Shown: positions 1 through 64,000 of the stretch, one piece after another | Numbering within the stretch: the stretch's first letter is position 1 | Layout: every line of letters begins with the position of its first letter | Origin: Octopus bimaculoides | Taxonomy: Eukaryota | Reading direction: 5' to 3' | Assembly: GCF_001194135.2 (NCBI RefSeq) | Contig: NC_068984.1 | Span: 130,474,875-130,538,874 of the forward strand | DNA: 64,000 bases | Position numbers and translations under genes: made by a program | The notes under the pieces: generated by a model | What the model was told of the DNA's origin: nothing | The model's input: the letters and a program-made list of their open reading frames with translations, nothing else | The model's database searches: none

Positions 1-20
1 TATATATATATATATATGTA

Positions 21-180
21 CGGGCTTCTTTCAGTTTCCGTCTAGCAAATCCACTCACAAGGCTTTGGTTGGCCTGAGGCTATACTAGAAGACACTTGCC
101 CAAGGTGCCACGCAGTGGGACTGAACCCAGAACCATGTGGTTCATAAGCAAGCTACTTACTACACAGCCACTCCTGTGCC
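21..180 (-). mobile_element. tRNA-derived SINE, family 1 (5' part)
   Basis: Minus strand reads TGGCTGTGTAGTAAG (A-box-like) ... GGGTTCAGTCCC (B-box-like) ... CACCTTGGGCAAGTGTCTTCT; the same sequence recurs many times in the window. Confidence 0.75.
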
Positions 181-236
181 TACGCGTATAATAATAATAA
201 TATAATATAATATAATAATAATAATAATAATAATAA

Positions 237-697
237 AAAGATGGGCTACAGCAAATATTCTGCTCAATACCATAGATTTGCTGGTAAGTTGTTTGATCGT
301 AACTAGTTGAACATGTCCCTTTCTGGCTGACGATATGTGCACCTCTGATCACGAACAGAAGTAGTGGGGGAGCATCATAGATGTGTATTGAGAGAAATTT
401 TTTTGAGTCTGAATAATTCACCTTTGGAAACATGGGTGTTTCATTCAACATCCTTAAACAACCCTTATTCAAGGACCAATTGGGCAGGGTGGGCTACTCA
501 AGCCAAAGAAAATTCACCTGCCCCACCTGCAAGGTCATGCACCGTTTATCTTGATATGAGATCACCATATCGCGCACATATGGCTGTGCTGCAAGTGCCT
601 GGTGTACCCTTATCAGACGGGTAGTCATGATGGGTATAATGGGCTTCGTATATTTTACCCCAGTGTCACTTTGATGGCATGCACTGCTCTCTCACTC
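237..697. mobile_element. Unclassified ~460-bp interspersed element flanked by (TAA)n
   Basis: Relatively GC-rich block bounded on both sides by (TAA)n tracts (about 190-236 and 700-710); no intact ORF. Confidence 0.4.
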
Positions 698-710
698 AGT
701 AATAATAATT

Positions 711-893
711 ATAAAGATTAGTGCAAGCGTGAAGGTAGAACACCTGCAAAAACCAGCATTGTTTGGAACTGCAAGAATTCTTCCCAGGGTTCTTGAAGCA
801 GGACCAGTAAACAAGTGTCACCTTCATCTGCAGGCTGTGGACAATTGACACGTTCCATCATACCCAGCAAAATAAGCTGTGAGTGTTCATCAC
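711..893 (+). mobile_element. 3' end of an R4/Dong-like (RLE) non-LTR retrotransposon
   Basis: Plus frame reads KVEHLQKPALFGTARILPRVLEA, resembling the RLE C-terminal QKxxLLGTxxILRKV motif; the 3' UTR (GTGTCACCTT...TGACA) is shared with the copy at 29544; TAA flanks. Confidence 0.65.
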
Positions 894-1490
894 ATAATAA
901 TAATCCTTTCTACTAAAGATACAAGGCCTGAAATTTCTATACAAAAATTACCAAAAAGTGGTGGGGGGGGGATGATAGAGGTGTAGTCCTTGTGATACAG
1001 GATGACCTCTAGGGATAATCGAGGAACCCCACAATCCAAGATCTCCCTAAACATGAAGGGGCAAGTGCCCTCCCCAATTCCCATTCTCTGACTTACAGGT
1101 CTACACTTAGAGAGGTACCATCCACTCTTGCCATTTTCGTAACTTTCACCCACCTTTCAATAAACTCACTCAGGTGTAGCTGTGCAGTAAGAAGCTTGCT
1201 CCTAAACCACCACATGGTTCCAGGTTCAGTCCTACTGCATGACACCTTGAGCAAGTGTCTTCTACTATATCCTCGCAACTTAGTGGTTTGGCAAAAGAGA
1301 CTGATAGAGTGAGTACCAGGCGTAACAAAAAAAGAGAATAAATACTGAGGTTAAATTCATTTGACTAAAACTGTTGTTAAGGCAATGCTCCAGCATGGCT
1401 GCTGCAGTCTAATGAATGAAACAAGTAAAAGACAAAAGAAATGACAAGAGCTGAAGAAGCTCTGATCGAGTCAAGCGTCAATGTACTCAC

Positions 1491-1616
1491 CCACCACTCT
1501 TCCTCCTCTTCATGGAGGACGATAATAATTTCTCCACCTTTAAATGTCAGCTCGTCTTCATTATCAGCATCACAATCATATTTAGCTCGACAGCGTCTCT
1601 TACCATTAGATTTTTT
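1491..1616 (-). CDS. Asap: ASAP-family ArfGAP, SH3-domain exon (phase 0-0, 126 nt)
   Basis: ttccag|AAAAAATCT...TGGTGG|gtgagt; encodes KKSNGKRRCRAKYDCDADNEDELTFKGGEIIIVLHEEEEEWW, matching the ASAP SH3 pattern YDCxADNxDELTF...EWW. The terminal SH3 exon was not found in 1-1490 and is presumably outside the window. Confidence 0.95.
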
Positions 1617-2628
1617 CTGGAAGTAGACACACACAACAATAAACACCATTCTACCCAACAAAATTACACATATACAACAAATTACACATATACACTCTTA
1701 GCCATCTGGTTCGCCAGTCCCCAGTCAAATCATCTATACATGTATATACACACATTACATGTATATAAGTAGGGTAAAACCTATGCTATATCCTCTTGAA
1801 GCACATCTGCCTATTCCAGTATTACAATCCAGTATGTAGTTGTGATGGATGTAAGATATATATTAAAGTTGAAAATTATGGAAATATTGTTTGTAGAGTT
1901 ATTATATCACAAATCAGGAAGTTGGAAAAACATAATTCTTATTAGCAAATGAAACATGTGTAATGGTGAATAAATAATACCAAAATATTTTCCCAACTTG
2001 CTGTTTTGTTAGACAGTATATATATATATAAATATATACAAGGTCAGAAATATATTAATACATGTGCCTGGATTAATCTTCTGTTTATTCCCTTTACATT
2101 ATATACTTACATGCGTATTTACAAAGTTAGATGTATAACTGATACTATTAAGTTTAGAATTTCATGTAGATTTATCATCATCCAGTCTGCATCTTGTATA
2201 ATGGTTTGGTTACTAATATACTGAGTAGCGTTTCTGGTTATGATATACAGAGGAAATTAATTGCTGGTAGGGTCACCGTATTTCATTATGCAACTATAAT
2301 ATACTACCAGGTATATTAAAGGCTTCTATGTCAATACTGATTGAATCACGTGATCACGTGACTGACCAGGTTATCAGATGTTGTTATACATCACTGGTCA
2401 CAATGCACTTTTGCATTCTTTTAGCCTTCAAATGATGCCACCCCGCTGGCTAGGCGAGCAGGCCAACATCCCCATCTGATCTAACTGCAATTAGATGTTC
2501 TGAGGGTTTGAAACAGATGTCGGCTTTCATTTCCTTTCCTTTTTCATGTCAGAATGTCAAGAGAAAATAAATTGCAGGAGAGCTGTGTCAATCATCTCAT
2601 CTAAAAGAAATGGCACTGAGGAACATAC

Positions 2629-2747
2629 CTTAATTCGTGGAACAGGAACAGGTGGTGCTACAAAGTCTTTGCCCTGAGTCTCTTCAACTCTCCCCCCAGG
2701 ATCAATTCTGTCACGAGAACGACTTCGATCATTACGTAGGGTCAAAT
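2629..2747 (-). CDS. Asap: ASAP-family ArfGAP, pre-SH3 linker exon (phase 1-0, 119 nt)
   Basis: tttcag|AT TTG ACC...ATT AAG|gtatgt; (D)LTLRNDRSRSRDRIDPGGRVEETQGKDFVAPPVPVPRIK; phases fit both neighbouring exons. Confidence 0.9.
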
Positions 2748-3281
2748 CTGAAACAAGAAACAAACAATTTGCTTAAATCAATTTTAATGTTTCAGATGAG
2801 AATTAATCAATGAATATAATAAACAAATGAACAGCTAAGATTATTAAAAATACCTAAAAAAAAAATCACCCTGGGTCCTACATGTGATGTTGGACCTATA
2901 TTACATGCTTTAATGCACTAAAACCTCTTGTTCTTGAATATGGGTAGCTGAAAATGGGGGGCATCAAATATGCCTGTTTGTTTTTTATGCCTTCAAATAT
3001 GGTAGTTTAACAGACCAATAATGAGAAGACACTGAATATTAACATCTAGAGGAAATGTTGAACTGAGCATGTGTCCACTTCATGTTATTAAGAATTACGA
3101 ACAGTAAGTAAAATCCATGATGACGATGATGATGACAACATGCCTAGAAATATGTGCATGCAATTATAAATCTAAATGTTGATGCAAGAACTATGAAGAG
3201 TATTTTGAGCATTTCCTTTTGTTTGGTGGTAAATCATTTGATTGCGTTTATAGAAGTTGTGTCAGAAATGGTTTAACTTAC

Positions 3282-3343
3282 CAGCGCTATTCAAAGAGGA
3301 AGCTCTTGTACTGCGAGGATGCGGGAGAGGTGGAGGGAGGACA
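3282..3343 (-). CDS. Asap: ASAP-family ArfGAP, Pro-rich linker exon (phase 2-1, 62 nt)
   Basis: tctctgcag|T GTC CTC CCT...GCT G|gtaagt; VLPPPLPHPRSTRASSLNSA; supplies exactly the phase 2-to-1 change needed between the 28733 and 2747 exons. Not in the ORF track. Confidence 0.85.
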
Positions 3344-4202
3344 CTGCAGAGAGAAAAGACATTATTGTGACAGCAGTTTAGAGATATCAAACAAACAAGA
3401 TTTAGAACTGAATCTAGTATATAAAGCTATAATGTCTTAAATCCTGGCAGCCTGCATTTATTCAAGGAATAGCTGCTATTCTACTGAGCCTTGCCGAGTC
3501 ACATATTGTGTGTGTGTGTGTGCATGGAATAATTTTTGAAATGCACAACCATTGTATGAAGACCAGATAATCAATATTGCTATGTCTGAGACTGCTGAAG
3601 TGAGCTATCATTGTAAGGAGACTCAATGGTCCTATCTAGCTGTGGACATGGGCTGTAGGTTATATAACTTTAGGTCAGCAGATGGTAGATATGGAAAACT
3701 GAAAAAAACTTATCTGTTTACATAGTGTTATGTACAGTGTTATATATTGAGCCTTTGGGTAGCTGAAGTAATTTAGTTGTGACAAAAAACAAGTCAAGAA
3801 ATTAAAGAGTTTTCTTAATCAAAAATTCTACTCCAAGTTTGGTGGCACCTTAACTTCAGCATTTTGATGGATAATAATACTGTCATCAGTCTTGTCCTCA
3901 CAAATGGTTTCGAGAAAGTTACACTTTGAGTGAGCAACGTTTTAGATATATATCTCCCACTTTTGATCACAAGTATTTCATTTCAGTCTTCTATTTTCAA
4001 TAAAATGGAGGTTTAAGACTACTCAGAAATAAGTTCCAGAAACAATGGTAAAATTACATACAGAGTGATTTTAGACAGACACGATATGGAAGATGATTGC
4101 AATAATATTTTATAAGTACCAGCATCTTATAATCTGATATCAATATTAGTTTCTGTTTTTATACCTATTAAGCACCATATTTACATCCAAAATAAATAGT
4201 TG

Positions 4203-4360
4203 CAGGTATGGCTGTGTGGTAAGAAGTTCACTTTGCAGCCAAATGACTTCAGGTTCAGTCCCACTATGTGGCATCTTGGGCAAGTGTCTTCTACTATAGC
4301 CCCAAGCCAACCAATGCTTTGTAAGCAGAAATGGTAGACAGAAATTGTGTGGAAGTCCAT

Positions 4361-4393
<33 letters not shown>

Positions 4394-4620
4394 AGGGGTA
4401 TGTGCACACGTATGCATGTGTGTGTGTGTTGCTGTCTCCTTGCCTTGACTTCACTTGATAATTGTAAACAAAAGCCACTGCCATGCAAGTGGTGTCCTGC
4501 TACCAATCTTTGATGAAATCCTGTCTGGTCATAATGAAATATTACCTTACTTGGAAACAAGAGAAAGTTAGTGACAGGAAGAACATCCAGCCGTAGAAAG
4601 TTTGCCTCAACAAATTCCAT
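4203..4620 (+). mobile_element. tRNA-derived SINE, family 1, with internal (TG)n
   Basis: TGGCTGTGTGGTAAG ... GGTTCAGTCCC head, body shared with the copies at 38350, 42200, 47150 and 60592. Confidence 0.7.
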
Positions 4621-6539
4621 TCAACGACCCACGCAAATTTAGGAAAAGTGGATGCTAAAGCAATGATGAATACAAATTATTATCTATATTAAGTAAAAAT
4701 CCTTATTACACTCTGATATCATTACAGTTAAATGTATGAAATCATTTCTAACAGAGACACAAAGCCAGAAATTTGGAGAAAGGACAGTCAATTACATAAT
4801 CTCTGGCAATGGTATTTCATTTTATTGTCTCCTGAAAGGATAAAAGACAAAATTGACCTCAGTGAGATTTGATCTCATAACATAAAGAGTTAGAAAAACT
4901 ACTGCAAAGCATTTTGTCCAACACTAAAGATTTTTCCAATCCACTACCTGAAATCATAGTAATGTAAGACCATCTTTGTCACATAGAAGCTGAATCTTTT
5001 TGCACCTACAAAGTAATTTACAGCTAACTGAACGATTTTGTACATTTCCACTTGCATCAGATAATGAATTCAAACATAGATTTTAGAAGCCAAAATGCAT
5101 TTTGCATGATCCAGACACAAACACGTTATGAAAAAGAGAAAACTGATGACATCATTTTGTCTAAAAAAGAAAGCAGGATACTCCCATTCATATTTTGAAT
5201 TTCTGTGTCTTTTTTTTCACTTTTCATTTTGAACCCAAGAAAGACAAACATGCTATCAAAAAATTGGTCAATTCAATAAACAGACTCAATCCCTTATCAC
5301 GCTCTTCTTATTGCCTATTATTGTTGTTGTGGGGTTCCTTGATTATCCCTAGGGGTCATCCTTTATCAGGAGGACATCTCTATCATCCCCACTCCCTTTT
5401 TTTCTAACCTTTATATACTATGTATATTTCCCTTCATTTTCATTCTATAGTATGTATACTCACTCTTATTTATTTATTTTACCTTTTCATTATATGTAAA
5501 CCCCTACACTTTATGTCTGTCTTGTACTGTCCCTTCAACCTTTGCATTGATGGCAAATAAATGAAATCATCATTATTATTATGTAATCTTATGTTTATTG
5601 CTTGCTTTCACAGAACAGTAACATAGTTCACTGGGCCTTAAGTATGGGCTGTGGTTTGCTTTTGGTGTTGTTATTTTTACTGTATTAAGAGTGCACTGCA
5701 TAGGACAAGTGGAGTGTCTAGTAATGCTAGTTTGTCTATGTTATAAATACTTGTTAGTCCTGGGGTTTTGGTCACTTATTTGTCTCTATGCTTTTTGACT
5801 AAACCTAAAACACCTATTATCATAGAGATTGTTTCTGTCTTCAGGTTCCATGCAGTTACATAAGCTCTATTATTGTGTGTGTGAATATGCTTGCAAGCAC
5901 CTCTGTGAACAGGTGAGGGACAATAGCTTCAGACAGCCCACTTCTCTCTCTCCCTCTTTAAACATAGGCTTAGGAGCAGGGGATGCAGGGGTGCAAGTGC
6001 ACCCCCTAAATTATAATTTTTTTTTGGTAGGGGTTGATGAAAATGCTTAGATTATTCTCCCGAAAAATTGGGTTTGCATCCCACTAAGCAAATTTCATTC
6101 ACACACTTATGTCTTAAATATGTATATATATGTATGTATGTGTTTGGTATGTATGTATGTATGTATGTTTTGTATGTAAGTGTATGTGTGTCTGTCTATT
6201 TGTCCAACTGTATGTATATATGTACTTATGTGCACATGCATGTGCATATATATGCATTGAAAAGTAAATAAGCAACTGAGATTCAATGACATCCTCTAAA
6301 ACTATTTCCTGAAATTCTATCTTCTCTAAGATTCCAGTTCAGATTACACTAGACACATATTTATTTCAGTTATATACCCACCCATGTGTATATACTAAAG
6401 CCACAGCTGCCTGCACGAGAAGCATAATGATCAATCAAGCAAACAGTCAATACCACAACCACCACCACCACCACTGGTGATGTGATGTGTCTCTGAAAAC
6501 ACACATCTCACATTGAGATATGAAATACTGCTGAAATTG

Positions 6540-6770
6540 GCAGGAGCATTGCATGTTGAATTCAAATTTTGGCACAAGGCCAGCAATTTCAAGGAAGCGG
6601 GTAAATCAATTATGTCAACCCCAGTGCTCAACTGGGGCTTATTTTATTGACTCCGACAGGATGAAAGGCAAAGTTGACCTTGATGGCATTTGAACTCTGA
6701 GCATTGGATGAAATGTTACTAAGCATTTTTCCCAGTGTGCTAACAATTCTGCCACCTCACTGCCCCAAGA
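6540..6770 (-). mobile_element. tRNA-head SINE with Nin/Deu-like central domain
   Basis: Minus strand: GAGTTCAAAT (B-box) ... CTTTGCCTTTCATCCTGTCGGAGTCAATAAAATAAG, resembling from memory the Nin/Deu domain GCCTTTCATCCTTCCGAGGTCGATAAA. Confidence 0.6.
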
Positions 6771-6884
6771 GCTTTGTATATTAGCAATATGTGAAGTTAA
6801 CTTGAAAAGGTGAGCCTAAATTGTAGCAGGTTTATAATGTGAAGAATGAGAGACTTCAATAGTTTTAATTTCCCAACATATCTA

Positions 6885-7035
6885 CACTCTCTGAGTGGTT
6901 GGCATTAGGAAGGGCATCCAGCTGTAGAAACTCTGCCAAATCAGATTGGAGCCTGGTGTAGCCATCTGGTTTCACCAGTCCTCAGTCAAATCGTCCAACC
7001 CATGCTAGCATGGAAAGCGGACGTTAAACGACAAT
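6885..7035 (+). mobile_element. SINE/LINE 3' module with (GAT)n tail (family 2)
   Basis: GAGTGGTTGGCATTAGGAAGGGCATCCAGCTGTAGAAAC...GGACGTTAAACGA; near-identical copies at 23227, 52040 and 63080. Confidence 0.7.
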
Positions 7036-7376
7036 GATGATATACAGGTGCAGGTGTGACTTCCCAACCATATGGTTCTGAGTTCAGTTCCACTGCAAGG
7101 TACCTTGGGCAAGCATCTTCTATTATATATATAAATTATATATATAAATATCTTTTAAATTAATTTATGGTAACGGTAAAGGCATGCACATAAAGTTCCT
7201 ATTTTATTATGCTGGCTACCATCTAATGATACTGACTAGTGAGTCAGTTTTTTTGGGGTTACATCATAGTTATACCAATATAATGTAGGATAAATATAAT
7301 AATAACAATGATTCTTGCCAGCTCCTGTCGAATCATCTAAGGCATGTTAGCATGGAAGAAGGTCATTAAATGATGA

Positions 7377-7413
<37 letters not shown>

Positions 7414-7978
7414 GCACACTAGCTGTTTGTTAATGTAACCAGATAAACATTTACATGAAGATTGTTATAAAACAAGAAATACATAATACTGTAAAATTGT
7501 AAAAATACAAAAATAAAATGTGAAAACCAGGCTATATTCGAGTTTGATTCACTAACATATTTATCTATATGTATAGTTTGTTTATTAGTTTTTACAAATC
7601 CCAATTTTATATATATTATTCAGTACTAAAATNNNNNNNNNNNNNNNNNNNNNNNNNNNNNNNNNNNNNNNNNNNNNNNNNNNNNNNNNNNNNNNNNNNN
7701 NNNNNNNNNNNNNNNNNNNNNNNNNNNNNNNNNNNNNNNNNNNNNNNNNNNNNNNNNNNNNNNNNNNNNNNNNNNNNNNNNNNNNNNNNNNNNNNNNNNN
7801 NNNNNNNNNNNNNNNNNNNNNNNNNNNNNNNNNNNNNNNNNNNNNNNNNNNNNNNNNNNNNNNNNNNNNNNNNNNNNNNNNNNNNNNNNNNNNNNNNNNN
7901 NNNNNNNNNNNNNNNNNNNNNNNNNNNNNNNNNNNNNNNNNNNNNNNNNNNNNNNNNNNNNNNNNNNNNNNNNNNNNN

Positions 7979-8013
<35 letters not shown>

Positions 8014-10645
8014 AGAAGGGAGAGGGTGAAAAAATATTTGGATTTGTTAATGATGTTATATTGGTTTCATTGTTGAAGCTCCTTCATGTAAATGCAACAG
8101 AGTTCACACACACACACACAAAGAAGTTCATCATGCATTTTTAAAAAAATGATGTTATATAGCAGACTATCATTGCTACAGCAGTACTGTAGTAACACAT
8201 TCTGAACAGACATAATGTGTCCTTAGAGAGACAGAAACATCAGGACACATTGACAAATTTAAATCTTAGTACACATACACACACAAAGACTATATTCAAC
8301 GTGGAAAATTAAATTACTGCTATTGATGATGACAGTGATGACTATCAGAACTTAGAACTGGAACTAAATGATATGCCTGAGCTATAATATGAAAATAATA
8401 TTAGAGAAACATGAAAAGACATTGTGTAAACAAGTAGTATATGAAATTCTAATATAGATATATGGCCATAAATATTAGAGGAGAATCTGGTTGGCTAAAT
8501 TAACATAAATATTTGTTAGGCACTTCCTTTAACCACCTCAGAAAGATTAATGGTAAACTCAGCCAAGACAGGATTTGAATTTAATACACAAAGAGATGTA
8601 ACTAAAATATCGCTAAAACTATTTTGTGAGAGACTCAAGTGATTCTACCAACCCACCACCCATCTGAGTACAATGTTGAAAGACTATACCAACATGTTGG
8701 TTACTATGCAATGCCATTGTCAGTCTGTGTGAGTAAATGTGTATTAAAAAGCAGGCATAGCAAACACTTTGCAAAAATGTGGTTTCATGTTCTGTTCCAC
8801 TGTGCGACACCTTGGGTAGGTGTCTTCTACTTTAGCCCCAAACTGGCAAATGCCTTGTGAGTGAATTTGGTAGACAGAAACTGGAAGCCCATCGTAAAAA
8901 CGTGTATGTGTACTTAGGAAATTAGAACAATTACTATTTCAAATTCAACTCATCTCCTTATTTGGCATTTGATTAGATTTTTTTTTCATATCTTTTGTAC
9001 TGGCGGTTTTTTTTTATATACTCACCAGTCAGTGGGATATGCAATAACCTCAGCAAACTGAGGCAAGCATAGCTATATATCAAGTAAGTGGTATTGTGCA
9101 TGCGGGTAAGAGTACTAACACAGTAGAGATATTGTAGTCGCAAGGTTGTCATTATTAACTTACCATCGTAACCTCAAGCATCGTATTTCAAATATCACAC
9201 ACATTCACAACTGGATGTGTATGTGTACACACAAAATTGAAAGTTTATTTAATTCTATTGCAACACCCTCCCTTCATTTGGGAAACATCAAACGTTATAC
9301 GAACTCGCAACGTATCAACCTTTAAGTTCATCACATTTATTTTCCGAATGTCAAAAAACCACGTAAGTAAAATATATAAGAAGGGAAGTAACTGTTAAGT
9401 TGTCATCGGGAACATCAGATAGTTTTATTGCAGAGTAGCCTCCCTTGTACACAAAAAAAACTCGAGAGAAAAAGAATCATTGATTATTTTTGTATGTTTG
9501 CGTGCGTCTATGTGTAAGTGCTTGCGCGCGTATATTTTACGTGCATGTGCTGCAATTAGTAATACTTATCAACCAAAAGCATAGCGACTTGAAATCTGTG
9601 GTGCAAACAAATAAAAAAAAAAACCCCGAAAAATACGAAAGAAACAAGCGGTAAAAAAAATTGACTCCTGAGACGCGTCACCTGTGTAAAAGTAACAAGC
9701 TTCAGATGCATTTTAAATGATTTGTTCTTATAAAGTTCGATGCAGAAAAAACAAACAAACAAACAAACAAACAAAAAATAACAAAACAAAATTAAAACAA
9801 ACAAGATTGCATGCTGGGATACTTCAATGAGTGGAACACGTTATACTCAGATATGCCCGTGATGCTACAAAGCAGACGTTCAATATTAGTCCAAGAAGTG
9901 TAATGTCTTATTTGCCGTTCAACCTAAACGTGGTTGGTACTTTGACACATGCAGCAGTACTTAAGAAGAGTACAGCGGTGTATGCTTAGAGTGCACAAAT
10001 GACATATACTTGTACTCACTGGAGTGACCAAAACGGTTTTGTACCTTGGTATATACTCAACTCGAAAGATATTGCATTGAAGTACACGCTGTAGTGCACA
10101 CGTGGTGCAACATGCATGCGTATTTTTTAAGAAACACTGCAGCACACGCCAATATTTGAAGAAGAATGCAATCTTTACATGCAAGCAAATGCAACAAAAT
10201 TGTGTGTGCATGCATATGTGAGCACATACACTTCTGTGTGTGTTTGTATATAAGGAATATTACATAGTACTATACACACACACACACATATACATATTAT
10301 CCGTAAACAAGATTATTATTGTAGCTGGCCAAAACTTCAAAGTTACTGTCAATATTCTTGTTTAATAATAATAATAATAAATTTGTACTCTACAAAAGAC
10401 TAGAGTAACCCATCAGATGTATGTGTGTACATATATATACTGTAAATAGAAATTGCAAAAACAGTGTATATACTAGGCACAGTAGTAGCGAGATAGAGTG
10501 TATACAAGGAGTATTGTACATACAGTGGTGTTGTAGTGTATACATTGTGAAAATAGCAGAGATATGACACTGTAACTATGTTTGTGTATGTATACACACA
10601 TACACTCACACACAAATATATAAATATATACACACACACACACAT

Positions 10646-11443
10646 ATATGCATCTATATATACAGGTAGATGTAAGTATGTACATACATGTACGTATATA
10701 TGCATATACTCATTTATTATTTGTATTACATGACCGAACGCTAAGCGTCCTCCTTGCAAGTAAGTTTTTAAACTATATTTTTCTGACGCGACTCTATCTA
10801 CCTTTGTATCTTTCTCTCTCGTTCTTCCATCTGCTGTTCTCCGCCTCTCTCCTTCTCTACTATATCTCTTTCTTTCTCCCTGTCTCTCTTTGCACACCTA
10901 TATTCTACTTCCTCCCCTTTCTTCTCCCCCTACCACTCTTTCTCCTACCCTTCCCTGGTCACGTTTCTAACTACTTATCTTTCTTTCATATCTTCGCTTT
11001 CGCGAGGCTAGCACGAACAATTCTTCGTCTCCTTTCCAGTTCGTTGCTTCACAGAGTTCAGCACATATATTTTTTCACGTCTGGCCGTATAGCCTTCTTG
11101 TTTGTTCTCTCTGTTTCGTTTTCCTGTTTTGTTTTGTCTGTCACTGCATTCCTCCACGTTACAAATTTAATTTGAATTAAATTTACTTTTAATTTAATTT
11201 GTGGTCCGTGGGAAGAGCCATTTTAACGATGCGTCCTGCCCTACTCTTCAAAACACATGTGTTAGAAGGGGGCAGCTGATGAAGGAGATGTTCTCTATGT
11301 GGCCTGTGTGTTTTCTGTACTCGTTTATCATTTTGTCCACGTTTTTTGCAACGTCCTGTACCCAGATATGCATCTATATATACAGGTAGATGTAAGTATG
11401 TACATACATGTACGTATATATGCATATACTCATTTATTATTTG

Positions 11444-11448
<5 letters not shown>
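10646..11448. mobile_element. Element with 83-bp identical terminal direct repeats (Penelope/retrozyme-like architecture)
   Basis: 10646-10728 equals 11366-11448; CpG-rich interior; (CA)/(TA) microsatellite flanks; diverged homolog at about 41060-41175. Confidence 0.5.
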
Positions 11449-11487
<39 letters not shown>

Positions 11488-13885
11488 CATTGATGTGACA
11501 GCATAGATGACAGGTTTAAATGATGTTCCAGAAAACTTTGAGAACAACACAAACCTCTAAAATTTGCATTATTTTTTTTATCTGACCCATCATATCAAGA
11601 TTGTTGTTGTTGATGATCATGATGATGCTGATGGTGCTGTTGAGGATGAGGATATCCATCAAAATCTAAGCAAGGCCAACTATCACACTTCAGGTGGGGA
11701 ATAAGAAAATGTGAGAGGAAACTAGCAATGATCTACATTGGCACAAAAACCAGTTGAAATTCATAAAACACATTATGGTCATGTGCTGTGAAGGAGAGGG
11801 TAGTTCTGATGTTTCACATAAGGACCTTTTATGAATGCATCTTCAGAGGTGCAGGCATGGCAGTTGTGCTTAAGAAGTTTGACTTGCAGCAATATGGTTT
11901 CAGGTTCACTCCCACAGCACACCATCTTGGGCATCTGTCTTCTACTACAACAAGCCTGAGGCTAACCAATGCTTTGTGATTGAATGTGGTGGATGGAAAC
12001 TGTCTGGAAGCTCATTATGTGTGTGTGTGTACTGATGGCTTAACTGGCTGAAACTTCAAAGTCACTGTCAACAATATTCTTGATTGAGAATAAACTTGTA
12101 CTCTACAAAAGTATGGAGTAGCCCTTCAGACTAATGTATACTAAACATAAAAATAAACACCAAACCATCAAGTGTCTCAGTCCCATCATCCCCTCTGTGA
12201 GTCCCAGCATCAGTAGATCGATTCTCACCACTTCATCTTGGGTCTACCCCTTCCACATGTTCCCTCTACAATTAGAGATTGGCACCTCTTGATGCAACTA
12301 TCTTCATTCATATGCATTACATGGCCATACCAGTGCAGTTTTCTCTCTTGCACACTACATCTGATGCTATCTATACCCAGTTTTTCTCACTTCTCTTGCC
12401 TGGGTTTCAGCAACAAAGACTGCTGCTTCTTTTGGATTTTGGTTCAAAGTATAATGGTTTCAAACTTTGGCACAAGGCTGCTAATTTTATGGGGAGGGGA
12501 GATGCTAATTACATAAATCTCAGTGCTCAGCTGGTACTTATTTTATCGATTCTGAAAATATGAAAGGGAAAACCAACTGTGATGGAATTTGAACTCGGAA
12601 TAGAAAGAACTGGAAGAAATGCTGCCAGCTCACCACTTCGTTTCCTCTAAATTCATTTGCTGTCTCTATCAATCTTCAAACATATCCATCCATTAGCAAC
12701 TGTTCAGCTATCTCTCTCCTTGCATTGAGCACATCTATCTTACGCCACCCTTTTCTGAAGTCACTTTCCTCAATGTTCACAACTCTTGTAGGCTCTCATA
12801 CTCCTATGGCATAAAAACTGCAGAAACAGAATCCAAATTTTTATTTGATGCCATTTTAAACTTTCTGCAACATTTAGTATTTTTACTCCTTATATATCAT
12901 TGACATTTCAAACCCTCTTCACTTATTTCTTACAACTAAACCTAACCCTTATCCACACATTATGGGTTCTTTACTCATTAAATCATTTGATCATTGACCA
13001 ATCAAATGAAACACACCTCACACTTTACCAGACTCCAGCCTTAAACCCTCTGGTACCAAATCAGCTAACTTGGCTGGAGTTTTGTGAGTTTTAGCTGACT
13101 ACTTTGGGCAGCAAATAGGAACCACCTATAAATCCAACAGAGAGCTAAGTTAGACCATTTTTGTTGCTCCAGGAAAATTTCTTCATGCCAAAAGGGTTAA
13201 AAAGGAATGATGAAACCTGGCTGGAGAGGTGACACATGGGTTTGAAATAGGTGCCTGGTTGCCTTTGTGGAAACTCAACCTGCATGATTCCACAATTTGA
13301 ATGGTGCTGATGATTTTGAAAGGAACCTAAGACTGAATAGATCAGTTGGTCCAGTAGTCAGGGCCTATTATCACTGAGGGGCTGGTGTGCTGTAAAGCTT
13401 CGAAACTGTACATTCTTTCTTGATGATCCCTAAAACCCACTGGTCTCTGTTTAAGTAAGCTGTTTCCAAGTCTCTTATACACACACACACATATATATAC
13501 ACTCAAGGGTCAGCAATGAACAGAGTACCTCCAGATATGGGTTAAAGAAATAAACAATTATACAAATAAACAAAACAAATATAGATATAATTAATAAAAA
13601 AAAATCAAATGAATATGTCAAAAACCAAATAAAAATGTAACAAAACAAACAAGAAAAATTTTAATAATTGCAAAAAATAAAAAAGAGAAAAACCTTCAAC
13701 AACAAATTATGCATAAAGCAAAGGATAAAAGCGGCTTATTGCTGTTGTTGTTGTTGTTGTTGGCGGTGATGATAATTATGATGATGCAGTGGTTGTTATT
13801 GATGCTGTTGTTGCTATGAGGGTGAGAGGATGATTGGTGAAACATACAGTGTGGTGGTAAGATGGCACAGGGGGGAAAAACTTAC

Positions 13886-13906
13886 CTCCCGTATGAATAT
13901 CTTTGT
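13886..13906 (-). CDS. Asap: ASAP 21-nt microexon B (phase 2-2; x-QRYSYG-x)
   Basis: ttttctgccctcag|ACAAAGATATTCATACGGGAG|gtaagttt; long U-rich tract upstream; symmetric and stop-free in the required phase; paralogous to 22539-22559. Confidence 0.75.
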
Positions 13907-15977
13907 CTGAGGGCAGAAAATGAAAAGAGTACAGGGTAAGATACAAAGTAAGTTATCAAAGAAATGCTACAAGAAGAAGAAGAAGAAAAAGGCAAAAAAA
14001 TTATAAAAAAAAACAGAGAAAACAACAAAAATAATTCAACCTGCAAAAATGGATGATGAATTTCATCAGTTTAACATTAGACGAAATAACAGAATGCAAA
14101 TTTCAGAAGACAGACATATTTGCAATGAAACTGAAAGAGTTTTATATACGTGGAAGTCAGCCTGAACTATGGAGAGAGAGAGACAGCCATTTACAGACAA
14201 GACTTAACGAAAGAAAAGCTATGCTGAAGAAATTTTTTTTGTCATTGCATGCAAATCTTCTATGTGATAATGTGAAGAATTAGCCAAAACCAAAATATTA
14301 ATACTATCCACTCAAACTAAATTGCCAAACCCTCATACGTTGTCTAACGACAGGAGAGTCCATCATATATATACACACACACACATAGTGTAAGCGTGTA
14401 CAAATCTATGTTTCTCAATGTAACAGAATCTGTGATAATCTATTATTATAGCTCCTTGGTATATACAAATGTTTATTTTTGTCTGTAGTTCAAACTCTTG
14501 TTCTGTGAATTCACTAGCATAAGTTTAACATAGCTGTATTCCATTACAGGTAGAGAGATTTGAACTGAATAGGATTGGAACCATTTCTTCCACATTGTTA
14601 ATTTAATAAGTCTCAGTTGCTGGAGTGTCTAAAAATGTTTTATATTTTTACAGTATCGAGTGTGGTATGAGATCTGTTCAGTTTGGCAAGTATGTGAATC
14701 AATATTCGAAGAGCAAAAACAGAAAAAAAAAAAAAAAAAAAAAAAAAAAATTCATAAACATGTATATTCATAGCAAAAGGAACACATATCTAGATATACC
14801 TAGCAACTTAATAATATATATATATATAACCTTTGAAAGGTATGAATTATTTAATTATGTAGCATAAATAAATTCACAAACAGAATGAAGTTGGTACAAA
14901 AGTCTTGGCATTTCTTTCACTTCTTTGTAGTTTAGACATTTTTTTTTATTTGTATAGCATCCATTTCAAATATATCACAATATTGTTACCTTCAAAATCA
15001 TCAGTGATGGAGAGAAGATTCACATACCAATACAACTGAGGTGGAAATCAAATTTAGCATTCTAAATTCATACAAGACCAAACAAAGTAAACAAAAGGCC
15101 ATGATGACTGAGATAGTTATTTCAAAATCATATAATATTATTTATCTCTAGAATAGACAGAAAGCTTTCATTTTGTTGGTGGTGGTGGTGGGGAGAGATA
15201 AAGATGTAAAGTTGATTAAATTAATTCCAGTATGAACTGGTCCTTATTTGCGTTAATTGAATGTGCAATTTCTTTATATATTATGCAATGACAAAAAAAA
15301 AAAAAATTAAACAACACAAGAGGGACAAATTTTAACAAATGTTATATCAGTCTATCACTTAAAAGGAAAGGAAAGTGTTTTGATGTTTTGAACACTAGTC
15401 CTTCACCAGGAGAGATAAAAGAATGACTAAAATATAAAGGAGAAAAAGTGATAGGAAAGAAAACGTTTCGGAGGCAGGTGGGAATGTGGTTCTATGGAAT
15501 GGTAATTGGGAATAGAGTGTATTTTTTTTCATGGATAATGTTCTGAAGAATACTCTAATTCTTCCACTTCACTTTCTATCTAAATCCTTAGAAACTTTTC
15601 CTTCTGACTATTTGAGGCTTCAGTATATTAAATTCTCCGTTTGTGAAGGAGAGAAATCAGAACCAGCAGTGTGTATGCTAAGAACTGAGTGATAAAGTTG
15701 CTACAATGAGGAGAACAAGAACTAACAAGACTTTTGCAACGACTCACATGCATGCATATATACATATATATACATACATATATACAACCTGAAAAGATTA
15801 AGGTCTGAGTAAATGAACAATGAACAGTTATTAGGAAAAAAAAAGAATTACTTCAGTTATAGTAAAACATCTGGGTTGTTTCCTTAAGAAGAGAGAAATG
15901 GGGACAAAACAAAAAACAAAAACAAAATAAATTTCTAACTAAATAACATCCATGGCTAATTCATACAAGCATATTAA

Positions 15978-16224
15978 CCCTTTTGAAAGCCACCTTCCCA
16001 AGACTGCCTTTGGATCTACGATACAAAATCCCCCTTGTTTTAATATTTAATATAAATCCTCTGACCATCATTTTACATATGAAGCTTTTTGTTATGTTCC
16101 AAACGCCAGATTAATAATAATAACAAAGTTATTTTACTAAATCCCTTCAAATTCTTGTAATTAAAAAAAAAAATTCTCAAGCACATAGGCAGTGTATTTC
16201 AATCAAAATATGGCCACGAAAGGG
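15978..16224. mobile_element. piggyBac-type MITE
   Basis: TTAA|CCCTTT ... AAAGGG|TTAA termini with TTAA target duplication. Confidence 0.6.
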
Positions 16225-17399
16225 TTAAATGTTTACAATATCAATGTAGTACAACTGTGACAGACAAGCCAACAAAAGAGAACATCTAAATTCTACAAAA
16301 ACCCTTGGCCATTTCAATAAAGCTGGCTACCGAATGTCCATTAATAAATTAATAAACAGCCAATAAACATTCCCAGATAATTTGGTGCCTATTCTCACCT
16401 GATGGTTCATGAAACTGAAGTTATGTAGAATAGAGTCTTCTGCCCCAGAAACTCAATGAAACTACTATAGCAAATTTGAACTTATGAAATCTACTCTGTC
16501 ATAATGGCAGAAATATGAAAACTCATCTAGCAATACCAGCCTAAGATGGACTAGTGACTACCATAGCTTTAGTGAAATATCTTGGTAATTTCTAAAAGGT
16601 TAGGCAAGTTGTTGTATCCACAAATGTAACACAGAAAGCAGTAGATTAACGTAAAAAGGAAAATGTGTCAACATATGCAGTCAATACACACAGTTCTATA
16701 TCGACTGTATTTGGCAACAGATAGTTTTCTTTATGCCAGCCAATACAAACAGCCAATGAGGGAACCACAATGTGGTAGCTAGAAATAACAACCAAATGTC
16801 CATCAAATCACAGCCTAAAGAAGAAAACATTGGACAATATAATATCTGATATACAAAATGATGGATCGGCCACAGCTACAGCATTTTTTACCATAAGTCT
16901 GTTTGATCAAGAGATGATCCAGAACTAAACAACAAGAACCTAAAGCATAGACAGGCATTAGTCCTATAAACAATTAACCTATGTATCTGTGTTGTGCTTA
17001 TATGGTCAACCAGCTTATTATGTATTTGTTGTATTTACAACAATTACAGTAAGTTCGCAACAGTAGATGAGAAAGGTTAAAAGTTCAGACATCTCTTGTA
17101 TCTGAATATCATAGTTTACCAGAGTTATTCTGGCAGTTCACTATAAAATTGTCCCTGATATTGAACTGGTAGTCACCTCAAATAGTCCTGACCATGTGCT
17201 ACCATGCAAAATGCATGCAATTTGATAACAACATAAACATAGCAATAAAATTACAGACTGGGCAGATAAATACAATGTGCAAATGTTGACCAGATGCATT
17301 TACATATTAATGATAAGATACAATAAAATACAACATTATTCCAACTACAAAAGACACATCACATTATTCAGTATATATTTGTGGCATCTGAATTCTCTT

Positions 17400-20100
17400 T
17401 GCAATTCTGCAGCTCCTAAATGGAATGGAGGTAATACTTCACATTTCTGTGAGGATCAACATGATTTGGTAGTATTGGTAATATGGGAGGCGATTGAAAT
17501 TAATGACACATGTCAAAGGAGCTAACAAATTCTTCAGTTTCTCCAACAAGATTAAGTCACCAAACACAAGCCCTTACTTTTTTCACTGTTTGCAATGCAA
17601 TCAGTTATGTCATGAGTTGTAGAAAGAACTTTTGTATGATAAACTTAAGGGATAAGTAGCATATTTTTTATTAAAGATAAAACCATTCTCTGCTATCATT
17701 TCAGATGAAAGTCTGGCAAATTGTCATTCTTGAAAAGTTTGTTGAAGTTATTTTTTTTTTCAGTAATGGAATTCTTTAAGTGAACATAAATGGTCCATGG
17801 ATTTAAAGGATCACCAGTGTTTTAATTGTTTAAGTTTTATCAATAATTAATTAATTAATCATGTCAGAATGTAATAATAAATTATAAAGAACATTGTCTC
17901 AAACTGATCTGCATCATATTTGAGTTTAGTAAAAGCATCAACATGAGGGATGGTCTTTATCAGGAATGTGAATGATCTTGAAATCATACGATAATAATAT
18001 GAGCATCCACCAGGTAATCTGTTGAAAAGCTCACTTGGAAATATCAAGACTCTTTGAAAAATGTTAATTACAAATTTCGCTTAGAAACATGAAAATCATT
18101 GAAAAAATTTTAATTGTAAATATTAATGAACAATATTCAATATCAAAGATTTCTTTAAAAGAAACTGCTTCAATCTTTCTACACAATCTACCACTGTACA
18201 GGCCTTATGTTTGTTATTGTTCCAGCATTATCAATTGTATAACTAACACATGCTATGGACTTTCCTTTTCAAGACATTATTCCTACTTTTGCAAATTCAG
18301 AAGAATCAACAGTGAGAGTGGTTTCTTACTTGGCAGACAATGTTGCCTAAACAGGGTATTGCACAAGAAGTTCTTTTGTTTTGTTAAAGACCTGTTTCTG
18401 ATGCAGATGTCCCAAATAGAGATAGTCCTTTTTTGCTACGAGATAAGCCTCAACTATGTCTGCAAATTTTAGTATAAACTAGTAATAATAATAATCAATC
18501 AACTCTGAACATTTTTCAATTTATTCTTTTGATTTAGTTATACTAATTCATTGAATCATAATTATTAGATTAAACGATGGTTCAATTCCAACCTTTGAAA
18601 TATTCATTTATAAGAAATCTATGTAAGATACACAAATAATGCATTTATTTGGGTTAATCAATACAGTGGCTCCTTTCTGTCTTGCAATGACTGCATTTTA
18701 TTGATTCTTTAGTTTATTCTGGGCTACTACAAAAACGAGTCTGTCATTCTGATATAAAATCATGCCAATAATTTCCTCCAATATCGACTCCATACAATGT
18801 TGGAAAAGAAAGCTGATGTTTTGAAACCCAGGAGAAGCTGATATGTATATATAAATTGCTGGAAAGGACACAATCTTTCATTTTGCAACTATAGTATATT
18901 ACTGGTTCACAAGTCATTATCGTGTCTTATCTTGTGTTAGCAATGCAATATTTTCACTTAATAGATTTTCTAAAGAATTTAGAGCACTTACAGTGCTGGC
19001 TCTGAATTCTATAAACTTACTAGTGAAAGGCTATTTATTAAGCAAAGACAATTGCTTAATAAATATTTTCACACACTATTTCTTAGCCTTCATCTCAAAC
19101 CAATTTGCCAATACACATACTTTAAATCATTTGAGAGGTAAAACTTTGCTTCTTACATATCAGTGAACATTGTTTTAAAATGAGGATTAAAATGGGAAAA
19201 TGTTCCAAGATCAAATCCTCATTCTGACTACACCGTTGCAACAAAGCTAACCATGTCTGAGATGGACATTTTAGGTAAAATTCTTAAACAATTTAAGGGA
19301 AATGAATTTTGTAATCAGCTCACTTTTTTAATTTACCAGCTTTCTTCAACATCAGTGGTTCTCAACAATTTTTTTTACCTATGGACCCCCCTTTGATTCC
19401 TATTTTACTTGGATAGACCTTTATAGCCTTTCAATGTTTAAAAAAATCCTGTTAAATTTTTATAATTAGATTTTAGTAGGATTTGTATTAAAAAAATTGT
19501 TAAAATATTTTGTGTATTGTAGAAGTCTAACCAATTTATTGCAGATAAATTTTAACAACAAAATCTTATCTAGATTCCCAAGGGCCAAATGAACCCCAGT
19601 TGAGAACCACTATTCTACACCAAAACAATTGGCAGTGAATTAATGATACCTTCATTTAGGACATGAAGACATAATTCCCATTCCTTGAAGATTTTAAAGC
19701 TCATTTCCAACATCATATTTTGTGTGTACTGGGACTGGGTATGCTGGACATAATTTCAACTGTTTACATTTACAGGACTGGACCTAGAAAGCTGTGGCGA
19801 TTCTCAATTGCTATAATTTTAAACCTGATCTCACTCAGTTTACTTGTTGCTTAATCAACTTTCCTTGGCAAAAATCCTTACTAGTAGCATAAAATATTTC
19901 TGTATTAGAACCTAGCTGTACTACTGTTCCAATATTAAATCCTCATTCTGACTACACCATTGCAACAAAGCTAACCATGTCTGAGATGGACATTTTAGGT
20001 AAAATTCTTAAACAGTTTAAGATTCTTTATTTTCATCTGAGTACAACCGATTTCATAAATATAAATCCATATTATAAACTCTGATTCTGGATCATTTTTG
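17400..20100 (-). mobile_element. Decayed Ty3/Gypsy LTR-retrotransposon pol (RT-RNase H-integrase Zn finger)
   Basis: Broken minus-strand frames give PVPVH...ELxNLQGMGI, KAGKL..ADYK, DLKYVYWQI, GFKTSAFLFQHCMESIL...YQND (YxDD), LTVDSSEF, VERLKQFLL, WMLILLSYDFKIIHIP..IPHVDAF and an H..VW..EEFV..C zinc-finger-like region; many stops and frameshifts. Confidence 0.8.
19353..19612. mobile_element. hAT-type MITE inserted in the Gypsy relic
   Basis: TIRs CAGTGGTTCTCAAC / GTTGAGAACCACTA; degenerate 8-bp flanks TTCAACAT / TTCTACAC. Confidence 0.7.
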
Positions 20101-21299
20101 TTTGTAGAGAACCACAGCAACAAGAATATTAAATGTTAGCTGGAAATCATTAGTTGATTCTCCTGGTTTTTGCTTTAGGATCAGTTTTTAATCTGTTTAA
20201 AGTTATAATTCTCTGATTAAGTTTTGTAATTTTACATTTTCTATTGAATATTTTAAATTGAATAATCTAAATTTTCAATTGAACAATCTTAAATTATTGT
20301 ATGGTTGCGTTTAAACCAATTAATGCAAGGGATTTTGAACTAGATGGGGCTTAGTGTTATCTATAGGCAGTTGTGAGCTACAGATAATTAACCATATATA
20401 TCACCTTTGGCATTATCAAGACCCAGATGTTTGATTAGATTCCATCTTTATTGTTGTTAGCTGATAATTAGAGCTGTCATGTTTACGATAATTACCTAAG
20501 TCTACAGCAGTAAATTCAAAACATCAAACAGCTGTAATAACTTAGTGTCATAATTCACTAACATTATCCTCCTCGTTGTACAATATTAAAACTGTTTTTG
20601 ATATCAAACTAGTAGTCACCTTAAACAGTTTTGGCCATGTGCAAGCATGCAAAACACATGCAACACCACAACAAAATTAGCAGAACAATGATATAACAGA
20701 CCTGTAGATAGACATAGTGTGCAGATACCAAATGGATATGTTTACGTATGAATAACTGAATGCTATAACTGTAACAATATAGACTGCTCAAGTAGGGTTA
20801 ACTGGGAGCTATATATAATCCTGTTTTGTAATAGGATTGACTATTACCATATATGGTATGAAACAAAACCCCCCAAACACCAAAACTTAGGCAACACCAA
20901 TAGTTCCTTCCACTGGCTTAAAATATAAACCTTCATGTATGGGTCATTGCCACAGATGGCTGGGATACTGTATAATTGTTGAGTGTTTTATAGGCAAGCA
21001 ATGCTAAGCCTAAAAAGGTTTTGCAATAGAAACCTGAAGAGACAGAACTTCTGAGTTTCAGAAAGCTCAAATGTGCTACAAATGCCTACTGCTTTTTTTT
21101 TTTAATCTGTACCAACCAACATGACTGCCATTCAACATGAAATGCATATTGTGGACAGTTCCACATTTTCAGGAGTCCAAGGTGTTAAATAATAACAGTA
21201 ATAACGACTCACCATTGTCGCCATGTATCGTATGCCTTTTGCAGTGCATATCTGACACTACCCTGAAAGTTTAAATGATTAAGTACAAGTCCTCTCATC

Positions 21300-21620
21300 A
21301 AATGAAGTTACAGCATTACTTTCGTTGAGACTTTCTCATAGTATTTTCTTGGCAGAGATATTGGGCTGGTTTGCCATTGCCTTCCCCAACTGGATGGGCA
21401 TTGGCCCACAAGGAGCTCATCTGCCCTTCAGCAGGTCTTGTTTTTAGTCCTGCTGGTTATCCAGACACTATCCTCTCATAAGAGTGGCAGGCTATTCAAC
21501 TGGTGGAGCTGGTTTAGTTGCCGACCACTCAACCATGGAAGAGGAAATACTGGTTTTACATGGTACCAGTTGCAGGTCTCATCAGCCTGTGATGAGATCC
21601 CCGGCTTGACATAAACATTG
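21300..21620 (-). mobile_element. RTE-clade LINE-related fragment
   Basis: Minus strand GAAGGCAATGGCAAACCAGCCCAATATCTCTGCCAAGAAAA resembles the RTE/BovB motif GAAGGAAATGGCAACCCACTCCAGTATTCTTGCC. Confidence 0.45.
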
Positions 21621-22122
21621 TCTACTTCTACATAAAAACCTCTTTACACAGTCAACTAACATGCTAAAAATAGCAGCTGTTTCTTCCTCGAATCACACCC
21701 TAATGTATTAAAAAATGGAATGACACATTGGAGAATGTAGTCATAAATATACAAAAAGACTGTCAATGACAGTACAATTAATTAAAATGATAGTTGTGGT
21801 TGGAATGCTGACCTGAGGCTAAACCACAACTAACAACTATGACAACTTCTACATACAACCCTCAAGTAGAGGTAGGCCTCCAATATCCCTACGTTGGATA
21901 TCTAGAAAATTTTCCCATAAAAGATATCTAAGAAAATCATCAGATCCCAATGATGTTACTGACAGTTCCTTGTAGAGTTTCTGACCAATCATAAAGACCG
22001 GCATGTTGTGGGTTTTAGTCAATGAGGATGAAGGAGAAACACACAGGATTTGAACTTTGCTGTATACAGACGTCAATACATCCCTGGCAACTATTGGTGG
22101 TAGGTAGCCCTTAGATAATAGT

Positions 22123-22530
22123 GTGGAAAGTAATGATAATGATGTAACGGTGGTGCTGTTGCTGATGCTGGTGATGGTGCTGCTTCTGATTGTGAACACA
22201 ATAGTGCAGTTGATTACGATGATGATGATGATGATGATGATAATGATGATGATAATGATAGTGGTGTTGAAAATGGTAACAATAATGATGATGATGATGA
22301 TGATAGAAGAATTAATAATGATGATAATGGTGGTGGTGATGATGATGATGATGATGGTAACGCTAGTGATAGTGGTAGCCATGCAGGTGTCAATGGCAGT
22401 AACTACTAATTAAGGTAATAGTGGAAATATTGGTTACAACGTTGACAGCGATGATGATGATGACGACGACAATGATGACGATGATGATGATGATGATAAT
22501 GGTGATGATGATGATGTTGATGATGATGAC
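22123..22530. repeat. Imperfect (GAT)n microsatellite tract
   Basis: About 400 bp of GAT/GGT/AAT triplets; source of the poly-Ile and poly-Met ORFs in the track. Confidence 0.9.
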
Positions 22531-22538
22531 AAACTTAC

Positions 22539-22559
22539 CTTTCACATGAATACCGTTCT
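22539..22559 (-). CDS. Asap: ASAP 21-nt microexon A (phase 2-2; x-ERYSCE-x)
   Basis: ttttcttgccctcag|AGAACGGTATTCATGTGAAAG|gtaagttt; long poly-U tract upstream; symmetric and stop-free in the required phase. Confidence 0.75.
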
Positions 22560-25500
22560 CTGAGGGCAAGAAAACAAAATCAAGAAAAAAAAAAAGACAA
22601 ACAAATGAAGGAAAAAAAAACCCCAAAAAATATTCCTAGAATGATAGCAAAGCTGAGTTTTCCTTTTTTTTTTTTGAGATGTGGGTGGGGGAATATCTCT
22701 GATGTTTGAACTGGCAAATTACTATGACAACAACAGCAACAAAAACAAAAATAAATAAATAAAAAAAAAAGACCGAACCATACAAAACAGCAAACCGCTA
22801 CCTAAACATGAACCAGCAAGAAAGGGTCAGTCAAATCTTCAACACGCTCCCTAGGGATCTTTAAAATAGGGACCACATTAGGTTAGCAGGAAAGAATCAA
22901 TATATTCAGTTTCTTCCAATCTGTGTAGCAGCCAGATGTTCTTTCAGCAAACTCCTTAGTGACGTTAATATAAAGATTATTAGTTGTCTTTCTGTCTTTT
23001 ACTTGTTTCAGTCATTGGACTGTGACCATGCTGGGGCACTGCCTTGAAGGGTGCCCCAGCATGGTCACAGTTGAACATATCAACCCCCATACATGTTTCG
23101 TACTTATTCTATTGGCCTCTTTTGCTGAGTTGCAAAGTAATGGGGATGCAAACAAACCAACACAAGCACACACACACATGATGGGTTTCCACAGTTTCCA
23201 TCTATCAAATTTAATTAGAAGGAAGAGCACCCACTACACTCTCTGAGTGGTTGGCGGTAGGAAGGGCATCCAGCTGTAGAAACACTGCCAAATCAGATTG
23301 GGGCCTGGTGTAGCCATCTGGTTTCACCAGTCCTCAGTCAAATCGTCCAACCCATGCTAGCATGGAAAGCGGACGTTAAACGACGATGATGATGATGATG
23401 ATGATGATTGACCAGAGGCGATAGCAGAAGACATTTGCTTAAGGTGCCATGCAGTAGTACTGAACCTGAAACCACATGGTTGCACACTCTCACACACACA
23501 CATCATCACCATCACATATATGACATACACTTATAAACACACAAATATACATAAATATAACCCCACCACCCATTCACATACACATTCCAACACACATGCA
23601 CACACATTTGTGTGATAATGTCCCGGAAAAAGACACTTTTTAAAACCCCCTTTTTTGGGGTACAAACTCATCCAAGACGAATCCTGGTTCTGTGATACAA
23701 ACTCCCCGTTTTAAAGTGATGTAAATTATAACTTTACTTCAAAATTTCATGTCAATTTATGTTACAAACAAGAGCTTAATAATGACTAAGTTATTTTAAT
23801 AAAGTCCTCATTATTTCAAAATTAATTGGACATAGACATTTTATTTCCCTGCTCTTTTGTCTTGCAAGTTACATTGCAATTTCACTAGAGCTTATGCCAT
23901 GTAAAAAGCACCTAGTACACTCTGTAAAGTGGTTGGCATTAGAAAGGGCATCCAGCTGTAGAAACCATACCAGAGCTGACATTGGAGCTTGATGTGGGCT
24001 TGCAGCTTGTGGGATGTGAAACCATCCTACTTATGCTAGCATGAAAAGTGGACTTTAAATTATGATGATGATGATGACGACAACAACAAGGAATATTGTT
24101 ACAAAAGGATTGAGGACATGTTCCAAGACCAAAGTTTCTGCAATGAAACACAAATGGCATCTCATCAGGTTGGGCCAAACTGGAAGATTTCACCCCACCC
24201 ACCCAATCAGACCTTGTGAAGTAAGCAAGCCCTGCAGTAGAATCAGAAATCAAAAGAGATGCTTGAAGAGAAACTCTTAGCACTGAGGATGATTGCTGAC
24301 CAAGTGTGCTGGAGAACTTTGCCAATGACCTCATGTGTGGAATGCTTTCATGTGTTGGAAGATAGATTCTAAACCAAATAGTGACAAGTTGCCATCACAT
24401 CAACAATAGACAAAATGAAAGGAGACTATATGTTGGAAGAAAGTCTGGTCAGAAAAGAGGATACATAGACAGAGCAATAAACATACATATATGCATACAG
24501 ATACACATTCATCAGAGACAAACAATCACTTGCAAAGGAGTCTCTATATCAGTGCTCCACAACTGGTATGCCATGGCACACTCGTGCGCAACAAGATAAT
24601 GCTAGGTGTGCCACAGTGTAACCTGAGCATAACTTTTTTCCCAATACTATCAGCTACATTTTTAGTTCAGCTGTGCCACCAAATTTTGAAAAGAATATAA
24701 ATGTACCACAAGTGAAAAAAGGTTGCAGAGCATTGTTCTGTGTCACTATTCAACCTGTTTAGAAATAGAAGCCAACTCTTCCTCAAATAACAGTGCTGTA
24801 TACATTATGTTCTAAAAAACAAACAGACAGGATGGTCATAACTGGAATGTCTTTTACTATTGATCTGCTTGATCAGGATTAACCGGAGAGTTAATCGGAG
24901 AGACTACAAAAACAGGCTGTTTACAAATAAATGGGGAAACTAAATAGACAAGAGAAGTATAGGAATGTTAAAGCATGACCTTTCGGTCAGGTAACAATGG
25001 TCCCAACTAGTGGGTCTAATTGGCACTGTGTTGGTTATGATGACGAGGATTCCAGCTGATTCGATTAACAGAACAGCCTGCTCATAAAATTAACATGCAA
25101 GTAGATGAGTACAGACAACACAGACATGTGTACCCTTAATGTAATTCTCAGGGAGATTCAGTGTGACACAGAATGTGACAAAACTGGCCCTTTGAATTAC
25201 AGACATAATTCATTTTTGCCAGCTGGGTGGACTGGATCAACATGAAATAGAGTGTCTTGCTCAAGGTCACAACATGCCAACAGGAATCAAAATCAGGACT
25301 CTAAGCCAAATACGCTAACCACTAAGCCACACATCTTCACAACTAGTAGGTGGACTTATCCTAGCATACAGGAATGAAAAAAGATGATGATAATGATAAT
25401 ATCAATGATGACTGCTATATTTCAAATCCCAAAGAAGGGAAATATGATGGATTTAATAATTAAGAAACACAGACATAAGTTGATGAGCATTTGCATAGAA

Positions 25501-26196
25501 TAGAAAAAAATGATGCCAGAAATGTCATGTGACAAATGTAGCAGGTAACAGAAATTCCAAGTGGTAGAAGTGCCAAGTGACAGAGGTGGAAAGTGTGTCA
25601 AAGACATTGAAAATGATGACAGCAGGGGTCACTTATAAAGCTCAGTTGTCATTGGTGAGCATTGAATACAGACAGGAAAATTCAGGATTCAATGGTATGG
25701 TTCTTACACTAAAACTGCTCATTTACATCAACCAATGGAATGAAAAATTAATTGGGAAAGAATCAAAAGACATTATGTGCAGGAGAGATGACTGTGCTGG
25801 TTTCGAGGACTAATATGACTGAATGATGCATGCTGGGTAAAACAGCTTTCAGAGGTGAAAGTGGAAAGACTGCTGTTGACCAGAGAAGAATTTGAGTTTT
25901 AAATCAGAGAAGGTTGGGCCTCACAGATAATATGACATGCATGACAAATAACGCATACAACCCTTTCGCACATGGAGAGAAAAATAATGATGATATTGGT
26001 AATAATGTAGAATATATATTTGAGTTCACACAAACACACACACACACACAAAGTAAAAAAATACATGCAAACAGTTTCTAGTTGTTTGATTAGAAATGGT
26101 ATGAAACCTTTCACAACTCAGTGGTGAATAAGAAACCATGAAACATTTTGGCTGAACAAGTACCAGAATCTTGTTCTCAGCCTTAAGAGTAAGATG

Positions 26197-26244
<48 letters not shown>

Positions 26245-28732
26245 NNNNNNNNNNNNNNNNNNNNNNNNNNNNNNNNNNNNNNNNNNNNNNNNNNNNNNNN
26301 NNNNNNNNNNNNNNNNNNNNNNNNNNNNNNNNNNNNNNNNNNNNNNNNNNNNNNNNNNNNNNNNNNNNNNNNNNNNNNNNNNNNNNNNNNNNNNNNNNNN
26401 NNNNNNNNNNNNNNNNNNNNNNNNNNNNNNNNNNNNNNNNNNNNNNNNNNNNNNNNNNNNNNNNNNNNNNNNNNNNNNNNNNNNNNNNNNNNNNNNNNNN
26501 NNNNNNNNNNNNNNNNNNNNNNNNNNNNNNNNNNNNNNNNNNNNNNNNNNNNNNNNNNNNNNNNNNNNNNNNNNNNNNNNNNNNNNNNNNNNNNNNNNNN
26601 NNNNNNNNNNNNNNNNNNNNNNNNNNNNNNNNNNNNNNNNNNNNNNNNNNNNNNNNNNNNNNNNNNNNNNNNNNNNNNNNNNNNNNNNNNNNNNNNNNNN
26701 NNNNNNNNNNNNNNNNNNNNNNNNNNNNNNNNNNNNNNNNNNNNNNNNNNNNNNNNNNNNNNNNNGAGTTTAAAGAACTAAAAATGGTTATATCTCCTCA
26801 TGGAACAGTGTCCCTCATTTGGTGAAGAAGAATTTCAAAAACTAACCATCTGCAAAATACTGGAAGTATCTTTAAAGAAAAAAAGGCATGAGTATAAAAA
26901 AAAAAAAAAAGAATCATGAAAATAAATGAAGATGGTAGAAAAATATTTCTGGAGAAGATTATGAGGAATGATGATGCCAAGCAGAAATGGCTAACAGACA
27001 AATAAAATGTGTTACAGTGCAGAGACAGGGAGACATGTTGTGCAAAGATAAAACAGTGGATATTCTGAGATATAAGATTATAAATAAACATGAAGGATAT
27101 TCTTTTAAAACAGCTCCATAATATATGGGGTATGGCATATAGTTTAACATTGATATGTGTTGAAGATTTTTGTTTTTCTAAACTGAAACATATTGTCAAT
27201 TCTACTGGATACGACATGTAATGTTATGGAGATAAAATACATATGTGAGATAATACATTCTACATTTAAACATGTTAAAATAATATGCTATAGAATGTGG
27301 GATACAACACAGCATGTGATATCTTCTATTATACAGCTCTACAACATGTGGGATATTCTGTTACACAACACTATACTACATGGAGTATTCTACTTAGACA
27401 CCGTTTACAATATATATATATATATATATATATAGAACATTCTAGGAAAACTACATGGGTTATTGTTATGCAATATCTTACATAGTATATGTATTGTTGT
27501 ACAACATCAAACATGTGGGATACTCTGTTAAAATACCATCAAAGCATATGAAACATTGTTATACAACATTAAACATGTAGGACAATCTTTATTACAGTAC
27601 TTACAATATAGGGATATATATATTGTTATACAATACTACAACATGTGCATGTAGGCCATTATTTCATATACAACACAATGAGATGAAATACTATTTTACA
27701 GGGTGAAAATAAATATGATTTGATACTTTGGAAGAAAGGAGTATAAAAGAGGGGGATATCAGAGAAAGCAGTGTTATACATAATGATAACTCACTCATAA
27801 TATTTGAACTTATAACCAGCAGCTTAACTATTCATATATATATTATACATTTGGATGTATAAATGGGAGAAATTACTCAATGCATGTAGTAGAGTTTATC
27901 TATTCATTCACAACTGATGAATCAGAAACACGAATTCTTTATCAGTTTATTCATCATCTTGTCACCTAAACGATCAAATGCACAGTGAAAGAAACTTGGG
28001 GTTGTGACTGAGCGAATCATTAATTTGAATGAAAAGGATGGGTCTAAATCATCCTGGCAGTAGGCACTCCAGTGTGTATTTGACTAACAGGGTACTCGGA
28101 TCAATTTTACCTGTTAACTATTTAAAATGCTTGATGAAACGGTCTGGTTACATGATCATGGAATTGAGTAGAATAATGAGCAAATTACCATGCTATGGAA
28201 ATGTACTTTGCATAATTTGAACAACATCTCTATTTATGTTCTTTTATTATATATATATATATGCACCAGTTCCAATTAGGTTTATTGTAGCCTTCTGCTC
28301 AATATTTCGGTGAGTGTATGAGTGTGAAAGTTAGAAATTGCTACCTTCATCTGACCGAAGCTCATCCTGGATAGAATACAGTAGAACAACCAACTGCTGA
28401 CTGAAAGAGTCGACATGTCCCTGCACAGCCTTCATGGCTTTGAGTGAGGATATTTGAGAGTAGCTGTGGCCCATTCAAAACCAAGTTACTGCTGTACATA
28501 GTCCTTCTCCAGTAAAGACAGGGCTGGAACTTTTCACTATAAAAATGCAGTGGCATACTGTTTAGAGATTTGCACAGGTTTCAATGTCAACTAATTATGT
28601 CAGGTAATTTCATTTCAGAGATCAAAAAGAATCATTTTGCTGCTTGAAACAGAAAAGAAGACAAAGAAAGAAATAGAGAGAGAGAGAGAGGAGAAAAAAA
28701 GGAGGATGACACAAAAGAAAGGAAATTCTTAC

Positions 28733-28772
28733 CTCTCCGATTCTGCAGGCTTTTGTAATACCACCTTGGAAC
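28733..28772 (-). CDS. Asap: ASAP linker exon (phase 1-2, 40 nt)
   Basis: ttcttgtccctgacag|GT TCC AAG...GAG AG|gtaaga; (G)SKVVLQKPAESE(R/S); phases fit 37024 upstream and 3343 downstream. Confidence 0.8.
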
Positions 28773-29543
28773 CTGTCAGGGACAAGAATGGTGAAAAAAA
28801 ACAAACTTCAGTATTTGATTGACAGCCATATAAACACAAAGACCAAATCCCCGGTGTTGGTCCCCATCCCTATAACCCATCTACCCTGACCTCTCCACTC
28901 CCACTCTGTTCTATAACTCTGTTTGTTCCTCGTTAAGTCGATGGTGACAGAAATTCCAAACTTTGGAACAGGACCATGAACTGGTAGAGGAAAGGCACAA
29001 TCAATTTACTAGATCTCAGTAATGGATAAGAAACCATTACATCAATTCTAGAAGGATCTGAGGCAAAAATTGAGGCAACCTCAGCAGGATTTGGGATGAG
29101 AACATGAAAAATGACATAACTAAATACTGCAAGATTGTCAGACAAGCACTCTCATGCTTCTGCCTCATGACAACCTCATCATCCTCCTCCTCCTCATCAT
29201 TATCATCGTGGTGATGGTGGTCAAGATGATGATTGCATCTAACTCGGGTACCTTGAGAACAAAGGCACGTTTGATTTAATTAACCCCAGTATTTGTTTGG
29301 TACTTATTTTATCACATCAGAAAGGATGAAAGGCTAAGTCAACCATGACAGGATTTGAACATTGAAGTATCTCCAATGTTCAACTGGCACTATATTTTGT
29401 TGGTCCCCAAGGTTCATTTTGGTGGGATTTGAACTCAGAACATAAAGCGCTAGATGAAATGCCACTCAGCATTTTATCCAATGCTCTAACAATTCTGTCA
29501 AACTTGCTGCCTTAATCCCATCCAATAATAATAATAATAATAA

Positions 29544-29902
29544 CTATGCTGGATCATAGATATAGCATGCCCAGCTGACAACAAGGTATGCAATAAGGAA
29601 GAAAGAAAAGTTGAGAGATATGACAGGTTAGCTTGGGAAGTTAAGCAGTTGTGGTCGATGAAAAAGGTAGCAGTAGTACCAATCATTGTCGGAGCCCTGG
29701 CAACAGTGAGCAAAAATTTCGAGAAGTAAGTGGAACAAATAGGGGCTGCAATTAGGGTGGAGCACTTGCAGAAAACAGCACTGCTTGGAACCACTTGAAT
29801 ACTCCGGAAGGTGATTGAAAAATAAGAGGTGTCACCTTAGTTCACTGGTAGTGAACAGCTGACATTGTAGTACATCTCCAGCGTTAGAAGCTGTGCAAAG
29901 GC
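29544..29902 (+). mobile_element. 5'-truncated R4/Dong-like non-LTR retrotransposon (RLE endonuclease end) inserted in (TAA)n
   Basis: Frame reads IDIACPADNKVCNKEERKVERYDRLAWEVKQLWSMKKVAVVPIIVGALATV...EHLQKTALLGTT*ILRKVIEK*, a restriction-like endonuclease C-terminus; (TAA)n on both sides. Confidence 0.85.
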
Positions 29903-29920
29903 AATAATAATAATAATAAT

Positions 29921-30142
29921 CTCTTCTACTGGAAGCACAAGGCCTCAAATTTGGGGGAAGGGATTAAGTCAATTACATTGACCCCCAGTGCGTAACTGGT
30001 ACTTATTTAATCAATCCCGAAAGAATGAAAGGCAAAGTCAACCCGGGCGGAATTTAAACTCAGTCAGAATGTAGCAACTGGTGAAATACCACTATGCATT
30101 TGATTCCATCCAGCGTGCTAACGATTCTGCCAGCTCGCCACC

Positions 30143-30186
<44 letters not shown>

Positions 30187-30716
30187 TTAAGGCACAAGGC
30201 CTGAAATTTGGCATGAGAACACTGGTTGATTACATCAACCCCAGTGTTTCACTGGTACTTAATTTATTGATTCTGAAAGGATGAAAGGCAAAGTCAACCT
30301 CAGCGGAATTTGAACTCAGAACGTAGTGGCAGATGAAATACCACTAAGCATTTCGTCCAGCCTTAATAATAATCCTTTCTATTAAAGGCACAAGGCCTGA
30401 AATTTTTAGGGGTGGGGACGAGTCGGTTACATCCACCCCAGTGTTTCGCTGATGCTTAATTTATCGATCCGAAAAGGATGCAAAGCAAAGTTGACCTCAG
30501 CGGAATGATATTAATAATAATAATAATAATGCACAAGGTCAGCAATTTTGTGGGGAAGGGGTTGATTACACTGACCCCAGTACTCAACCTGTACTTATTT
30601 TATCAATCCCAAAAGGATGAAAGACTAAGTCAACTCCAGCAAATGTAAAGAGCTGGAAAAAATGTTGCTAGGTATTTTGTCTGATGCTCAAACAATTCTG
30701 CCAGCTCACTGCCTTA
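29921..30716 (-). mobile_element. Four head-to-tail Nin/Deu-like SINE copies separated by (TAA)n
   Basis: Repeated GCACAAGG...GAAAGG(A)TGAAAG..AAAGTCAAC module at about 29921, 30188, 30373 and 30531, separated by TAA runs. Confidence 0.75.
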
Positions 30717-30879
30717 ATAATGATGATGATAGTAGTAATAGTAGTAGTAGTAGTAGTAGCAATAAGGATAAGAACAACATTAACAATAACAGAAGAAAGA
30801 CAAAGAACAGAGAAAAACTAAAAAGAAAGTCTTGGAGGTTAGGCTGAAGGAAAGAGGTGTTTAGTAATTTGAAACAGAG

Positions 30880-30936
<57 letters not shown>

Positions 30937-32065
30937 GTAGTAAGTGATGAGTGTCTTGGCTCAGTGGTTGAGCTATATTCCTGGAAATGTCAGTGAGTGT
31001 CTGTGAAGAAAAAAAAAAGCAAAAAAAAACAAACAAAGTCCAAGAAGAAAGCAGGGGGGGGGGTCCTGTAAAAATGAAAGCAGAAAGTGATATTGTTGAG
31101 TGATGCAGCATTGCATAAAAGTAAAAAAGCAAGATACACACAGCCGTAAGAGGTGCAACAGTACGTAAGGAAGCTGTACAGTTAGGAGAAGGATGCAGAT
31201 GCGTAATGAAGGCATGCAAAGGAAATGGATGCAGTTGCGTATGGAATAGACATGTGATATCCTGAGATTTGAAATACATTTGTAGTCATTAAGTGCAGAT
31301 AATATTTCTGTTATTTTATGGCTGCAAGTAAATTTGAGGATCTTATATCCAGAAATAACAGTTAAGGTTGCAACTATGAAGCAACAGTGATAGTAAAACT
31401 TCATGTGTGCTTGTATGTTGTTCCCTAGAATACAGTTAATACAAGGGAGATAATCATTTCTTCAGAATATTTGGTGGGATTAGAAGTTTGAATTTGGAAT
31501 AAGAAAATGCACAAATATTTATGTCTGTATGTATACATACTAATGTCTTACTAAACTTATGAAATTCACTCTTCCCAATGCCAACAAACAACCTATCAAA
31601 ATCAACAACATTCTCACCTCATAAGAAATTCTTTGAGCAACTCCACAAACAGAACCCAACAATCCAGATTAAGAATTAAAGAATCAACCAGCTCCTATTA
31701 CTGAATAAAACCCAATCCTTGGATATATATGTATGTATGATTTATACACACATACATATATATATAGTATTAATTTATACACACATACATGTATATAGTA
31801 TTAATAAAATACAGAAAACATATATGGTATTTTAAATTTTATATCAAATATCTTTTCTGATTAATAATTATTAGTGGCAGAAGCAGTAATAATACCAAAA
31901 GGTAATATTTATCCCCACTATGTATCATACTTAATGTATATACACTGTTGATAGGCCAGTTACTGTGTCATTTGTCCTGAGATAAGTACATTTATTAAAG
32001 CAGACCAGCCTTCACTTGTTTTGTCAGAAATGAAAAGATGCCCCAGCAGGGGCCAGCAAGAGTAC

Positions 32066-32107
32066 CAGATGCATTTTGGCTTTTGTGCAGAGCAGGAATA
32101 CCTTTAC
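32066..32107 (-). CDS. Asap: Candidate ASAP cassette exon (42 nt phase 1-1, or 6-nt variant 32102-32107)
   Basis: Acceptor cttaattttaagtttggctttcatag|GT AAA GGT ATT CCT GCT CTG CAC AAA AGC CAA AAT GCA TCT G|gtactc (KGIPALHKSQNAS); this donor is weak; alternative donor AAG|gtattc after 6 nt. Confidence 0.35.
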
Positions 32108-35100
32108 CTATGAAAGCCAAACTTAAAATTAAGTGATTAAATACTAGACAGTACAGGTGTAAAACTCTGTTATCTTTCTTTTATTTAACTCCTGTCATTT
32201 TTACTCTTAAGAAAGTCTGTCCAAAATGTTCGATACTCCACACACAATGACAATTTCACTATACATTTTCCGTTACTTAAATGCAGGTCATGTCAAAGCA
32301 GACCAATACTAATTGCCTTGGATTATGTTTTATCTGATATATTTCAGCTAATGTTGTAACTGATTTCTGACAAAACAAGTGAAAGCTGGTCTGTTTTAAT
32401 AGATGTACTTATACAGCTGCCAGTATAAGTACTAGTAGATTTTCAGGACCAAATTGCAACTCTTTCACACTTTTAGGCTCATCCAAGATATTGAAATCTG
32501 GAAATTTAGTCTTAATACCTTCAACATACCTAGCTACCAGGTTGTTATTAAGTCATGATTGATCAAGATTAAGGATTACATATCACCGTCCTCATTCCAG
32601 CACTTAACACATTATACTAACTTACTCCTCTAAGACTGAAATGTCTGGTATTCACTCTCTACTCCTGCTTTCCTTAAATGTCTGATAACATTGGCTCAAT
32701 TCTGACTTCACAATTCAGTGAATTATAGGAAATGTGTCAATCAGTGAAATCAATTAATTTAAGTAACATGCAAATTTCCAAATTTGCAGAAGCTATCTAA
32801 CTCATCCATGCTGGCATGGAATAAAAAAGAATGTGAAACAACAAAAAAGATATATTTTTCAAAATATACAAAAACCTTCAAAGATATATATTAACGAATG
32901 CTGTATTAACTATAATTGGAATGGAGAAAGAATATTCTGATTATAAGATTGGTGAGATTTAGATGAATATTTTAGGAGCAAAGTTCATAATGTGAAACCT
33001 TCATTAGCAAATTTCTTCATAAAAACAGGCAATATATAACAAGTAATACACGAGAAAGATATGAGTCATGTTCATGCAATATAGCAAGCAACAAGAAAGA
33101 TATGGGAAACATACAGGCAATATTGCAAGCAACATGCAGGCAATATAACAAGCAATAGAGCAAGTCACAAGTTAAATTAAATAGTGGAAAAAATATCAAG
33201 GCAGAAATTTGAATACAAAGTAAACATAGTACAAGGTTTTTCTATTCAATTAGTTTTGTCTCTATCTCTAGGTACAAAAGAGTTTAAAACAGAATATGTA
33301 CCTCCAGGTACACAAGAGTTTCACATTACATGACCTACCAGAATTACAATCTGTTTTATACTTCCTGGAACAGAAGAGTTACAATATTGTTTCTGTGAAT
33401 ACAAAAGTTGCTGTATAGTCTTATACTACATAATTATCAAGAGTTACACAGAATCTGTTTGTAACTCTTTGAAGACAATAGTTAATGGTAAGAAAAATGC
33501 TCAAGTTCTTTTCCTTGCTGTTGATACAGTGACCAAAGGATGTGATTTGATACAAAGACTTATTGTAATCAATACTATAGGCCACCAAGAACTGATGTTC
33601 AACAATTGAACTATGGTAAGAGTGTAAGAGAGTAAAATGCTAACTACAAGAGAAAAGGCAGACAAAAACTAAAAGAGGGTACAAATTTTAACACCAAAAG
33701 TGAAAAGGTGAACTGACAACTTAAATAATTTCCCTTCACCTGATTATTCGTGGCGATGTTGTTAGTGGTGGTGAGAATGGAGAAAGAATAACTCTCGCAC
33801 TATCTCTATTAAAGAATTTGATGCCCAAAACTTACATAAACAGTGAAGAACATTTAGTGAGTGAGAAATTGCTTAGCTAGTTCTGAAGAGAAATACAGTC
33901 TATGACAGAAAGAGAGTTTAATTCACTGGAAGCCATCTTACAAATGATGAAGACACCTTTGATTAATCCTCACTGCATAGGAACCAAGTATTCTCTTGGT
34001 TCTTATGCATGTGCACATAAAACATGGGAACTGAGTCAACTTATTTTTGAAAGTGGGGAACTTTCTGAAATTCTCCACATTTCATATGACAGAGTAAACA
34101 TTTTATTTTATAAATAATAAAAAGAAGTTTCAAGAACCAATTTGCATATATTACCACGTTACATCACCAGCAAAAAATTTAATCAGCACAGTGAGGATTA
34201 AGGAGGATTTCATTAAAACTCCATGGGAATTGCATATTTAAAGAAGCTTACAAAACTAAAGCTTTGACAAGGAGAAACTGTATATGATGAAAAGGTTGAC
34301 AACAAATATAATTTTGACAAAGGAAAATGATTAATTTTACTGAAAGACCAGCTACAAATACTGCAGATATTTATACAGCTTAAAAGGTTACCCAAGGAAA
34401 ATAATTTGGTGGGGGTTTTTGAGAAAATATTTAAAACTATCATCATAACTTCTTTAAAATGAAACCATATTTTAGAAGATACCTATATTAAAAACTATTG
34501 AAAATGATGATTGTAATATGATAAAAATAACAAGCCTGTTGTATGCAGTGCTCAGGTGTATTGTAATGTATTAGTTTTAAGTAGAATGTGAATGTGATTT
34601 ATATAATGATTGAACAATTTTCGTAACTGAATGTACTTCCACGTGCTAACCACATATTCATTGAATGTAAGTAGAATGATTTATCAGTAATATTGAAGTA
34701 AATGAATTTATGTACTTTGACTAGAGGCCTGACAAAAACCATGTGAAAAAAACAATCATGGCCTTTGCAGGCTCTCTCTGATTGTTGAGTCTGATGTAGT
34801 CGATGAAAGGAAGCAGGGAGGGAATTTCAAAGTGCTGCACTCTGAGAAGAAAGGGCCAGGTGAAGTGTGACTATAATAAAGTTTGAATACTTGATGAATG
34901 TAATCAATAGTCTAGCAGTGAAACCTCACAACCATGGCATCCCCTCCCTAAAAATAAATTAGAACAGTTACCGTTTAGTGTATTGTGGCTACAGCTAAAT
35001 AAAGACATGAAGTTATTTAAATCATATGTTACCTAATACTGAGTGGTATCAGTCCAGTTAATCACAGGTGTTAACTTACAGTAGCCAAGATAACGAAGGT

Positions 35101-35976
35101 TGTCATTTAGTGTCGAACTGTGGTATGTGGGAATAGTTTCTTGCATTATTAACCATGAACAGTTCCATAACTACAAAATTACAGGCCTAGCATATATAGA
35201 CAGGGCCTGAATCTTGAGATCAAAAATAAAATAACTTCTAGCACTTAGCATTTTTATGCTGGTGCCATGCAGCAAAGCACCCATGCTGGTTACATGTTGA
35301 AAAGCATCCGTGCTCATGTGATGTAAATATTTCAACAATTTTTTAAATATAATTCCTAATAATATTTAATTATATAAATATAATAGGATATAAACAATAC
35401 TGAACACACATACCCAAGATATGCATTTTGCCAGTATGTGGGCAGGCTGCGATTTATAGGCATAAGAGAATATATTCTCATCAATTCGCCTGGTGTTAAA
35501 ACACCTGGAAGTCATAGACAAGCGAGATAACTTGCATCAGGTCTTGTTACATGAGCAGCAGACATTATTATTTTGTCATTCTTATGACTTTTCAAGCGAG
35601 TTATTGTGCTTTTCTATGGCTTCCAGATGTTTTAACATCAGGCAAATTGATGAGAATATATTCTTTTATGCCTATAAACCATAGCCTAGCCATGAAATGG
35701 CAAAACACATACCTTGCATGTGTGTGTTTGATATTGTTTATATCCTTCAGGCTGCTTCTCATTCATATTTGAATCATAGGGTATGTCAAAACATCAAATA
35801 GCTATGAAGATCAATCTGACTGAAACAGAAATCAAAAGGGGGGTCTATAGGTAAAAAGGGGTTGAGAACCATCCCTATAGAGTAGCTCAATGGTTATGTT
35901 ACTGTTAGATACACTATCCTGGGGTTCAGTTCTGAAATATATTGTTACAGCTATAGTATTTGTCTTTATATCTTAC

Positions 35977-36015
35977 CTGTGTTCGGACCTTTCTTATACA
36001 ATGTAATCCTATCTG
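35977..36015 (-). CDS. Asap: Candidate ASAP cassette exon (39 nt, or 36 nt via NAGNAG; phase 1-1)
   Basis: catgtttatag|CAG|ATAGGATTACATTGTATAAGAAAGGTCCGAACACAG|gtaaga; (A)DRITLYKKGPNT, open and symmetric in the required phase. Confidence 0.6.
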
Positions 36016-36583
36016 CTATAAACATGATAAACCAAATCAATATAGTAGTAGTAGTAGTCGTAGTTACAATAACCCACCAAGTGAAACAAACAAAACGATT
36101 TTAGTAGTAGCTTTATTAATGATAGCGTTGTTGATATAAAATAAAGAGAAATTATTTGCATTCATGCTGTATAAAACTGAAGAGAGAGTATTTCAAGATA
36201 GAAGTTGATGTACCGGTAATTGTAGAGGAAGCAGAAGAAGTAATACTATGTTCATAATAAACATGAACCATACATTCATCTATCTATCTATCTATCTATC
36301 TAGCTATATCTATATATATTTAATATATGAATATAAATATATAGATATATATAGATACACATCTGTACACACACACGCACACACATACTCTTTAGGTCTT
36401 GTTGGAGATCATCTCTCTCTCTTACAAGGAACAGATTGACACTGACTTTGAAGTCACTGTCAACCCTTTCCTAAATTTGAAAATCCACTTCAAATGTATT
36501 GTGTAATCATTTAATTAATGTTTGACATTCTTGATATATAACTATCTAAAAAATGGTACACACACACACACATTTATACAACC

Positions 36584-36640
<57 letters not shown>

Positions 36641-37023
36641 CATACATACACTCATATATGTATAATTATATACATTCATACACTGTATATATTCTGCAAG
36701 AGTGCTGGACGTAGTCAGATGGTTACCGGGGTTAGGGCTTTTCTATGAATAAGGCACACATTACGAACAATGCAGCAGATGTAAAGCCAATCTTGGTAGA
36801 GTGATGGAATGTGAACGAGAGAATGAAGACGACGACGAAGAAATGTTGAAGAACACCAGCAAGAAGAGATGAAGAGGAAGGAGAAAAAAACAAAGGAAAG
36901 AAGGAAGAATGTTTTTAAACAAAAATGAAAAAAAAACAATCAACACAAACAAAAAAAAAACTTCACAAAAACAAAATGCAGGTAGCCAGAGCAATGGTTG
37001 TCTAGACGGACTGCAATCCTTAC

Positions 37024-37317
37024 CTACAGGAACATGCATGGTATTGCGATTCTCAGGACTGGGTGGTTTGAACCGTGGAGGTGGCGGGTCTGAAGGCGTA
37101 CGATAGTGACCCAAGAAAGAGGCATTGGGCTCGGACCAGTTCCTTGTATGGCCAGATGTTGGCGGTGGAACAGGGGCTGGTGGCTTCTTTTTGGGCGGCA
37201 GTGGAGGCAGACTTGGTCCGCCTGCACCGCTGTGATTATAGCTGTAGGAAGTGGTGTGCAGCAAGGTTCCGTTGGTCTGTGAAGGTGCCGCTCCACCGAT
37301 GCTATAGTGATTCAAAC
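37024..37317 (-). CDS. Asap: ASAP large Pro-rich exon (phase 1-1, 294 nt)
   Basis: catcag|GT TTG AAT...GTA G|gtaagg; LNHYSIGGAAPSQ...PSLPPLPPKKKPPAPVPPP...DPPPPRFKPPSPENRNTMHVPV. Confidence 0.9.
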
Positions 37318-38730
37318 CTGATGCAAATAATGCTGATGAGGCAAAATAAACAACATGTCAATACAAGAAACTTGCTTTGAGAGAGCAAATTGAGGAGATA
37401 GAGGAAGCGAGAGAGAGAAAAAGGGGTAAGGCAGGGAGGGAGGGTGGAAGGGAGATAGAGAGTGAAGGAGGGAGGGAGAAAGAAAGTGAGACAGGTAGGG
37501 ACAGAGAAGGAACAATGAAATAAAAAGAGGAGGAGGAGGAGAAAAGAAAGATTGTATAATGAAAGAAAGGGAAGAGAAAAATACATAGGGAAACACACAG
37601 AATATTTACATATGTACCTTAACTTAATTTACATATTTACATCTGTACCTTAACTTAATTTTGCACTGCTGCAGTCATCAGGCAATTTTATTACTTGATG
37701 ACAGTTGCAATGTGAAATGCAGAAAAGCAATCCGTGAAGACACAACTGTAAACATGTATTATTTTCACTTTACCAAGCTGTACAGAGTACTACTTGTGTT
37801 CAGGTGTAAAATAATTGTAAGCACCAAAACAGGATTTTGTCAGGGATTGATGATGGCAGTAAGTGACAAACCATTCAGGTCCCTGGTGGACACATTAAAA
37901 ACTTGTTTTTGTTAGTAACTGAGCTGACTGAGCTTAACCCATTAGATACCCAGTTGTAAACAACCTAACCTTTTACAGATAAACAACATATTGAAATGTC
38001 ATTAACAATTTTGTCTTTGGTGTCTTTTCATTGACAGATCACAGCTAATATAGGTAGTTTTGTCTGGTAACTAGTGAGTGGTCTGGAATGATTCTATTAC
38101 TTAAATGTATACACTAATATAAGCATTTTCACTTACATGTATGTTCCATTTTTTAAAATGGTTACATACAAAACAGACCATTTGAATTATCTGTACAGCT
38201 GAAACCTATGCAATAATAGATGAAGAGTTGACATTATATTGTGTAATAAACACTGTCTATTCTACAACACTACTGAGTTTTCTGTGTTTTTTTTCATGTT
38301 ATCACACACTGATAAACATTACAGTATGTGTGTGTGTGTATACAAGCATAGCTGTGTGGGTAAGAAGCTTGTTTTGCAACCACATGGTTTCAAGTCCAGC
38401 CCCATTGTGTGGCACCTTGAGTAAGTGTCCTCTACTATAGCTTGGACCAACCAATGCTTTGTGAGCAAATTTGGTGGACACAAACTGTGTGGAACTGTTT
38501 TTGTGTATGTGTGTCTTTGTGTTTCTCCCTCACCATTGCTTGACAACCAGCATTCCTTTTTCTTTTTATATCCCTGTAACTTAGCAGTTTGGCATAGAAA
38601 CTGATAGAATAAGTATCAGACCTAAAAAGTAAGTACTGGGGTTGATTTGTTCAATTAAAACCCTTCAAGGCAGTGCCCCAGCATGGCCACAGTACAATGA
38701 CTGAAATAAAAGATGAAAAAGATAAAAGAC

Positions 38731-38771
<41 letters not shown>

Positions 38772-41174
38772 ATCATCATCACCATTTTAGCATCCACTTT
38801 TCTATGTTTGCATGGATCAGATGCAATTTGTTGAAACAGATTTTCTACACCTGGATGGCCTTCCTGTTGCTAACCCTCATTTGGTCCCAAACAAGGTAAT
38901 ATTTCCTCATGGACTACGTTTAACTTAATAGCACCACCTGGAACAGCATTTTAAGGCAGGTGTTAGGACACCATTGCACACTCAAATAGGGAGGTGTTTG
39001 CCAAGGTGTATACAAGTTTTGGTGGTTTATCTGCTATTTCTAGGAGGAATTTGTCCAGGTAACATTCGAATGTCATAGGATCAATCGTGTGTACTCATGC
39101 ATGATGAAGCACACAAAGAAAGAGAAGAAAAATGTTTGAAATGATAAGATGATTTTTGAGAGGCTGTGATAAAAGATATGATGAGAAAAGAGCTTGTAGT
39201 GGATAAGAGAGAGAGGGAGGGAGAGATAGGAGGAGAGAGAAGGAAGGAGAAACAGAGGGAGGGGGAGAGAGAGAGGGAGGGAGAAAGGGATGGTAAAAGA
39301 AGTGAGTGAGAGAAGAGGTCTGTGAAGCAAGTAAAACCTGAAGTTGTAAAGTTGACATTGTGATGAGTATTTTAAGATATTCATTGATGAGTAACTCATA
39401 TTTGTAATGCAGCATTTGAGTAACATATCTGTAACCCATATGAGGCATGTGACTTATTTGTAATATACATGAGTTGTATGGCACATCTGTAACACAAGAG
39501 TCAAGTGGCAGGTCTTTGTTACGACAGCAGTTAAGAGACTGGTTTGTAACATAGGAGTTCTAGTGATGTCCATGCTGGCATGGGTTGGACGGTTTGGCCA
39601 GGGCTGGCCAGCTGGGGAGCTGCACCAGGCTCCAGTCTGATCTGGCAAGGTTTCTACAGCTGGATGCCCTTCCTAATGCCAACCAAAGTTGGGTCTTTTT
39701 ATGTAGCATTGTATGAGAATTTTTACATGGCACCAGTACAAGTGCTTTTTATGTGGAACTGGCACAAAACTCTTGTAGGCCAGTCCTCTTCACCAGGGGA
39801 AGTAGCCTTAACACTTCTGTTATGAAGTACAGGTCTTCTTGAGTACGTTTCAATATTTTGCCACCTCACCTGAAAGGTTCAGTATGCTGATGTCATCCTA
39901 GCACCAGGGACCAAATAAGCTTATGGAAGGTCCAATTTGCATAAAGGACCTGGTCGGAGGATCCTATTCTGTAATAACATTCCACAATACCATGTGCTTC
40001 CTGTCCTCTCTGTGTACCTGCTTCTTGCCACTCTCTTTGTTAACTTGCCTCTTCCTGCCCTCTCTGTCTCTTTTCTATTTACATTCTCCTCTCCCTCCCA
40101 TTCTCTGTGCATTTGCCGCTTCACCTCTCTGCATTTACTTTCACTTTCTCCAAATAACAGTCTCTGCAATTAACAGGGTTTTTCTATATCACTGATAAAG
40201 ATGCTGCAAGAGAGGAATGGGAGAGGGGTGGGGGTGGGGGTGATGAGGGGAAGGGAAACAGAAAAAGAAAAAACTGAAAAATAAGGATTACTTAGAAAAA
40301 CCAAAAAAAAAAAAAAATTCAAATAATGATAATGATAAATAAAAATATATATATATACAAAAATGAAAAAAAAAAAAAAAAAAGAATTTCTAAAAATTCT
40401 GTGCCAACTACTAAAACTGCATTGTTACATTAGTCATATTGTCCTGGTAAATAATGCAGAAATGCACTTGTAAATAGTGTGATGATGCACAAAGAAATAA
40501 CACAGAATCTGTGAATATTTGCAGAAAATCATTTCTAATGACATTTAGTAATGCACGAGGACTACAATAACTACAAGAATGCACCTGAAATCTACAGTAA
40601 TGTATGAGGTGTACATATCAAAATTGCATAGATACATATGTGAAACTTTGTGTTCCTGCAAAACAAAAAAATACTAAGCTATGTACTTGTAAAGTTACAT
40701 AGATTCACATTTATAGCAAACAATGGTGAATTTGATGATATATATGATAATATATNNNNNNNNNNNNNNNNNNNNNNNNNNNNNNNNNNNNNNNNNNNNN
40801 NNNNNNNNNNNNNNNNNNNNNNNNNNNNNNNNNNNNNNNNNNNNNNNNNNNNNNNNNNNNNNNNNNNNNNNNNNNNNNNNNNNNNNNNNNNNNNNNNNNN
40901 NNNNNNNNNNNNNNNNNNNNNNNNNNNNNNNNNNNNNNNNNNNNNNNNNNNNNNNNNNNNNNNNNNNNNNNNNNNNNNNNNNNNNNNNNNGCGTACGAGC
41001 ACTTTGGTCTCTTATATGTATATGTATATATATATACAATAATATAAATAATATATAAATATATGCATATATCCATACATATATGTACATACCTACATCT
41101 ATGGATATATGCATATATTTATATATTATTTCTATTATTATATGATCGAACACCACGCATCCTTTTCCAAGTAA

Positions 41175-41213
<39 letters not shown>

Positions 41214-43628
41214 CTATATATGTGTGTGTGTATGTAGGTATATATATCATCATCATCATCATCGTTTAACATCCGGTATGTGTGTGTGTGTGTATATATA
41301 TATGTGTGTATATATATATATATATATACCTGTATGCAGCACAGCATTGGTAACACCTGCAAAGATCACATATACATAATTGACACTTGCGCATTGCACT
41401 GCACCAATAAACCTTGTAAAACACTGTGGGCGTGAAAAATCAGTTAAATATATCTGCAGCTTATAAGCAATGCACCTGCAGTGTGTTTTTTGGGGTGGGA
41501 GGGTGAGGTAAACGTTCAGGGGTGTCAGGATGGAATTAACAATTAAATAGCTACATGCTTACACAGAACATTAAGACTTTAAACAAATCACACATGCAAA
41601 TGTATGCAGATTTTAAAACAATACAGATCTATTTTATGTTTGATTTTAAATTGGTGCCGACTGATATTATTGATACATCTTGAACTTAGTGTTACACAAA
41701 ATGTGCTGCATTGATGTGGTCAAAATATGTATATATATATATGTGTGTGTGTGTGTGTATGTATGCATGTGTGAGTATGTGTGCAATATATCTAAATGTA
41801 AGTGTTTGAGTTTTTATATGCATGAGAGGTGTAACAGTATTGCTAACAACTTGGGTTTCAAAGGCCCACAACTCTTCAACACCTCTGTCAAAACAACCTC
41901 ACAGATCTGCAAGGTGTAGATGTGGATGTGTTTAAAGAATATTTGGTCAAACTTTCATCTGAAGTGCCAGATGAACTAACTTCATGACAAGAAACACAAA
42001 GACGATCAGTTCTTCCCAATGGTCTACTTCACTAGAAAGAGTTCTGAAGAGTGGACCAAGAAAGGAGTGTGAAATAAAATGCAATCATGCTAAAGGCAGT
42101 GCCCCAGCATGACCACAGCCTGTGGCTGAAATCAGTAAAAGTAATATGAAAGAGTGTAAGTGGTGTGTGTACTTGCATATGCATGTGTGTATTTATGCAC
42201 ATGGTTCTGGGTTCAGTCCCACTGTGTGGCACCTTGGGCAAGTGGCTTCTACTATAGCCTCGGGCCGACCAAAGCCTTGTGAGTGGATTTGGTAGATGGA
42301 AACAGAAAGAAGCCTGTCGTATATATGTATATATATATGTATGTGTGTGTATATGTTTGTGTGTCTGTGTTTGTCCCCCCAACATCGCTTGACAACCGAT
42401 GCTGGTGTGTTTACGTCCCCGTAACTTAGCGGTTCAGCATAAGAGACCTATAGAATAAGTACTAAGCTTACAAAGAATACGTCCTGGGGTCGATTTGCTC
42501 GACTAAAGGCAGTGCTCCAGCATGGCCGCAGTCAAATGACTGAAACAAGTAAAAGAGTAAAAGAGTATATATATATATATATATATNNNNNNNNNNNNNN
42601 NNNNNNNNNNNNNNNNNNNNNNNNNNNNNNNNNNNNNNNNNNNNNNNNNNNNNNNNNNNNNNNNNNNNNNNNNNNNNNNNNNNNNNNNNNNNNNNNNNNN
42701 NNNNNNNNNNNNNNNNNNNNNNNNNNNNNNNNNNNNNNNNNNNNNNNNNNNNNNNNNNNNNNNNNNNNNNNNNNNNNNNNNNNNNNNNNNNNNNNNNNNN
42801 NNNNNNNNNNNNNNNNNNNNNNNNNNNNNNNNNNNATATATATATATATACATACATATAATACAAGCATATAACACTCATATCTAGTACTTGGCGTTTC
42901 CCAGCAACAGCAGATAAGATTTTAGCCAATTTCCAGCTACCGTTTCATCAGTTCTCATGTGCGTCTATTATATGCAAGTGTTCCATCCTTGTATTGTATA
43001 TTCAATTTAGTCCTCTATTTCAATATTGGTGTGTATTTGTTTCATTTTTACACATTGGCTTGTCAATATATATATCATTTTTAAAAAATAAAAAAAATTA
43101 AATACAGGTTCAGTCCCACTGCACAGCACCTTGGGCACATGCCTTCTACTATAGCCTGGGCTGACCAAAACCTTGTAAGTAGATTTAGTAGACAGAAACT
43201 GAAAGAAGCTCATATATATATATATGTTGAAGACACATACTCCTCTCCTTCTGTAACAGTTTCTTTATCCAGTCTATACCTCACTCAGTTGAGGGGTCTT
43301 ATCTTGTGAGAACTTGGCAACCTCACCAGTGCTGGTGCCACATAAAAAGCACCCAGTACACACTGTAAAATGGCATTAGGAAGGGCATCTAGCAGTAGAA
43401 ACTATGCTAAATGAGACATAGAATCTGGCAGAGCCCTCTTGCTTGTCTGTTCTTGTCAAACTGCCCAATCCATGCCAGCATAGAAAAAGGAACGATGATG
43501 ATGATGATATATATGCGATTCCATGACATTCTGTAATACATTGATCTCGCTATATCATAGCACATTTGATAGCTGATATTTGTGGACGAGCTTTGTAAAG
43601 CAAACTGCAAGGTTTATACCTACATTGA

Positions 43629-43676
<48 letters not shown>

Positions 43677-43819
43677 TTAAATTTGGGTTGAGCTATGAGG
43701 AATAATTACCTTGCTTGGAAATAGGTGAGGGCTGGTGACAGAAAGCACACCCAGTCACAAAAAAATCTGCCTCAACAAATTCCATCTGACTTATGCAAGC
43801 ATGGAAACTTGATGTTAAA

Positions 43820-43960
43820 TGATGAAGATGATGATGATGATGATGGCGGTGAATGTGATGATGATGGTGGTGGTGGTGGTAATTATGACGATGATGATGG
43901 TGATGACAGTGATGATGATGATGATGGTAATGACAGTGATGATGATGATGACAATAATGA
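43820..43960. repeat. (GAT)n microsatellite tail of a SINE
   Basis: Imperfect GAT triplet run following a family-1/2 SINE body. Confidence 0.85.
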
Positions 43961-44492
43961 TGTCCTGGGGTGTTCAGTTCTTAAAAAAGCCACAGCTGAC
44001 ACTTAGTGATCATTTGAATCCAAGAAATGAACCACTCCAAAAGGAGTTTAGTATGTCTTGTGTAGCATCTATAAATATTTTAGCAGAAAAATGTCAATAA
44101 ACTGGACGTGAAGAAGAAACAAAAAAAAAACAAAAAAACTTTTAGGAAAGTTTTAAAGAATTTGCTGCTTTTGAAGAGATTAGCAATAAAAGAAAGTTGA
44201 ATAATTGAGAAGTTTAGTAATATAAATGGGCTGGAGTGGGAGAGAGATGAAGTTATAGGTTAAGATAGCATACAAGAATGAGACCTCATATAAAGATAAG
44301 TTGTTGAGATAAAGTTACATCATAGAAGATAAGATACATCATAGAAGATAAGATACATCATAGAAGATAAGATAGAATTCAGTATTACAAGATACCATAT
44401 CACTTTATTATTCATAAAATAAACTTGATGATATGTTAGAGTTAAATTTAGAATAAGATTTACAAAATATTAAGCAGAATGATATGTATGTA

Positions 44493-44539
<47 letters not shown>

Positions 44540-44542
<3 letters not shown>

Positions 44543-44737
44543 GGAGTAAGCACATAGAATGTGCAACAAGGTGGGAAAAAGAGTACTCAAATACCAGAGG
44601 TAGAGTAATATGCTTTATTTAAAAGCAGCAGAAATATAACAAAAGACTGTTACTCTGAGTTTCATGTTCCTGTTCATTGGGAACGTGAAACTCAGAGTAA
44701 CAGTCTTTTGTTATATTTCTGCTGCTTTTAAATAAAG
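44540..44737. mobile_element. Penelope-like terminal fragment in inverted (head-to-head) arrangement
   Basis: 58-bp inverted arms (44613-44670 / 44680-44737) carrying GAAAC-TCAG-AGTA-ACAGTC (hammerhead stem III, cleavage triplet and stem I 3' strand); next to (TA)n and an N-gap. Confidence 0.55.
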
Positions 44738-47584
44738 NNNNNNNNNNNNNNNNNNNNNNNNNNNNNNNNNNNNNNNNNNNNNNNNNNNNNNNNNNNNNNN
44801 NNNNNNNNNNNNNNNNNNNNNNNNNNNNNNNNNNNNNNNNNNNNNNNNNNNNNNNNNNNNNNNNNNNNNNNNNNNNNNNNNNNNNNNNNNNNNNNNNNNN
44901 NNNNNNNNNNNNNNNNNNNNNNNNNNNNNNNNNNNNNNNNNNNNNNNNNNNNNNNNNNNNNNNNNNNNNNNNNNNNNNNNNNNNNNNNNNNNNNNNNNNN
45001 NNNNNNNNNNNNNNNNNNNNNNNNNNNNNNNNNNNNNNNNNNNNNNNNNNNNNNNNNNNNNNNNNNNNNNNNNNNNNNNNNNNNNNNNNNNNNNNNNNNN
45101 NNNNNNNNNNNNNNNNNNNNNNNNNNNNNNNNNNNNNNNNNNNNNNNNNNNNNNNNNNNNNNNNNNNNNNNNNNNNNNNNNNNNNNNNNNNNNNNNNNNN
45201 NNNNNNNNNNNNNNNNNNNNNNNNNNNNNNNNNNNNNNNNNNNNNNNNNNNNNNNNNNNNNNNNNNNNNNNNNNNNNNNNNNNNNNNNNNNNNNNNNNNN
45301 NNNNNNNNNNNNNNNNNNNNNNNNNNNNNNNNNNNNNNNNNNNNNNNNNNNNNNNNNNNNNNNNNNNNNNNNNNNNNNNNNNNNNNNNNNNNNNNNNNNN
45401 NNNNNNNNNNNNNNNNNNNNNNNNNNNNNNNNNNNNNNNNNNNNNNNNNNNNNNNNNNNNNNNNNNNNNATATATATATATATATATATACACACACACG
45501 TGTGTCCTGGGTATGATTTTAATCTATGTTCAGTAGGGAGAGCCTGGTTCAGGAGTCCCAGTGTTTCGAGTCATGTGGAAACACCACTTAACCACTGTTT
45601 TTCCTAGCTCAGCGGTGGGTTAGCTAGTATGTTACAGAATTGCCTCCAGAGGAAAGTCGTTCATAGACACCTCAGTCTCATCTAAGAGAGGATAGCTCCA
45701 CACCAATCCTACATCCTGGTAACTACTGGGTTCAGGGCATTCATTGCACCAAATACAAGTTTGAAGGACAAGAGAGTAGGACTAGCTCTGCACAAGCCTA
45801 CTAAAATAAATCCCTACTGTTTTGCAGGGTAATTTATTGAGCATTTAAAAAAGCTAATCTCCTCCAGAAAATCTAGGAGGGACTCTGAAAGAGATATTGT
45901 ACATAATCAATATGTGGCATACCCTGTGGTGCTGTGGTTGCTACAAATGTATTGACTTGTCTTTCCTTTGTGATGTATCCATGAGTGGAAAGGTAGCAAG
46001 TATACTTGGGGCAAGGCACATAACTCTGGAAACAACCCAAGTACAGCAGAGGTGAATTAAGCTACTGTCTCTGCAATACCATTGACCAACAACATAAAAG
46101 ACTGCCCATGGACATGTGCTCAAGCTTGAGTGAACACAAAATATTACCCAATGCAGCATTCCAGCACTTTTATTTAAAATACTATGAGTAAGTGAATAAG
46201 TAATTATTAAGTAAAAGAATTTTAAAGAACTGTCATGTATATCCAGCTTGGTTTCTTGTCACATTTGCATTTTTCTTAGTTTCAATATGTTTCTATTTAG
46301 AAATGTCTAGCCTTCGTTATGTATTATTTGCAATGAAGGGAGAACTTCTCAATGTTGCTTCTAGTGTCACAAGTTCAACAGATATTTTGTAGAAGAAAAT
46401 AATGTTAAAAGTATTTTTAAGGAATTGAGGTAGGTCTAGATAAAGATCTGTGATTAACTCTGTTAAGATATGGAACAGATAATTATTACGTAGGAGAAAG
46501 GAGATTTCTTTGATTGTGTTATTAACATCATTATAAGTTAATTTATCAGTTTATCTGTCTTCTCTCTCTTTCTCTTTCTCTCTCTCTCTCTCACACACAC
46601 ACATGCTGTAACAAGAAAAGATTTCTTGACAAGAGTTTTTTTTCAGTGACATTCCCCATTGCTTGTACCTATTTTTGCAGATTTATAATTAAATGAACTG
46701 AAGTATATAGAATAAAGCATTCTACTGAAGGCATACTAAATACAATTACAAATAAATCACTTGGATAGGACACCAATCTATCACAAGTAACTTTTCCAGA
46801 TGATCTGGTACCTATTTTCTGCAATTATAATTAAATGAACAGAAGCTTGTAGAATAAAGTCTTCTGCTAAAGGTACACTGTGATCAAAAATAAATCTCCT
46901 CTGGGATAGGACAGCAAGCTATTGCAAGTAACTTTCCCAGATGATTTGGGACCAATTCCTCTCATTAAAGCTAGAGAAAATGAAGCAAGTTGACCAGAAT
47001 AGATATACCGTGACAAAGAATCCATCTTTGCTTGGATAAGTTGCTGGTCCACCACATGTAATGAACTAGTAATACCTATTACAGATAGCTTGGCAAACAG
47101 AGGAAATTTAGCATACAGTGTTTTGTATGATGGTATGCTTGTTTATGTAGGAGCTGGTGTGGCTGTGTGGTTGAGAAGCATGCTTCTCAACCAAGTGATT
47201 TTGGGTTCAGTCCCACTGCACAGCACCTTGGGTAAGTGTTTTTTTCTACTATAGCCTGAAATCGACCAAAGGCTTGTGAGTGTAGTTAGTAGGTGGAAAC
47301 TGAAAGAAGCCCATCATATATATATGTAATGTATTTGTGTTTATGCTTACCCTTGTCTAGAAATCATGTGATGGTCATAAATGAGCATCATCATCATCAT
47401 CAATGTAAAACATGTTTGGTCATGTTTGGAAATAGGTGAGAGTTGGTCCCAGGAAGGGCATCTGGCCATAGAAAAGTCTGCCTCAACAAATTTTGTCTGA
47501 CCCATGCAAACAATGAAAAGCAGATGTTAAATGATGATGATGTATCTCCATACCACTTCAATCCCTACCCTTTGGGATTCTTCA

Positions 47585-47765
47585 TTAAGTGTGGCAGGTC
47601 AAAGGATAGAAACCTAACTAATGTGGACCACCTCTTCCTTACGGGAAATGAGAGCTGAAGAAAAGCAGGGATTGATCTGGAGAGAAGCAGAAAAGATAGC
47701 CTAGAATTGAGAACAGTAGGGAGAAGTTGCCAATGGCTTATATTCTATAGGGAGCATAAGGAGAG
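47585..47765 (+). mobile_element. RTE-clade LINE 3' fragment
   Basis: Broken frame GRSKD...GLIWREAEKIA*N*EQ*GEVANGLYSIG resembles the RTE ORF terminus. Confidence 0.5.
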
Positions 47766-49172
47766 CCCTATACTTGGTAACATGGCCTGCTTGAAATAGC
47801 AGCCAAATCCCACTCAAACTACACCCTCATATTTTAAAAAAACAGAAGGACAAAATATAGGATCTGTCCTATGAACTGTCTCTTTTCTCCACATTTGGGG
47901 TACTTCTGCTAATGTTCAAAATTGCTATTGCTAGCATCAGCATCAACATCATTGTTATTAAATTTAGCACTGAGTTACATTTCAGGCTATAACTCCAGTT
48001 GGTCACTAAGTCTTATTTCATTGTGGTTAGAACCTCTCCTTATGTGCATATATACACATGCATACACACACACACACACTCATGTGACTATGTATTCATA
48101 AATGCACACACACACACACTAACATGCTTATATTATACAGGTCTGTTTTACTAGATTTTAAGTTTGCTTGATCAAGGGAGAGCTATTTCTAAACAACAAT
48201 ATCAACTTCAAAAGATTTGATTATTATTAATCCTAATTAAAATTGTTCTTCTACACGTCTTAGTAAAGATCCCCTTTGGTCATGAATGACCATAGGACTG
48301 CACCTAAAAAGTTCCCTACCAAGGCACAAATCCAAGCAAGGTTGTTCATGTAAGACCAACAACTGCCCATGCATATCAGTTTCTCCTTTCTATGCCACCA
48401 ATGTTATCCAAGGGAAAGGCAAAGGCTGATACAACTTGGCATGAGTGACGCCGCAACTCGTTTCTACAGCTGAGTGAACTGGAGCAATGTTAAAATAAAG
48501 TGTGTTGCTTAAGAATACAACTCATGGCCTGGTCCAGGAATCAAGCTATCTCATGATTGTGAACCTGATACTCTAACCACTGAGCCATACGCTTACACCA
48601 CTTATGCCTTTAAAATGTATGAAGGGACAATCACAAATCCAATAGCTTAAATATATCTTCAAGAAAAACCTTTTTTTCATCAAAGGTTTTAAACTGTCCC
48701 CAGAGAATGTAACAGAAAATCCCTGGATGTGTAACCCCTTCAATGGGACTGTAATGATACTGTAACAGCAAGCTATGTCCAACATAAAATCTGTTGACAG
48801 TAGGTAGGAGGAAAGGCACCCCAGGTAACGCTTTTATCAGGATGGCACTTTGGAGGTCTGCTGTATAAACCTATATAGGTTTAGGGGACCCAGGGGTGGG
48901 GGTGGGGGTGGGTGACAAACCCAAGGGTTGCACTGAGTGGCACACACTCCAGTTACACCAATGTCAGTTGATTTCAAATATTGCTTTGTTGTCAAGAGAA
49001 GAAACCAGGTTAATTATTAGTGTTGGTGAACGAAGGAGTAGCACCATGATGAGAATTGGAAGAAATAACAGTCGGATGTTGGCAGTAAGAGTGGCAGCAG
49101 CTTCACTGTGCTGAGCCTCATGCAAGTTGCTTGCACACTTACCTGACTTCAGTTTGCTACGGGATAGATAGG

Positions 49173-49698
49173 ATCTCAGCTTAGATTCTACAAGATTCCA
49201 GAATAGGATCACATAAACAAAATTAATAAAACTAATTAAGCTATAATCATACAGTGTAATCACTAATTAATTAGAGTATTAGAATATCAAACAAAAAAAA
49301 AAAACTAATTATTTCTATATTCATACAAAAAAAAAAAATCTTTTTCTGCAAATATTGTGAATATTTGTAAAGGAAATAATGACATGATGTCCAAAATTAT
49401 TCCAAAGAATGTATACGTATTAGTTTTTAGTGATGGAATCTCAGCTTAGATTCTACAAGATTCCAGAATAGGATCACATAATCAAAATTAATAAAACTAA
49501 TTAAGCTATAATCATACAGTGTAATCACTAATTAATTAGAGTATTAGAATATCAAACAAACAAAGAAAAATTATTTCTATATTCATAAAAAAAAAAAAAT
49601 CTTTTTCTGGAAATATTGTGAATATTTGTAAAGGAAATAATGACATGATGTCCAAAATTATTCCAAAGAATGTATACGTATTAGTTTTTAGTGATGGA
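49173..49698. repeat. Near-perfect tandem duplication (265 + 261 bp)
   Basis: 49173-49437 is repeated at 49438-49698 with only a few substitutions and A-run length differences. Confidence 0.9.
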
Positions 49699-49979
49699 AA
49701 CAAACTTTGTAACAAATATCAATTTTCGTATCCAACTAAATTCAGTGTTTTGTTAAGAGTGCTGTAGACTGGACTGTGATAGCTGCCCTCAGGAATCAGT
49801 TCATATCGATGTGAAGTGCTGAAGGAGGACAGATTATATTAGTAAACAAAATTTCATCAGCATTGGAAGACGGCACTGTTGTAACAGGAGGATTATGCAG
49901 TCTACAATGTTCTTAATGACACATCTAAGTTAAGTCAGATGTGGTAATTAATATATATATATATATATATTAGGAATTC

Positions 49980-50053
<74 letters not shown>

Positions 50054-51377
50054 AGTATCAAAAGTTTCTGTTGAAAGTCAAAAGTGAAAGAAGAGTGCTC
50101 TGTATAGTCAGAGCTGAATGTTATTATTAATGTAGTCAACTGGCACAGTCAGGTGTACCTTAGGGTTCAAAATCCATATTTTCTAGACAGTCATTTAATG
50201 CCTATGTTTCTAATCGATCTTTCATCAGTACCCAGATCAATTCTGTCCCTTTGAATCACATGATTCCACTCTGTGGGATGGTTGGTGTTAGAAAGGGCAT
50301 CCAGCTGTAGAAACCGTGTCAAAACAGACACTGAAGCCTGGTCCAGTCTCCTGCCTAACCAGCTCCTGTCAAACCGTCCAACCCATGCCAGCATGGAAAG
50401 CAGACGCTAAATGATGATGATCTCAAATTAACATCACCATCTTAATTGGGACTAATGAGAAATGTAGGCATTAAATAATTGTCCTTAAATATAGATTTTG
50501 AAACCTAAGGTACTCTTAACTGTACTGGTAGACTATAATAATAATAATAATAATAATATTAATAACACCAATATTACATGTATCCATTTTGTATGTGAGT
50601 TTATGCATATGTGTTTGTATGCATTGCATATATGTGAGCATGTGCACACGTCTGTGTGTGAATGCATGTGTAGGTTTGTAAATTCTTATTCAGTTGTGAC
50701 AATGTGTGTTGAATGTGTGAGAGTGTGCAAGACAACATTTAGAGAAGTATTAGCAGAAGCTGTCCAGAGTAAGTGGACAAGAGCTGGCTAAATTAAATGA
50801 AGAATGTCTGGTCAAATTGAAGTGTACAGGAATTGTCCCAAGTTAATAACAAGCAGCACCAATTTTGATTAAATAGACCATAATTAGCTGAATTTAATTA
50901 TCTGGACACGTCCATAATAGGTGGGGGATGGGACATAAAATAACCCTTTTTTCTTTTTTTTGTTTTCTTTTTTTTATTCACTTTTTCAACATTATTTTTA
51001 TTTCACACTGAAATATTTGATGTCTTTTATTTATTTTTGTTTTTTTGTTTTTTTTTGAGAGAGAATATTCTAGATTTTCATCAGGCAGAAACAAGGTGGA
51101 CATGATCACAAGAAACACTGCACAACAACAAAACAACCAACATCACCACCACAACAACAACAGCAGCATGAACAACAATAACAACAGCAAGAACAACAAA
51201 AAACAGCAACAGCAACAACAACAGAAACAAGTAATAAAAAACCAAAAAAAAAACCAACCATAAATCATACATAGCAAAATAGTTTGAAAATGTTTGAAAT
51301 GCAAAGGGAGGAGCATGTGCGAAGGGGGCCATAAAAAAAGGGGGTCAAAGAAAACTGAAAGTGGAAACATGGCTTAC

Positions 51378-51543
51378 TTGTCGGTTTGTTTAGAGGTGGT
51401 GGCAATGGCGGGGGCCGACTGGTCTCAAGTTCTCCCTTATCTCGATAGACAGCCTCTCGAGAAACTGAGGCTGCACTTGATGTTTCATTGATACCAATCA
51501 CACTCGACGGTCTCGATCGTGGTTTCTTGTACTCCGGTACTCC
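51378..51543 (-). CDS. Asap: ASAP post-ANK linker exon (phase 0-1, 166 nt)
   Basis: ctactatag|GGA GTA CCG...ACA A|gtaagc; GVPEYKKPRSRPSSVIGINETSSAASVSREAVYRDKGELETSRPPPLPPPLNKPT; RSRPSS parallels the RSPRPQS region of ASAP1. Confidence 0.9.
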
Positions 51544-53029
51544 CTATAGTAGAAACGGTAAAAACATCAACAAGGTGTAACGGGTATGGGACGTTCTGGC
51601 ATGCCTGTTTTGGCGTTGCCTATTCGGCATCACTGATTTGATGCTGACTTATTTGACATAAGACATTTAATGTTTCTCTTCTTGTTCCCTTCCTTCCCCC
51701 TTACACACAAACACACACTCTATATATGTGTGTGAATATATCTTCTCTTTAAATTTGACGACTGGCACCCATGCCAACGTCGTCTCCTTCATTGGAAACG
51801 AAACTTGGCTTGCAAAGATCTATTGGGGCAAGCGAAAGCAAAATCATGATGGCACCTGTGCCCAGCATCACCTTCCTGGCACTTGTGCCAGATGGCACAT
51901 GTAAAGATATTCNNNNNNNNNNTGAAATTGTTGCCAGTGCCCCTGGACTGGCTCTTGTGCGGGTGGCACATAAAATACACCATTTTGAGCGTGGCCGTTG
52001 CCAGTACCGCCTGACTGGCATATGTGCCGGTGGCACATAAAAGCACCCACTACACTCTCGGAGTGGTTGGCATTAGGAAGGGCATCCAGCTGTAGAAACT
52101 CTGCCAAATCAGATTGGAGCCTAACCCTAACCCTAACCCTAACCCATGCTAACATGGAAAGCGGACGTTAAACGATGATGATGATGTGTCTGCATAGGGG
52201 CACTCTTCTACATTATTTTGCACTTATTCCTAAGGTTAGATAAATTGGGACAATGTCAGTTTCAACAATGATGGTTCCAGTTGATTCAATCAACAAAATA
52301 ACTGGCACGATTGACATGTCAAAGGTTTATCAATGAACCAATCAACATTACAAGATTAGCCCTTCAGCATTTAAACTGGCCATATCTGGCCTAAATATTC
52401 TACTTGTTTAATCCTAAAACTAGACAGATTTGGCTTCTCACACCTACCTTACAATGTTACTCCAAAGATTAAACCCTCCCAATATCGAAACCTCAAGGCT
52501 ACAAGACCTTGCATGATCCATTCAAAACAATGTAAATAAATAAGCATTACACTTGACAAAGAAATCTGAATGCTAAAGGGTAAAAGAAAAATGAACCAAG
52601 AAAAATATCTCAGAATGGCCAATGGCATATATTTGAACATCATAAACAAAAACAGCTATGTCTAATAGTGTACAACATTATTTCTTGATGTATTGAGATT
52701 GTCTCTAAGGGATGTATCTCTATTATCAAATGGCATCTAAGACCAGCTCCATTTAAAAACTTGAATCTAGATGCCAAACTTTAAAATCCTTTCAGAGCCC
52801 ACGACACATATTTACATATCTAATATCTCCACATATGTATGCTCAATATTGATACATGTTGTTTTATAGACACAACTTTTATACAAACAATAACAAGGGG
52901 GGTTATATACAGATTGTCACAACAGGTAGGGTCAGCCACCAAAGATATATTGGCATTCACAACATATAAAAATACACACACACACAATAGATAGTCACCT
53001 CAGATAAATGAAATAGAAATGTTACTTAC

Positions 53030-53077
53030 ATCAATATCATCGTCACTATAACAGTCAAGCTGACATTGGGGCTCCTC
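53030..53077 (-). CDS. Asap: ASAP acidic exon (phase 0-0, 48 nt)
   Basis: acattgcag|GAG GAG CCC...ATT GAT|gtaagt; EEPQCQLDCYSDDDID, matching the acidic ESDDDLD stretch that follows the ASAP ankyrin repeats. Confidence 0.85.
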
Positions 53078-53339
53078 CTGCAATGTAATATTTATTATAT
53101 TGATTATAATTCACTGATGATCAATCCAATGACAACAATGGTGGTGGTGGTCATGATAATGGTAGAGGTGTGGTCATGATGGTGATGATAATGATTGAGA
53201 TGTTAGTGCTAATGGTGGTGATGATAATAATGATAATGATGATGATGATTATAATAATGTAACATCTGCCAGTATTTAATCCTCAGAAGAGAAGAGGTTG
53301 GTAAAAAGCTGAAACTTGCTCTCTTCAATTTGGTCATGA

Positions 53340-54115
53340 ATGTTGGGTAATGACCAGAAGAGTATGATCCTGAATAGAAACGGTAGAAATAGGGTTCCTC
53401 GAAAAGACCTCTAGAGTAATGTTAATCCACATGGTGCATAGCTTGGAGATCAAAGAATCTCTCCAGGTTGAGCTGCTACCATAAATACTCATGGATAGGT
53501 CACACTTTTTTTTTACCAAAAACTTTGATAAAAATCAGGGGTGAGACCAAATCCACTCAACATCACAGGAATCTGAAGTAGATAACAGCGTATCAGTAGT
53601 CCAGGTATGTACCCTGGGCCTGGGTTTTACATTTTTGTGACATCTGTTTATTAGAAAGCAGAAACTGGAAGTTTGCATGTTGGTCTTTTTGACAACATTG
53701 ATTCAAATATAAGTCATATTTACATTAAAAGAGGGCCATGTAACTCCCCAGATTATAGTGCAACCTATCTGCGAGTCAACCACAAATACCAACTTTGACA
53801 ACCCCAAACTAAGGGTGTGACCTATCCACAAATATATACAGTACTTCTCTGCATGGAGAGATCACAGCACCGGTACAATGGATATGTGATTAGAATGTCA
53901 CAGGAAAGAATTACAAGATGGATTCTTCAAGTAGAGCCAACTGACAGGAGACCTAGAGGTTAACCAAGAACAAGATGGCTGGATAATGTTCATAATCTCA
54001 GTTGGTTATGCTTGCTTAGGAATTCACCCAGAAAGTGTAACAATGGTTGCTTCCGATAGGACCTTATGGAAGAAGTACCTGAGGACTCTTACTCCTACAA
54101 CCTTCTCAGGAATAG
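53340..54115 (+). mobile_element. RTE-clade LINE ORF 3' end (interrupted)
   Basis: IETVEIGFLEKTSRVML...EIKESLQVELL and MERSQHRYNGYVIRMSQER...RRPRG*PRTRWLDNV match RTE C-terminal motifs (EMGFLRR, RxRWxGHVxRM, RPRGRPRTRW). Confidence 0.75.
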
Positions 54116-55009
54116 CAGACAAAGAAAATGGTTAGATTGGTAATATTTGTTATCTTGTTGCCTTCCCAAATGGAGGAGTGAGAGCTGTGTTGTTTAAAAT
54201 AAGCTTCACAAATGGACATTTATACATGATGCTTATATGCAAAGACAGATTGACAGGCTGGAAATAGTAACAGCAGTAACAATATACCCTCACCCATCCA
54301 CACATCTGTTGTAGATTATTAAATAGAGAGAGAGCAGAGGTGAAGAAATTAACTAGAGAGCAATGACCAGCAATCAATTAGTGGCCATTATTCAATGACC
54401 AAGGTGCATGGCCTAGTGGATTCAAGGTCATAGCTTTGATTCCTGGACTGGACAGTGCGTTGTGTTCTTGAGCAAAACACATCATTTCACTGCCCTGTGA
54501 TTACTTCAACACCTGACATGTGGCACACTGTGCACCTGTACAGGTAATCTCAATTCAATGAAGGGAGGGAGTTAAGGTACAACGCAAACATTTGATCACT
54601 ACAAACAAATCATTTGTACAGTTGGTGGTCAGGCAAGAAATTTGAAAACCTCATCTGCTCAAGAACCAGGAATCAATCAGCTGTTGTTATTTAGTTGTCA
54701 ACAATCTTTAAATTGCTATTCAGTTGCCAGTAATCTGTTAGTTGCTGTTATTCAATTACAAGCAACAAATTTAGTTATTACTATTATAGAGCCTTTAGAA
54801 ATCTGTCATTTGCTATTATTCAGTTTTGAATAGTCAAATAACTGGTTGCAATGTTTGTTGGAAATCTTCAATAGCAAAGATGACGACAATCTCTAATTTC
54901 AATTATTCAGTTGCCAGAAACCAAATAGCTGATGCAATATGTTAGTTGCCAATAGTCAATAGCCAAAATACTAGTAATCTGTAAGTTGGTATTATTCAGT
55001 TTATATGCA

Positions 55010-55200
55010 ATGGAATAGTTATATTGATCAGTTTCCATCAATGGAATAGTTGCTTTAATCAGTTGCTAGCAATGAAATAGTTATTTCGGTCAGTGTCAGC
55101 AAAAAAAAATAGTTGCTTTAATTAGTTGCCAGCAATAAAATACTTGCCTTAATAAGCTGCCAGCTACAAAATAGTTGTTCTAAATCAGTTGCTAGCAATG
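55010..55200. repeat. Degenerate ~31-bp minisatellite
   Basis: About six diverged copies of AATAGTTGCTTTAATCAGTTGC(T/C)AGCAAT. Confidence 0.6.
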
Positions 55201-55536
55201 TCAGTTTCACACTATAATGTGAAAGAGTCAATTCCAAACTTAATATTCTCCAACAAAAAAATTCCTGCCCGAAACATTAAACATCCCCTCTTTCTCCTGG
55301 AATTATATTTATTCCACTGGGAAAAATCATAACAACTGCACAGCAATAAACCAACAAAAGAAAGTCAATCCAGATTCATTGCTATGATATCTAAAGAATG
55401 AGAGACAACCCCTGATAACAAAAGCAGTAGATCCAACCAAACTTACCATCAGAATCATAAAAGACAGACAAGGGCAATTCCAACCTTCTTACCAGTCATG
55501 ATATCTAGAAGAGGATGGGATTAATCCCAAACTTAC

Positions 55537-55605
55537 CACCATAAGATCCCAGTCAATGTTGACGTTTTCAAATAAATCTTTTCTGTTCTCCAAAGCAGCT
55601 TTTAT
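55537..55605 (-). CDS. Asap: ASAP post-ankyrin exon (phase 0-0, 69 nt)
   Basis: taatttcag|ATA AAA GCT...ATG GTG|gtaagt; IKAALENRKDLFENVNIDWDLMV, matching the ASAP1 AKSGKFNPHVHVEYEWNL region. Confidence 0.9.
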
Positions 55606-55798
55606 CTGAAATTATAGAAGTGATGGAGTTTCAGTATGGTGGTGGTGGTGGTAGTGTTGGTGGTGGTGAAGTAGTGTTGTGGTGGAGTGGTAGTGATTTG
55701 GTAGTGTGAAGTAGTGTACCGGCAGCGTGGTTGCAGTGTGATGGTATGGTGCAGTATGGGATTATATTAATGTGGTGGTGGGATGAGAATGGAATATA

Positions 55799-55925
55799 CA
55801 GGGTGTCCACAAGGTCTGGATACATGGAGTAAATAAAATCATAACATAAACAATTAAATATAAGAAATAATAATTTCTTAAAGGATGTGTTAATCCCCAT
55901 GTACCCAGACTTTGTGGACACCCTG
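55799..55925. mobile_element. Tc1/mariner-type MITE
   Basis: TA|CAGGGTGTCCACAA(G/A)GTCTGG(A/G)TACATGG 29-bp TIRs with 2 mismatches and a TA target duplication. Confidence 0.8.
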
Positions 55926-56559
55926 TAGAATGATCAGTGAGGTGTTGTATCTTTTACTTGATTCAGTCACTAGACAATGGATGTGCTGAGGCACCACCAT
56001 GAAGGGTTAGGGTTTTAATTTAGCAAATCGACCCCAGTACTTATTTTTTAAAGTTTGGTATTTGTTATATTGGTCTTTTTTTGCCAAACTGCTAAGTTAG
56101 AGGAACGTAAACAAAGCAACACCAGTTGCATACTTATTCATTTATTTATATATTTATTGTTGTTTATTACAAAGTTCTATTCAGTAGTAATCATGCATAG
56201 TACCATTTCATTCTTTTTTTGAAATCATCAGCATGACATAACCTGAGGGATATTAATCTAACATTTTATGAAGTGAGACATTCCTTATAGATGGAAAATA
56301 ATTAAGAATCAGATATCAATAAGAAATGTGTTTCTTTATTTTCAGGTAGTGATCCTTGAGGTCAATTTATGTTATGCAATTTATTTCAGGTAACATTGTG
56401 TTACACACCTAGAATTTCTAAATTTACTACATAAGCCACTTACTGTAACAGTGTTTTACATACTCTTTTTTGTCTTGAGCCCTAGAACTCACGGGGCTGA
56501 TTATCCAGTTTCCATAGTGAATATGTGATCAAGATCACAACATTCCCTTGAATAAGAGT

Positions 56560-57160
56560 CTGGTCTGTTGCTGGGTTCAAAGCTAGCAATTTTGAGGGGT
56601 GGGAACAGGTTGATTAAATCAACATCAGTATTGGTCTTTATTTGATCAATCCTGAGAGGTTGAAAGGCAAAGTTAAACTCGGTGGCTTGGCAGGATTTGA
56701 ACTTGGAACATAAAGCGCTGGAAGAAATTCTGCTAACCATTTTGCTTGATATGCTAATGATTCTGCCAGCTCACCACCTTAATAACAATAACTCTTTCTA
56801 ATTTTGACACAAGGCTAGAAATTTTGAGGGGAGGGGAGGGGACAAGTCGATTACAATGACCCCAGTTCTTGACTGGTACCTTATTTTACTGACACGAAAG
56901 GGAAGAAAGGCAAAGCTAATCTCAGCAGAATTTGAACTCAATGTAAAGCACCTGAAGAAATGCTGCAAAGTATTTTGTCTGATATGCTAACAATTCTGCC
57001 AGCTCACTGCCTTTATTTAACAATATAGACAACAACAATAATATAGATATCATTACACATGTTTACCAAGGTGGGATATGAACTCAGAATGTAAAGAACT
57101 AGAAGTAATGCTGCTAAGCATTTTGTCTGATATGCTAACAATTTTGCCAGCTCACTACCT
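56560..57160 (-). mobile_element. Cluster of Nin/Deu-like SINE copies
   Basis: Repeated ACAAGG...GAAAGGCAAAG...GAACT...GCCAGCTCAC module, same family as 29921-30716. Confidence 0.65.
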
Positions 57161-57379
57161 CGTTTTATACACACGGGCATCATTTACTATATATATTTAC
57201 TATATATATTTACTATATATATTACATCATTGGACATGCTACACAAGCCACTCCCTCTAACAGTATTGCTTTGTTACATCATTAGGTTTGCTACACAAAA
57301 TATATCCCATAAAGGAGTGTCGCACACCCCGTGAAATTTATAAGAAAGATAGAAAGGAAATGCTGTGGTGATGACTGAC

Positions 57380-57566
57380 CAGTTCAGCACAAAGTTGGTG
57401 GTTATTTTCAATGGCAATGTCTAGAGGAGCTTGGCCTGCATTGTTCTCGAGTGAAGCCATGTCTGGTTTGGTACGCAGTATCAACTTTATACATTCAGAT
57501 TTGTTGAGTTGAGCACATAAATGGAGAGCTGTGTTGCCATCTTTGGTTCGTTTATCCAGACTAGAA
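57380..57566 (-). CDS. Asap: ASAP ankyrin-repeat exon (phase 2-0, 187 nt)
   Basis: aattgcag|T TCT AGT CTG...GAA CTG|gtcagt; SSLDKRTKDGNTALHLCAQLNKSECIKLILRTKPDMASLENNAGQAPLDIAIENNHQLCAEL (GNTALH and GQAPLDIA ankyrin motifs). Confidence 0.95.
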
Positions 57567-58333
57567 CTGCAATTAGAATGAAACCATGTCAGCCTTGTCA
57601 TATAACTCAATTAAAACACTCAAACACAGATGTTGTCGTCATCATCATCATCATCACTATCAACCCCAGCACATTACCGTCTTAGGTCCTATGACTCATT
57701 AGGCCACACACACACATACATACAAGAATATAAGAAACGAATAACAGCATAACCAAAACAAAATACCCTTGTTTAAAACTGACTAATGACAAATCAATGA
57801 AAGAGCCCCAATGTGTTAGCTCAGCTTGCTAGAAATACAAGCTAAATCTTCCTTAAATCTGAATAATGTAGTCTGAGACGTACACATGACAAAAAAAAAA
57901 AAAATGAGATGGTCATGACACGACCAAAATATTTAAAGAATATTAGAGATTGACCAGTTCAGATATTGTAAATGTAAAATTGGGAGTTTTACCCATACAA
58001 ATGTTATAGATACGAAGTAGGGTTTTGGTGAGTTGAGATGTTCTCGATATACAACCAGGAGTGTTTTACCATGTCTACATTATATAAATATCTAAATATT
58101 GTAAATAGAAACATGGAAACTGATTAGTTGGAAAACTGTAGGTATATAAATCAAAGACTGACAAGAGCAGTTGTACATATAGAATTAGGAATATGATTAT
58201 TTCCACAGAGTAAAATATATATTAGAGAGATTAATCAGTGCAAATGTTGCTCATATAAAACTAGGAGATTTATCTTCTAGGTATTGTGCATGTGTACCTC
58301 TCTCTCTGTCTGTCTATATATATATATATATAT

Positions 58334-59023
58334 NNNNNNNNNNNNNNNNNNNNNNNNNNNNNNNNNNNNNNNNNNNNNNNNNNNNNNNNNNNNNNNNNNN
58401 NNNNNNNNNNNNNNNNNNNNNNNNNNNNNNNNNNNNNNNNNNNNNNNNNNNNNNNNNNNNNNNNNNNNNNNNNNNNNNNNNNNNNNNNNNNNNNNNNNNN
58501 NNNNNNNNNNNNNNNNNNNNNNNNNNNNNNNNNNNNNNNNNNNNNNNNNNNNNNNNNNNNNNNNNNNNNNNNNNNNNNNNNNNNNNNNNNNNNNNNNNNN
58601 NNNNNNNNNNNNNNNNNNNNNNNNNNNNNNNNNNNNNNNNNNNNNNNNNNNNNNNNNNNNNNNNNNNNNNNNNNNNNNNNNNNNNNNNNNNNNNNNNNNN
58701 NNNNNNNNNNNNNNNNNNNNNNNNNNNNNNNNNNNNNNNNNNNNNNNNNNNNNNNNNNNNNNNNNNNNNNNNNNNNNNNNNNNNNNNNNNNNNNNNNNNN
58801 NNNNNNNNNNNNNNNNNNNNNNNNNNNNNNNNNNNNNNNNNNNNNNNNNNNNNNNNNNNNNNNNNNNNNNNNNNNNNNNNNNNNNNNNNNNNNNNNNNNN
58901 NNNNNNNNNNNNNNNNNNNNNNNNNNNNNNNNNNNNNNNNNNNNNNNNNNNNNNNNNNNNNNNNNNNNNNNNNNNNNNNNNNNNNNNNNNNNNNNNNNNN
59001 NNNNNNNNNNNNNNNNNNNNNNN
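58334..59023. other. Assembly gap (N-run); candidate location of the missing ankyrin exon
   Basis: Run of N. Other gaps: 7633-7978, 26245-26765, 40756-40990, 42587-42835, 44738-45469, 51913-51922, 59953-60591. Confidence 0.95.
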
Positions 59024-59099
59024 GATATACCCTCCAGCCTTCATTAGGTGTCTTGGGAAAATTTCGAACCTGGGTTCTCATTCCTAAGGTATTTTTCCA

Positions 59100-59233
59100 T
59101 GTTGTTATTATTATTACTGTTATTATTATTATTATTGTTGTTGTTGTTATTATTATTACTATAACTATTACTGTCGTTATTATTATTATTATTGTTATTA
59201 TTATTACTATAACTATTACTGTTATTATTATTA

Positions 59234-59270
<37 letters not shown>
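59100..59270. repeat. (ATT/GTT)n microsatellite
   Basis: Long imperfect ATT triplet run; source of the poly-Asn and poly-Ile ORFs. Confidence 0.9.
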
Positions 59271-59275
<5 letters not shown>

Positions 59276-59649
59276 TCACTGCCTGGAAACGAACTCAGAA
59301 TCTTGGGGTTAGTAGCCCGCACTCTTAACCACTATGCCATATGCCATATGTAGTATAATACAGGCTGGTGGTTCTCAACCATTTTCACATCCCTTGGATT
59401 ACTATTTTATTCTAGTGAACCCCATAGCCATTTGATTTTCAAAAACTAGTTTTATAAACACACCTTTCAAAGTTCCTATTTTGTTTTTCACATGTTTACA
59501 TCTATCTTTCACTTATTTCCCCTCATTCCATTTGTGTTATTTCACCTGTCAGTATATACGCATACAAGCTACTAGCACAGGTACTATACACACATACACA
59601 ACCATACATCCTGCACCAACCAAGTACACATCAGTTGCCACACACAAAC

Positions 59650-59952
59650 TGGCTCTTGTGCGGGTGACACATGAAATGTTTCGAGCGGGCTCGATGCCAG
59701 TGCCCCTGGGCCGGCTTGCGGGTGACACATGAAATCTTTCGAGCGAGATCGTTGCCGGTGCCCCTGGGCCGGCTTGCGGGTGACACATGAGGTTTTTCGA
59801 GCGAGGTCGTTGCCGGTGCCCCCGGGCTGGCTTGTGTGCGGGCGACACATGGGGTCTTTCGAGCGGGATCGTTGCCAGTGCCCCTGGACTGGCTCTTGTG
59901 TGGGTGACACATGAAATCTTTCGAGCGGGATCGTTGCCAGTGCCCCTGGACT
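59650..59952. repeat. CpG-rich 58-62-bp minisatellite (at least 5 units, runs into gap)
   Basis: Units GGC(TC)TTG(T)GCGGGTGACACATGAAATCTTTCGAGCGGGATCGTTGCCAGTGCCCCTGGACT; a related sequence precedes the SINE at 51930-52050. Confidence 0.85.
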
Positions 59953-60979
59953 NNNNNNNNNNNNNNNNNNNNNNNNNNNNNNNNNNNNNNNNNNNNNNNN
60001 NNNNNNNNNNNNNNNNNNNNNNNNNNNNNNNNNNNNNNNNNNNNNNNNNNNNNNNNNNNNNNNNNNNNNNNNNNNNNNNNNNNNNNNNNNNNNNNNNNNN
60101 NNNNNNNNNNNNNNNNNNNNNNNNNNNNNNNNNNNNNNNNNNNNNNNNNNNNNNNNNNNNNNNNNNNNNNNNNNNNNNNNNNNNNNNNNNNNNNNNNNNN
60201 NNNNNNNNNNNNNNNNNNNNNNNNNNNNNNNNNNNNNNNNNNNNNNNNNNNNNNNNNNNNNNNNNNNNNNNNNNNNNNNNNNNNNNNNNNNNNNNNNNNN
60301 NNNNNNNNNNNNNNNNNNNNNNNNNNNNNNNNNNNNNNNNNNNNNNNNNNNNNNNNNNNNNNNNNNNNNNNNNNNNNNNNNNNNNNNNNNNNNNNNNNNN
60401 NNNNNNNNNNNNNNNNNNNNNNNNNNNNNNNNNNNNNNNNNNNNNNNNNNNNNNNNNNNNNNNNNNNNNNNNNNNNNNNNNNNNNNNNNNNNNNNNNNNN
60501 NNNNNNNNNNNNNNNNNNNNNNNNNNNNNNNNNNNNNNNNNNNNNNNNNNNNNNNNNNNNNNNNNNNNNNNNNNNNNNNNNNNNNNNNNNNTCTACTATA
60601 GCCTTGGGCCGACCAAAGCCTTGTGAGTGGATTTGGTAGACGGAAACTAAAAGAAGCCCGTCGTATAAATGTATATATATATATATGTATGTGTGTGTAT
60701 ATGTTTGTGTGTCTGTGTTTGTCCCCCCAACATCGCTTGACAACCGGTGCTGGTGTGTTTACGTACCCGTAACTTAGCGGTTCGGCAAAAGAGACCGACA
60801 GAATAAGTACTAGGCTTACAAAGAATACGTCCTGGGGTCGATTTCTTCGACTAAAGGCGGTGCTCCAGCATGGCCGCAGTCCAATGACTGAAACAAGTAA
60901 AGAGAGTAAAAGAGAGTAAAGAGTTCTGGATACAATTAAGAAATACATGATTGCCATGATTGGAATGTCTTTGATCACA

Positions 60980-61070
60980 GGTCTGCTAGATTAAGTTAAT
61001 CCTAGGTCTGCTGGATTAAGGTAATCCTAGGTCTGCTGCATTAAGGTAATCATAGGTCTGCTGGATTAAG
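60980..61070. repeat. 25-bp tandem repeat, about 3.6 copies
   Basis: GTCTGCT(A/G)(G/C)ATTAAG(G/T)TAATC(C/A)TAG repeated. Confidence 0.8.
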
Positions 61071-61134
61071 GCCACCCAACAACAACAGCATACACACACA
61101 CATACACACATTTTATATATATACATATACTTAC

Positions 61135-61315
61135 TGTATTTGGCAGGGTCGTCATCAGCTCCAATCCCTCAGCATGTACCTGCAGCAGTGCAAACACGTC
61201 CTTTGATGCAATTGCTTGTTGCAGTTCCTGTTTCAAGTCTTCCTTGTCTGTGCATGTCTGGATCACATATTTGTGCTGTTCATATTTCGCCTTGATAAAC
61301 TCTCGACGTTTGTTC
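61135..61315 (-). CDS. Asap: ASAP ArfGAP C-terminus / pre-ANK exon (phase 2-0, 181 nt)
   Basis: tttgaccag|G AAC AAA CGT...AAT ACA|gtaagt; NKRREFIKAKYEQHKYVIQTCTDKEDLKQELQQAIASKDVFALLQVHAEGLELMTTLPNT (RxxFIxAKY and LLQVxAEG motifs). Confidence 0.95.
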
Positions 61316-62266
61316 CTGGTCAAAGAAGCAACAACACAAAAATAAACTGTCAAGAATTTTTCTGAGATGAAGGGGTTTGTTAAACTAATTTAAGACTCAG
61401 AAACAATGATCATCATCATCATCATCACCAACACCAGGCCTTGTGTCTACAATAGGTTTCTTTCTGCTATAAGCACAAGATCTGAAATTTTGGTGGTGAG
61501 TGGGGGATAGTTGGTTATATTGACTACATCAACCTCAGTATTCAACTGGTACCTATTTTATCGAGCTACAAAAGATGAAAGGTAAAGTGGAACTCAGCAG
61601 AATTTGAATTCAGAATGTAAAGACGGACGAAATGCCAGCAAGCATTTTGTCTGGTGTCTGGTGTCCTTGCGATTCAACCAACTTACTGCCTTATCTTGTA
61701 GATTTGAGATTTTGATGAAACTACAGTTACTTTTTAGAATAATGATGTAGGGTTGGTGTGTGAGGCCAAATCTGGCCATGAACATAGAGCTGGTAGAATA
61801 GTTTTGAGCTGGATATGGCCAGTTTAAATACTAAAGGGCTAAACATGCTAATGATTCCAGCAGCTCTAAGACTAATAATAATAACACAACACCACAAGTA
61901 ATTTTGAGGGGAGGAGTTCAGTCAGTTACATCAACCATGGAACATGATTGTTTTAATTGTGGATGCTGGGGAGATAAATAGTGATGACTGCTTCTAAGAC
62001 AGGCATAAGGCCTAAAAACTTGGTGAGGGGGAGTCAGTTGATTCAATTGACTCCTAATACTTTATGTTACTGACCTAAAAGATGAAAGGCAAAATTGACC
62101 TGCGAGGATTTCTTTCCTGTTCATAACATTCTATTGGTGTTGACTTACAAAGGCTCGAGAAAAACATTAATGGCATCAATCTCACTGGTCTTGGAGGGCC
62201 TGTATAGACCATAGACACTGCACCTTTCTTGGGACCCAGCAAGTAGAAACAAAAAGATATGTAGCA

Positions 62267-62329
<63 letters not shown>

Positions 62330-62361
62330 CAGAGAGGAAGAGAGATAGAAGATGTACTTAC

Positions 62362-62456
62362 ATGCCACTTGTCGCCTTTGGTTTCAGTGAAGTGTCAAAT
62401 GCTAATTTGGCTTCCATGATGTCATTGAAATTGCTGTTACCCACCGCTCTTGCTAA
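62362..62456 (-). CDS. Asap: ASAP ArfGAP exon (phase 0-2, 95 nt)
   Basis: ccatttcag|TTA GCA AGA...GGC AT|gtaagt; LARAVGNSNFNDIMEAKLAFDTSLKPKATSG(M), matching ASAP1 LAKNVGNNSFNDIMEA. Confidence 0.95.
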
Positions 62457-62619
62457 CTGAAATGGAGATAGATGATCATATAAGATATGTGTGTGTATGT
62501 GTGTGTGTGTGTATGTGTGTGTGTAAAAGAAATAATTAAGATTCAGTTGAATTAGATACCTAAGTTGAGGCACCAAGTCAGTCCGGTATTATCTGCACGG
62601 CTCGAAGTAAGGTGAATAA

Positions 62620-62831
62620 AAAGCAAATAAGTAACAAGGATGTCCAGCTATTAGTGCATCATGGCCGTTTCAAGCAGCTCCATTTAATCAATCAATGCAA
62701 ACATTACATCAATTTGAAATACACCGGTGTATTTCAAATTGATGTAATGTTTGCATTGATTGATTAAATGGAGCTGCTTGAAACGGCTGTGATGCACTAA
62801 TAGCTGGACATCCTTGTTACTTATTTGCTTT
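62620..62831. repeat. 212-bp spacer-less palindrome
   Basis: 106-bp arms around the centre TACACC|GGTGTA, identical except one TG versus CA dinucleotide. Confidence 0.95.
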
Positions 62832-63041
62832 ATATATATACATATATATATATATTTTGTGTGTGTATGAATACAATATTTTAGAGAGGGAGAGAGAGAG
62901 GAGGAATCAACCTTCAACCAGCGTGTAGGACTGCTGCTTTATTTACAGTCTCTTCAAAAGGATGAAGAGCAAAGCTGACCTTATGGTATTTGAACTCAGA
63001 ATCATTATCTAACACCCATGTTCCATGTTGGCATGTGTGGG

Positions 63042-63078
<37 letters not shown>

Positions 63079-63079
63079 T

Positions 63080-63255
63080 GGCACGTAAAAGCACCCACTA
63101 CACTCTCGGAGTGGGTGGCGTTAGGAAGGGCATCCAGCTGTAGAAACTCTGCCAAATCAGATTGGAGCCTGGTGTAGCCATCTGGTTCACCAGTTCTCAG
63201 TCAAATCGTCCAACCCATGCTAGCATGGAAAGCGGACGTTAAATGATGATGATGA
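63080..63255 (+). mobile_element. SINE/LINE 3' module with (GAT)n tail (family 2)
   Basis: Intact copy of the family, usable as the reference for the telomere-substituted copy at 52040-52185. Confidence 0.75.
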
Positions 63256-63508
63256 CTAGAAGGTTTGGAGGTGATGTACAGGAATTATATATTAGAAAAA
63301 ATAATAAGGTACTCAGATATCTGGATGGTTGTACATTTACAGATTTTTATTAATATGTCACATGTTTTTATAAATTAGCGCTTGCATCTATTCTAGTAGA
63401 TTCTCCAGGTTTAATTTTTCTTGAGAAGATTTGTCTCTTTTTAAAAGAAACATTTTAATAAAAATCTGTAAATGTACAACCATCCAGATATCTGAGTACC
63501 TTATTATT

Positions 63509-63552
<44 letters not shown>

Positions 63553-63885
63553 TGTGTGTGTGTGTGTGTGTGTGTGTGTGCTTGTATCTTGTGTTTGTTC
63601 CCCACTGCACCTCTTTACAACCAATGTTGATTTGTTTATGTTCCTGTAATGAAGCAGTTTGACCAAAAGGACTGATAAAATAATTATGAGACTTTTAAAA
63701 AACAGAACATAAGCACTGGGGACAATTTGTTTAACAAACTAAAACCCTTTCAAGCAGTACCCCAACAAGGGGTGCCACCCAATGACCAAAACAAATAAAA
63801 GAAGATACAGGAAAATGCCATAGCTTGCTATAACCAATAACTTGAGGTACCTGAGAGAAATACGTGACAGCAAAGAGGTACATAC

Positions 63886-64000
63886 CAGCAGCTGGGATGT
63901 ACCAAGTTCATCTATGACAATACTTTGTGTCCTACTGATGTGGACACCAACCTCACGATGAATACCACAGCACTCCAGACAGATCAAGATACCCAAGTTG
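63886..64000 (-). CDS. Asap: ASAP ArfGAP zinc-finger exon (5'-partial, ends phase 0)
   Basis: [38 protein letters not shown]|gtatgt, closely matching ASAP1 [38 protein letters not shown] (second CxxC and catalytic Arg). Confidence 0.95.

What the first reader, a model, noticed from the sequence alone, without database searches (positions are those of the whole stretch)
1491..37317. Combinatorial small-exon linker between the Pro-rich core and SH3 of Asap
Seen: about 36 kb carries only about 0.7 kb of coding sequence, split into small exons whose phases define optional slots. Phase 1-1 slots lie at 35977 (39/36 nt) and 32066 (42 or 6 nt); phase 2-2 slots lie at 22539 and 13886 (21 nt each). 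Each can be included or skipped without a frameshift. Inference: a tunable spacer that changes the length and phospho-content of the linker ahead of two PxPxPR motifs and the SH3 domain, plausibly neural.
Basis: partly seen in the sequence, partly recalled or inferred. Interest (0 to 1): 0.7.

Follow-up and report, generated by a model that had tools for sequence, protein, structure and literature searches.

The report
Alternative microexons in cephalopod ASAP linker
The region is the 3' part of a cephalopod ASAP (ArfGAP-ankyrin-SH3) gene; one of its two duplicated 21-base microexons is optionally spliced in a related species, but the two other proposed optional exons are unproven or probably chance.

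Summary
The region holds, on the minus strand, the last exons of an ASAP-type ArfGAP gene: about 0.76 kb of coding sequence in 35.8 kb.

All four proposed slots exist at the stated coordinates and phases, but their support differs.

- **21-nt exon at 13906-13886 (RQRYSYG):** genuine. cDNA contigs of a related cephalopod contain it (20/21 nt identical) in one sample and skip it in two others. A fourth sample carries a different 18-nt insert at the same junction.
- **21-nt exon at 22559-22539 (RERYSCE):** a paralogue with almost the same splice signals, including UGC at -9. Probably real, but no transcript shows it.
- **39/36-nt candidate (36015-35977):** the only decent candidate in its intron, but unverified.
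- **42/6-nt candidate (32107-32066):** at chance level. It has a weak donor and lies between two 50-nt inverted-repeat arms.

The chain is in frame only with a 40-nt exon (28772-28733) that the finding does not name. That exon is conserved in length and phase in a gastropod.

Both assembly gaps are intronic, and the related cDNAs show no obligatory exon between the 40-nt exon and the first PxPxPR exon.

Combinatorial use, neural specificity and phospho-regulation remain inferences. This is a new member of a known kind (regulated microexons in disordered linkers of scaffold proteins).

The parts
37024..37317 (-). Pro-rich core exon: 294 nt, phase 1 to 1. Encodes ...PPLPPKKKPPAPVPPPTSGHTRNWSEP...HVPV.
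   Evidence: Read. Aligns with the Pro-rich cores of Tegillarca, Elysia and Lingula ASAP. A relative's contig L015 is 74% identical in nucleotides with the same donor position.
35977..36015 (-). Candidate 39-nt cassette (36 nt from the CAG acceptor at 36012), phase 1-1, ADRITLYKKGPNT. Unverified.
   Evidence: Acceptor 0.9, donor 7.0. Only passable phase 1-1 candidate between the Pro-rich exon and the 40-nt exon. No homologue or transcript support.
32066..32107 (-). Candidate 42-nt (or 6-nt) cassette, phase 1-1, GKGIPALHKSQNAS. Probably not an exon.
   Evidence: Donor GTACTC scores -1.3. 4.2 equally good candidates expected by chance per phase. Absent from homologues. Lies between inverted-repeat arms.
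31982..32412 (.). 431-bp segment bounded by 50-nt inverted repeats (arms 31982-32031 and 32363-32412, 94% complementary). It encloses the 42-nt candidate.
28733..28772 (-). 40-nt exon, phase 1 to 2, GSKVVLQKPAESE. Needed for the reading frame and not named in the finding.
   Evidence: Acceptor 6.6, donor 6.0, best phase 1-to-2 candidate. Elysia orthologue is also 40 nt with the same phases. Present in the relative's cDNAs as GTKLVLPKPPDTE. Matches the protostome motif G[AS]K[LQ]VLPP.
22539..22559 (-). 21-nt microexon, upstream copy, phase 2-2. Adds RERYSCE; the first Arg is formed at the splice junction.
   Evidence: Acceptor 9.2, donor 7.7. Paralogue of 13906-13886 with conserved splice signals. 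UGC at -9 (22568-22566). No transcript evidence.
13886..13906 (-). 21-nt microexon, downstream copy, phase 2-2. Adds RQRYSYG.
   Evidence: Acceptor 8.4, donor 7.6. 20/21 nt identical to the insert in the relative's cDNA L012. Skipped in L010 and L011. No synonymous change in 6 conserved codons, against 40 of 90 in neighbouring exons. UGC at -9 (13915-13913).
3282..3343 (-). 62-nt exon, phase 2 to 1, SVLPPPLPHPRSTRASSLNSA (first PxPxPR).
   Evidence: Peptide 100% identical in the relative's cDNA.
2629..2747 (-). 119-nt exon, phase 1 to 0, DLTLRNDRSRSRDRIDPGGRVEETQGKDFVAPPVPVPRIK (second PxPxPR).
   Evidence: A PxPxPR followed by a basic run before the SH3 domain is shared by brachiopod, insect-like and vertebrate-like ASAPs.
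1491..1616 (-). First SH3 exon (126 nt, phase 0 to 0). The second SH3 exon lies beyond the window start.
   Evidence: Pfam SH3_1, E = 3e-9. tblastn hits to mollusc and brachiopod ASAPs.
26245..26765 (.). Assembly gap in the intron between the 40-nt exon and the upstream 21-nt microexon.
   Evidence: left flank is (GA)n.
7633..7978 (.). Assembly gap in the intron between the downstream 21-nt microexon and the first PxPxPR exon.
   Evidence: right flank is (TA)n.
49143..49187 (-). 45-nt exon upstream of the finding, phase 1-1, (K)SKLRSYLSRSKLKS. Its orthologue is spliced straight to the 40-nt exon in one cDNA contig of the relative.
   Evidence: (alignment score 32.5; null mean 11.4, maximum 26.5).

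Best explanation
**What it is**
The region is the 3' third of a cephalopod ASAP gene (ArfGAP, ankyrin repeats, Pro-rich core, C-terminal SH3), read on the minus strand. The disordered linker is coded by very small exons separated by introns of 0.5 to 10.5 kb.

**Obligatory backbone:** Pro-rich exon, then the 40-nt exon (GSKVVLQKPAESE), the 62-nt exon (first PxPxPR), the 119-nt exon (second PxPxPR), then SH3.

**Optional part:** two tandemly duplicated 21-nt microexons lie between the 40-nt and 62-nt exons.
- Each of these three upstream exons (the 40-nt exon and the two microexons) ends in AG, and each microexon starts with A. Inclusion therefore creates a junction Arg and inserts R-[E/Q]-R-Y-S-[C/Y]-[E/G].
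- Skipping gives a junction Ser instead.
- The insert sits 5 residues before the PLPHPR motif, which fits the PX(P/A)XXR core read by CIN85-type SH3 domains.

**Shown**
- The exons, their phases and their strong splice signals.
- The duplication.
- Optional use of the downstream copy in a related species.
- Nucleotide-level constraint on that copy.

**Inferred**
- The upstream copy is also used.
- Inclusion is driven by an SRRM/eMIC-type factor through the UGC 9 nt before each acceptor, and is therefore probably enriched in neurons.
- The inserted basic Ser/Tyr patch is a phosphorylation or charge switch that tunes partner binding at the adjacent PxPxPR motif.

**The phase 1-1 candidates**
- The 39/36-nt candidate may be a further optional exon.
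- The 42/6-nt candidate is most likely a chance open frame.
For: **Gene identity**
- Pfam ArfGap E = 1.4e-18, Ank_2 E = 3e-9, SH3_1 E = 3e-9.
- Exon-by-exon hits to mollusc and brachiopod ASAPs.

**Backbone and frame**
-.
- The 40-nt exon has the same length and phase in Elysia.
- The phase-2 boundary is also kept in Tegillarca.

**Transcript evidence from a related cephalopod**
- The contigs are Logan assemblies of four sequencing runs. They carry exon-exon junctions, so I read them as RNA.
- L010 and L011 join the 40-nt exon directly to the 62-nt exon.
- L012 carries ACAAAGATATTCATGCGGGAG between them.
- L013 carries GTACATGCAGAATGAAAG there.

**Conservation**
- The downstream microexon is 95% identical in nucleotides, against 69-84% for neighbouring exons.
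- Synonymous changes: 0 of 6 conserved codons against 40 of 90, P about 0.03.

**Paralogy and signals**
-.
- UGC at -9 in both copies.
- UGC near the 3' splice site together with a strong 5' splice site marks SRRM3/4-dependent microexons (bioRxiv 10.1101/2024.09.17.613571).
- CIN85 SH3 core motif PX(P/A)XXR, with ASAP1 a known partner (PMC2702278).

**Against the 42-nt candidate:**
Against: - No RNA from the window's own species was available; the searches found none.
- The upstream 21-nt copy has no transcript support. The relative's second insert is an unrelated 18-mer.
- Tissue of origin of the four runs is unknown, so neural enrichment is untested.
- Bivalve, gastropod and brachiopod orthologous introns hold no such microexons, so the module is lineage-restricted and its function cannot be transferred from model organisms.
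- UGC at that position occurs in 7 of 35 strong acceptors in the region, so it is weak evidence taken alone.
Confidence: 0.72

Rival explanations
1. One reading: four independent optional slots (39/36, 42/6, 21, 21 nt) are all used and combine freely into many linker lengths.
For: - All four are open and phase-symmetric.
- The 39-nt candidate has a strong donor and is the only candidate in its intron.
- A real expressed small exon of this gene (49187-49143) has a similarly weak acceptor score of 0.3.
Against: - The 42-nt candidate has donor -1.3, with 4.2 equal candidates expected by chance. It lies between inverted-repeat arms.
- The 6-nt variant has donor -0.9.
- No homologue or cDNA contig shows either phase 1-1 insert.
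- No contig carries two inserts.
Confidence: 0.07
2. Only the downstream 21-nt exon (13906-13886) is functional. The upstream copy (22559-22539) is an unused or decaying duplicate (pseudo-exon).
For: - Only the downstream copy has an orthologue in the relative's cDNAs.
- The two copies share only 14/21 exon bases.
- An (ATC)n microsatellite starts about 10 nt after the upstream copy's donor.
Against: - The upstream copy keeps the best acceptor and donor scores in its intron, the UGC at -9, an open frame and the R-x-R-Y-S core. That core includes a synonymous CGG/AGA difference at the Arg codon.
- Flanking introns have diverged beyond alignment while the splice signals stayed 86-91% identical, which argues for selection.
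Confidence: 0.2
3. The two 21-nt exons are mutually exclusive alternatives (one or the other, never both), as is common for tandemly duplicated exons.
For: - Same length, same phase, tandem order, recognisable similarity.
- Each cDNA contig of the relative carries at most one insert.
Against: - Including both stays in frame, so neither frame nor nonsense-mediated decay enforces exclusivity.
- Both exons have standard GT-AG sites and lie 8.6 kb apart, so steric hindrance or incompatible spliceosomes are unlikely.
- Skipping of both is seen in the relative.
- No competing RNA structures were looked for.
Confidence: 0.2
4. Inclusion of the microexon is splicing noise with no function.
For: Only one contig in one run shows the 21-nt insert. 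The assemblies give no abundance figures.
Against: - 20/21 nt conserved between species whose neighbouring exons are 69-84% identical, with no synonymous change.
- A Logan contig follows a well-covered path, which suggests the insert form is abundant in that sample.
- Strong, duplicated splice signals.
Confidence: 0.05

Closest known systems
SRRM3/4 (eMIC)-dependent neural microexons of bilaterians
   Same: - 21 nt long, frame-preserving, strong 5' splice site.
- UGC between the pyrimidine tract and the AG.
- Very high nucleotide conservation.
- Located in a disordered linker of a GTPase-regulating scaffold, next to an interaction motif.
- Vertebrate ASAP1 also carries a conserved neural microexon (asap1b in zebrafish, PMC12626424).
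   Different: - Neural specificity and dependence on an Srrm factor are untested here.
- The exon is not orthologous to any microexon found in the non-cephalopod ASAP genes examined. It would be a case of recurrent evolution in the same gene, as described in bioRxiv 10.64898/2026.09.05.749416.
- It is present as a tandem pair.
Tandem exon duplication with alternative use (mutually exclusive exon pairs)
   Same: Two adjacent exons of equal length and phase, with recognisable sequence similarity and conserved splice signals.
   Different: - The exons are only 21 nt long.
- Co-inclusion would be in frame.
- Complete skipping occurs in the relative, so they behave like cassettes rather than an obligatory either/or pair.
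Alternative Pro-rich segment of ASAP proteins (mammalian ASAP1a/ASAP1b, from my own knowledge; Lingula isoforms P0046/P0174; Elysia isoforms P0040/P0172)
   Same: Optional segments in the C-terminal disordered region.
- Lingula isoforms differ in the Pro-rich core.
- Elysia isoforms differ by 33 nt coding GQFQVRRLSNQ just after the 40-nt exon orthologue. This is also an Arg-Arg-x-Ser patch.
- One cDNA contig of the related cephalopod lacks the Pro-rich exon.
   Different: - The Elysia variant is an alternative 5' splice site, not a cassette, and is not alignable to the 21-nt exons.
- The mammalian variant is a 57-residue exon inside the Pro-rich core.
CIN85/CD2AP-type SH3 ligand motifs (PX(P/A)XXR) in ASAP1
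   Same: PLPHPR and PVPVPR fit the core motif. The second lies just before a basic run and the SH3 domain, as in other ASAPs.
   Different: Binding was not tested. The first motif (PLPHPR) is not evident in the non-cephalopod sequences aligned.

Membership tests
ASAP-type Arf GTPase-activating protein gene | ArfGAP zinc-finger domain followed by ankyrin repeats | tested here: met
   Pfam ArfGap E = 1.4e-18; Ank_2 E = 3e-9 on joined exons 63999-57374. 60-79% identity to mollusc ASAPs.
ASAP-type Arf GTPase-activating protein gene | Pro-rich region followed by a C-terminal SH3 domain | tested here: met
   Pro-rich exon aligns with Tegillarca, Elysia and Lingula ASAP. SH3_1 E = 3e-9 for the first SH3 exon. 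The complete SH3 is seen in the relative's cDNA, E = 1.1e-15.
ASAP-type Arf GTPase-activating protein gene | N-terminal BAR and PH domains | not testable with these tools
   These exons would lie beyond coordinate 64000; the window starts inside the ArfGAP domain.
Alternatively spliced cassette microexon | Exon of 3-27 nt, a multiple of three, bounded by AG and GT | tested here: met
   Both 21-nt exons, phase 2-2, CAG|...|GTAAGT.
Alternatively spliced cassette microexon | Both inclusion and skipping seen in transcripts | tested here: inconclusive
   Met for the orthologue of 13906-13886 in a related species (L012 against L010/L011). No RNA of the window's species was found. Nothing is available for 22559-22539, 36015-35977 or 32107-32066.
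SRRM3/4 (eMIC)-dependent neural microexon | UGC motif close upstream of the 3' splice site, plus a strong 5' splice site | tested here: met
   UGC at -9 in both copies. Donors GGTAAGT score 7.6-7.7. Background: 7 of 35 strong acceptors have TGC within -15..-3.
SRRM3/4 (eMIC)-dependent neural microexon | Neural-enriched inclusion that depends on the Srrm eMIC domain | not testable with these tools
   Tissue of runs SRR29271463/65/76/83 is unknown. No perturbation data.
Mutually exclusive tandem exons | Tandem homologous exons of equal length and phase | tested here: met
Mutually exclusive tandem exons | Exactly one of the pair in every mature transcript | tested here: not met
   The relative's cDNAs L010 and L011 contain neither insert. 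Co-inclusion would stay in frame.
Recursive splice site (for the AG|GTAAAG at 32107) | Strong 3' splice site directly followed by a consensus 5' splice site | tested here: inconclusive
   Acceptor only 2.7. GTAAAG lacks the +5 G. I did not count such sites genome-wide.
CIN85/CD2AP SH3 ligand | PX(P/A)XXR core | tested here: met
   PLPHPR (3343-3282) and PVPVPR (2747-2629). Motif definition from PMC2702278. Binding itself was not tested.

The most novel reading that the evidence does not exclude
A coleoid-specific pair of duplicated 21-nt microexons acts as a 0/1/2-copy dial. It places an Arg-x-Arg-Tyr-Ser phospho-patch directly in front of a CIN85-type PxPxPR motif of ASAP. This would give neurons a splice-controlled switch for coupling Arf inactivation to endocytic adaptors. 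It would have evolved independently of the vertebrate ASAP1 neural microexon, in the same gene. The junction Arg exists only when the exon is spliced in.
Probability: 0.2. Interest if true: 0.55.

Novelty: new member of a known kind. Interest (0 to 1): 0.4.

Why it matters
Neural microexons are known to reshape interaction surfaces of trafficking and GTPase-regulating proteins. A recent comparison reports that they arise again and again in the same ancestral genes.

A cephalopod ASAP microexon is conserved at 20/21 nt across species whose neighbouring exons are only 69-84% identical. Vertebrate ASAP1 has its own neural microexon. Together they would be a clean example of that recurrence in an independently evolved large nervous system.

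For annotation, the result has two practical consequences:
- Gene models of this locus need the 40-nt and 21-nt exons, which ordinary gene finders tend to miss.
- Reading-frame logic alone over-calls optional exons, as the 42/6-nt case shows.

Tried and rejected
- **Protein search with the Pro-rich exon:** no hits.
- **Protein search with the ArfGAP/ankyrin exons:** only genomic open-frame fragments and no cephalopod ASAP, so annotated isoforms of close relatives could not be consulted.
- **Representative search with a spliced query:** Repeated with one exon.
- **Exact look-up of the window's 184-residue open frame:** nothing found, so the species stays unidentified.
- **L001-L006:** only a distant relative's ArfGAP exon, 76% identical.
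- **L014:** a distant mollusc with a different exon structure; not informative.
- **Is the relative's 45-nt exon in L012 the orthologue of the 39-nt candidate?** Rejected. Alignment score is 14, at null level, against 32.5 for window 49362-49143.
- **Search for the relative's 18-nt insert in the window:** no match with up to 3 mismatches, nor with up to 7 mismatches when AG and GT flanks are required.
- **Microexon candidates in the orthologous introns of Tegillarca, Elysia and Lingula:** none.
- **YCAY (Nova-type) clusters after both 21-nt exons:** present, but explained by an (ATC)n microsatellite, so not used as evidence.
- **Resemblance of RQRYSYG to vertebrate ASAP1 KQRLSYGAF:** the vertebrate motif is seen in P0111. 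It lies upstream of the Pro-rich core, where the window has a different exon (49187-49143), so I treat it as resemblance only.
- **Recursive splice site at 32107:** weak signals, left open.
- **Rfam and tRNA scans of the window:** empty.
- **Run accessions:** not found in the literature.

Full report
**Gene and strand**

The window is AT-rich, rich in microsatellites, and has eight N runs. On the minus strand it carries exons of an ASAP-type ArfGAP:
- ArfGAP pieces at 63999-63883, 62468-62361 and 61317-61132.
- Ankyrin repeats at 57568-57374.
- Further exons at 55605-55543 and 51543-51378.
- The Pro-rich exon at 37317-37024.
- The first SH3 exon at 1616-1491.

The finding therefore covers the last third of the gene. 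The second SH3 exon lies beyond the window start.

**Checking the observation**

| Exon | Coordinates | Length | Phase | Peptide / note |
|---|---|---|---|---|
| Pro-rich | 37317-37024 | 294 nt | 1 to 1 | |
| 39-nt candidate | 36015-35977 | 39 or 36 nt | 1-1 | ttatagCAG tandem acceptor |
| 42-nt candidate | 32107-32066 | 42 nt | 1-1 | starts GTAAAG, then GTATTC (hence '6 nt') |
| upstream 21-nt | 22559-22539 | 21 nt | 2-2 | RERYSCE |
| downstream 21-nt | 13906-13886 | 21 nt | 2-2 | RQRYSYG |
| first PxPxPR | 3343-3282 | 62 nt | 2 to 1 | SVLPPPLPHPR... |
| second PxPxPR | 2747-2629 | 119 nt | 1 to 0 | ...APPVPVPRIK |
| first SH3 | 1616-1491 | 126 nt | 0 to 0 | |

The phase-1 slots cannot be joined to the phase-2 slots without a phase 1-to-2 exon, and the finding does not name one. 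A scan for such exons gave one outstanding candidate, 28772-28733: 40 nt, acceptor 6.6, donor 6.0, peptide GSKVVLQKPAESE. With it the coding total is 764 nt in 35,827 nt.

**Assembly gaps**

The gaps at 26245-26765 and 7633-7978 lie in the introns on either side of the 21-nt pair. They border (GA)n and (TA)n runs. Because they are intronic, their length does not affect the frame. cDNAs of a relative (below) join the 40-nt exon straight to the 62-nt exon, so no obligatory exon is hidden there. An optional microexon in a gap cannot be excluded.

**More than chance?**

I scored splice sites with a crude weight matrix whose frequencies I supplied from memory, so the numbers are only relative.
- **The two 21-nt exons** score 9.2/7.7 and 8.4/7.6. 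They are the only phase 2-2 candidates with acceptor at least 2 and donor at least 3 in the 25 kb between the 40-nt and 62-nt exons. Nothing at that level appeared in 60 first-order Markov simulations.
- **The 39-nt candidate** scores 0.9/7.0 and is the only passable phase 1-1 candidate in its 8.2-kb intron. Real-sequence controls give about 0.7 such candidates per 30 kb per phase. A demonstrably expressed small exon of this gene (49187-49143) has the same weak-acceptor, strong-donor profile, 0.3/8.7.
- **The 42-nt candidate** scores 2.7/-1.3. It is one of about 4 equally good chance candidates expected per phase. Its 6-nt version has donor -0.9. It also lies inside a 431-bp segment bounded by 50-nt inverted repeats that are 94% complementary.

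**The two 21-nt exons are paralogues**

The two copies share TTTnnTGCCCTCAG|A.AA.G.TATTCAT..G..AG|GTAAGTTT. The pattern occurs twice in the window, against 0 expected. Beyond about 45 nt the introns do not align. The splice signals are more alike (12/14 and 10/11) than the exons (14/21). In phase 2 the differences include a synonymous CGG/AGA change at the Arg codon; in phase 1 every change would alter the protein. This pattern indicates selection on both splice signals and on the R-Y-S core. Both copies have UGC at -9.

**Comparison with other animals**

The protein collections hold no annotated cephalopod ASAP. A full HMMER scan with one exon retrieved full-length ASAPs. The closest are from Tegillarca granosa, Elysia crispata, E. 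marginata and Lingula anatina.
- In the alignment the 39-nt, 42-nt and 21-nt peptides are all inserts relative to these proteins.
- GSKVVLQKP matches the protostome motif G[AS]K[LQ]VLPP. The last PxPxPR plus basic run is shared widely.
- In the Elysia locus the orthologue of the 40-nt exon is also exactly 40 nt with phase 1 to 2. The two annotated Elysia isoforms differ by a 33-nt alternative 5' splice-site extension just downstream, coding GQFQVRRLSNQ.
- In Tegillarca and Lingula the Pro-rich and 40-nt parts are one exon, and in Tegillarca the phase-2 boundary is kept.
- Their short orthologous introns contain no microexon candidates.

The 21-nt exons are therefore restricted to the cephalopod lineage, as far as these data reach.

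**Transcript evidence**

The last protein search, made with the spliced linker, hit a cluster of three proteins from Logan assemblies of four runs of one series. The contigs carry exon-exon junctions through to the stop codon, so I read them as RNA. They are identical in the shared coding part, apart from three A-to-G differences.

| Contig(s) | Run(s) | Junction after the 40-nt exon |
|---|---|---|
| L010, L011 | SRR29271476, SRR29271465 | ...GTKLVLPKPPDTE\|SVLPPPLPHPR... (no insert) |
| L012 | SRR29271483 | ...PPDTE\|RQRYSCG\|SVLPPP...; insert ACAAAGATATTCATGCGGGAG |
| L013 | SRR29271463 | ...PPDTE\|RYMQNE\|SVLPPP...; insert GTACATGCAGAATGAAAG |

- The 21-nt insert differs from window 13906-13886 at one base.
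- Between the two species the neighbouring exons are 69% (40-nt), 84% (62-nt), 75% (119-nt) and 72% (SH3) identical.
- 40 of 90 conserved codons in those exons carry a synonymous change. The microexon has 0 of 6 (P about 0.03).
- This confirms the 40-nt exon and the backbone. It shows that the phase 2-2 slot is really optional and that the favoured form differs between samples.
- The 18-nt insert has no counterpart in the readable window sequence. It may be lineage-specific, lie in a gap, or be a splice-site extension in that species.

**Upstream of the slot**

L012 begins with intron sequence and a 45-nt exon that align to window 49362-49143 (score 32.5; null mean 11.4, maximum 26.5). They do not align to the 39-nt candidate (score 14). 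In that contig the 45-nt exon is joined directly to the 40-nt exon, so the 294-nt Pro-rich exon is absent.

In the window, the exon ending at 51378 ends in phase 1. The 45-nt exon, the Pro-rich exon and the 39-nt candidate are all phase 1-1. No contig found covers the junction after the Pro-rich exon. The 980 nt of a relative's intron that are held (L015) show no counterpart of the 39-nt candidate. That candidate therefore remains open.

**How it most likely works**

- *Shown.* The 40-nt exon and both microexons end in AG, and both microexons start with A. Inclusion therefore makes a junction Arg (AGA) and adds R-[E/Q]-R-Y-S-[C/Y]-[E/G]. Skipping makes Ser (AGT). The insert lies 5 residues before PLPHPR.
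- *From the literature.* UGC close to the 3' splice site with a strong 5' splice site characterises SRRM3/4-dependent microexons. CIN85 SH3 domains read PX(P/A)XXR, and ASAP1 is a known partner.
- *Inferred.* Inclusion is set by an eMIC-type Srrm factor and is therefore probably neural. The basic Ser/Tyr patch is a phosphorylation or charge switch that tunes binding at the adjacent motif.
- *Not decided.* Whether the two copies are independent cassettes, mutually exclusive, or one of them unused. Strict mutual exclusivity is contradicted by the insert-free cDNAs, and nothing in frame or splice-site type would enforce it.

**Comparison with what is known, and novelty**

This belongs to the known class of regulated microexons in disordered linkers of trafficking scaffolds. 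Vertebrate ASAP1 has its own conserved neural microexon. Recurrent origin of neural exons in the same genes has been reported, with octopus among the species compared. The tandem duplication, the junction-made Arg and the position directly before a PxPxPR motif are particular to this case. I found no description of it in the literature searched, but public cephalopod annotations, which I could not consult, may already list such isoforms. I rate it a new member of a known kind, of moderate interest.

**Verdict**

| Claim | My probability |
|---|---|
| 13906-13886 is a real optional microexon in this species | about 0.9 |
| 22559-22539 is a real exon | about 0.7 |
| 36015-35977 is a real exon | about 0.35 |
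| 32107-32066 is a real exon | below 0.1 |
| the 6-nt variant is real | below 0.1 |

Noticed in passing
window 37024-37317 and 49143-49187 (minus strand); L012 1-216: The 294-nt Pro-rich exon is itself phase 1-1. It is missing from one cDNA contig of a related cephalopod, in which the orthologue of the 45-nt exon 49187-49143 is joined directly to the 40-nt exon. All exons from the one ending at 51378 down to the 40-nt exon are phase 1-1.
   Followed up: partly
window 31982-32031 and 32363-32412: A 50-nt inverted repeat pair, 94% complementary and 331 nt apart, brackets the 42-nt candidate exon. It could be a transposon remnant or could form a long double-stranded RNA stem in the pre-mRNA. No target-site duplication was evident.
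   Followed up: partly
L013 421-445 (relative's cDNA); no counterpart in window: An 18-nt insert GTACATGCAGAATGAAAG (RYMQNE) occupies the same junction in one run of the relative. It has no match in the readable window sequence. It may lie in a gap, be lineage-specific, or be an alternative 5' splice-site extension.
   Followed up: partly
L010 against L013, positions 1081, 1082, 1100 of L010: The only coding differences between cDNA contigs of the same species are three A-to-G changes (Arg to Gly, Thr to Ala) in the 119-nt exon orthologue. These could be A-to-I editing, which is common in coleoids, or polymorphisms.
   Followed up: no
window 22450-22529 and 22218-22356: Long (ATC)n microsatellites (transcript sense) begin about 10 nt after the donor of the upstream 21-nt exon, making that stretch very dense in YCAY. 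The downstream copy also has 8 YCAY in its first 100 intron bases.
   Followed up: partly
L007 43885-43932 (Elysia crispata ASAP locus): Two annotated isoforms differ by a 33-nt alternative 5' splice-site extension coding GQFQVRRLSNQ (an Arg-Arg-x-Ser patch), one exon after the 40-nt exon orthologue. This is a functionally similar but non-homologous optional segment.
   Followed up: yes
window 58334-59023 and 59953-60591: The exon for the first ankyrin repeat (GETALHLA...LHxVDF), expected between 61132 and 57568, was not found in readable sequence. It may lie in one of these two gaps.
   Followed up: no
L014 12714-15533: A 939-residue open frame with endonuclease and reverse-transcriptase domains (a LINE-type element) lies next to the ASAP SH3 exons of a distant mollusc contig.
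   Followed up: no

What the first reader, a model, noticed from the sequence alone, without database searches (positions are those of the whole stretch)
52120..52145. Telomeric hexamers replacing the middle of a SINE: footprint of telomerase-type break repair
Seen: intact copies (6940-7030, 23290-23370) read GATTGGAGCCT-[42 nt]-AACCCATGCT, whereas this copy reads GATTGGAGCCT-(AACCCT)3-AACCCATGCT. A 42-bp deletion is filled by exactly three telomeric units, in register with microhomology on both sides (the minus-strand break end is ...GGGTT, a natural telomerase primer). Established: TTAGGG is the molluscan telomere repeat, and in-register short interstitial telomeric insertions are attributed to telomerase acting at double-strand breaks, described mainly in mammals. 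The multi-copy host gives the ancestral state for free.
Basis: partly seen in the sequence, partly recalled or inferred. Interest (0 to 1): 0.7.

Follow-up and report, generated by a model that had tools for sequence, protein, structure and literature searches.

The report
Telomere repeats patched into a SINE
One copy of a short interspersed repeat, sitting in an intron of an ArfGAP gene, has 42 internal bases replaced by three perfect telomere units that run in phase with both flanks; this scar is known from vertebrates, where it is attributed to telomerase helping to mend a broken chromosome, and here it appears in what looks like a mollusc genome.

Summary
Window 52112-52150 reads GATTGGAGCCT-(AACCCT)3-AACCCATGCT. 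The perfect telomeric tract covers 52120-52145 (26 nt, 4.33 units). It is the longest perfect hexamer array in the window and is not expected by chance. All seven other copies of the element in the window keep the 41-42 nt middle block.

The tract is in phase with 3 nt of the element on the left (CCT) and 5 nt on the right (AACCC). A homology-independent insertion would give this about 4 times in 100,000. A multi-step history (a 42-bp deletion, then slippage from an 8-nt seed) is unlikely, so the block was probably replaced in one step by annealing-primed synthesis of telomeric repeats at a break. This matches the "short interstitial telomeric sequence with flank deletion" class described in primates and rodents.

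Telomerase itself is inferred by analogy, not shown. A repair polymerase copying telomeric DNA or RNA would leave the same scar.

The two decisive tests could not be run, because no related genome was reachable:
- Is the variant unique, or shared by a subfamily?
- What does the orthologous locus look like?

Verdict: a real feature, a new member of a known kind, of modest interest.

The parts
52120..52145 (-). Perfect telomeric tract: (CCTAAC)4CC on the + strand, GGG(TTAGGG)3TTAGG on the - strand; 26 nt, 4.33 units, with four GGG runs on the - strand. The G-rich strand is the sense strand of the host gene.
   Evidence: 1 match, 0.00 expected; longest perfect hexamer array in the window.
52123..52140 (.). 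The 18 nt with no counterpart in other copies, (AACCCT)3. They replace the 42-nt block found in intact copies, a net loss of 24 bp.
   Evidence: Alignment A1.
52120..52122 (.). Left junction: CCT belongs to the element consensus (GAGCCT) and is also in phase with the telomeric tract. Inferred annealing site for the AGG-3' end of the extended minus strand.
   Evidence: simulation.
52141..52145 (.). Right junction: AACCC belongs to the element consensus (CCAACCCATGC) and is also in phase with the tract. On the minus strand it reads GGGTT-3', the inferred primer end.
   Evidence: simulation; it is the only AACCC in the element consensus.
52044..52186 (+). Body of the host element (SINE-like retroposon, + orientation, antisense to the host gene), ending in a (GAT)4 tail at 52174-52185. 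It has one private difference from the close copies in the body (A at 52152 versus G).
51923..52043 (+). 5' part of the host element: two units of about 67 bp (GTTGCCAGT..GGTGGCACATAAAA) in tandem. It starts at a 10-N assembly gap (51913-51922).
   Evidence: (internal self-hits 51930-51975 / 51997-42).
6882..7041 (+). Intact reference copy; the 42-nt block is at 6955-6996.
23230..23408 (+). Intact reference copy with a (GAT)8 tail; the 42-nt block is at 23307-23348.
63094..63255 (+). Intact reference copy (block of 41 nt, with a 1-nt deletion). It shares the CGG variant with the host copy.

Best explanation
A double-strand break fell inside a genomic copy of the SINE-like element, either this copy or a direct progenitor, somewhere within the 42-nt block.

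Inferred sequence of events:
1. End processing removed the block.
2. This exposed a minus-strand 3' end, ...GCATGGGTT-3'. Its last five bases pair with the template of a TTAGGG-making telomerase.
3. Telomerase extended that end by about three and a half units: (AGGGTT)3AGG.
4. The new AGG-3' annealed to the CCT-3' end of the other side (...GATTGGAGCCT-3').
5. Fill-in and ligation by microhomology-mediated end joining sealed the break.

The result is a 42-bp loss and an 18-bp gain, giving a perfect 26-nt interstitial telomeric tract.

Shown: the replacement, its perfection, its phase with both flanks, and its absence from 7 of 7 other copies in the window.
Inferred: the break, the order of steps, and the enzyme.

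No function is implied. It is a neutral repair scar in an intron, although it places a four-GGG-run motif on the sense strand of the host gene.
For: Sequence and uniqueness in the window:
- Searches show the replacement against 7 other copies.
- One search shows the 26-nt tract is not expected by chance.
- Searches show it is the longest perfect hexamer array in the window.

Junctions:
- if a telomeric tract of random phase and orientation were inserted between random end points in the element consensus, at least 3 nt in phase on one side and at least 5 nt on the other would occur in 3.65e-5 of 2,000,000 trials. Both junctions therefore point to annealing.

One step rather than several:
- The tract has no mismatch.
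- The host copy has one private substitution in its roughly 120 remaining body positions, so it is young.
- The end points of the 42-bp deletion share no microhomology with each other (read).

Match to the published class (PMC2246262):
- ITSs of at least 4 units were inserted in one step at break sites.
- Flanks were deleted at 50-52% of loci.
- The repeat-element consensus was used to give the ancestral state.

Other support:
- Insertion of telomeric sequence at breaks needs telomerase activity in human cells (PMC5388398).
- TTAGGG is the only experimentally determined cephalopod telomere motif (PMC13218726).
Against: - Nothing in the sequence identifies the enzyme. There is no telomerase-RNA-derived flank, which is the direct evidence in rodents.
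- The ancestral state comes from paralogous copies, not from the orthologous locus.
- With 7 comparison copies, a subfamily carrying the same replacement cannot be excluded. The upper 95% bound on its frequency among copies is about 35%.
- The organism is not identified from the window, so its telomere motif is assumed.
- The region comes from a gapped draft assembly, and a gap lies 198 bp away.
- It is a single locus, so enrichment statistics of the kind used for mammals are not possible.
Confidence: 0.5

Rival explanations
1. The same break-repair event, but synthesis was done by a repair polymerase rather than telomerase. For example, polymerase theta-type end joining with a templated insertion. 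Either the ...GGGTT-3' end annealed to C-rich telomeric single-stranded DNA, or the ...GAGCCT-3' end annealed to G-rich telomeric DNA or UUAGGG-repeat RNA. The end was extended by a few units, then released and annealed to the other end.
For: Microhomology is present at both junctions. An 18-nt filler is within the size range usual for templated insertions in alternative end joining (general knowledge). The product is symmetrical, so either strand could have been the extended one. PMC2246262 itself lists capture of telomeric fragments as the alternative.
Against: In human cells, telomeric insertion at breaks was abolished without telomerase activity (PMC5388398). The longer microhomology (5 nt) is on the G-strand primer side, as expected for telomerase. 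No telomeric template lies nearby in cis: the only other telomere-like run in the window is 12 nt, 3.9 kb away.
Confidence: 0.17
2. The replacement is inherited, not local. It arose once in a source copy of the element, by whatever mechanism, and the copy at 52044-52186 is one of several retroposed descendants, so it is a subfamily trait.
For: The host copy is very close to the young-copy consensus and has a normal (GAT)n tail, so it could be a recent retroposition product. Only 8 copies could be inspected. No external copies were reachable.
Against: None of the 7 other copies in the window carries it. This rival changes where the event happened, not what kind of event it was.
Confidence: 0.2
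3. Deletion first, slippage later. A simple 42-bp deletion joined GAGCCT to AACCCATGC and by chance created CCTAACCC. Replication slippage then expanded this hexamer to 4.33 units.
For: That deletion does create an 8-nt telomere-like seed. A single-unit gain of a telomere-like hexamer, AGGGTT to AGGGTTAGGGTT, is seen in a copy of another repeat family at 56003-56014 and is most simply a tandem duplication.
Against: Only 15 of 11,450 possible deletions of 100 bp or less in the element create such a seed. A 1.33-unit seed repeats only 2 nt, far below what slippage usually needs. Three unit gains would be required in a copy that has acquired one private point change. The tract is the longest perfect hexamer array in the window. 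PMC2246262 concludes that ITS birth is distinct from microsatellite birth.
Confidence: 0.05
4. Artefact of sequencing or assembly: a chimeric read, or a wrong path through the repeat graph in a gapped short-read draft.
For: The window has 8 N runs. The contig that carries the tract begins only 198 bp upstream, inside the repeated 5' part of the element.
Against: A wrong path can attach an element copy to the wrong flank, but it cannot create two seamless, in-phase junctions through 3- and 5-nt overlaps. So an element with this replacement should exist somewhere in the genome even if it is misplaced. Chimeric reads would not be expected to rejoin the same element 42 nt further on in the same orientation.
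Confidence: 0.05
5. Template switching during retroposition. The reverse transcriptase copying the element's RNA left it at ...GGGTT-3', copied a CCCUAA-repeat RNA for three units, and returned to the same RNA 42 nt upstream.
For: It would also give a single copy with microhomology at both switches. The element is mobilised by a reverse transcriptase, as shown by 5'-truncated copies and a microsatellite tail.
Against: It needs two switches, with a return to the same template close to the departure point, and an abundant C-rich telomeric RNA, for which there is no evidence here.
Confidence: 0.03

Closest known systems
Short interstitial telomeric sequences inserted at double-strand breaks in primates and rodents (Nergadze et al. 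2004, 2007; PMC2246262), later extended to horse and human polymorphisms (PMC7215372) and, for the telomerase-RNA-flanked subtype, to 22 of 30 vertebrates (PMC8537989)
   Same: A perfect array of at least 4 telomeric hexamers at an internal site, flanked by unrelated sequence. It appears in one step relative to the ancestral sequence, with flanking bases deleted (the commonest class, about 50% of loci). [quoted passage not shown] It lies inside a repetitive element whose consensus gives the ancestral state.
   Different: The host appears to be a lophotrochozoan, probably a mollusc, not a vertebrate. The ancestral state comes only from paralogous copies, with no orthologous empty locus. The tract is at the lower size limit of the class (4.33 units). 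There is no telomerase-RNA-derived flank. It is a single locus without genome-wide statistics.
De novo telomere addition (chromosome healing, neotelomere formation) by telomerase at breaks
   Same: The same inferred first step: telomerase primes on a 3' end with a few nucleotides of complementarity to its template (cited in PMC2246262; 10.1101/2022.10.31.514589, listed).
   Different: Here the extended end was rejoined to the other side of the break after about three units. The chromosome stayed intact and the repeats became interstitial.
Templated insertions in polymerase theta-mediated (alternative) end joining
   Same: A deletion plus a short filler, with microhomology at both junctions. 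The filler length of 18 nt is typical.
   Different: Such fillers are normally copied from sequence close to the break. Here the filler is pure telomeric repeat and no template lies nearby.
Hexanucleotide microsatellite born by slippage
   Same: A tandem array of a 6-nt unit.
   Different: No array exists in the ancestral sequence. The gain coincides with a 42-nt loss. The unit is the telomere motif, 1 of 350 hexamer classes. The tract is perfect, and it is the longest hexamer array in the window.

Membership tests
Short interstitial telomeric sequence (ITS) of the break-repair type | At least four tandem telomeric hexamers with fewer than one mismatch per unit, at an internal site (search criterion of PMC2246262) | tested here: met
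   26 nt perfect, 4.33 units, at 52120-52145. Three units are net new and 8 nt are shared with the flanks. Criterion quoted.
Short interstitial telomeric sequence (ITS) of the break-repair type | Flanked on both sides by unrelated, non-telomeric sequence; not a head-to-head fusion array and not a subtelomeric degenerate array | tested here: met
   Both flanks are the two halves of one SINE-like element in one orientation. There is no other telomeric array in 64 kb apart from a 12-mer.
Short interstitial telomeric sequence (ITS) of the break-repair type | Present in one step relative to an ancestral sequence that lacks it (an orthologous empty locus, or a repeat-element consensus) | tested here: inconclusive
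   The repeat-consensus version is met: 7 of 7 other copies keep the 41-42 nt block and none has telomeric units. The orthologous-locus version could not be tested, because no related genome was reachable. Intermediate states cannot be excluded.
Short interstitial telomeric sequence (ITS) of the break-repair type | [quoted passage not shown] | tested here: met
   5 nt (GGGTT-3' on the minus strand) and 3 nt (CCT-3' on the plus strand). The joint chance is 3.65e-5 under homology-independent insertion.
Short interstitial telomeric sequence (ITS) of the break-repair type | The repeat unit is the telomere repeat of the organism | not testable with these tools
   The organism is not given. The host-gene exons are closest to a gastropod protein (59% identity) and a bryozoan protein. 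TTAGGG is the only experimentally determined cephalopod motif. No chromosome end lies in the window.
Short interstitial telomeric sequence (ITS) of the break-repair type | Synthesis by telomerase | not testable with these tools
   This needs genetics or a telomerase-RNA-derived flank. The junctions here are seamless, with no extra bases.
TERC-ITS (telomeric repeats flanked by retrotranscribed telomerase RNA) | Non-template telomerase-RNA sequence adjacent to the repeats | tested here: not met
   Both flanks continue directly as element consensus, so there is no room for an extra fragment. Not filed under this subtype.
Microsatellite born by slippage | A proto-array of at least about two units in the ancestral sequence, with gain of units and no other change | tested here: not met
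   Intact copies carry only AACCC and CCT, 42 nt apart. The gain coincides with a 42-nt loss.
SINE (the host element) | Short, dispersed, multi-copy, with 5'-truncated copies and a simple-repeat 3' tail | tested here: met
   8 copies in 64 kb, with variable 5' ends and (GAT)n tails.
SINE (the host element) | Polymerase III promoter or small-RNA-derived head | tested here: inconclusive
   ARAGORN finds no tRNA-like gene in the window. The 5' part consists of tandem units of about 60-67 bp. Rfam was not searched.

The most novel reading that the evidence does not exclude
Telomerase, or a telomere-templated polymerase, takes part in germline double-strand-break repair in molluscs, leaving the same in-register short telomeric insertions as in vertebrates. 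If so, the pathway would be ancient in animals. Abundant young SINE families would also give a way, without any outgroup, to count such events genome-wide in species that lack close relatives with sequenced genomes.
Probability: 0.4. Interest if true: 0.45.

Novelty: new member of a known kind. Interest (0 to 1): 0.33.

Why it matters
Sequence-level evidence that telomeric repeats are used to patch chromosome breaks comes from vertebrates (PMC2246262, PMC7215372, PMC8537989). My searches of the available literature found only cytogenetic mentions of interstitial telomeric signals in molluscs.

One clean locus in a probable cephalopod shows the same signature: flank deletion, perfect units, and an in-phase primer end. 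This makes the question testable, because a genome-wide screen of this very abundant element family could show whether the signature is enriched. On its own it is a single neutral scar in an intron with no functional consequence shown, so its value is as a lead and as a method, not as a discovery.

Tried and rejected
1. Fetching more copies or the orthologous locus failed.
- A protein search with the 57-aa reading frame across the tract gave no hit.
- A 24-nt invariant core of the element is absent from the viral, prokaryote-genome and metagenome collections.
- A 16-nt core gave 120 metagenome loci, none of which contains the element.
- A search with the host-gene exons returned no protein above 62% identity, so no locus from the same or a sister species was available.

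2. A literature search for the element by sequence string found nothing.

3. A hairpin in the deleted block as a cause of breakage was rejected. A CTGGTG/CACCAG stem is predicted, but the energy is not unusual (z = -1.36; 18 of 200 shuffles fold as well) and the deletion end points do not coincide with it.

4. Point-mutation drift of the old block into telomeric repeats was rejected. At least 8 of 18 positions would have had to change in a copy with one private substitution elsewhere.

5. Two independent element fragments flanking an older telomeric array was rejected. This would need a 3'-truncated fragment, which target-primed reverse transcription does not produce, lying collinear and in the same orientation with only 42 nt missing.

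6. The other perfect arrays of at least 15 nt, for example (GGGGTG)3 at 40225 and 48893, lie in single-copy sequence, so their ancestral state is unknown.

7. Enrichment of telomeric arrays in the window is not significant. 2 of 47 period-6 arrays belong to the telomeric class, against about 0.13 expected for one class in 350. Once the first array, which prompted the analysis, is set aside, the second is not significant.

Full report
**What is there**

Window 52112-52150 reads GATTGGAGCCT (52112-52122), AACCCTAACCCTAACCCT (52123-52140), AACCCATGCT (52141-50). The block is at 6955-6996 and 23307-23348.

The last three bases of the left flank (CCT) and the first five of the right flank (AACCC) continue the hexamer phase. 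The perfect telomeric run is therefore 26 nt, 52120-52145, or 4.33 units.

How unusual this is:
- It occurs once in the window. None is expected in 100 dinucleotide-preserving shuffles, even with three mismatches allowed.
- Among 47 perfect period-6 arrays of at least 12 nt it is the longest, at 26 nt against 20 nt for the next.

**The host element**

A blastn search of the window with the element found 8 copies. Alignment A1 shows that three close copies (6882, 23230, 63094) and four diverged copies (23916, 39685 reverse, 43371, 50267) all keep the 41-42 nt middle block. Only the copy at 52044-52186 lacks it.

The copies have variable 5' ends and (GAT)n tails, as expected for a retroposed short interspersed element. 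No tRNA-like head was detected.

The host copy carries two tandem 5' units of about 67 bp (51923-52043) and starts at a 10-N assembly gap (51913-51922). Outside the replaced block it has a single private difference from the close copies in the body (A at 52152), so it is a young copy.

**Genomic setting**

The minus strand of the window carries exons with the following domains:
- ArfGap at 63739-63996
- ankyrin at 57338-57610
- SH3 at 1377-1661
- a proline-rich exon at about 36761-37315

This is an ArfGAP-ankyrin-SH3 gene. The tract lies in one of its introns. The element is antisense to the gene, so the G-rich strand of the tract is on the sense strand.

The best named relatives of these exons are a gastropod protein (59% identity) and a bryozoan protein. 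This fits a lophotrochozoan. From memory, the element and the style of the assembly look like an octopus genome, but I could not verify that.

**One step or several**

The new 18 nt cannot be derived from the old block by point changes. At least 8 of 18 positions would have to change in a copy that is otherwise almost identical to its relatives.

A deletion followed by slippage is possible in principle, because joining GAGCCT to AACCCATGC creates CCTAACCC. Several points weigh against it:
- Only 15 of 11,450 deletions of 100 bp or less in the element create a telomeric seed of 8-9 nt.
- Such a seed repeats only 2 nt.
- Three unit gains would be needed.
- The end points of the deletion share no microhomology with each other.
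- The authors of the mammalian work likewise concluded that these arrays do not arise as microsatellites do (PMC2246262).

**The junctions**

I simulated homology-independent insertion: a telomeric tract of random phase, orientation and length placed between random end points in the element consensus. At least 3 nt in phase on one side and at least 5 nt on the other occurred in 3.65e-5 of 2,000,000 trials. Both junctions therefore look like annealing products.

On the minus strand the right-hand end reads ...GCATGGGTT-3', which is a suitable telomerase primer. The left-hand end, ...GAGCCT-3', can pair with an AGG-3' terminus of the extended strand.

**Comparison with what is known**

The mammalian short interstitial telomeric sequences were defined as at least four units with fewer than one mismatch per unit. 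Their reported traits (PMC2246262) are:
- inserted in one step at break sites
- flank deletion at 50-52% of loci
- ancestral state read from a repeat consensus when the array lies inside a repeat

The locus here meets each sequence criterion that I could test. In human cells, insertion of telomeric sequence at breaks requires telomerase activity (PMC5388398). TTAGGG is the only experimentally determined cephalopod telomere motif (PMC13218726).

The telomerase-RNA-flanked subtype (PMC8537989) does not apply, because the junctions are seamless.

**What is not shown**

- The enzyme. A repair polymerase that copies telomeric DNA or telomeric RNA after annealing would give the same product.
- The place of the event. 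Only 8 copies could be examined, so a subfamily that inherited the replacement from a source copy is not excluded. This would move the event but would not explain it away.
- The orthologous or allelic state.
- The support from reads in a gapped draft. A wrong assembly path could misplace the element copy, but it could hardly create two in-phase junctions.

All attempts to reach other sequence from this or a related genome failed.

**Verdict**

That is a short interstitial telomeric sequence of the type known from vertebrates, with telomerase the most likely but unproven agent.

It is a new member of a known kind. Its interest is modest and lies mainly in extending the signature to a probable mollusc, and in the idea of using abundant young repeats as a built-in ancestral reference.

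Noticed in passing
window 56003-56014: AGGGTTAGGGTT sits inside a copy of a different repeat family. The other copies (38565-38732, 42393-42507, 60741-60844, 63625-63748, 22995-23166) read GAAGGGTTTTA there, so this copy has gained exactly one telomere-like hexamer in phase (alignment A2). A plain 6-bp tandem duplication is enough to explain it. It is the only other telomeric run of at least 12 nt in the window.
   Followed up: partly
window 1377-1661, 36761-37315, 57338-57610, 61066-61353, 63739-63996 (minus strand): Exons of an ArfGAP-ankyrin-SH3 (ASAP-type) gene. Pfam confirms the ArfGap, Ank and SH3 domains. The best named relatives are a gastropod protein (59%) and a bryozoan protein (39%). 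The whole window lies within this gene and consists mostly of introns.
   Followed up: partly
window 59640-59952: At least five tandem units of about 60 bp (GTTGCCAGTGCCCCTGG..GGGTGACACATGAAATCTTTCGAGCG..) related to the 5' part of the host element. The array runs into a 639-N gap, so the 5' module of the element also occurs as a minisatellite-like array.
   Followed up: no
window 7633-7978, 26245-26765, 40756-40990, 42587-42835, 44738-45469, 51913-51922, 58334-59023, 59953-60591: Eight N runs (3,422 N in total), several of them bordered by dinucleotide repeats such as (TA)n and (GA)n. This marks the window as a scaffolded short-read draft.
   Followed up: no
window 40225-40242 and 48893-48912: Two perfect (GGGGTG)3 arrays in otherwise unrelated single-copy sequence. 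These are the only other perfect hexamer arrays of three units.
   Followed up: partly
window 7041-7110 and 23440-23480: Fragments of another short repeat with a box-B-like GGTTCTGAGTTCAGT motif lie directly beside the 3' tails of two copies of the host element.
   Followed up: no
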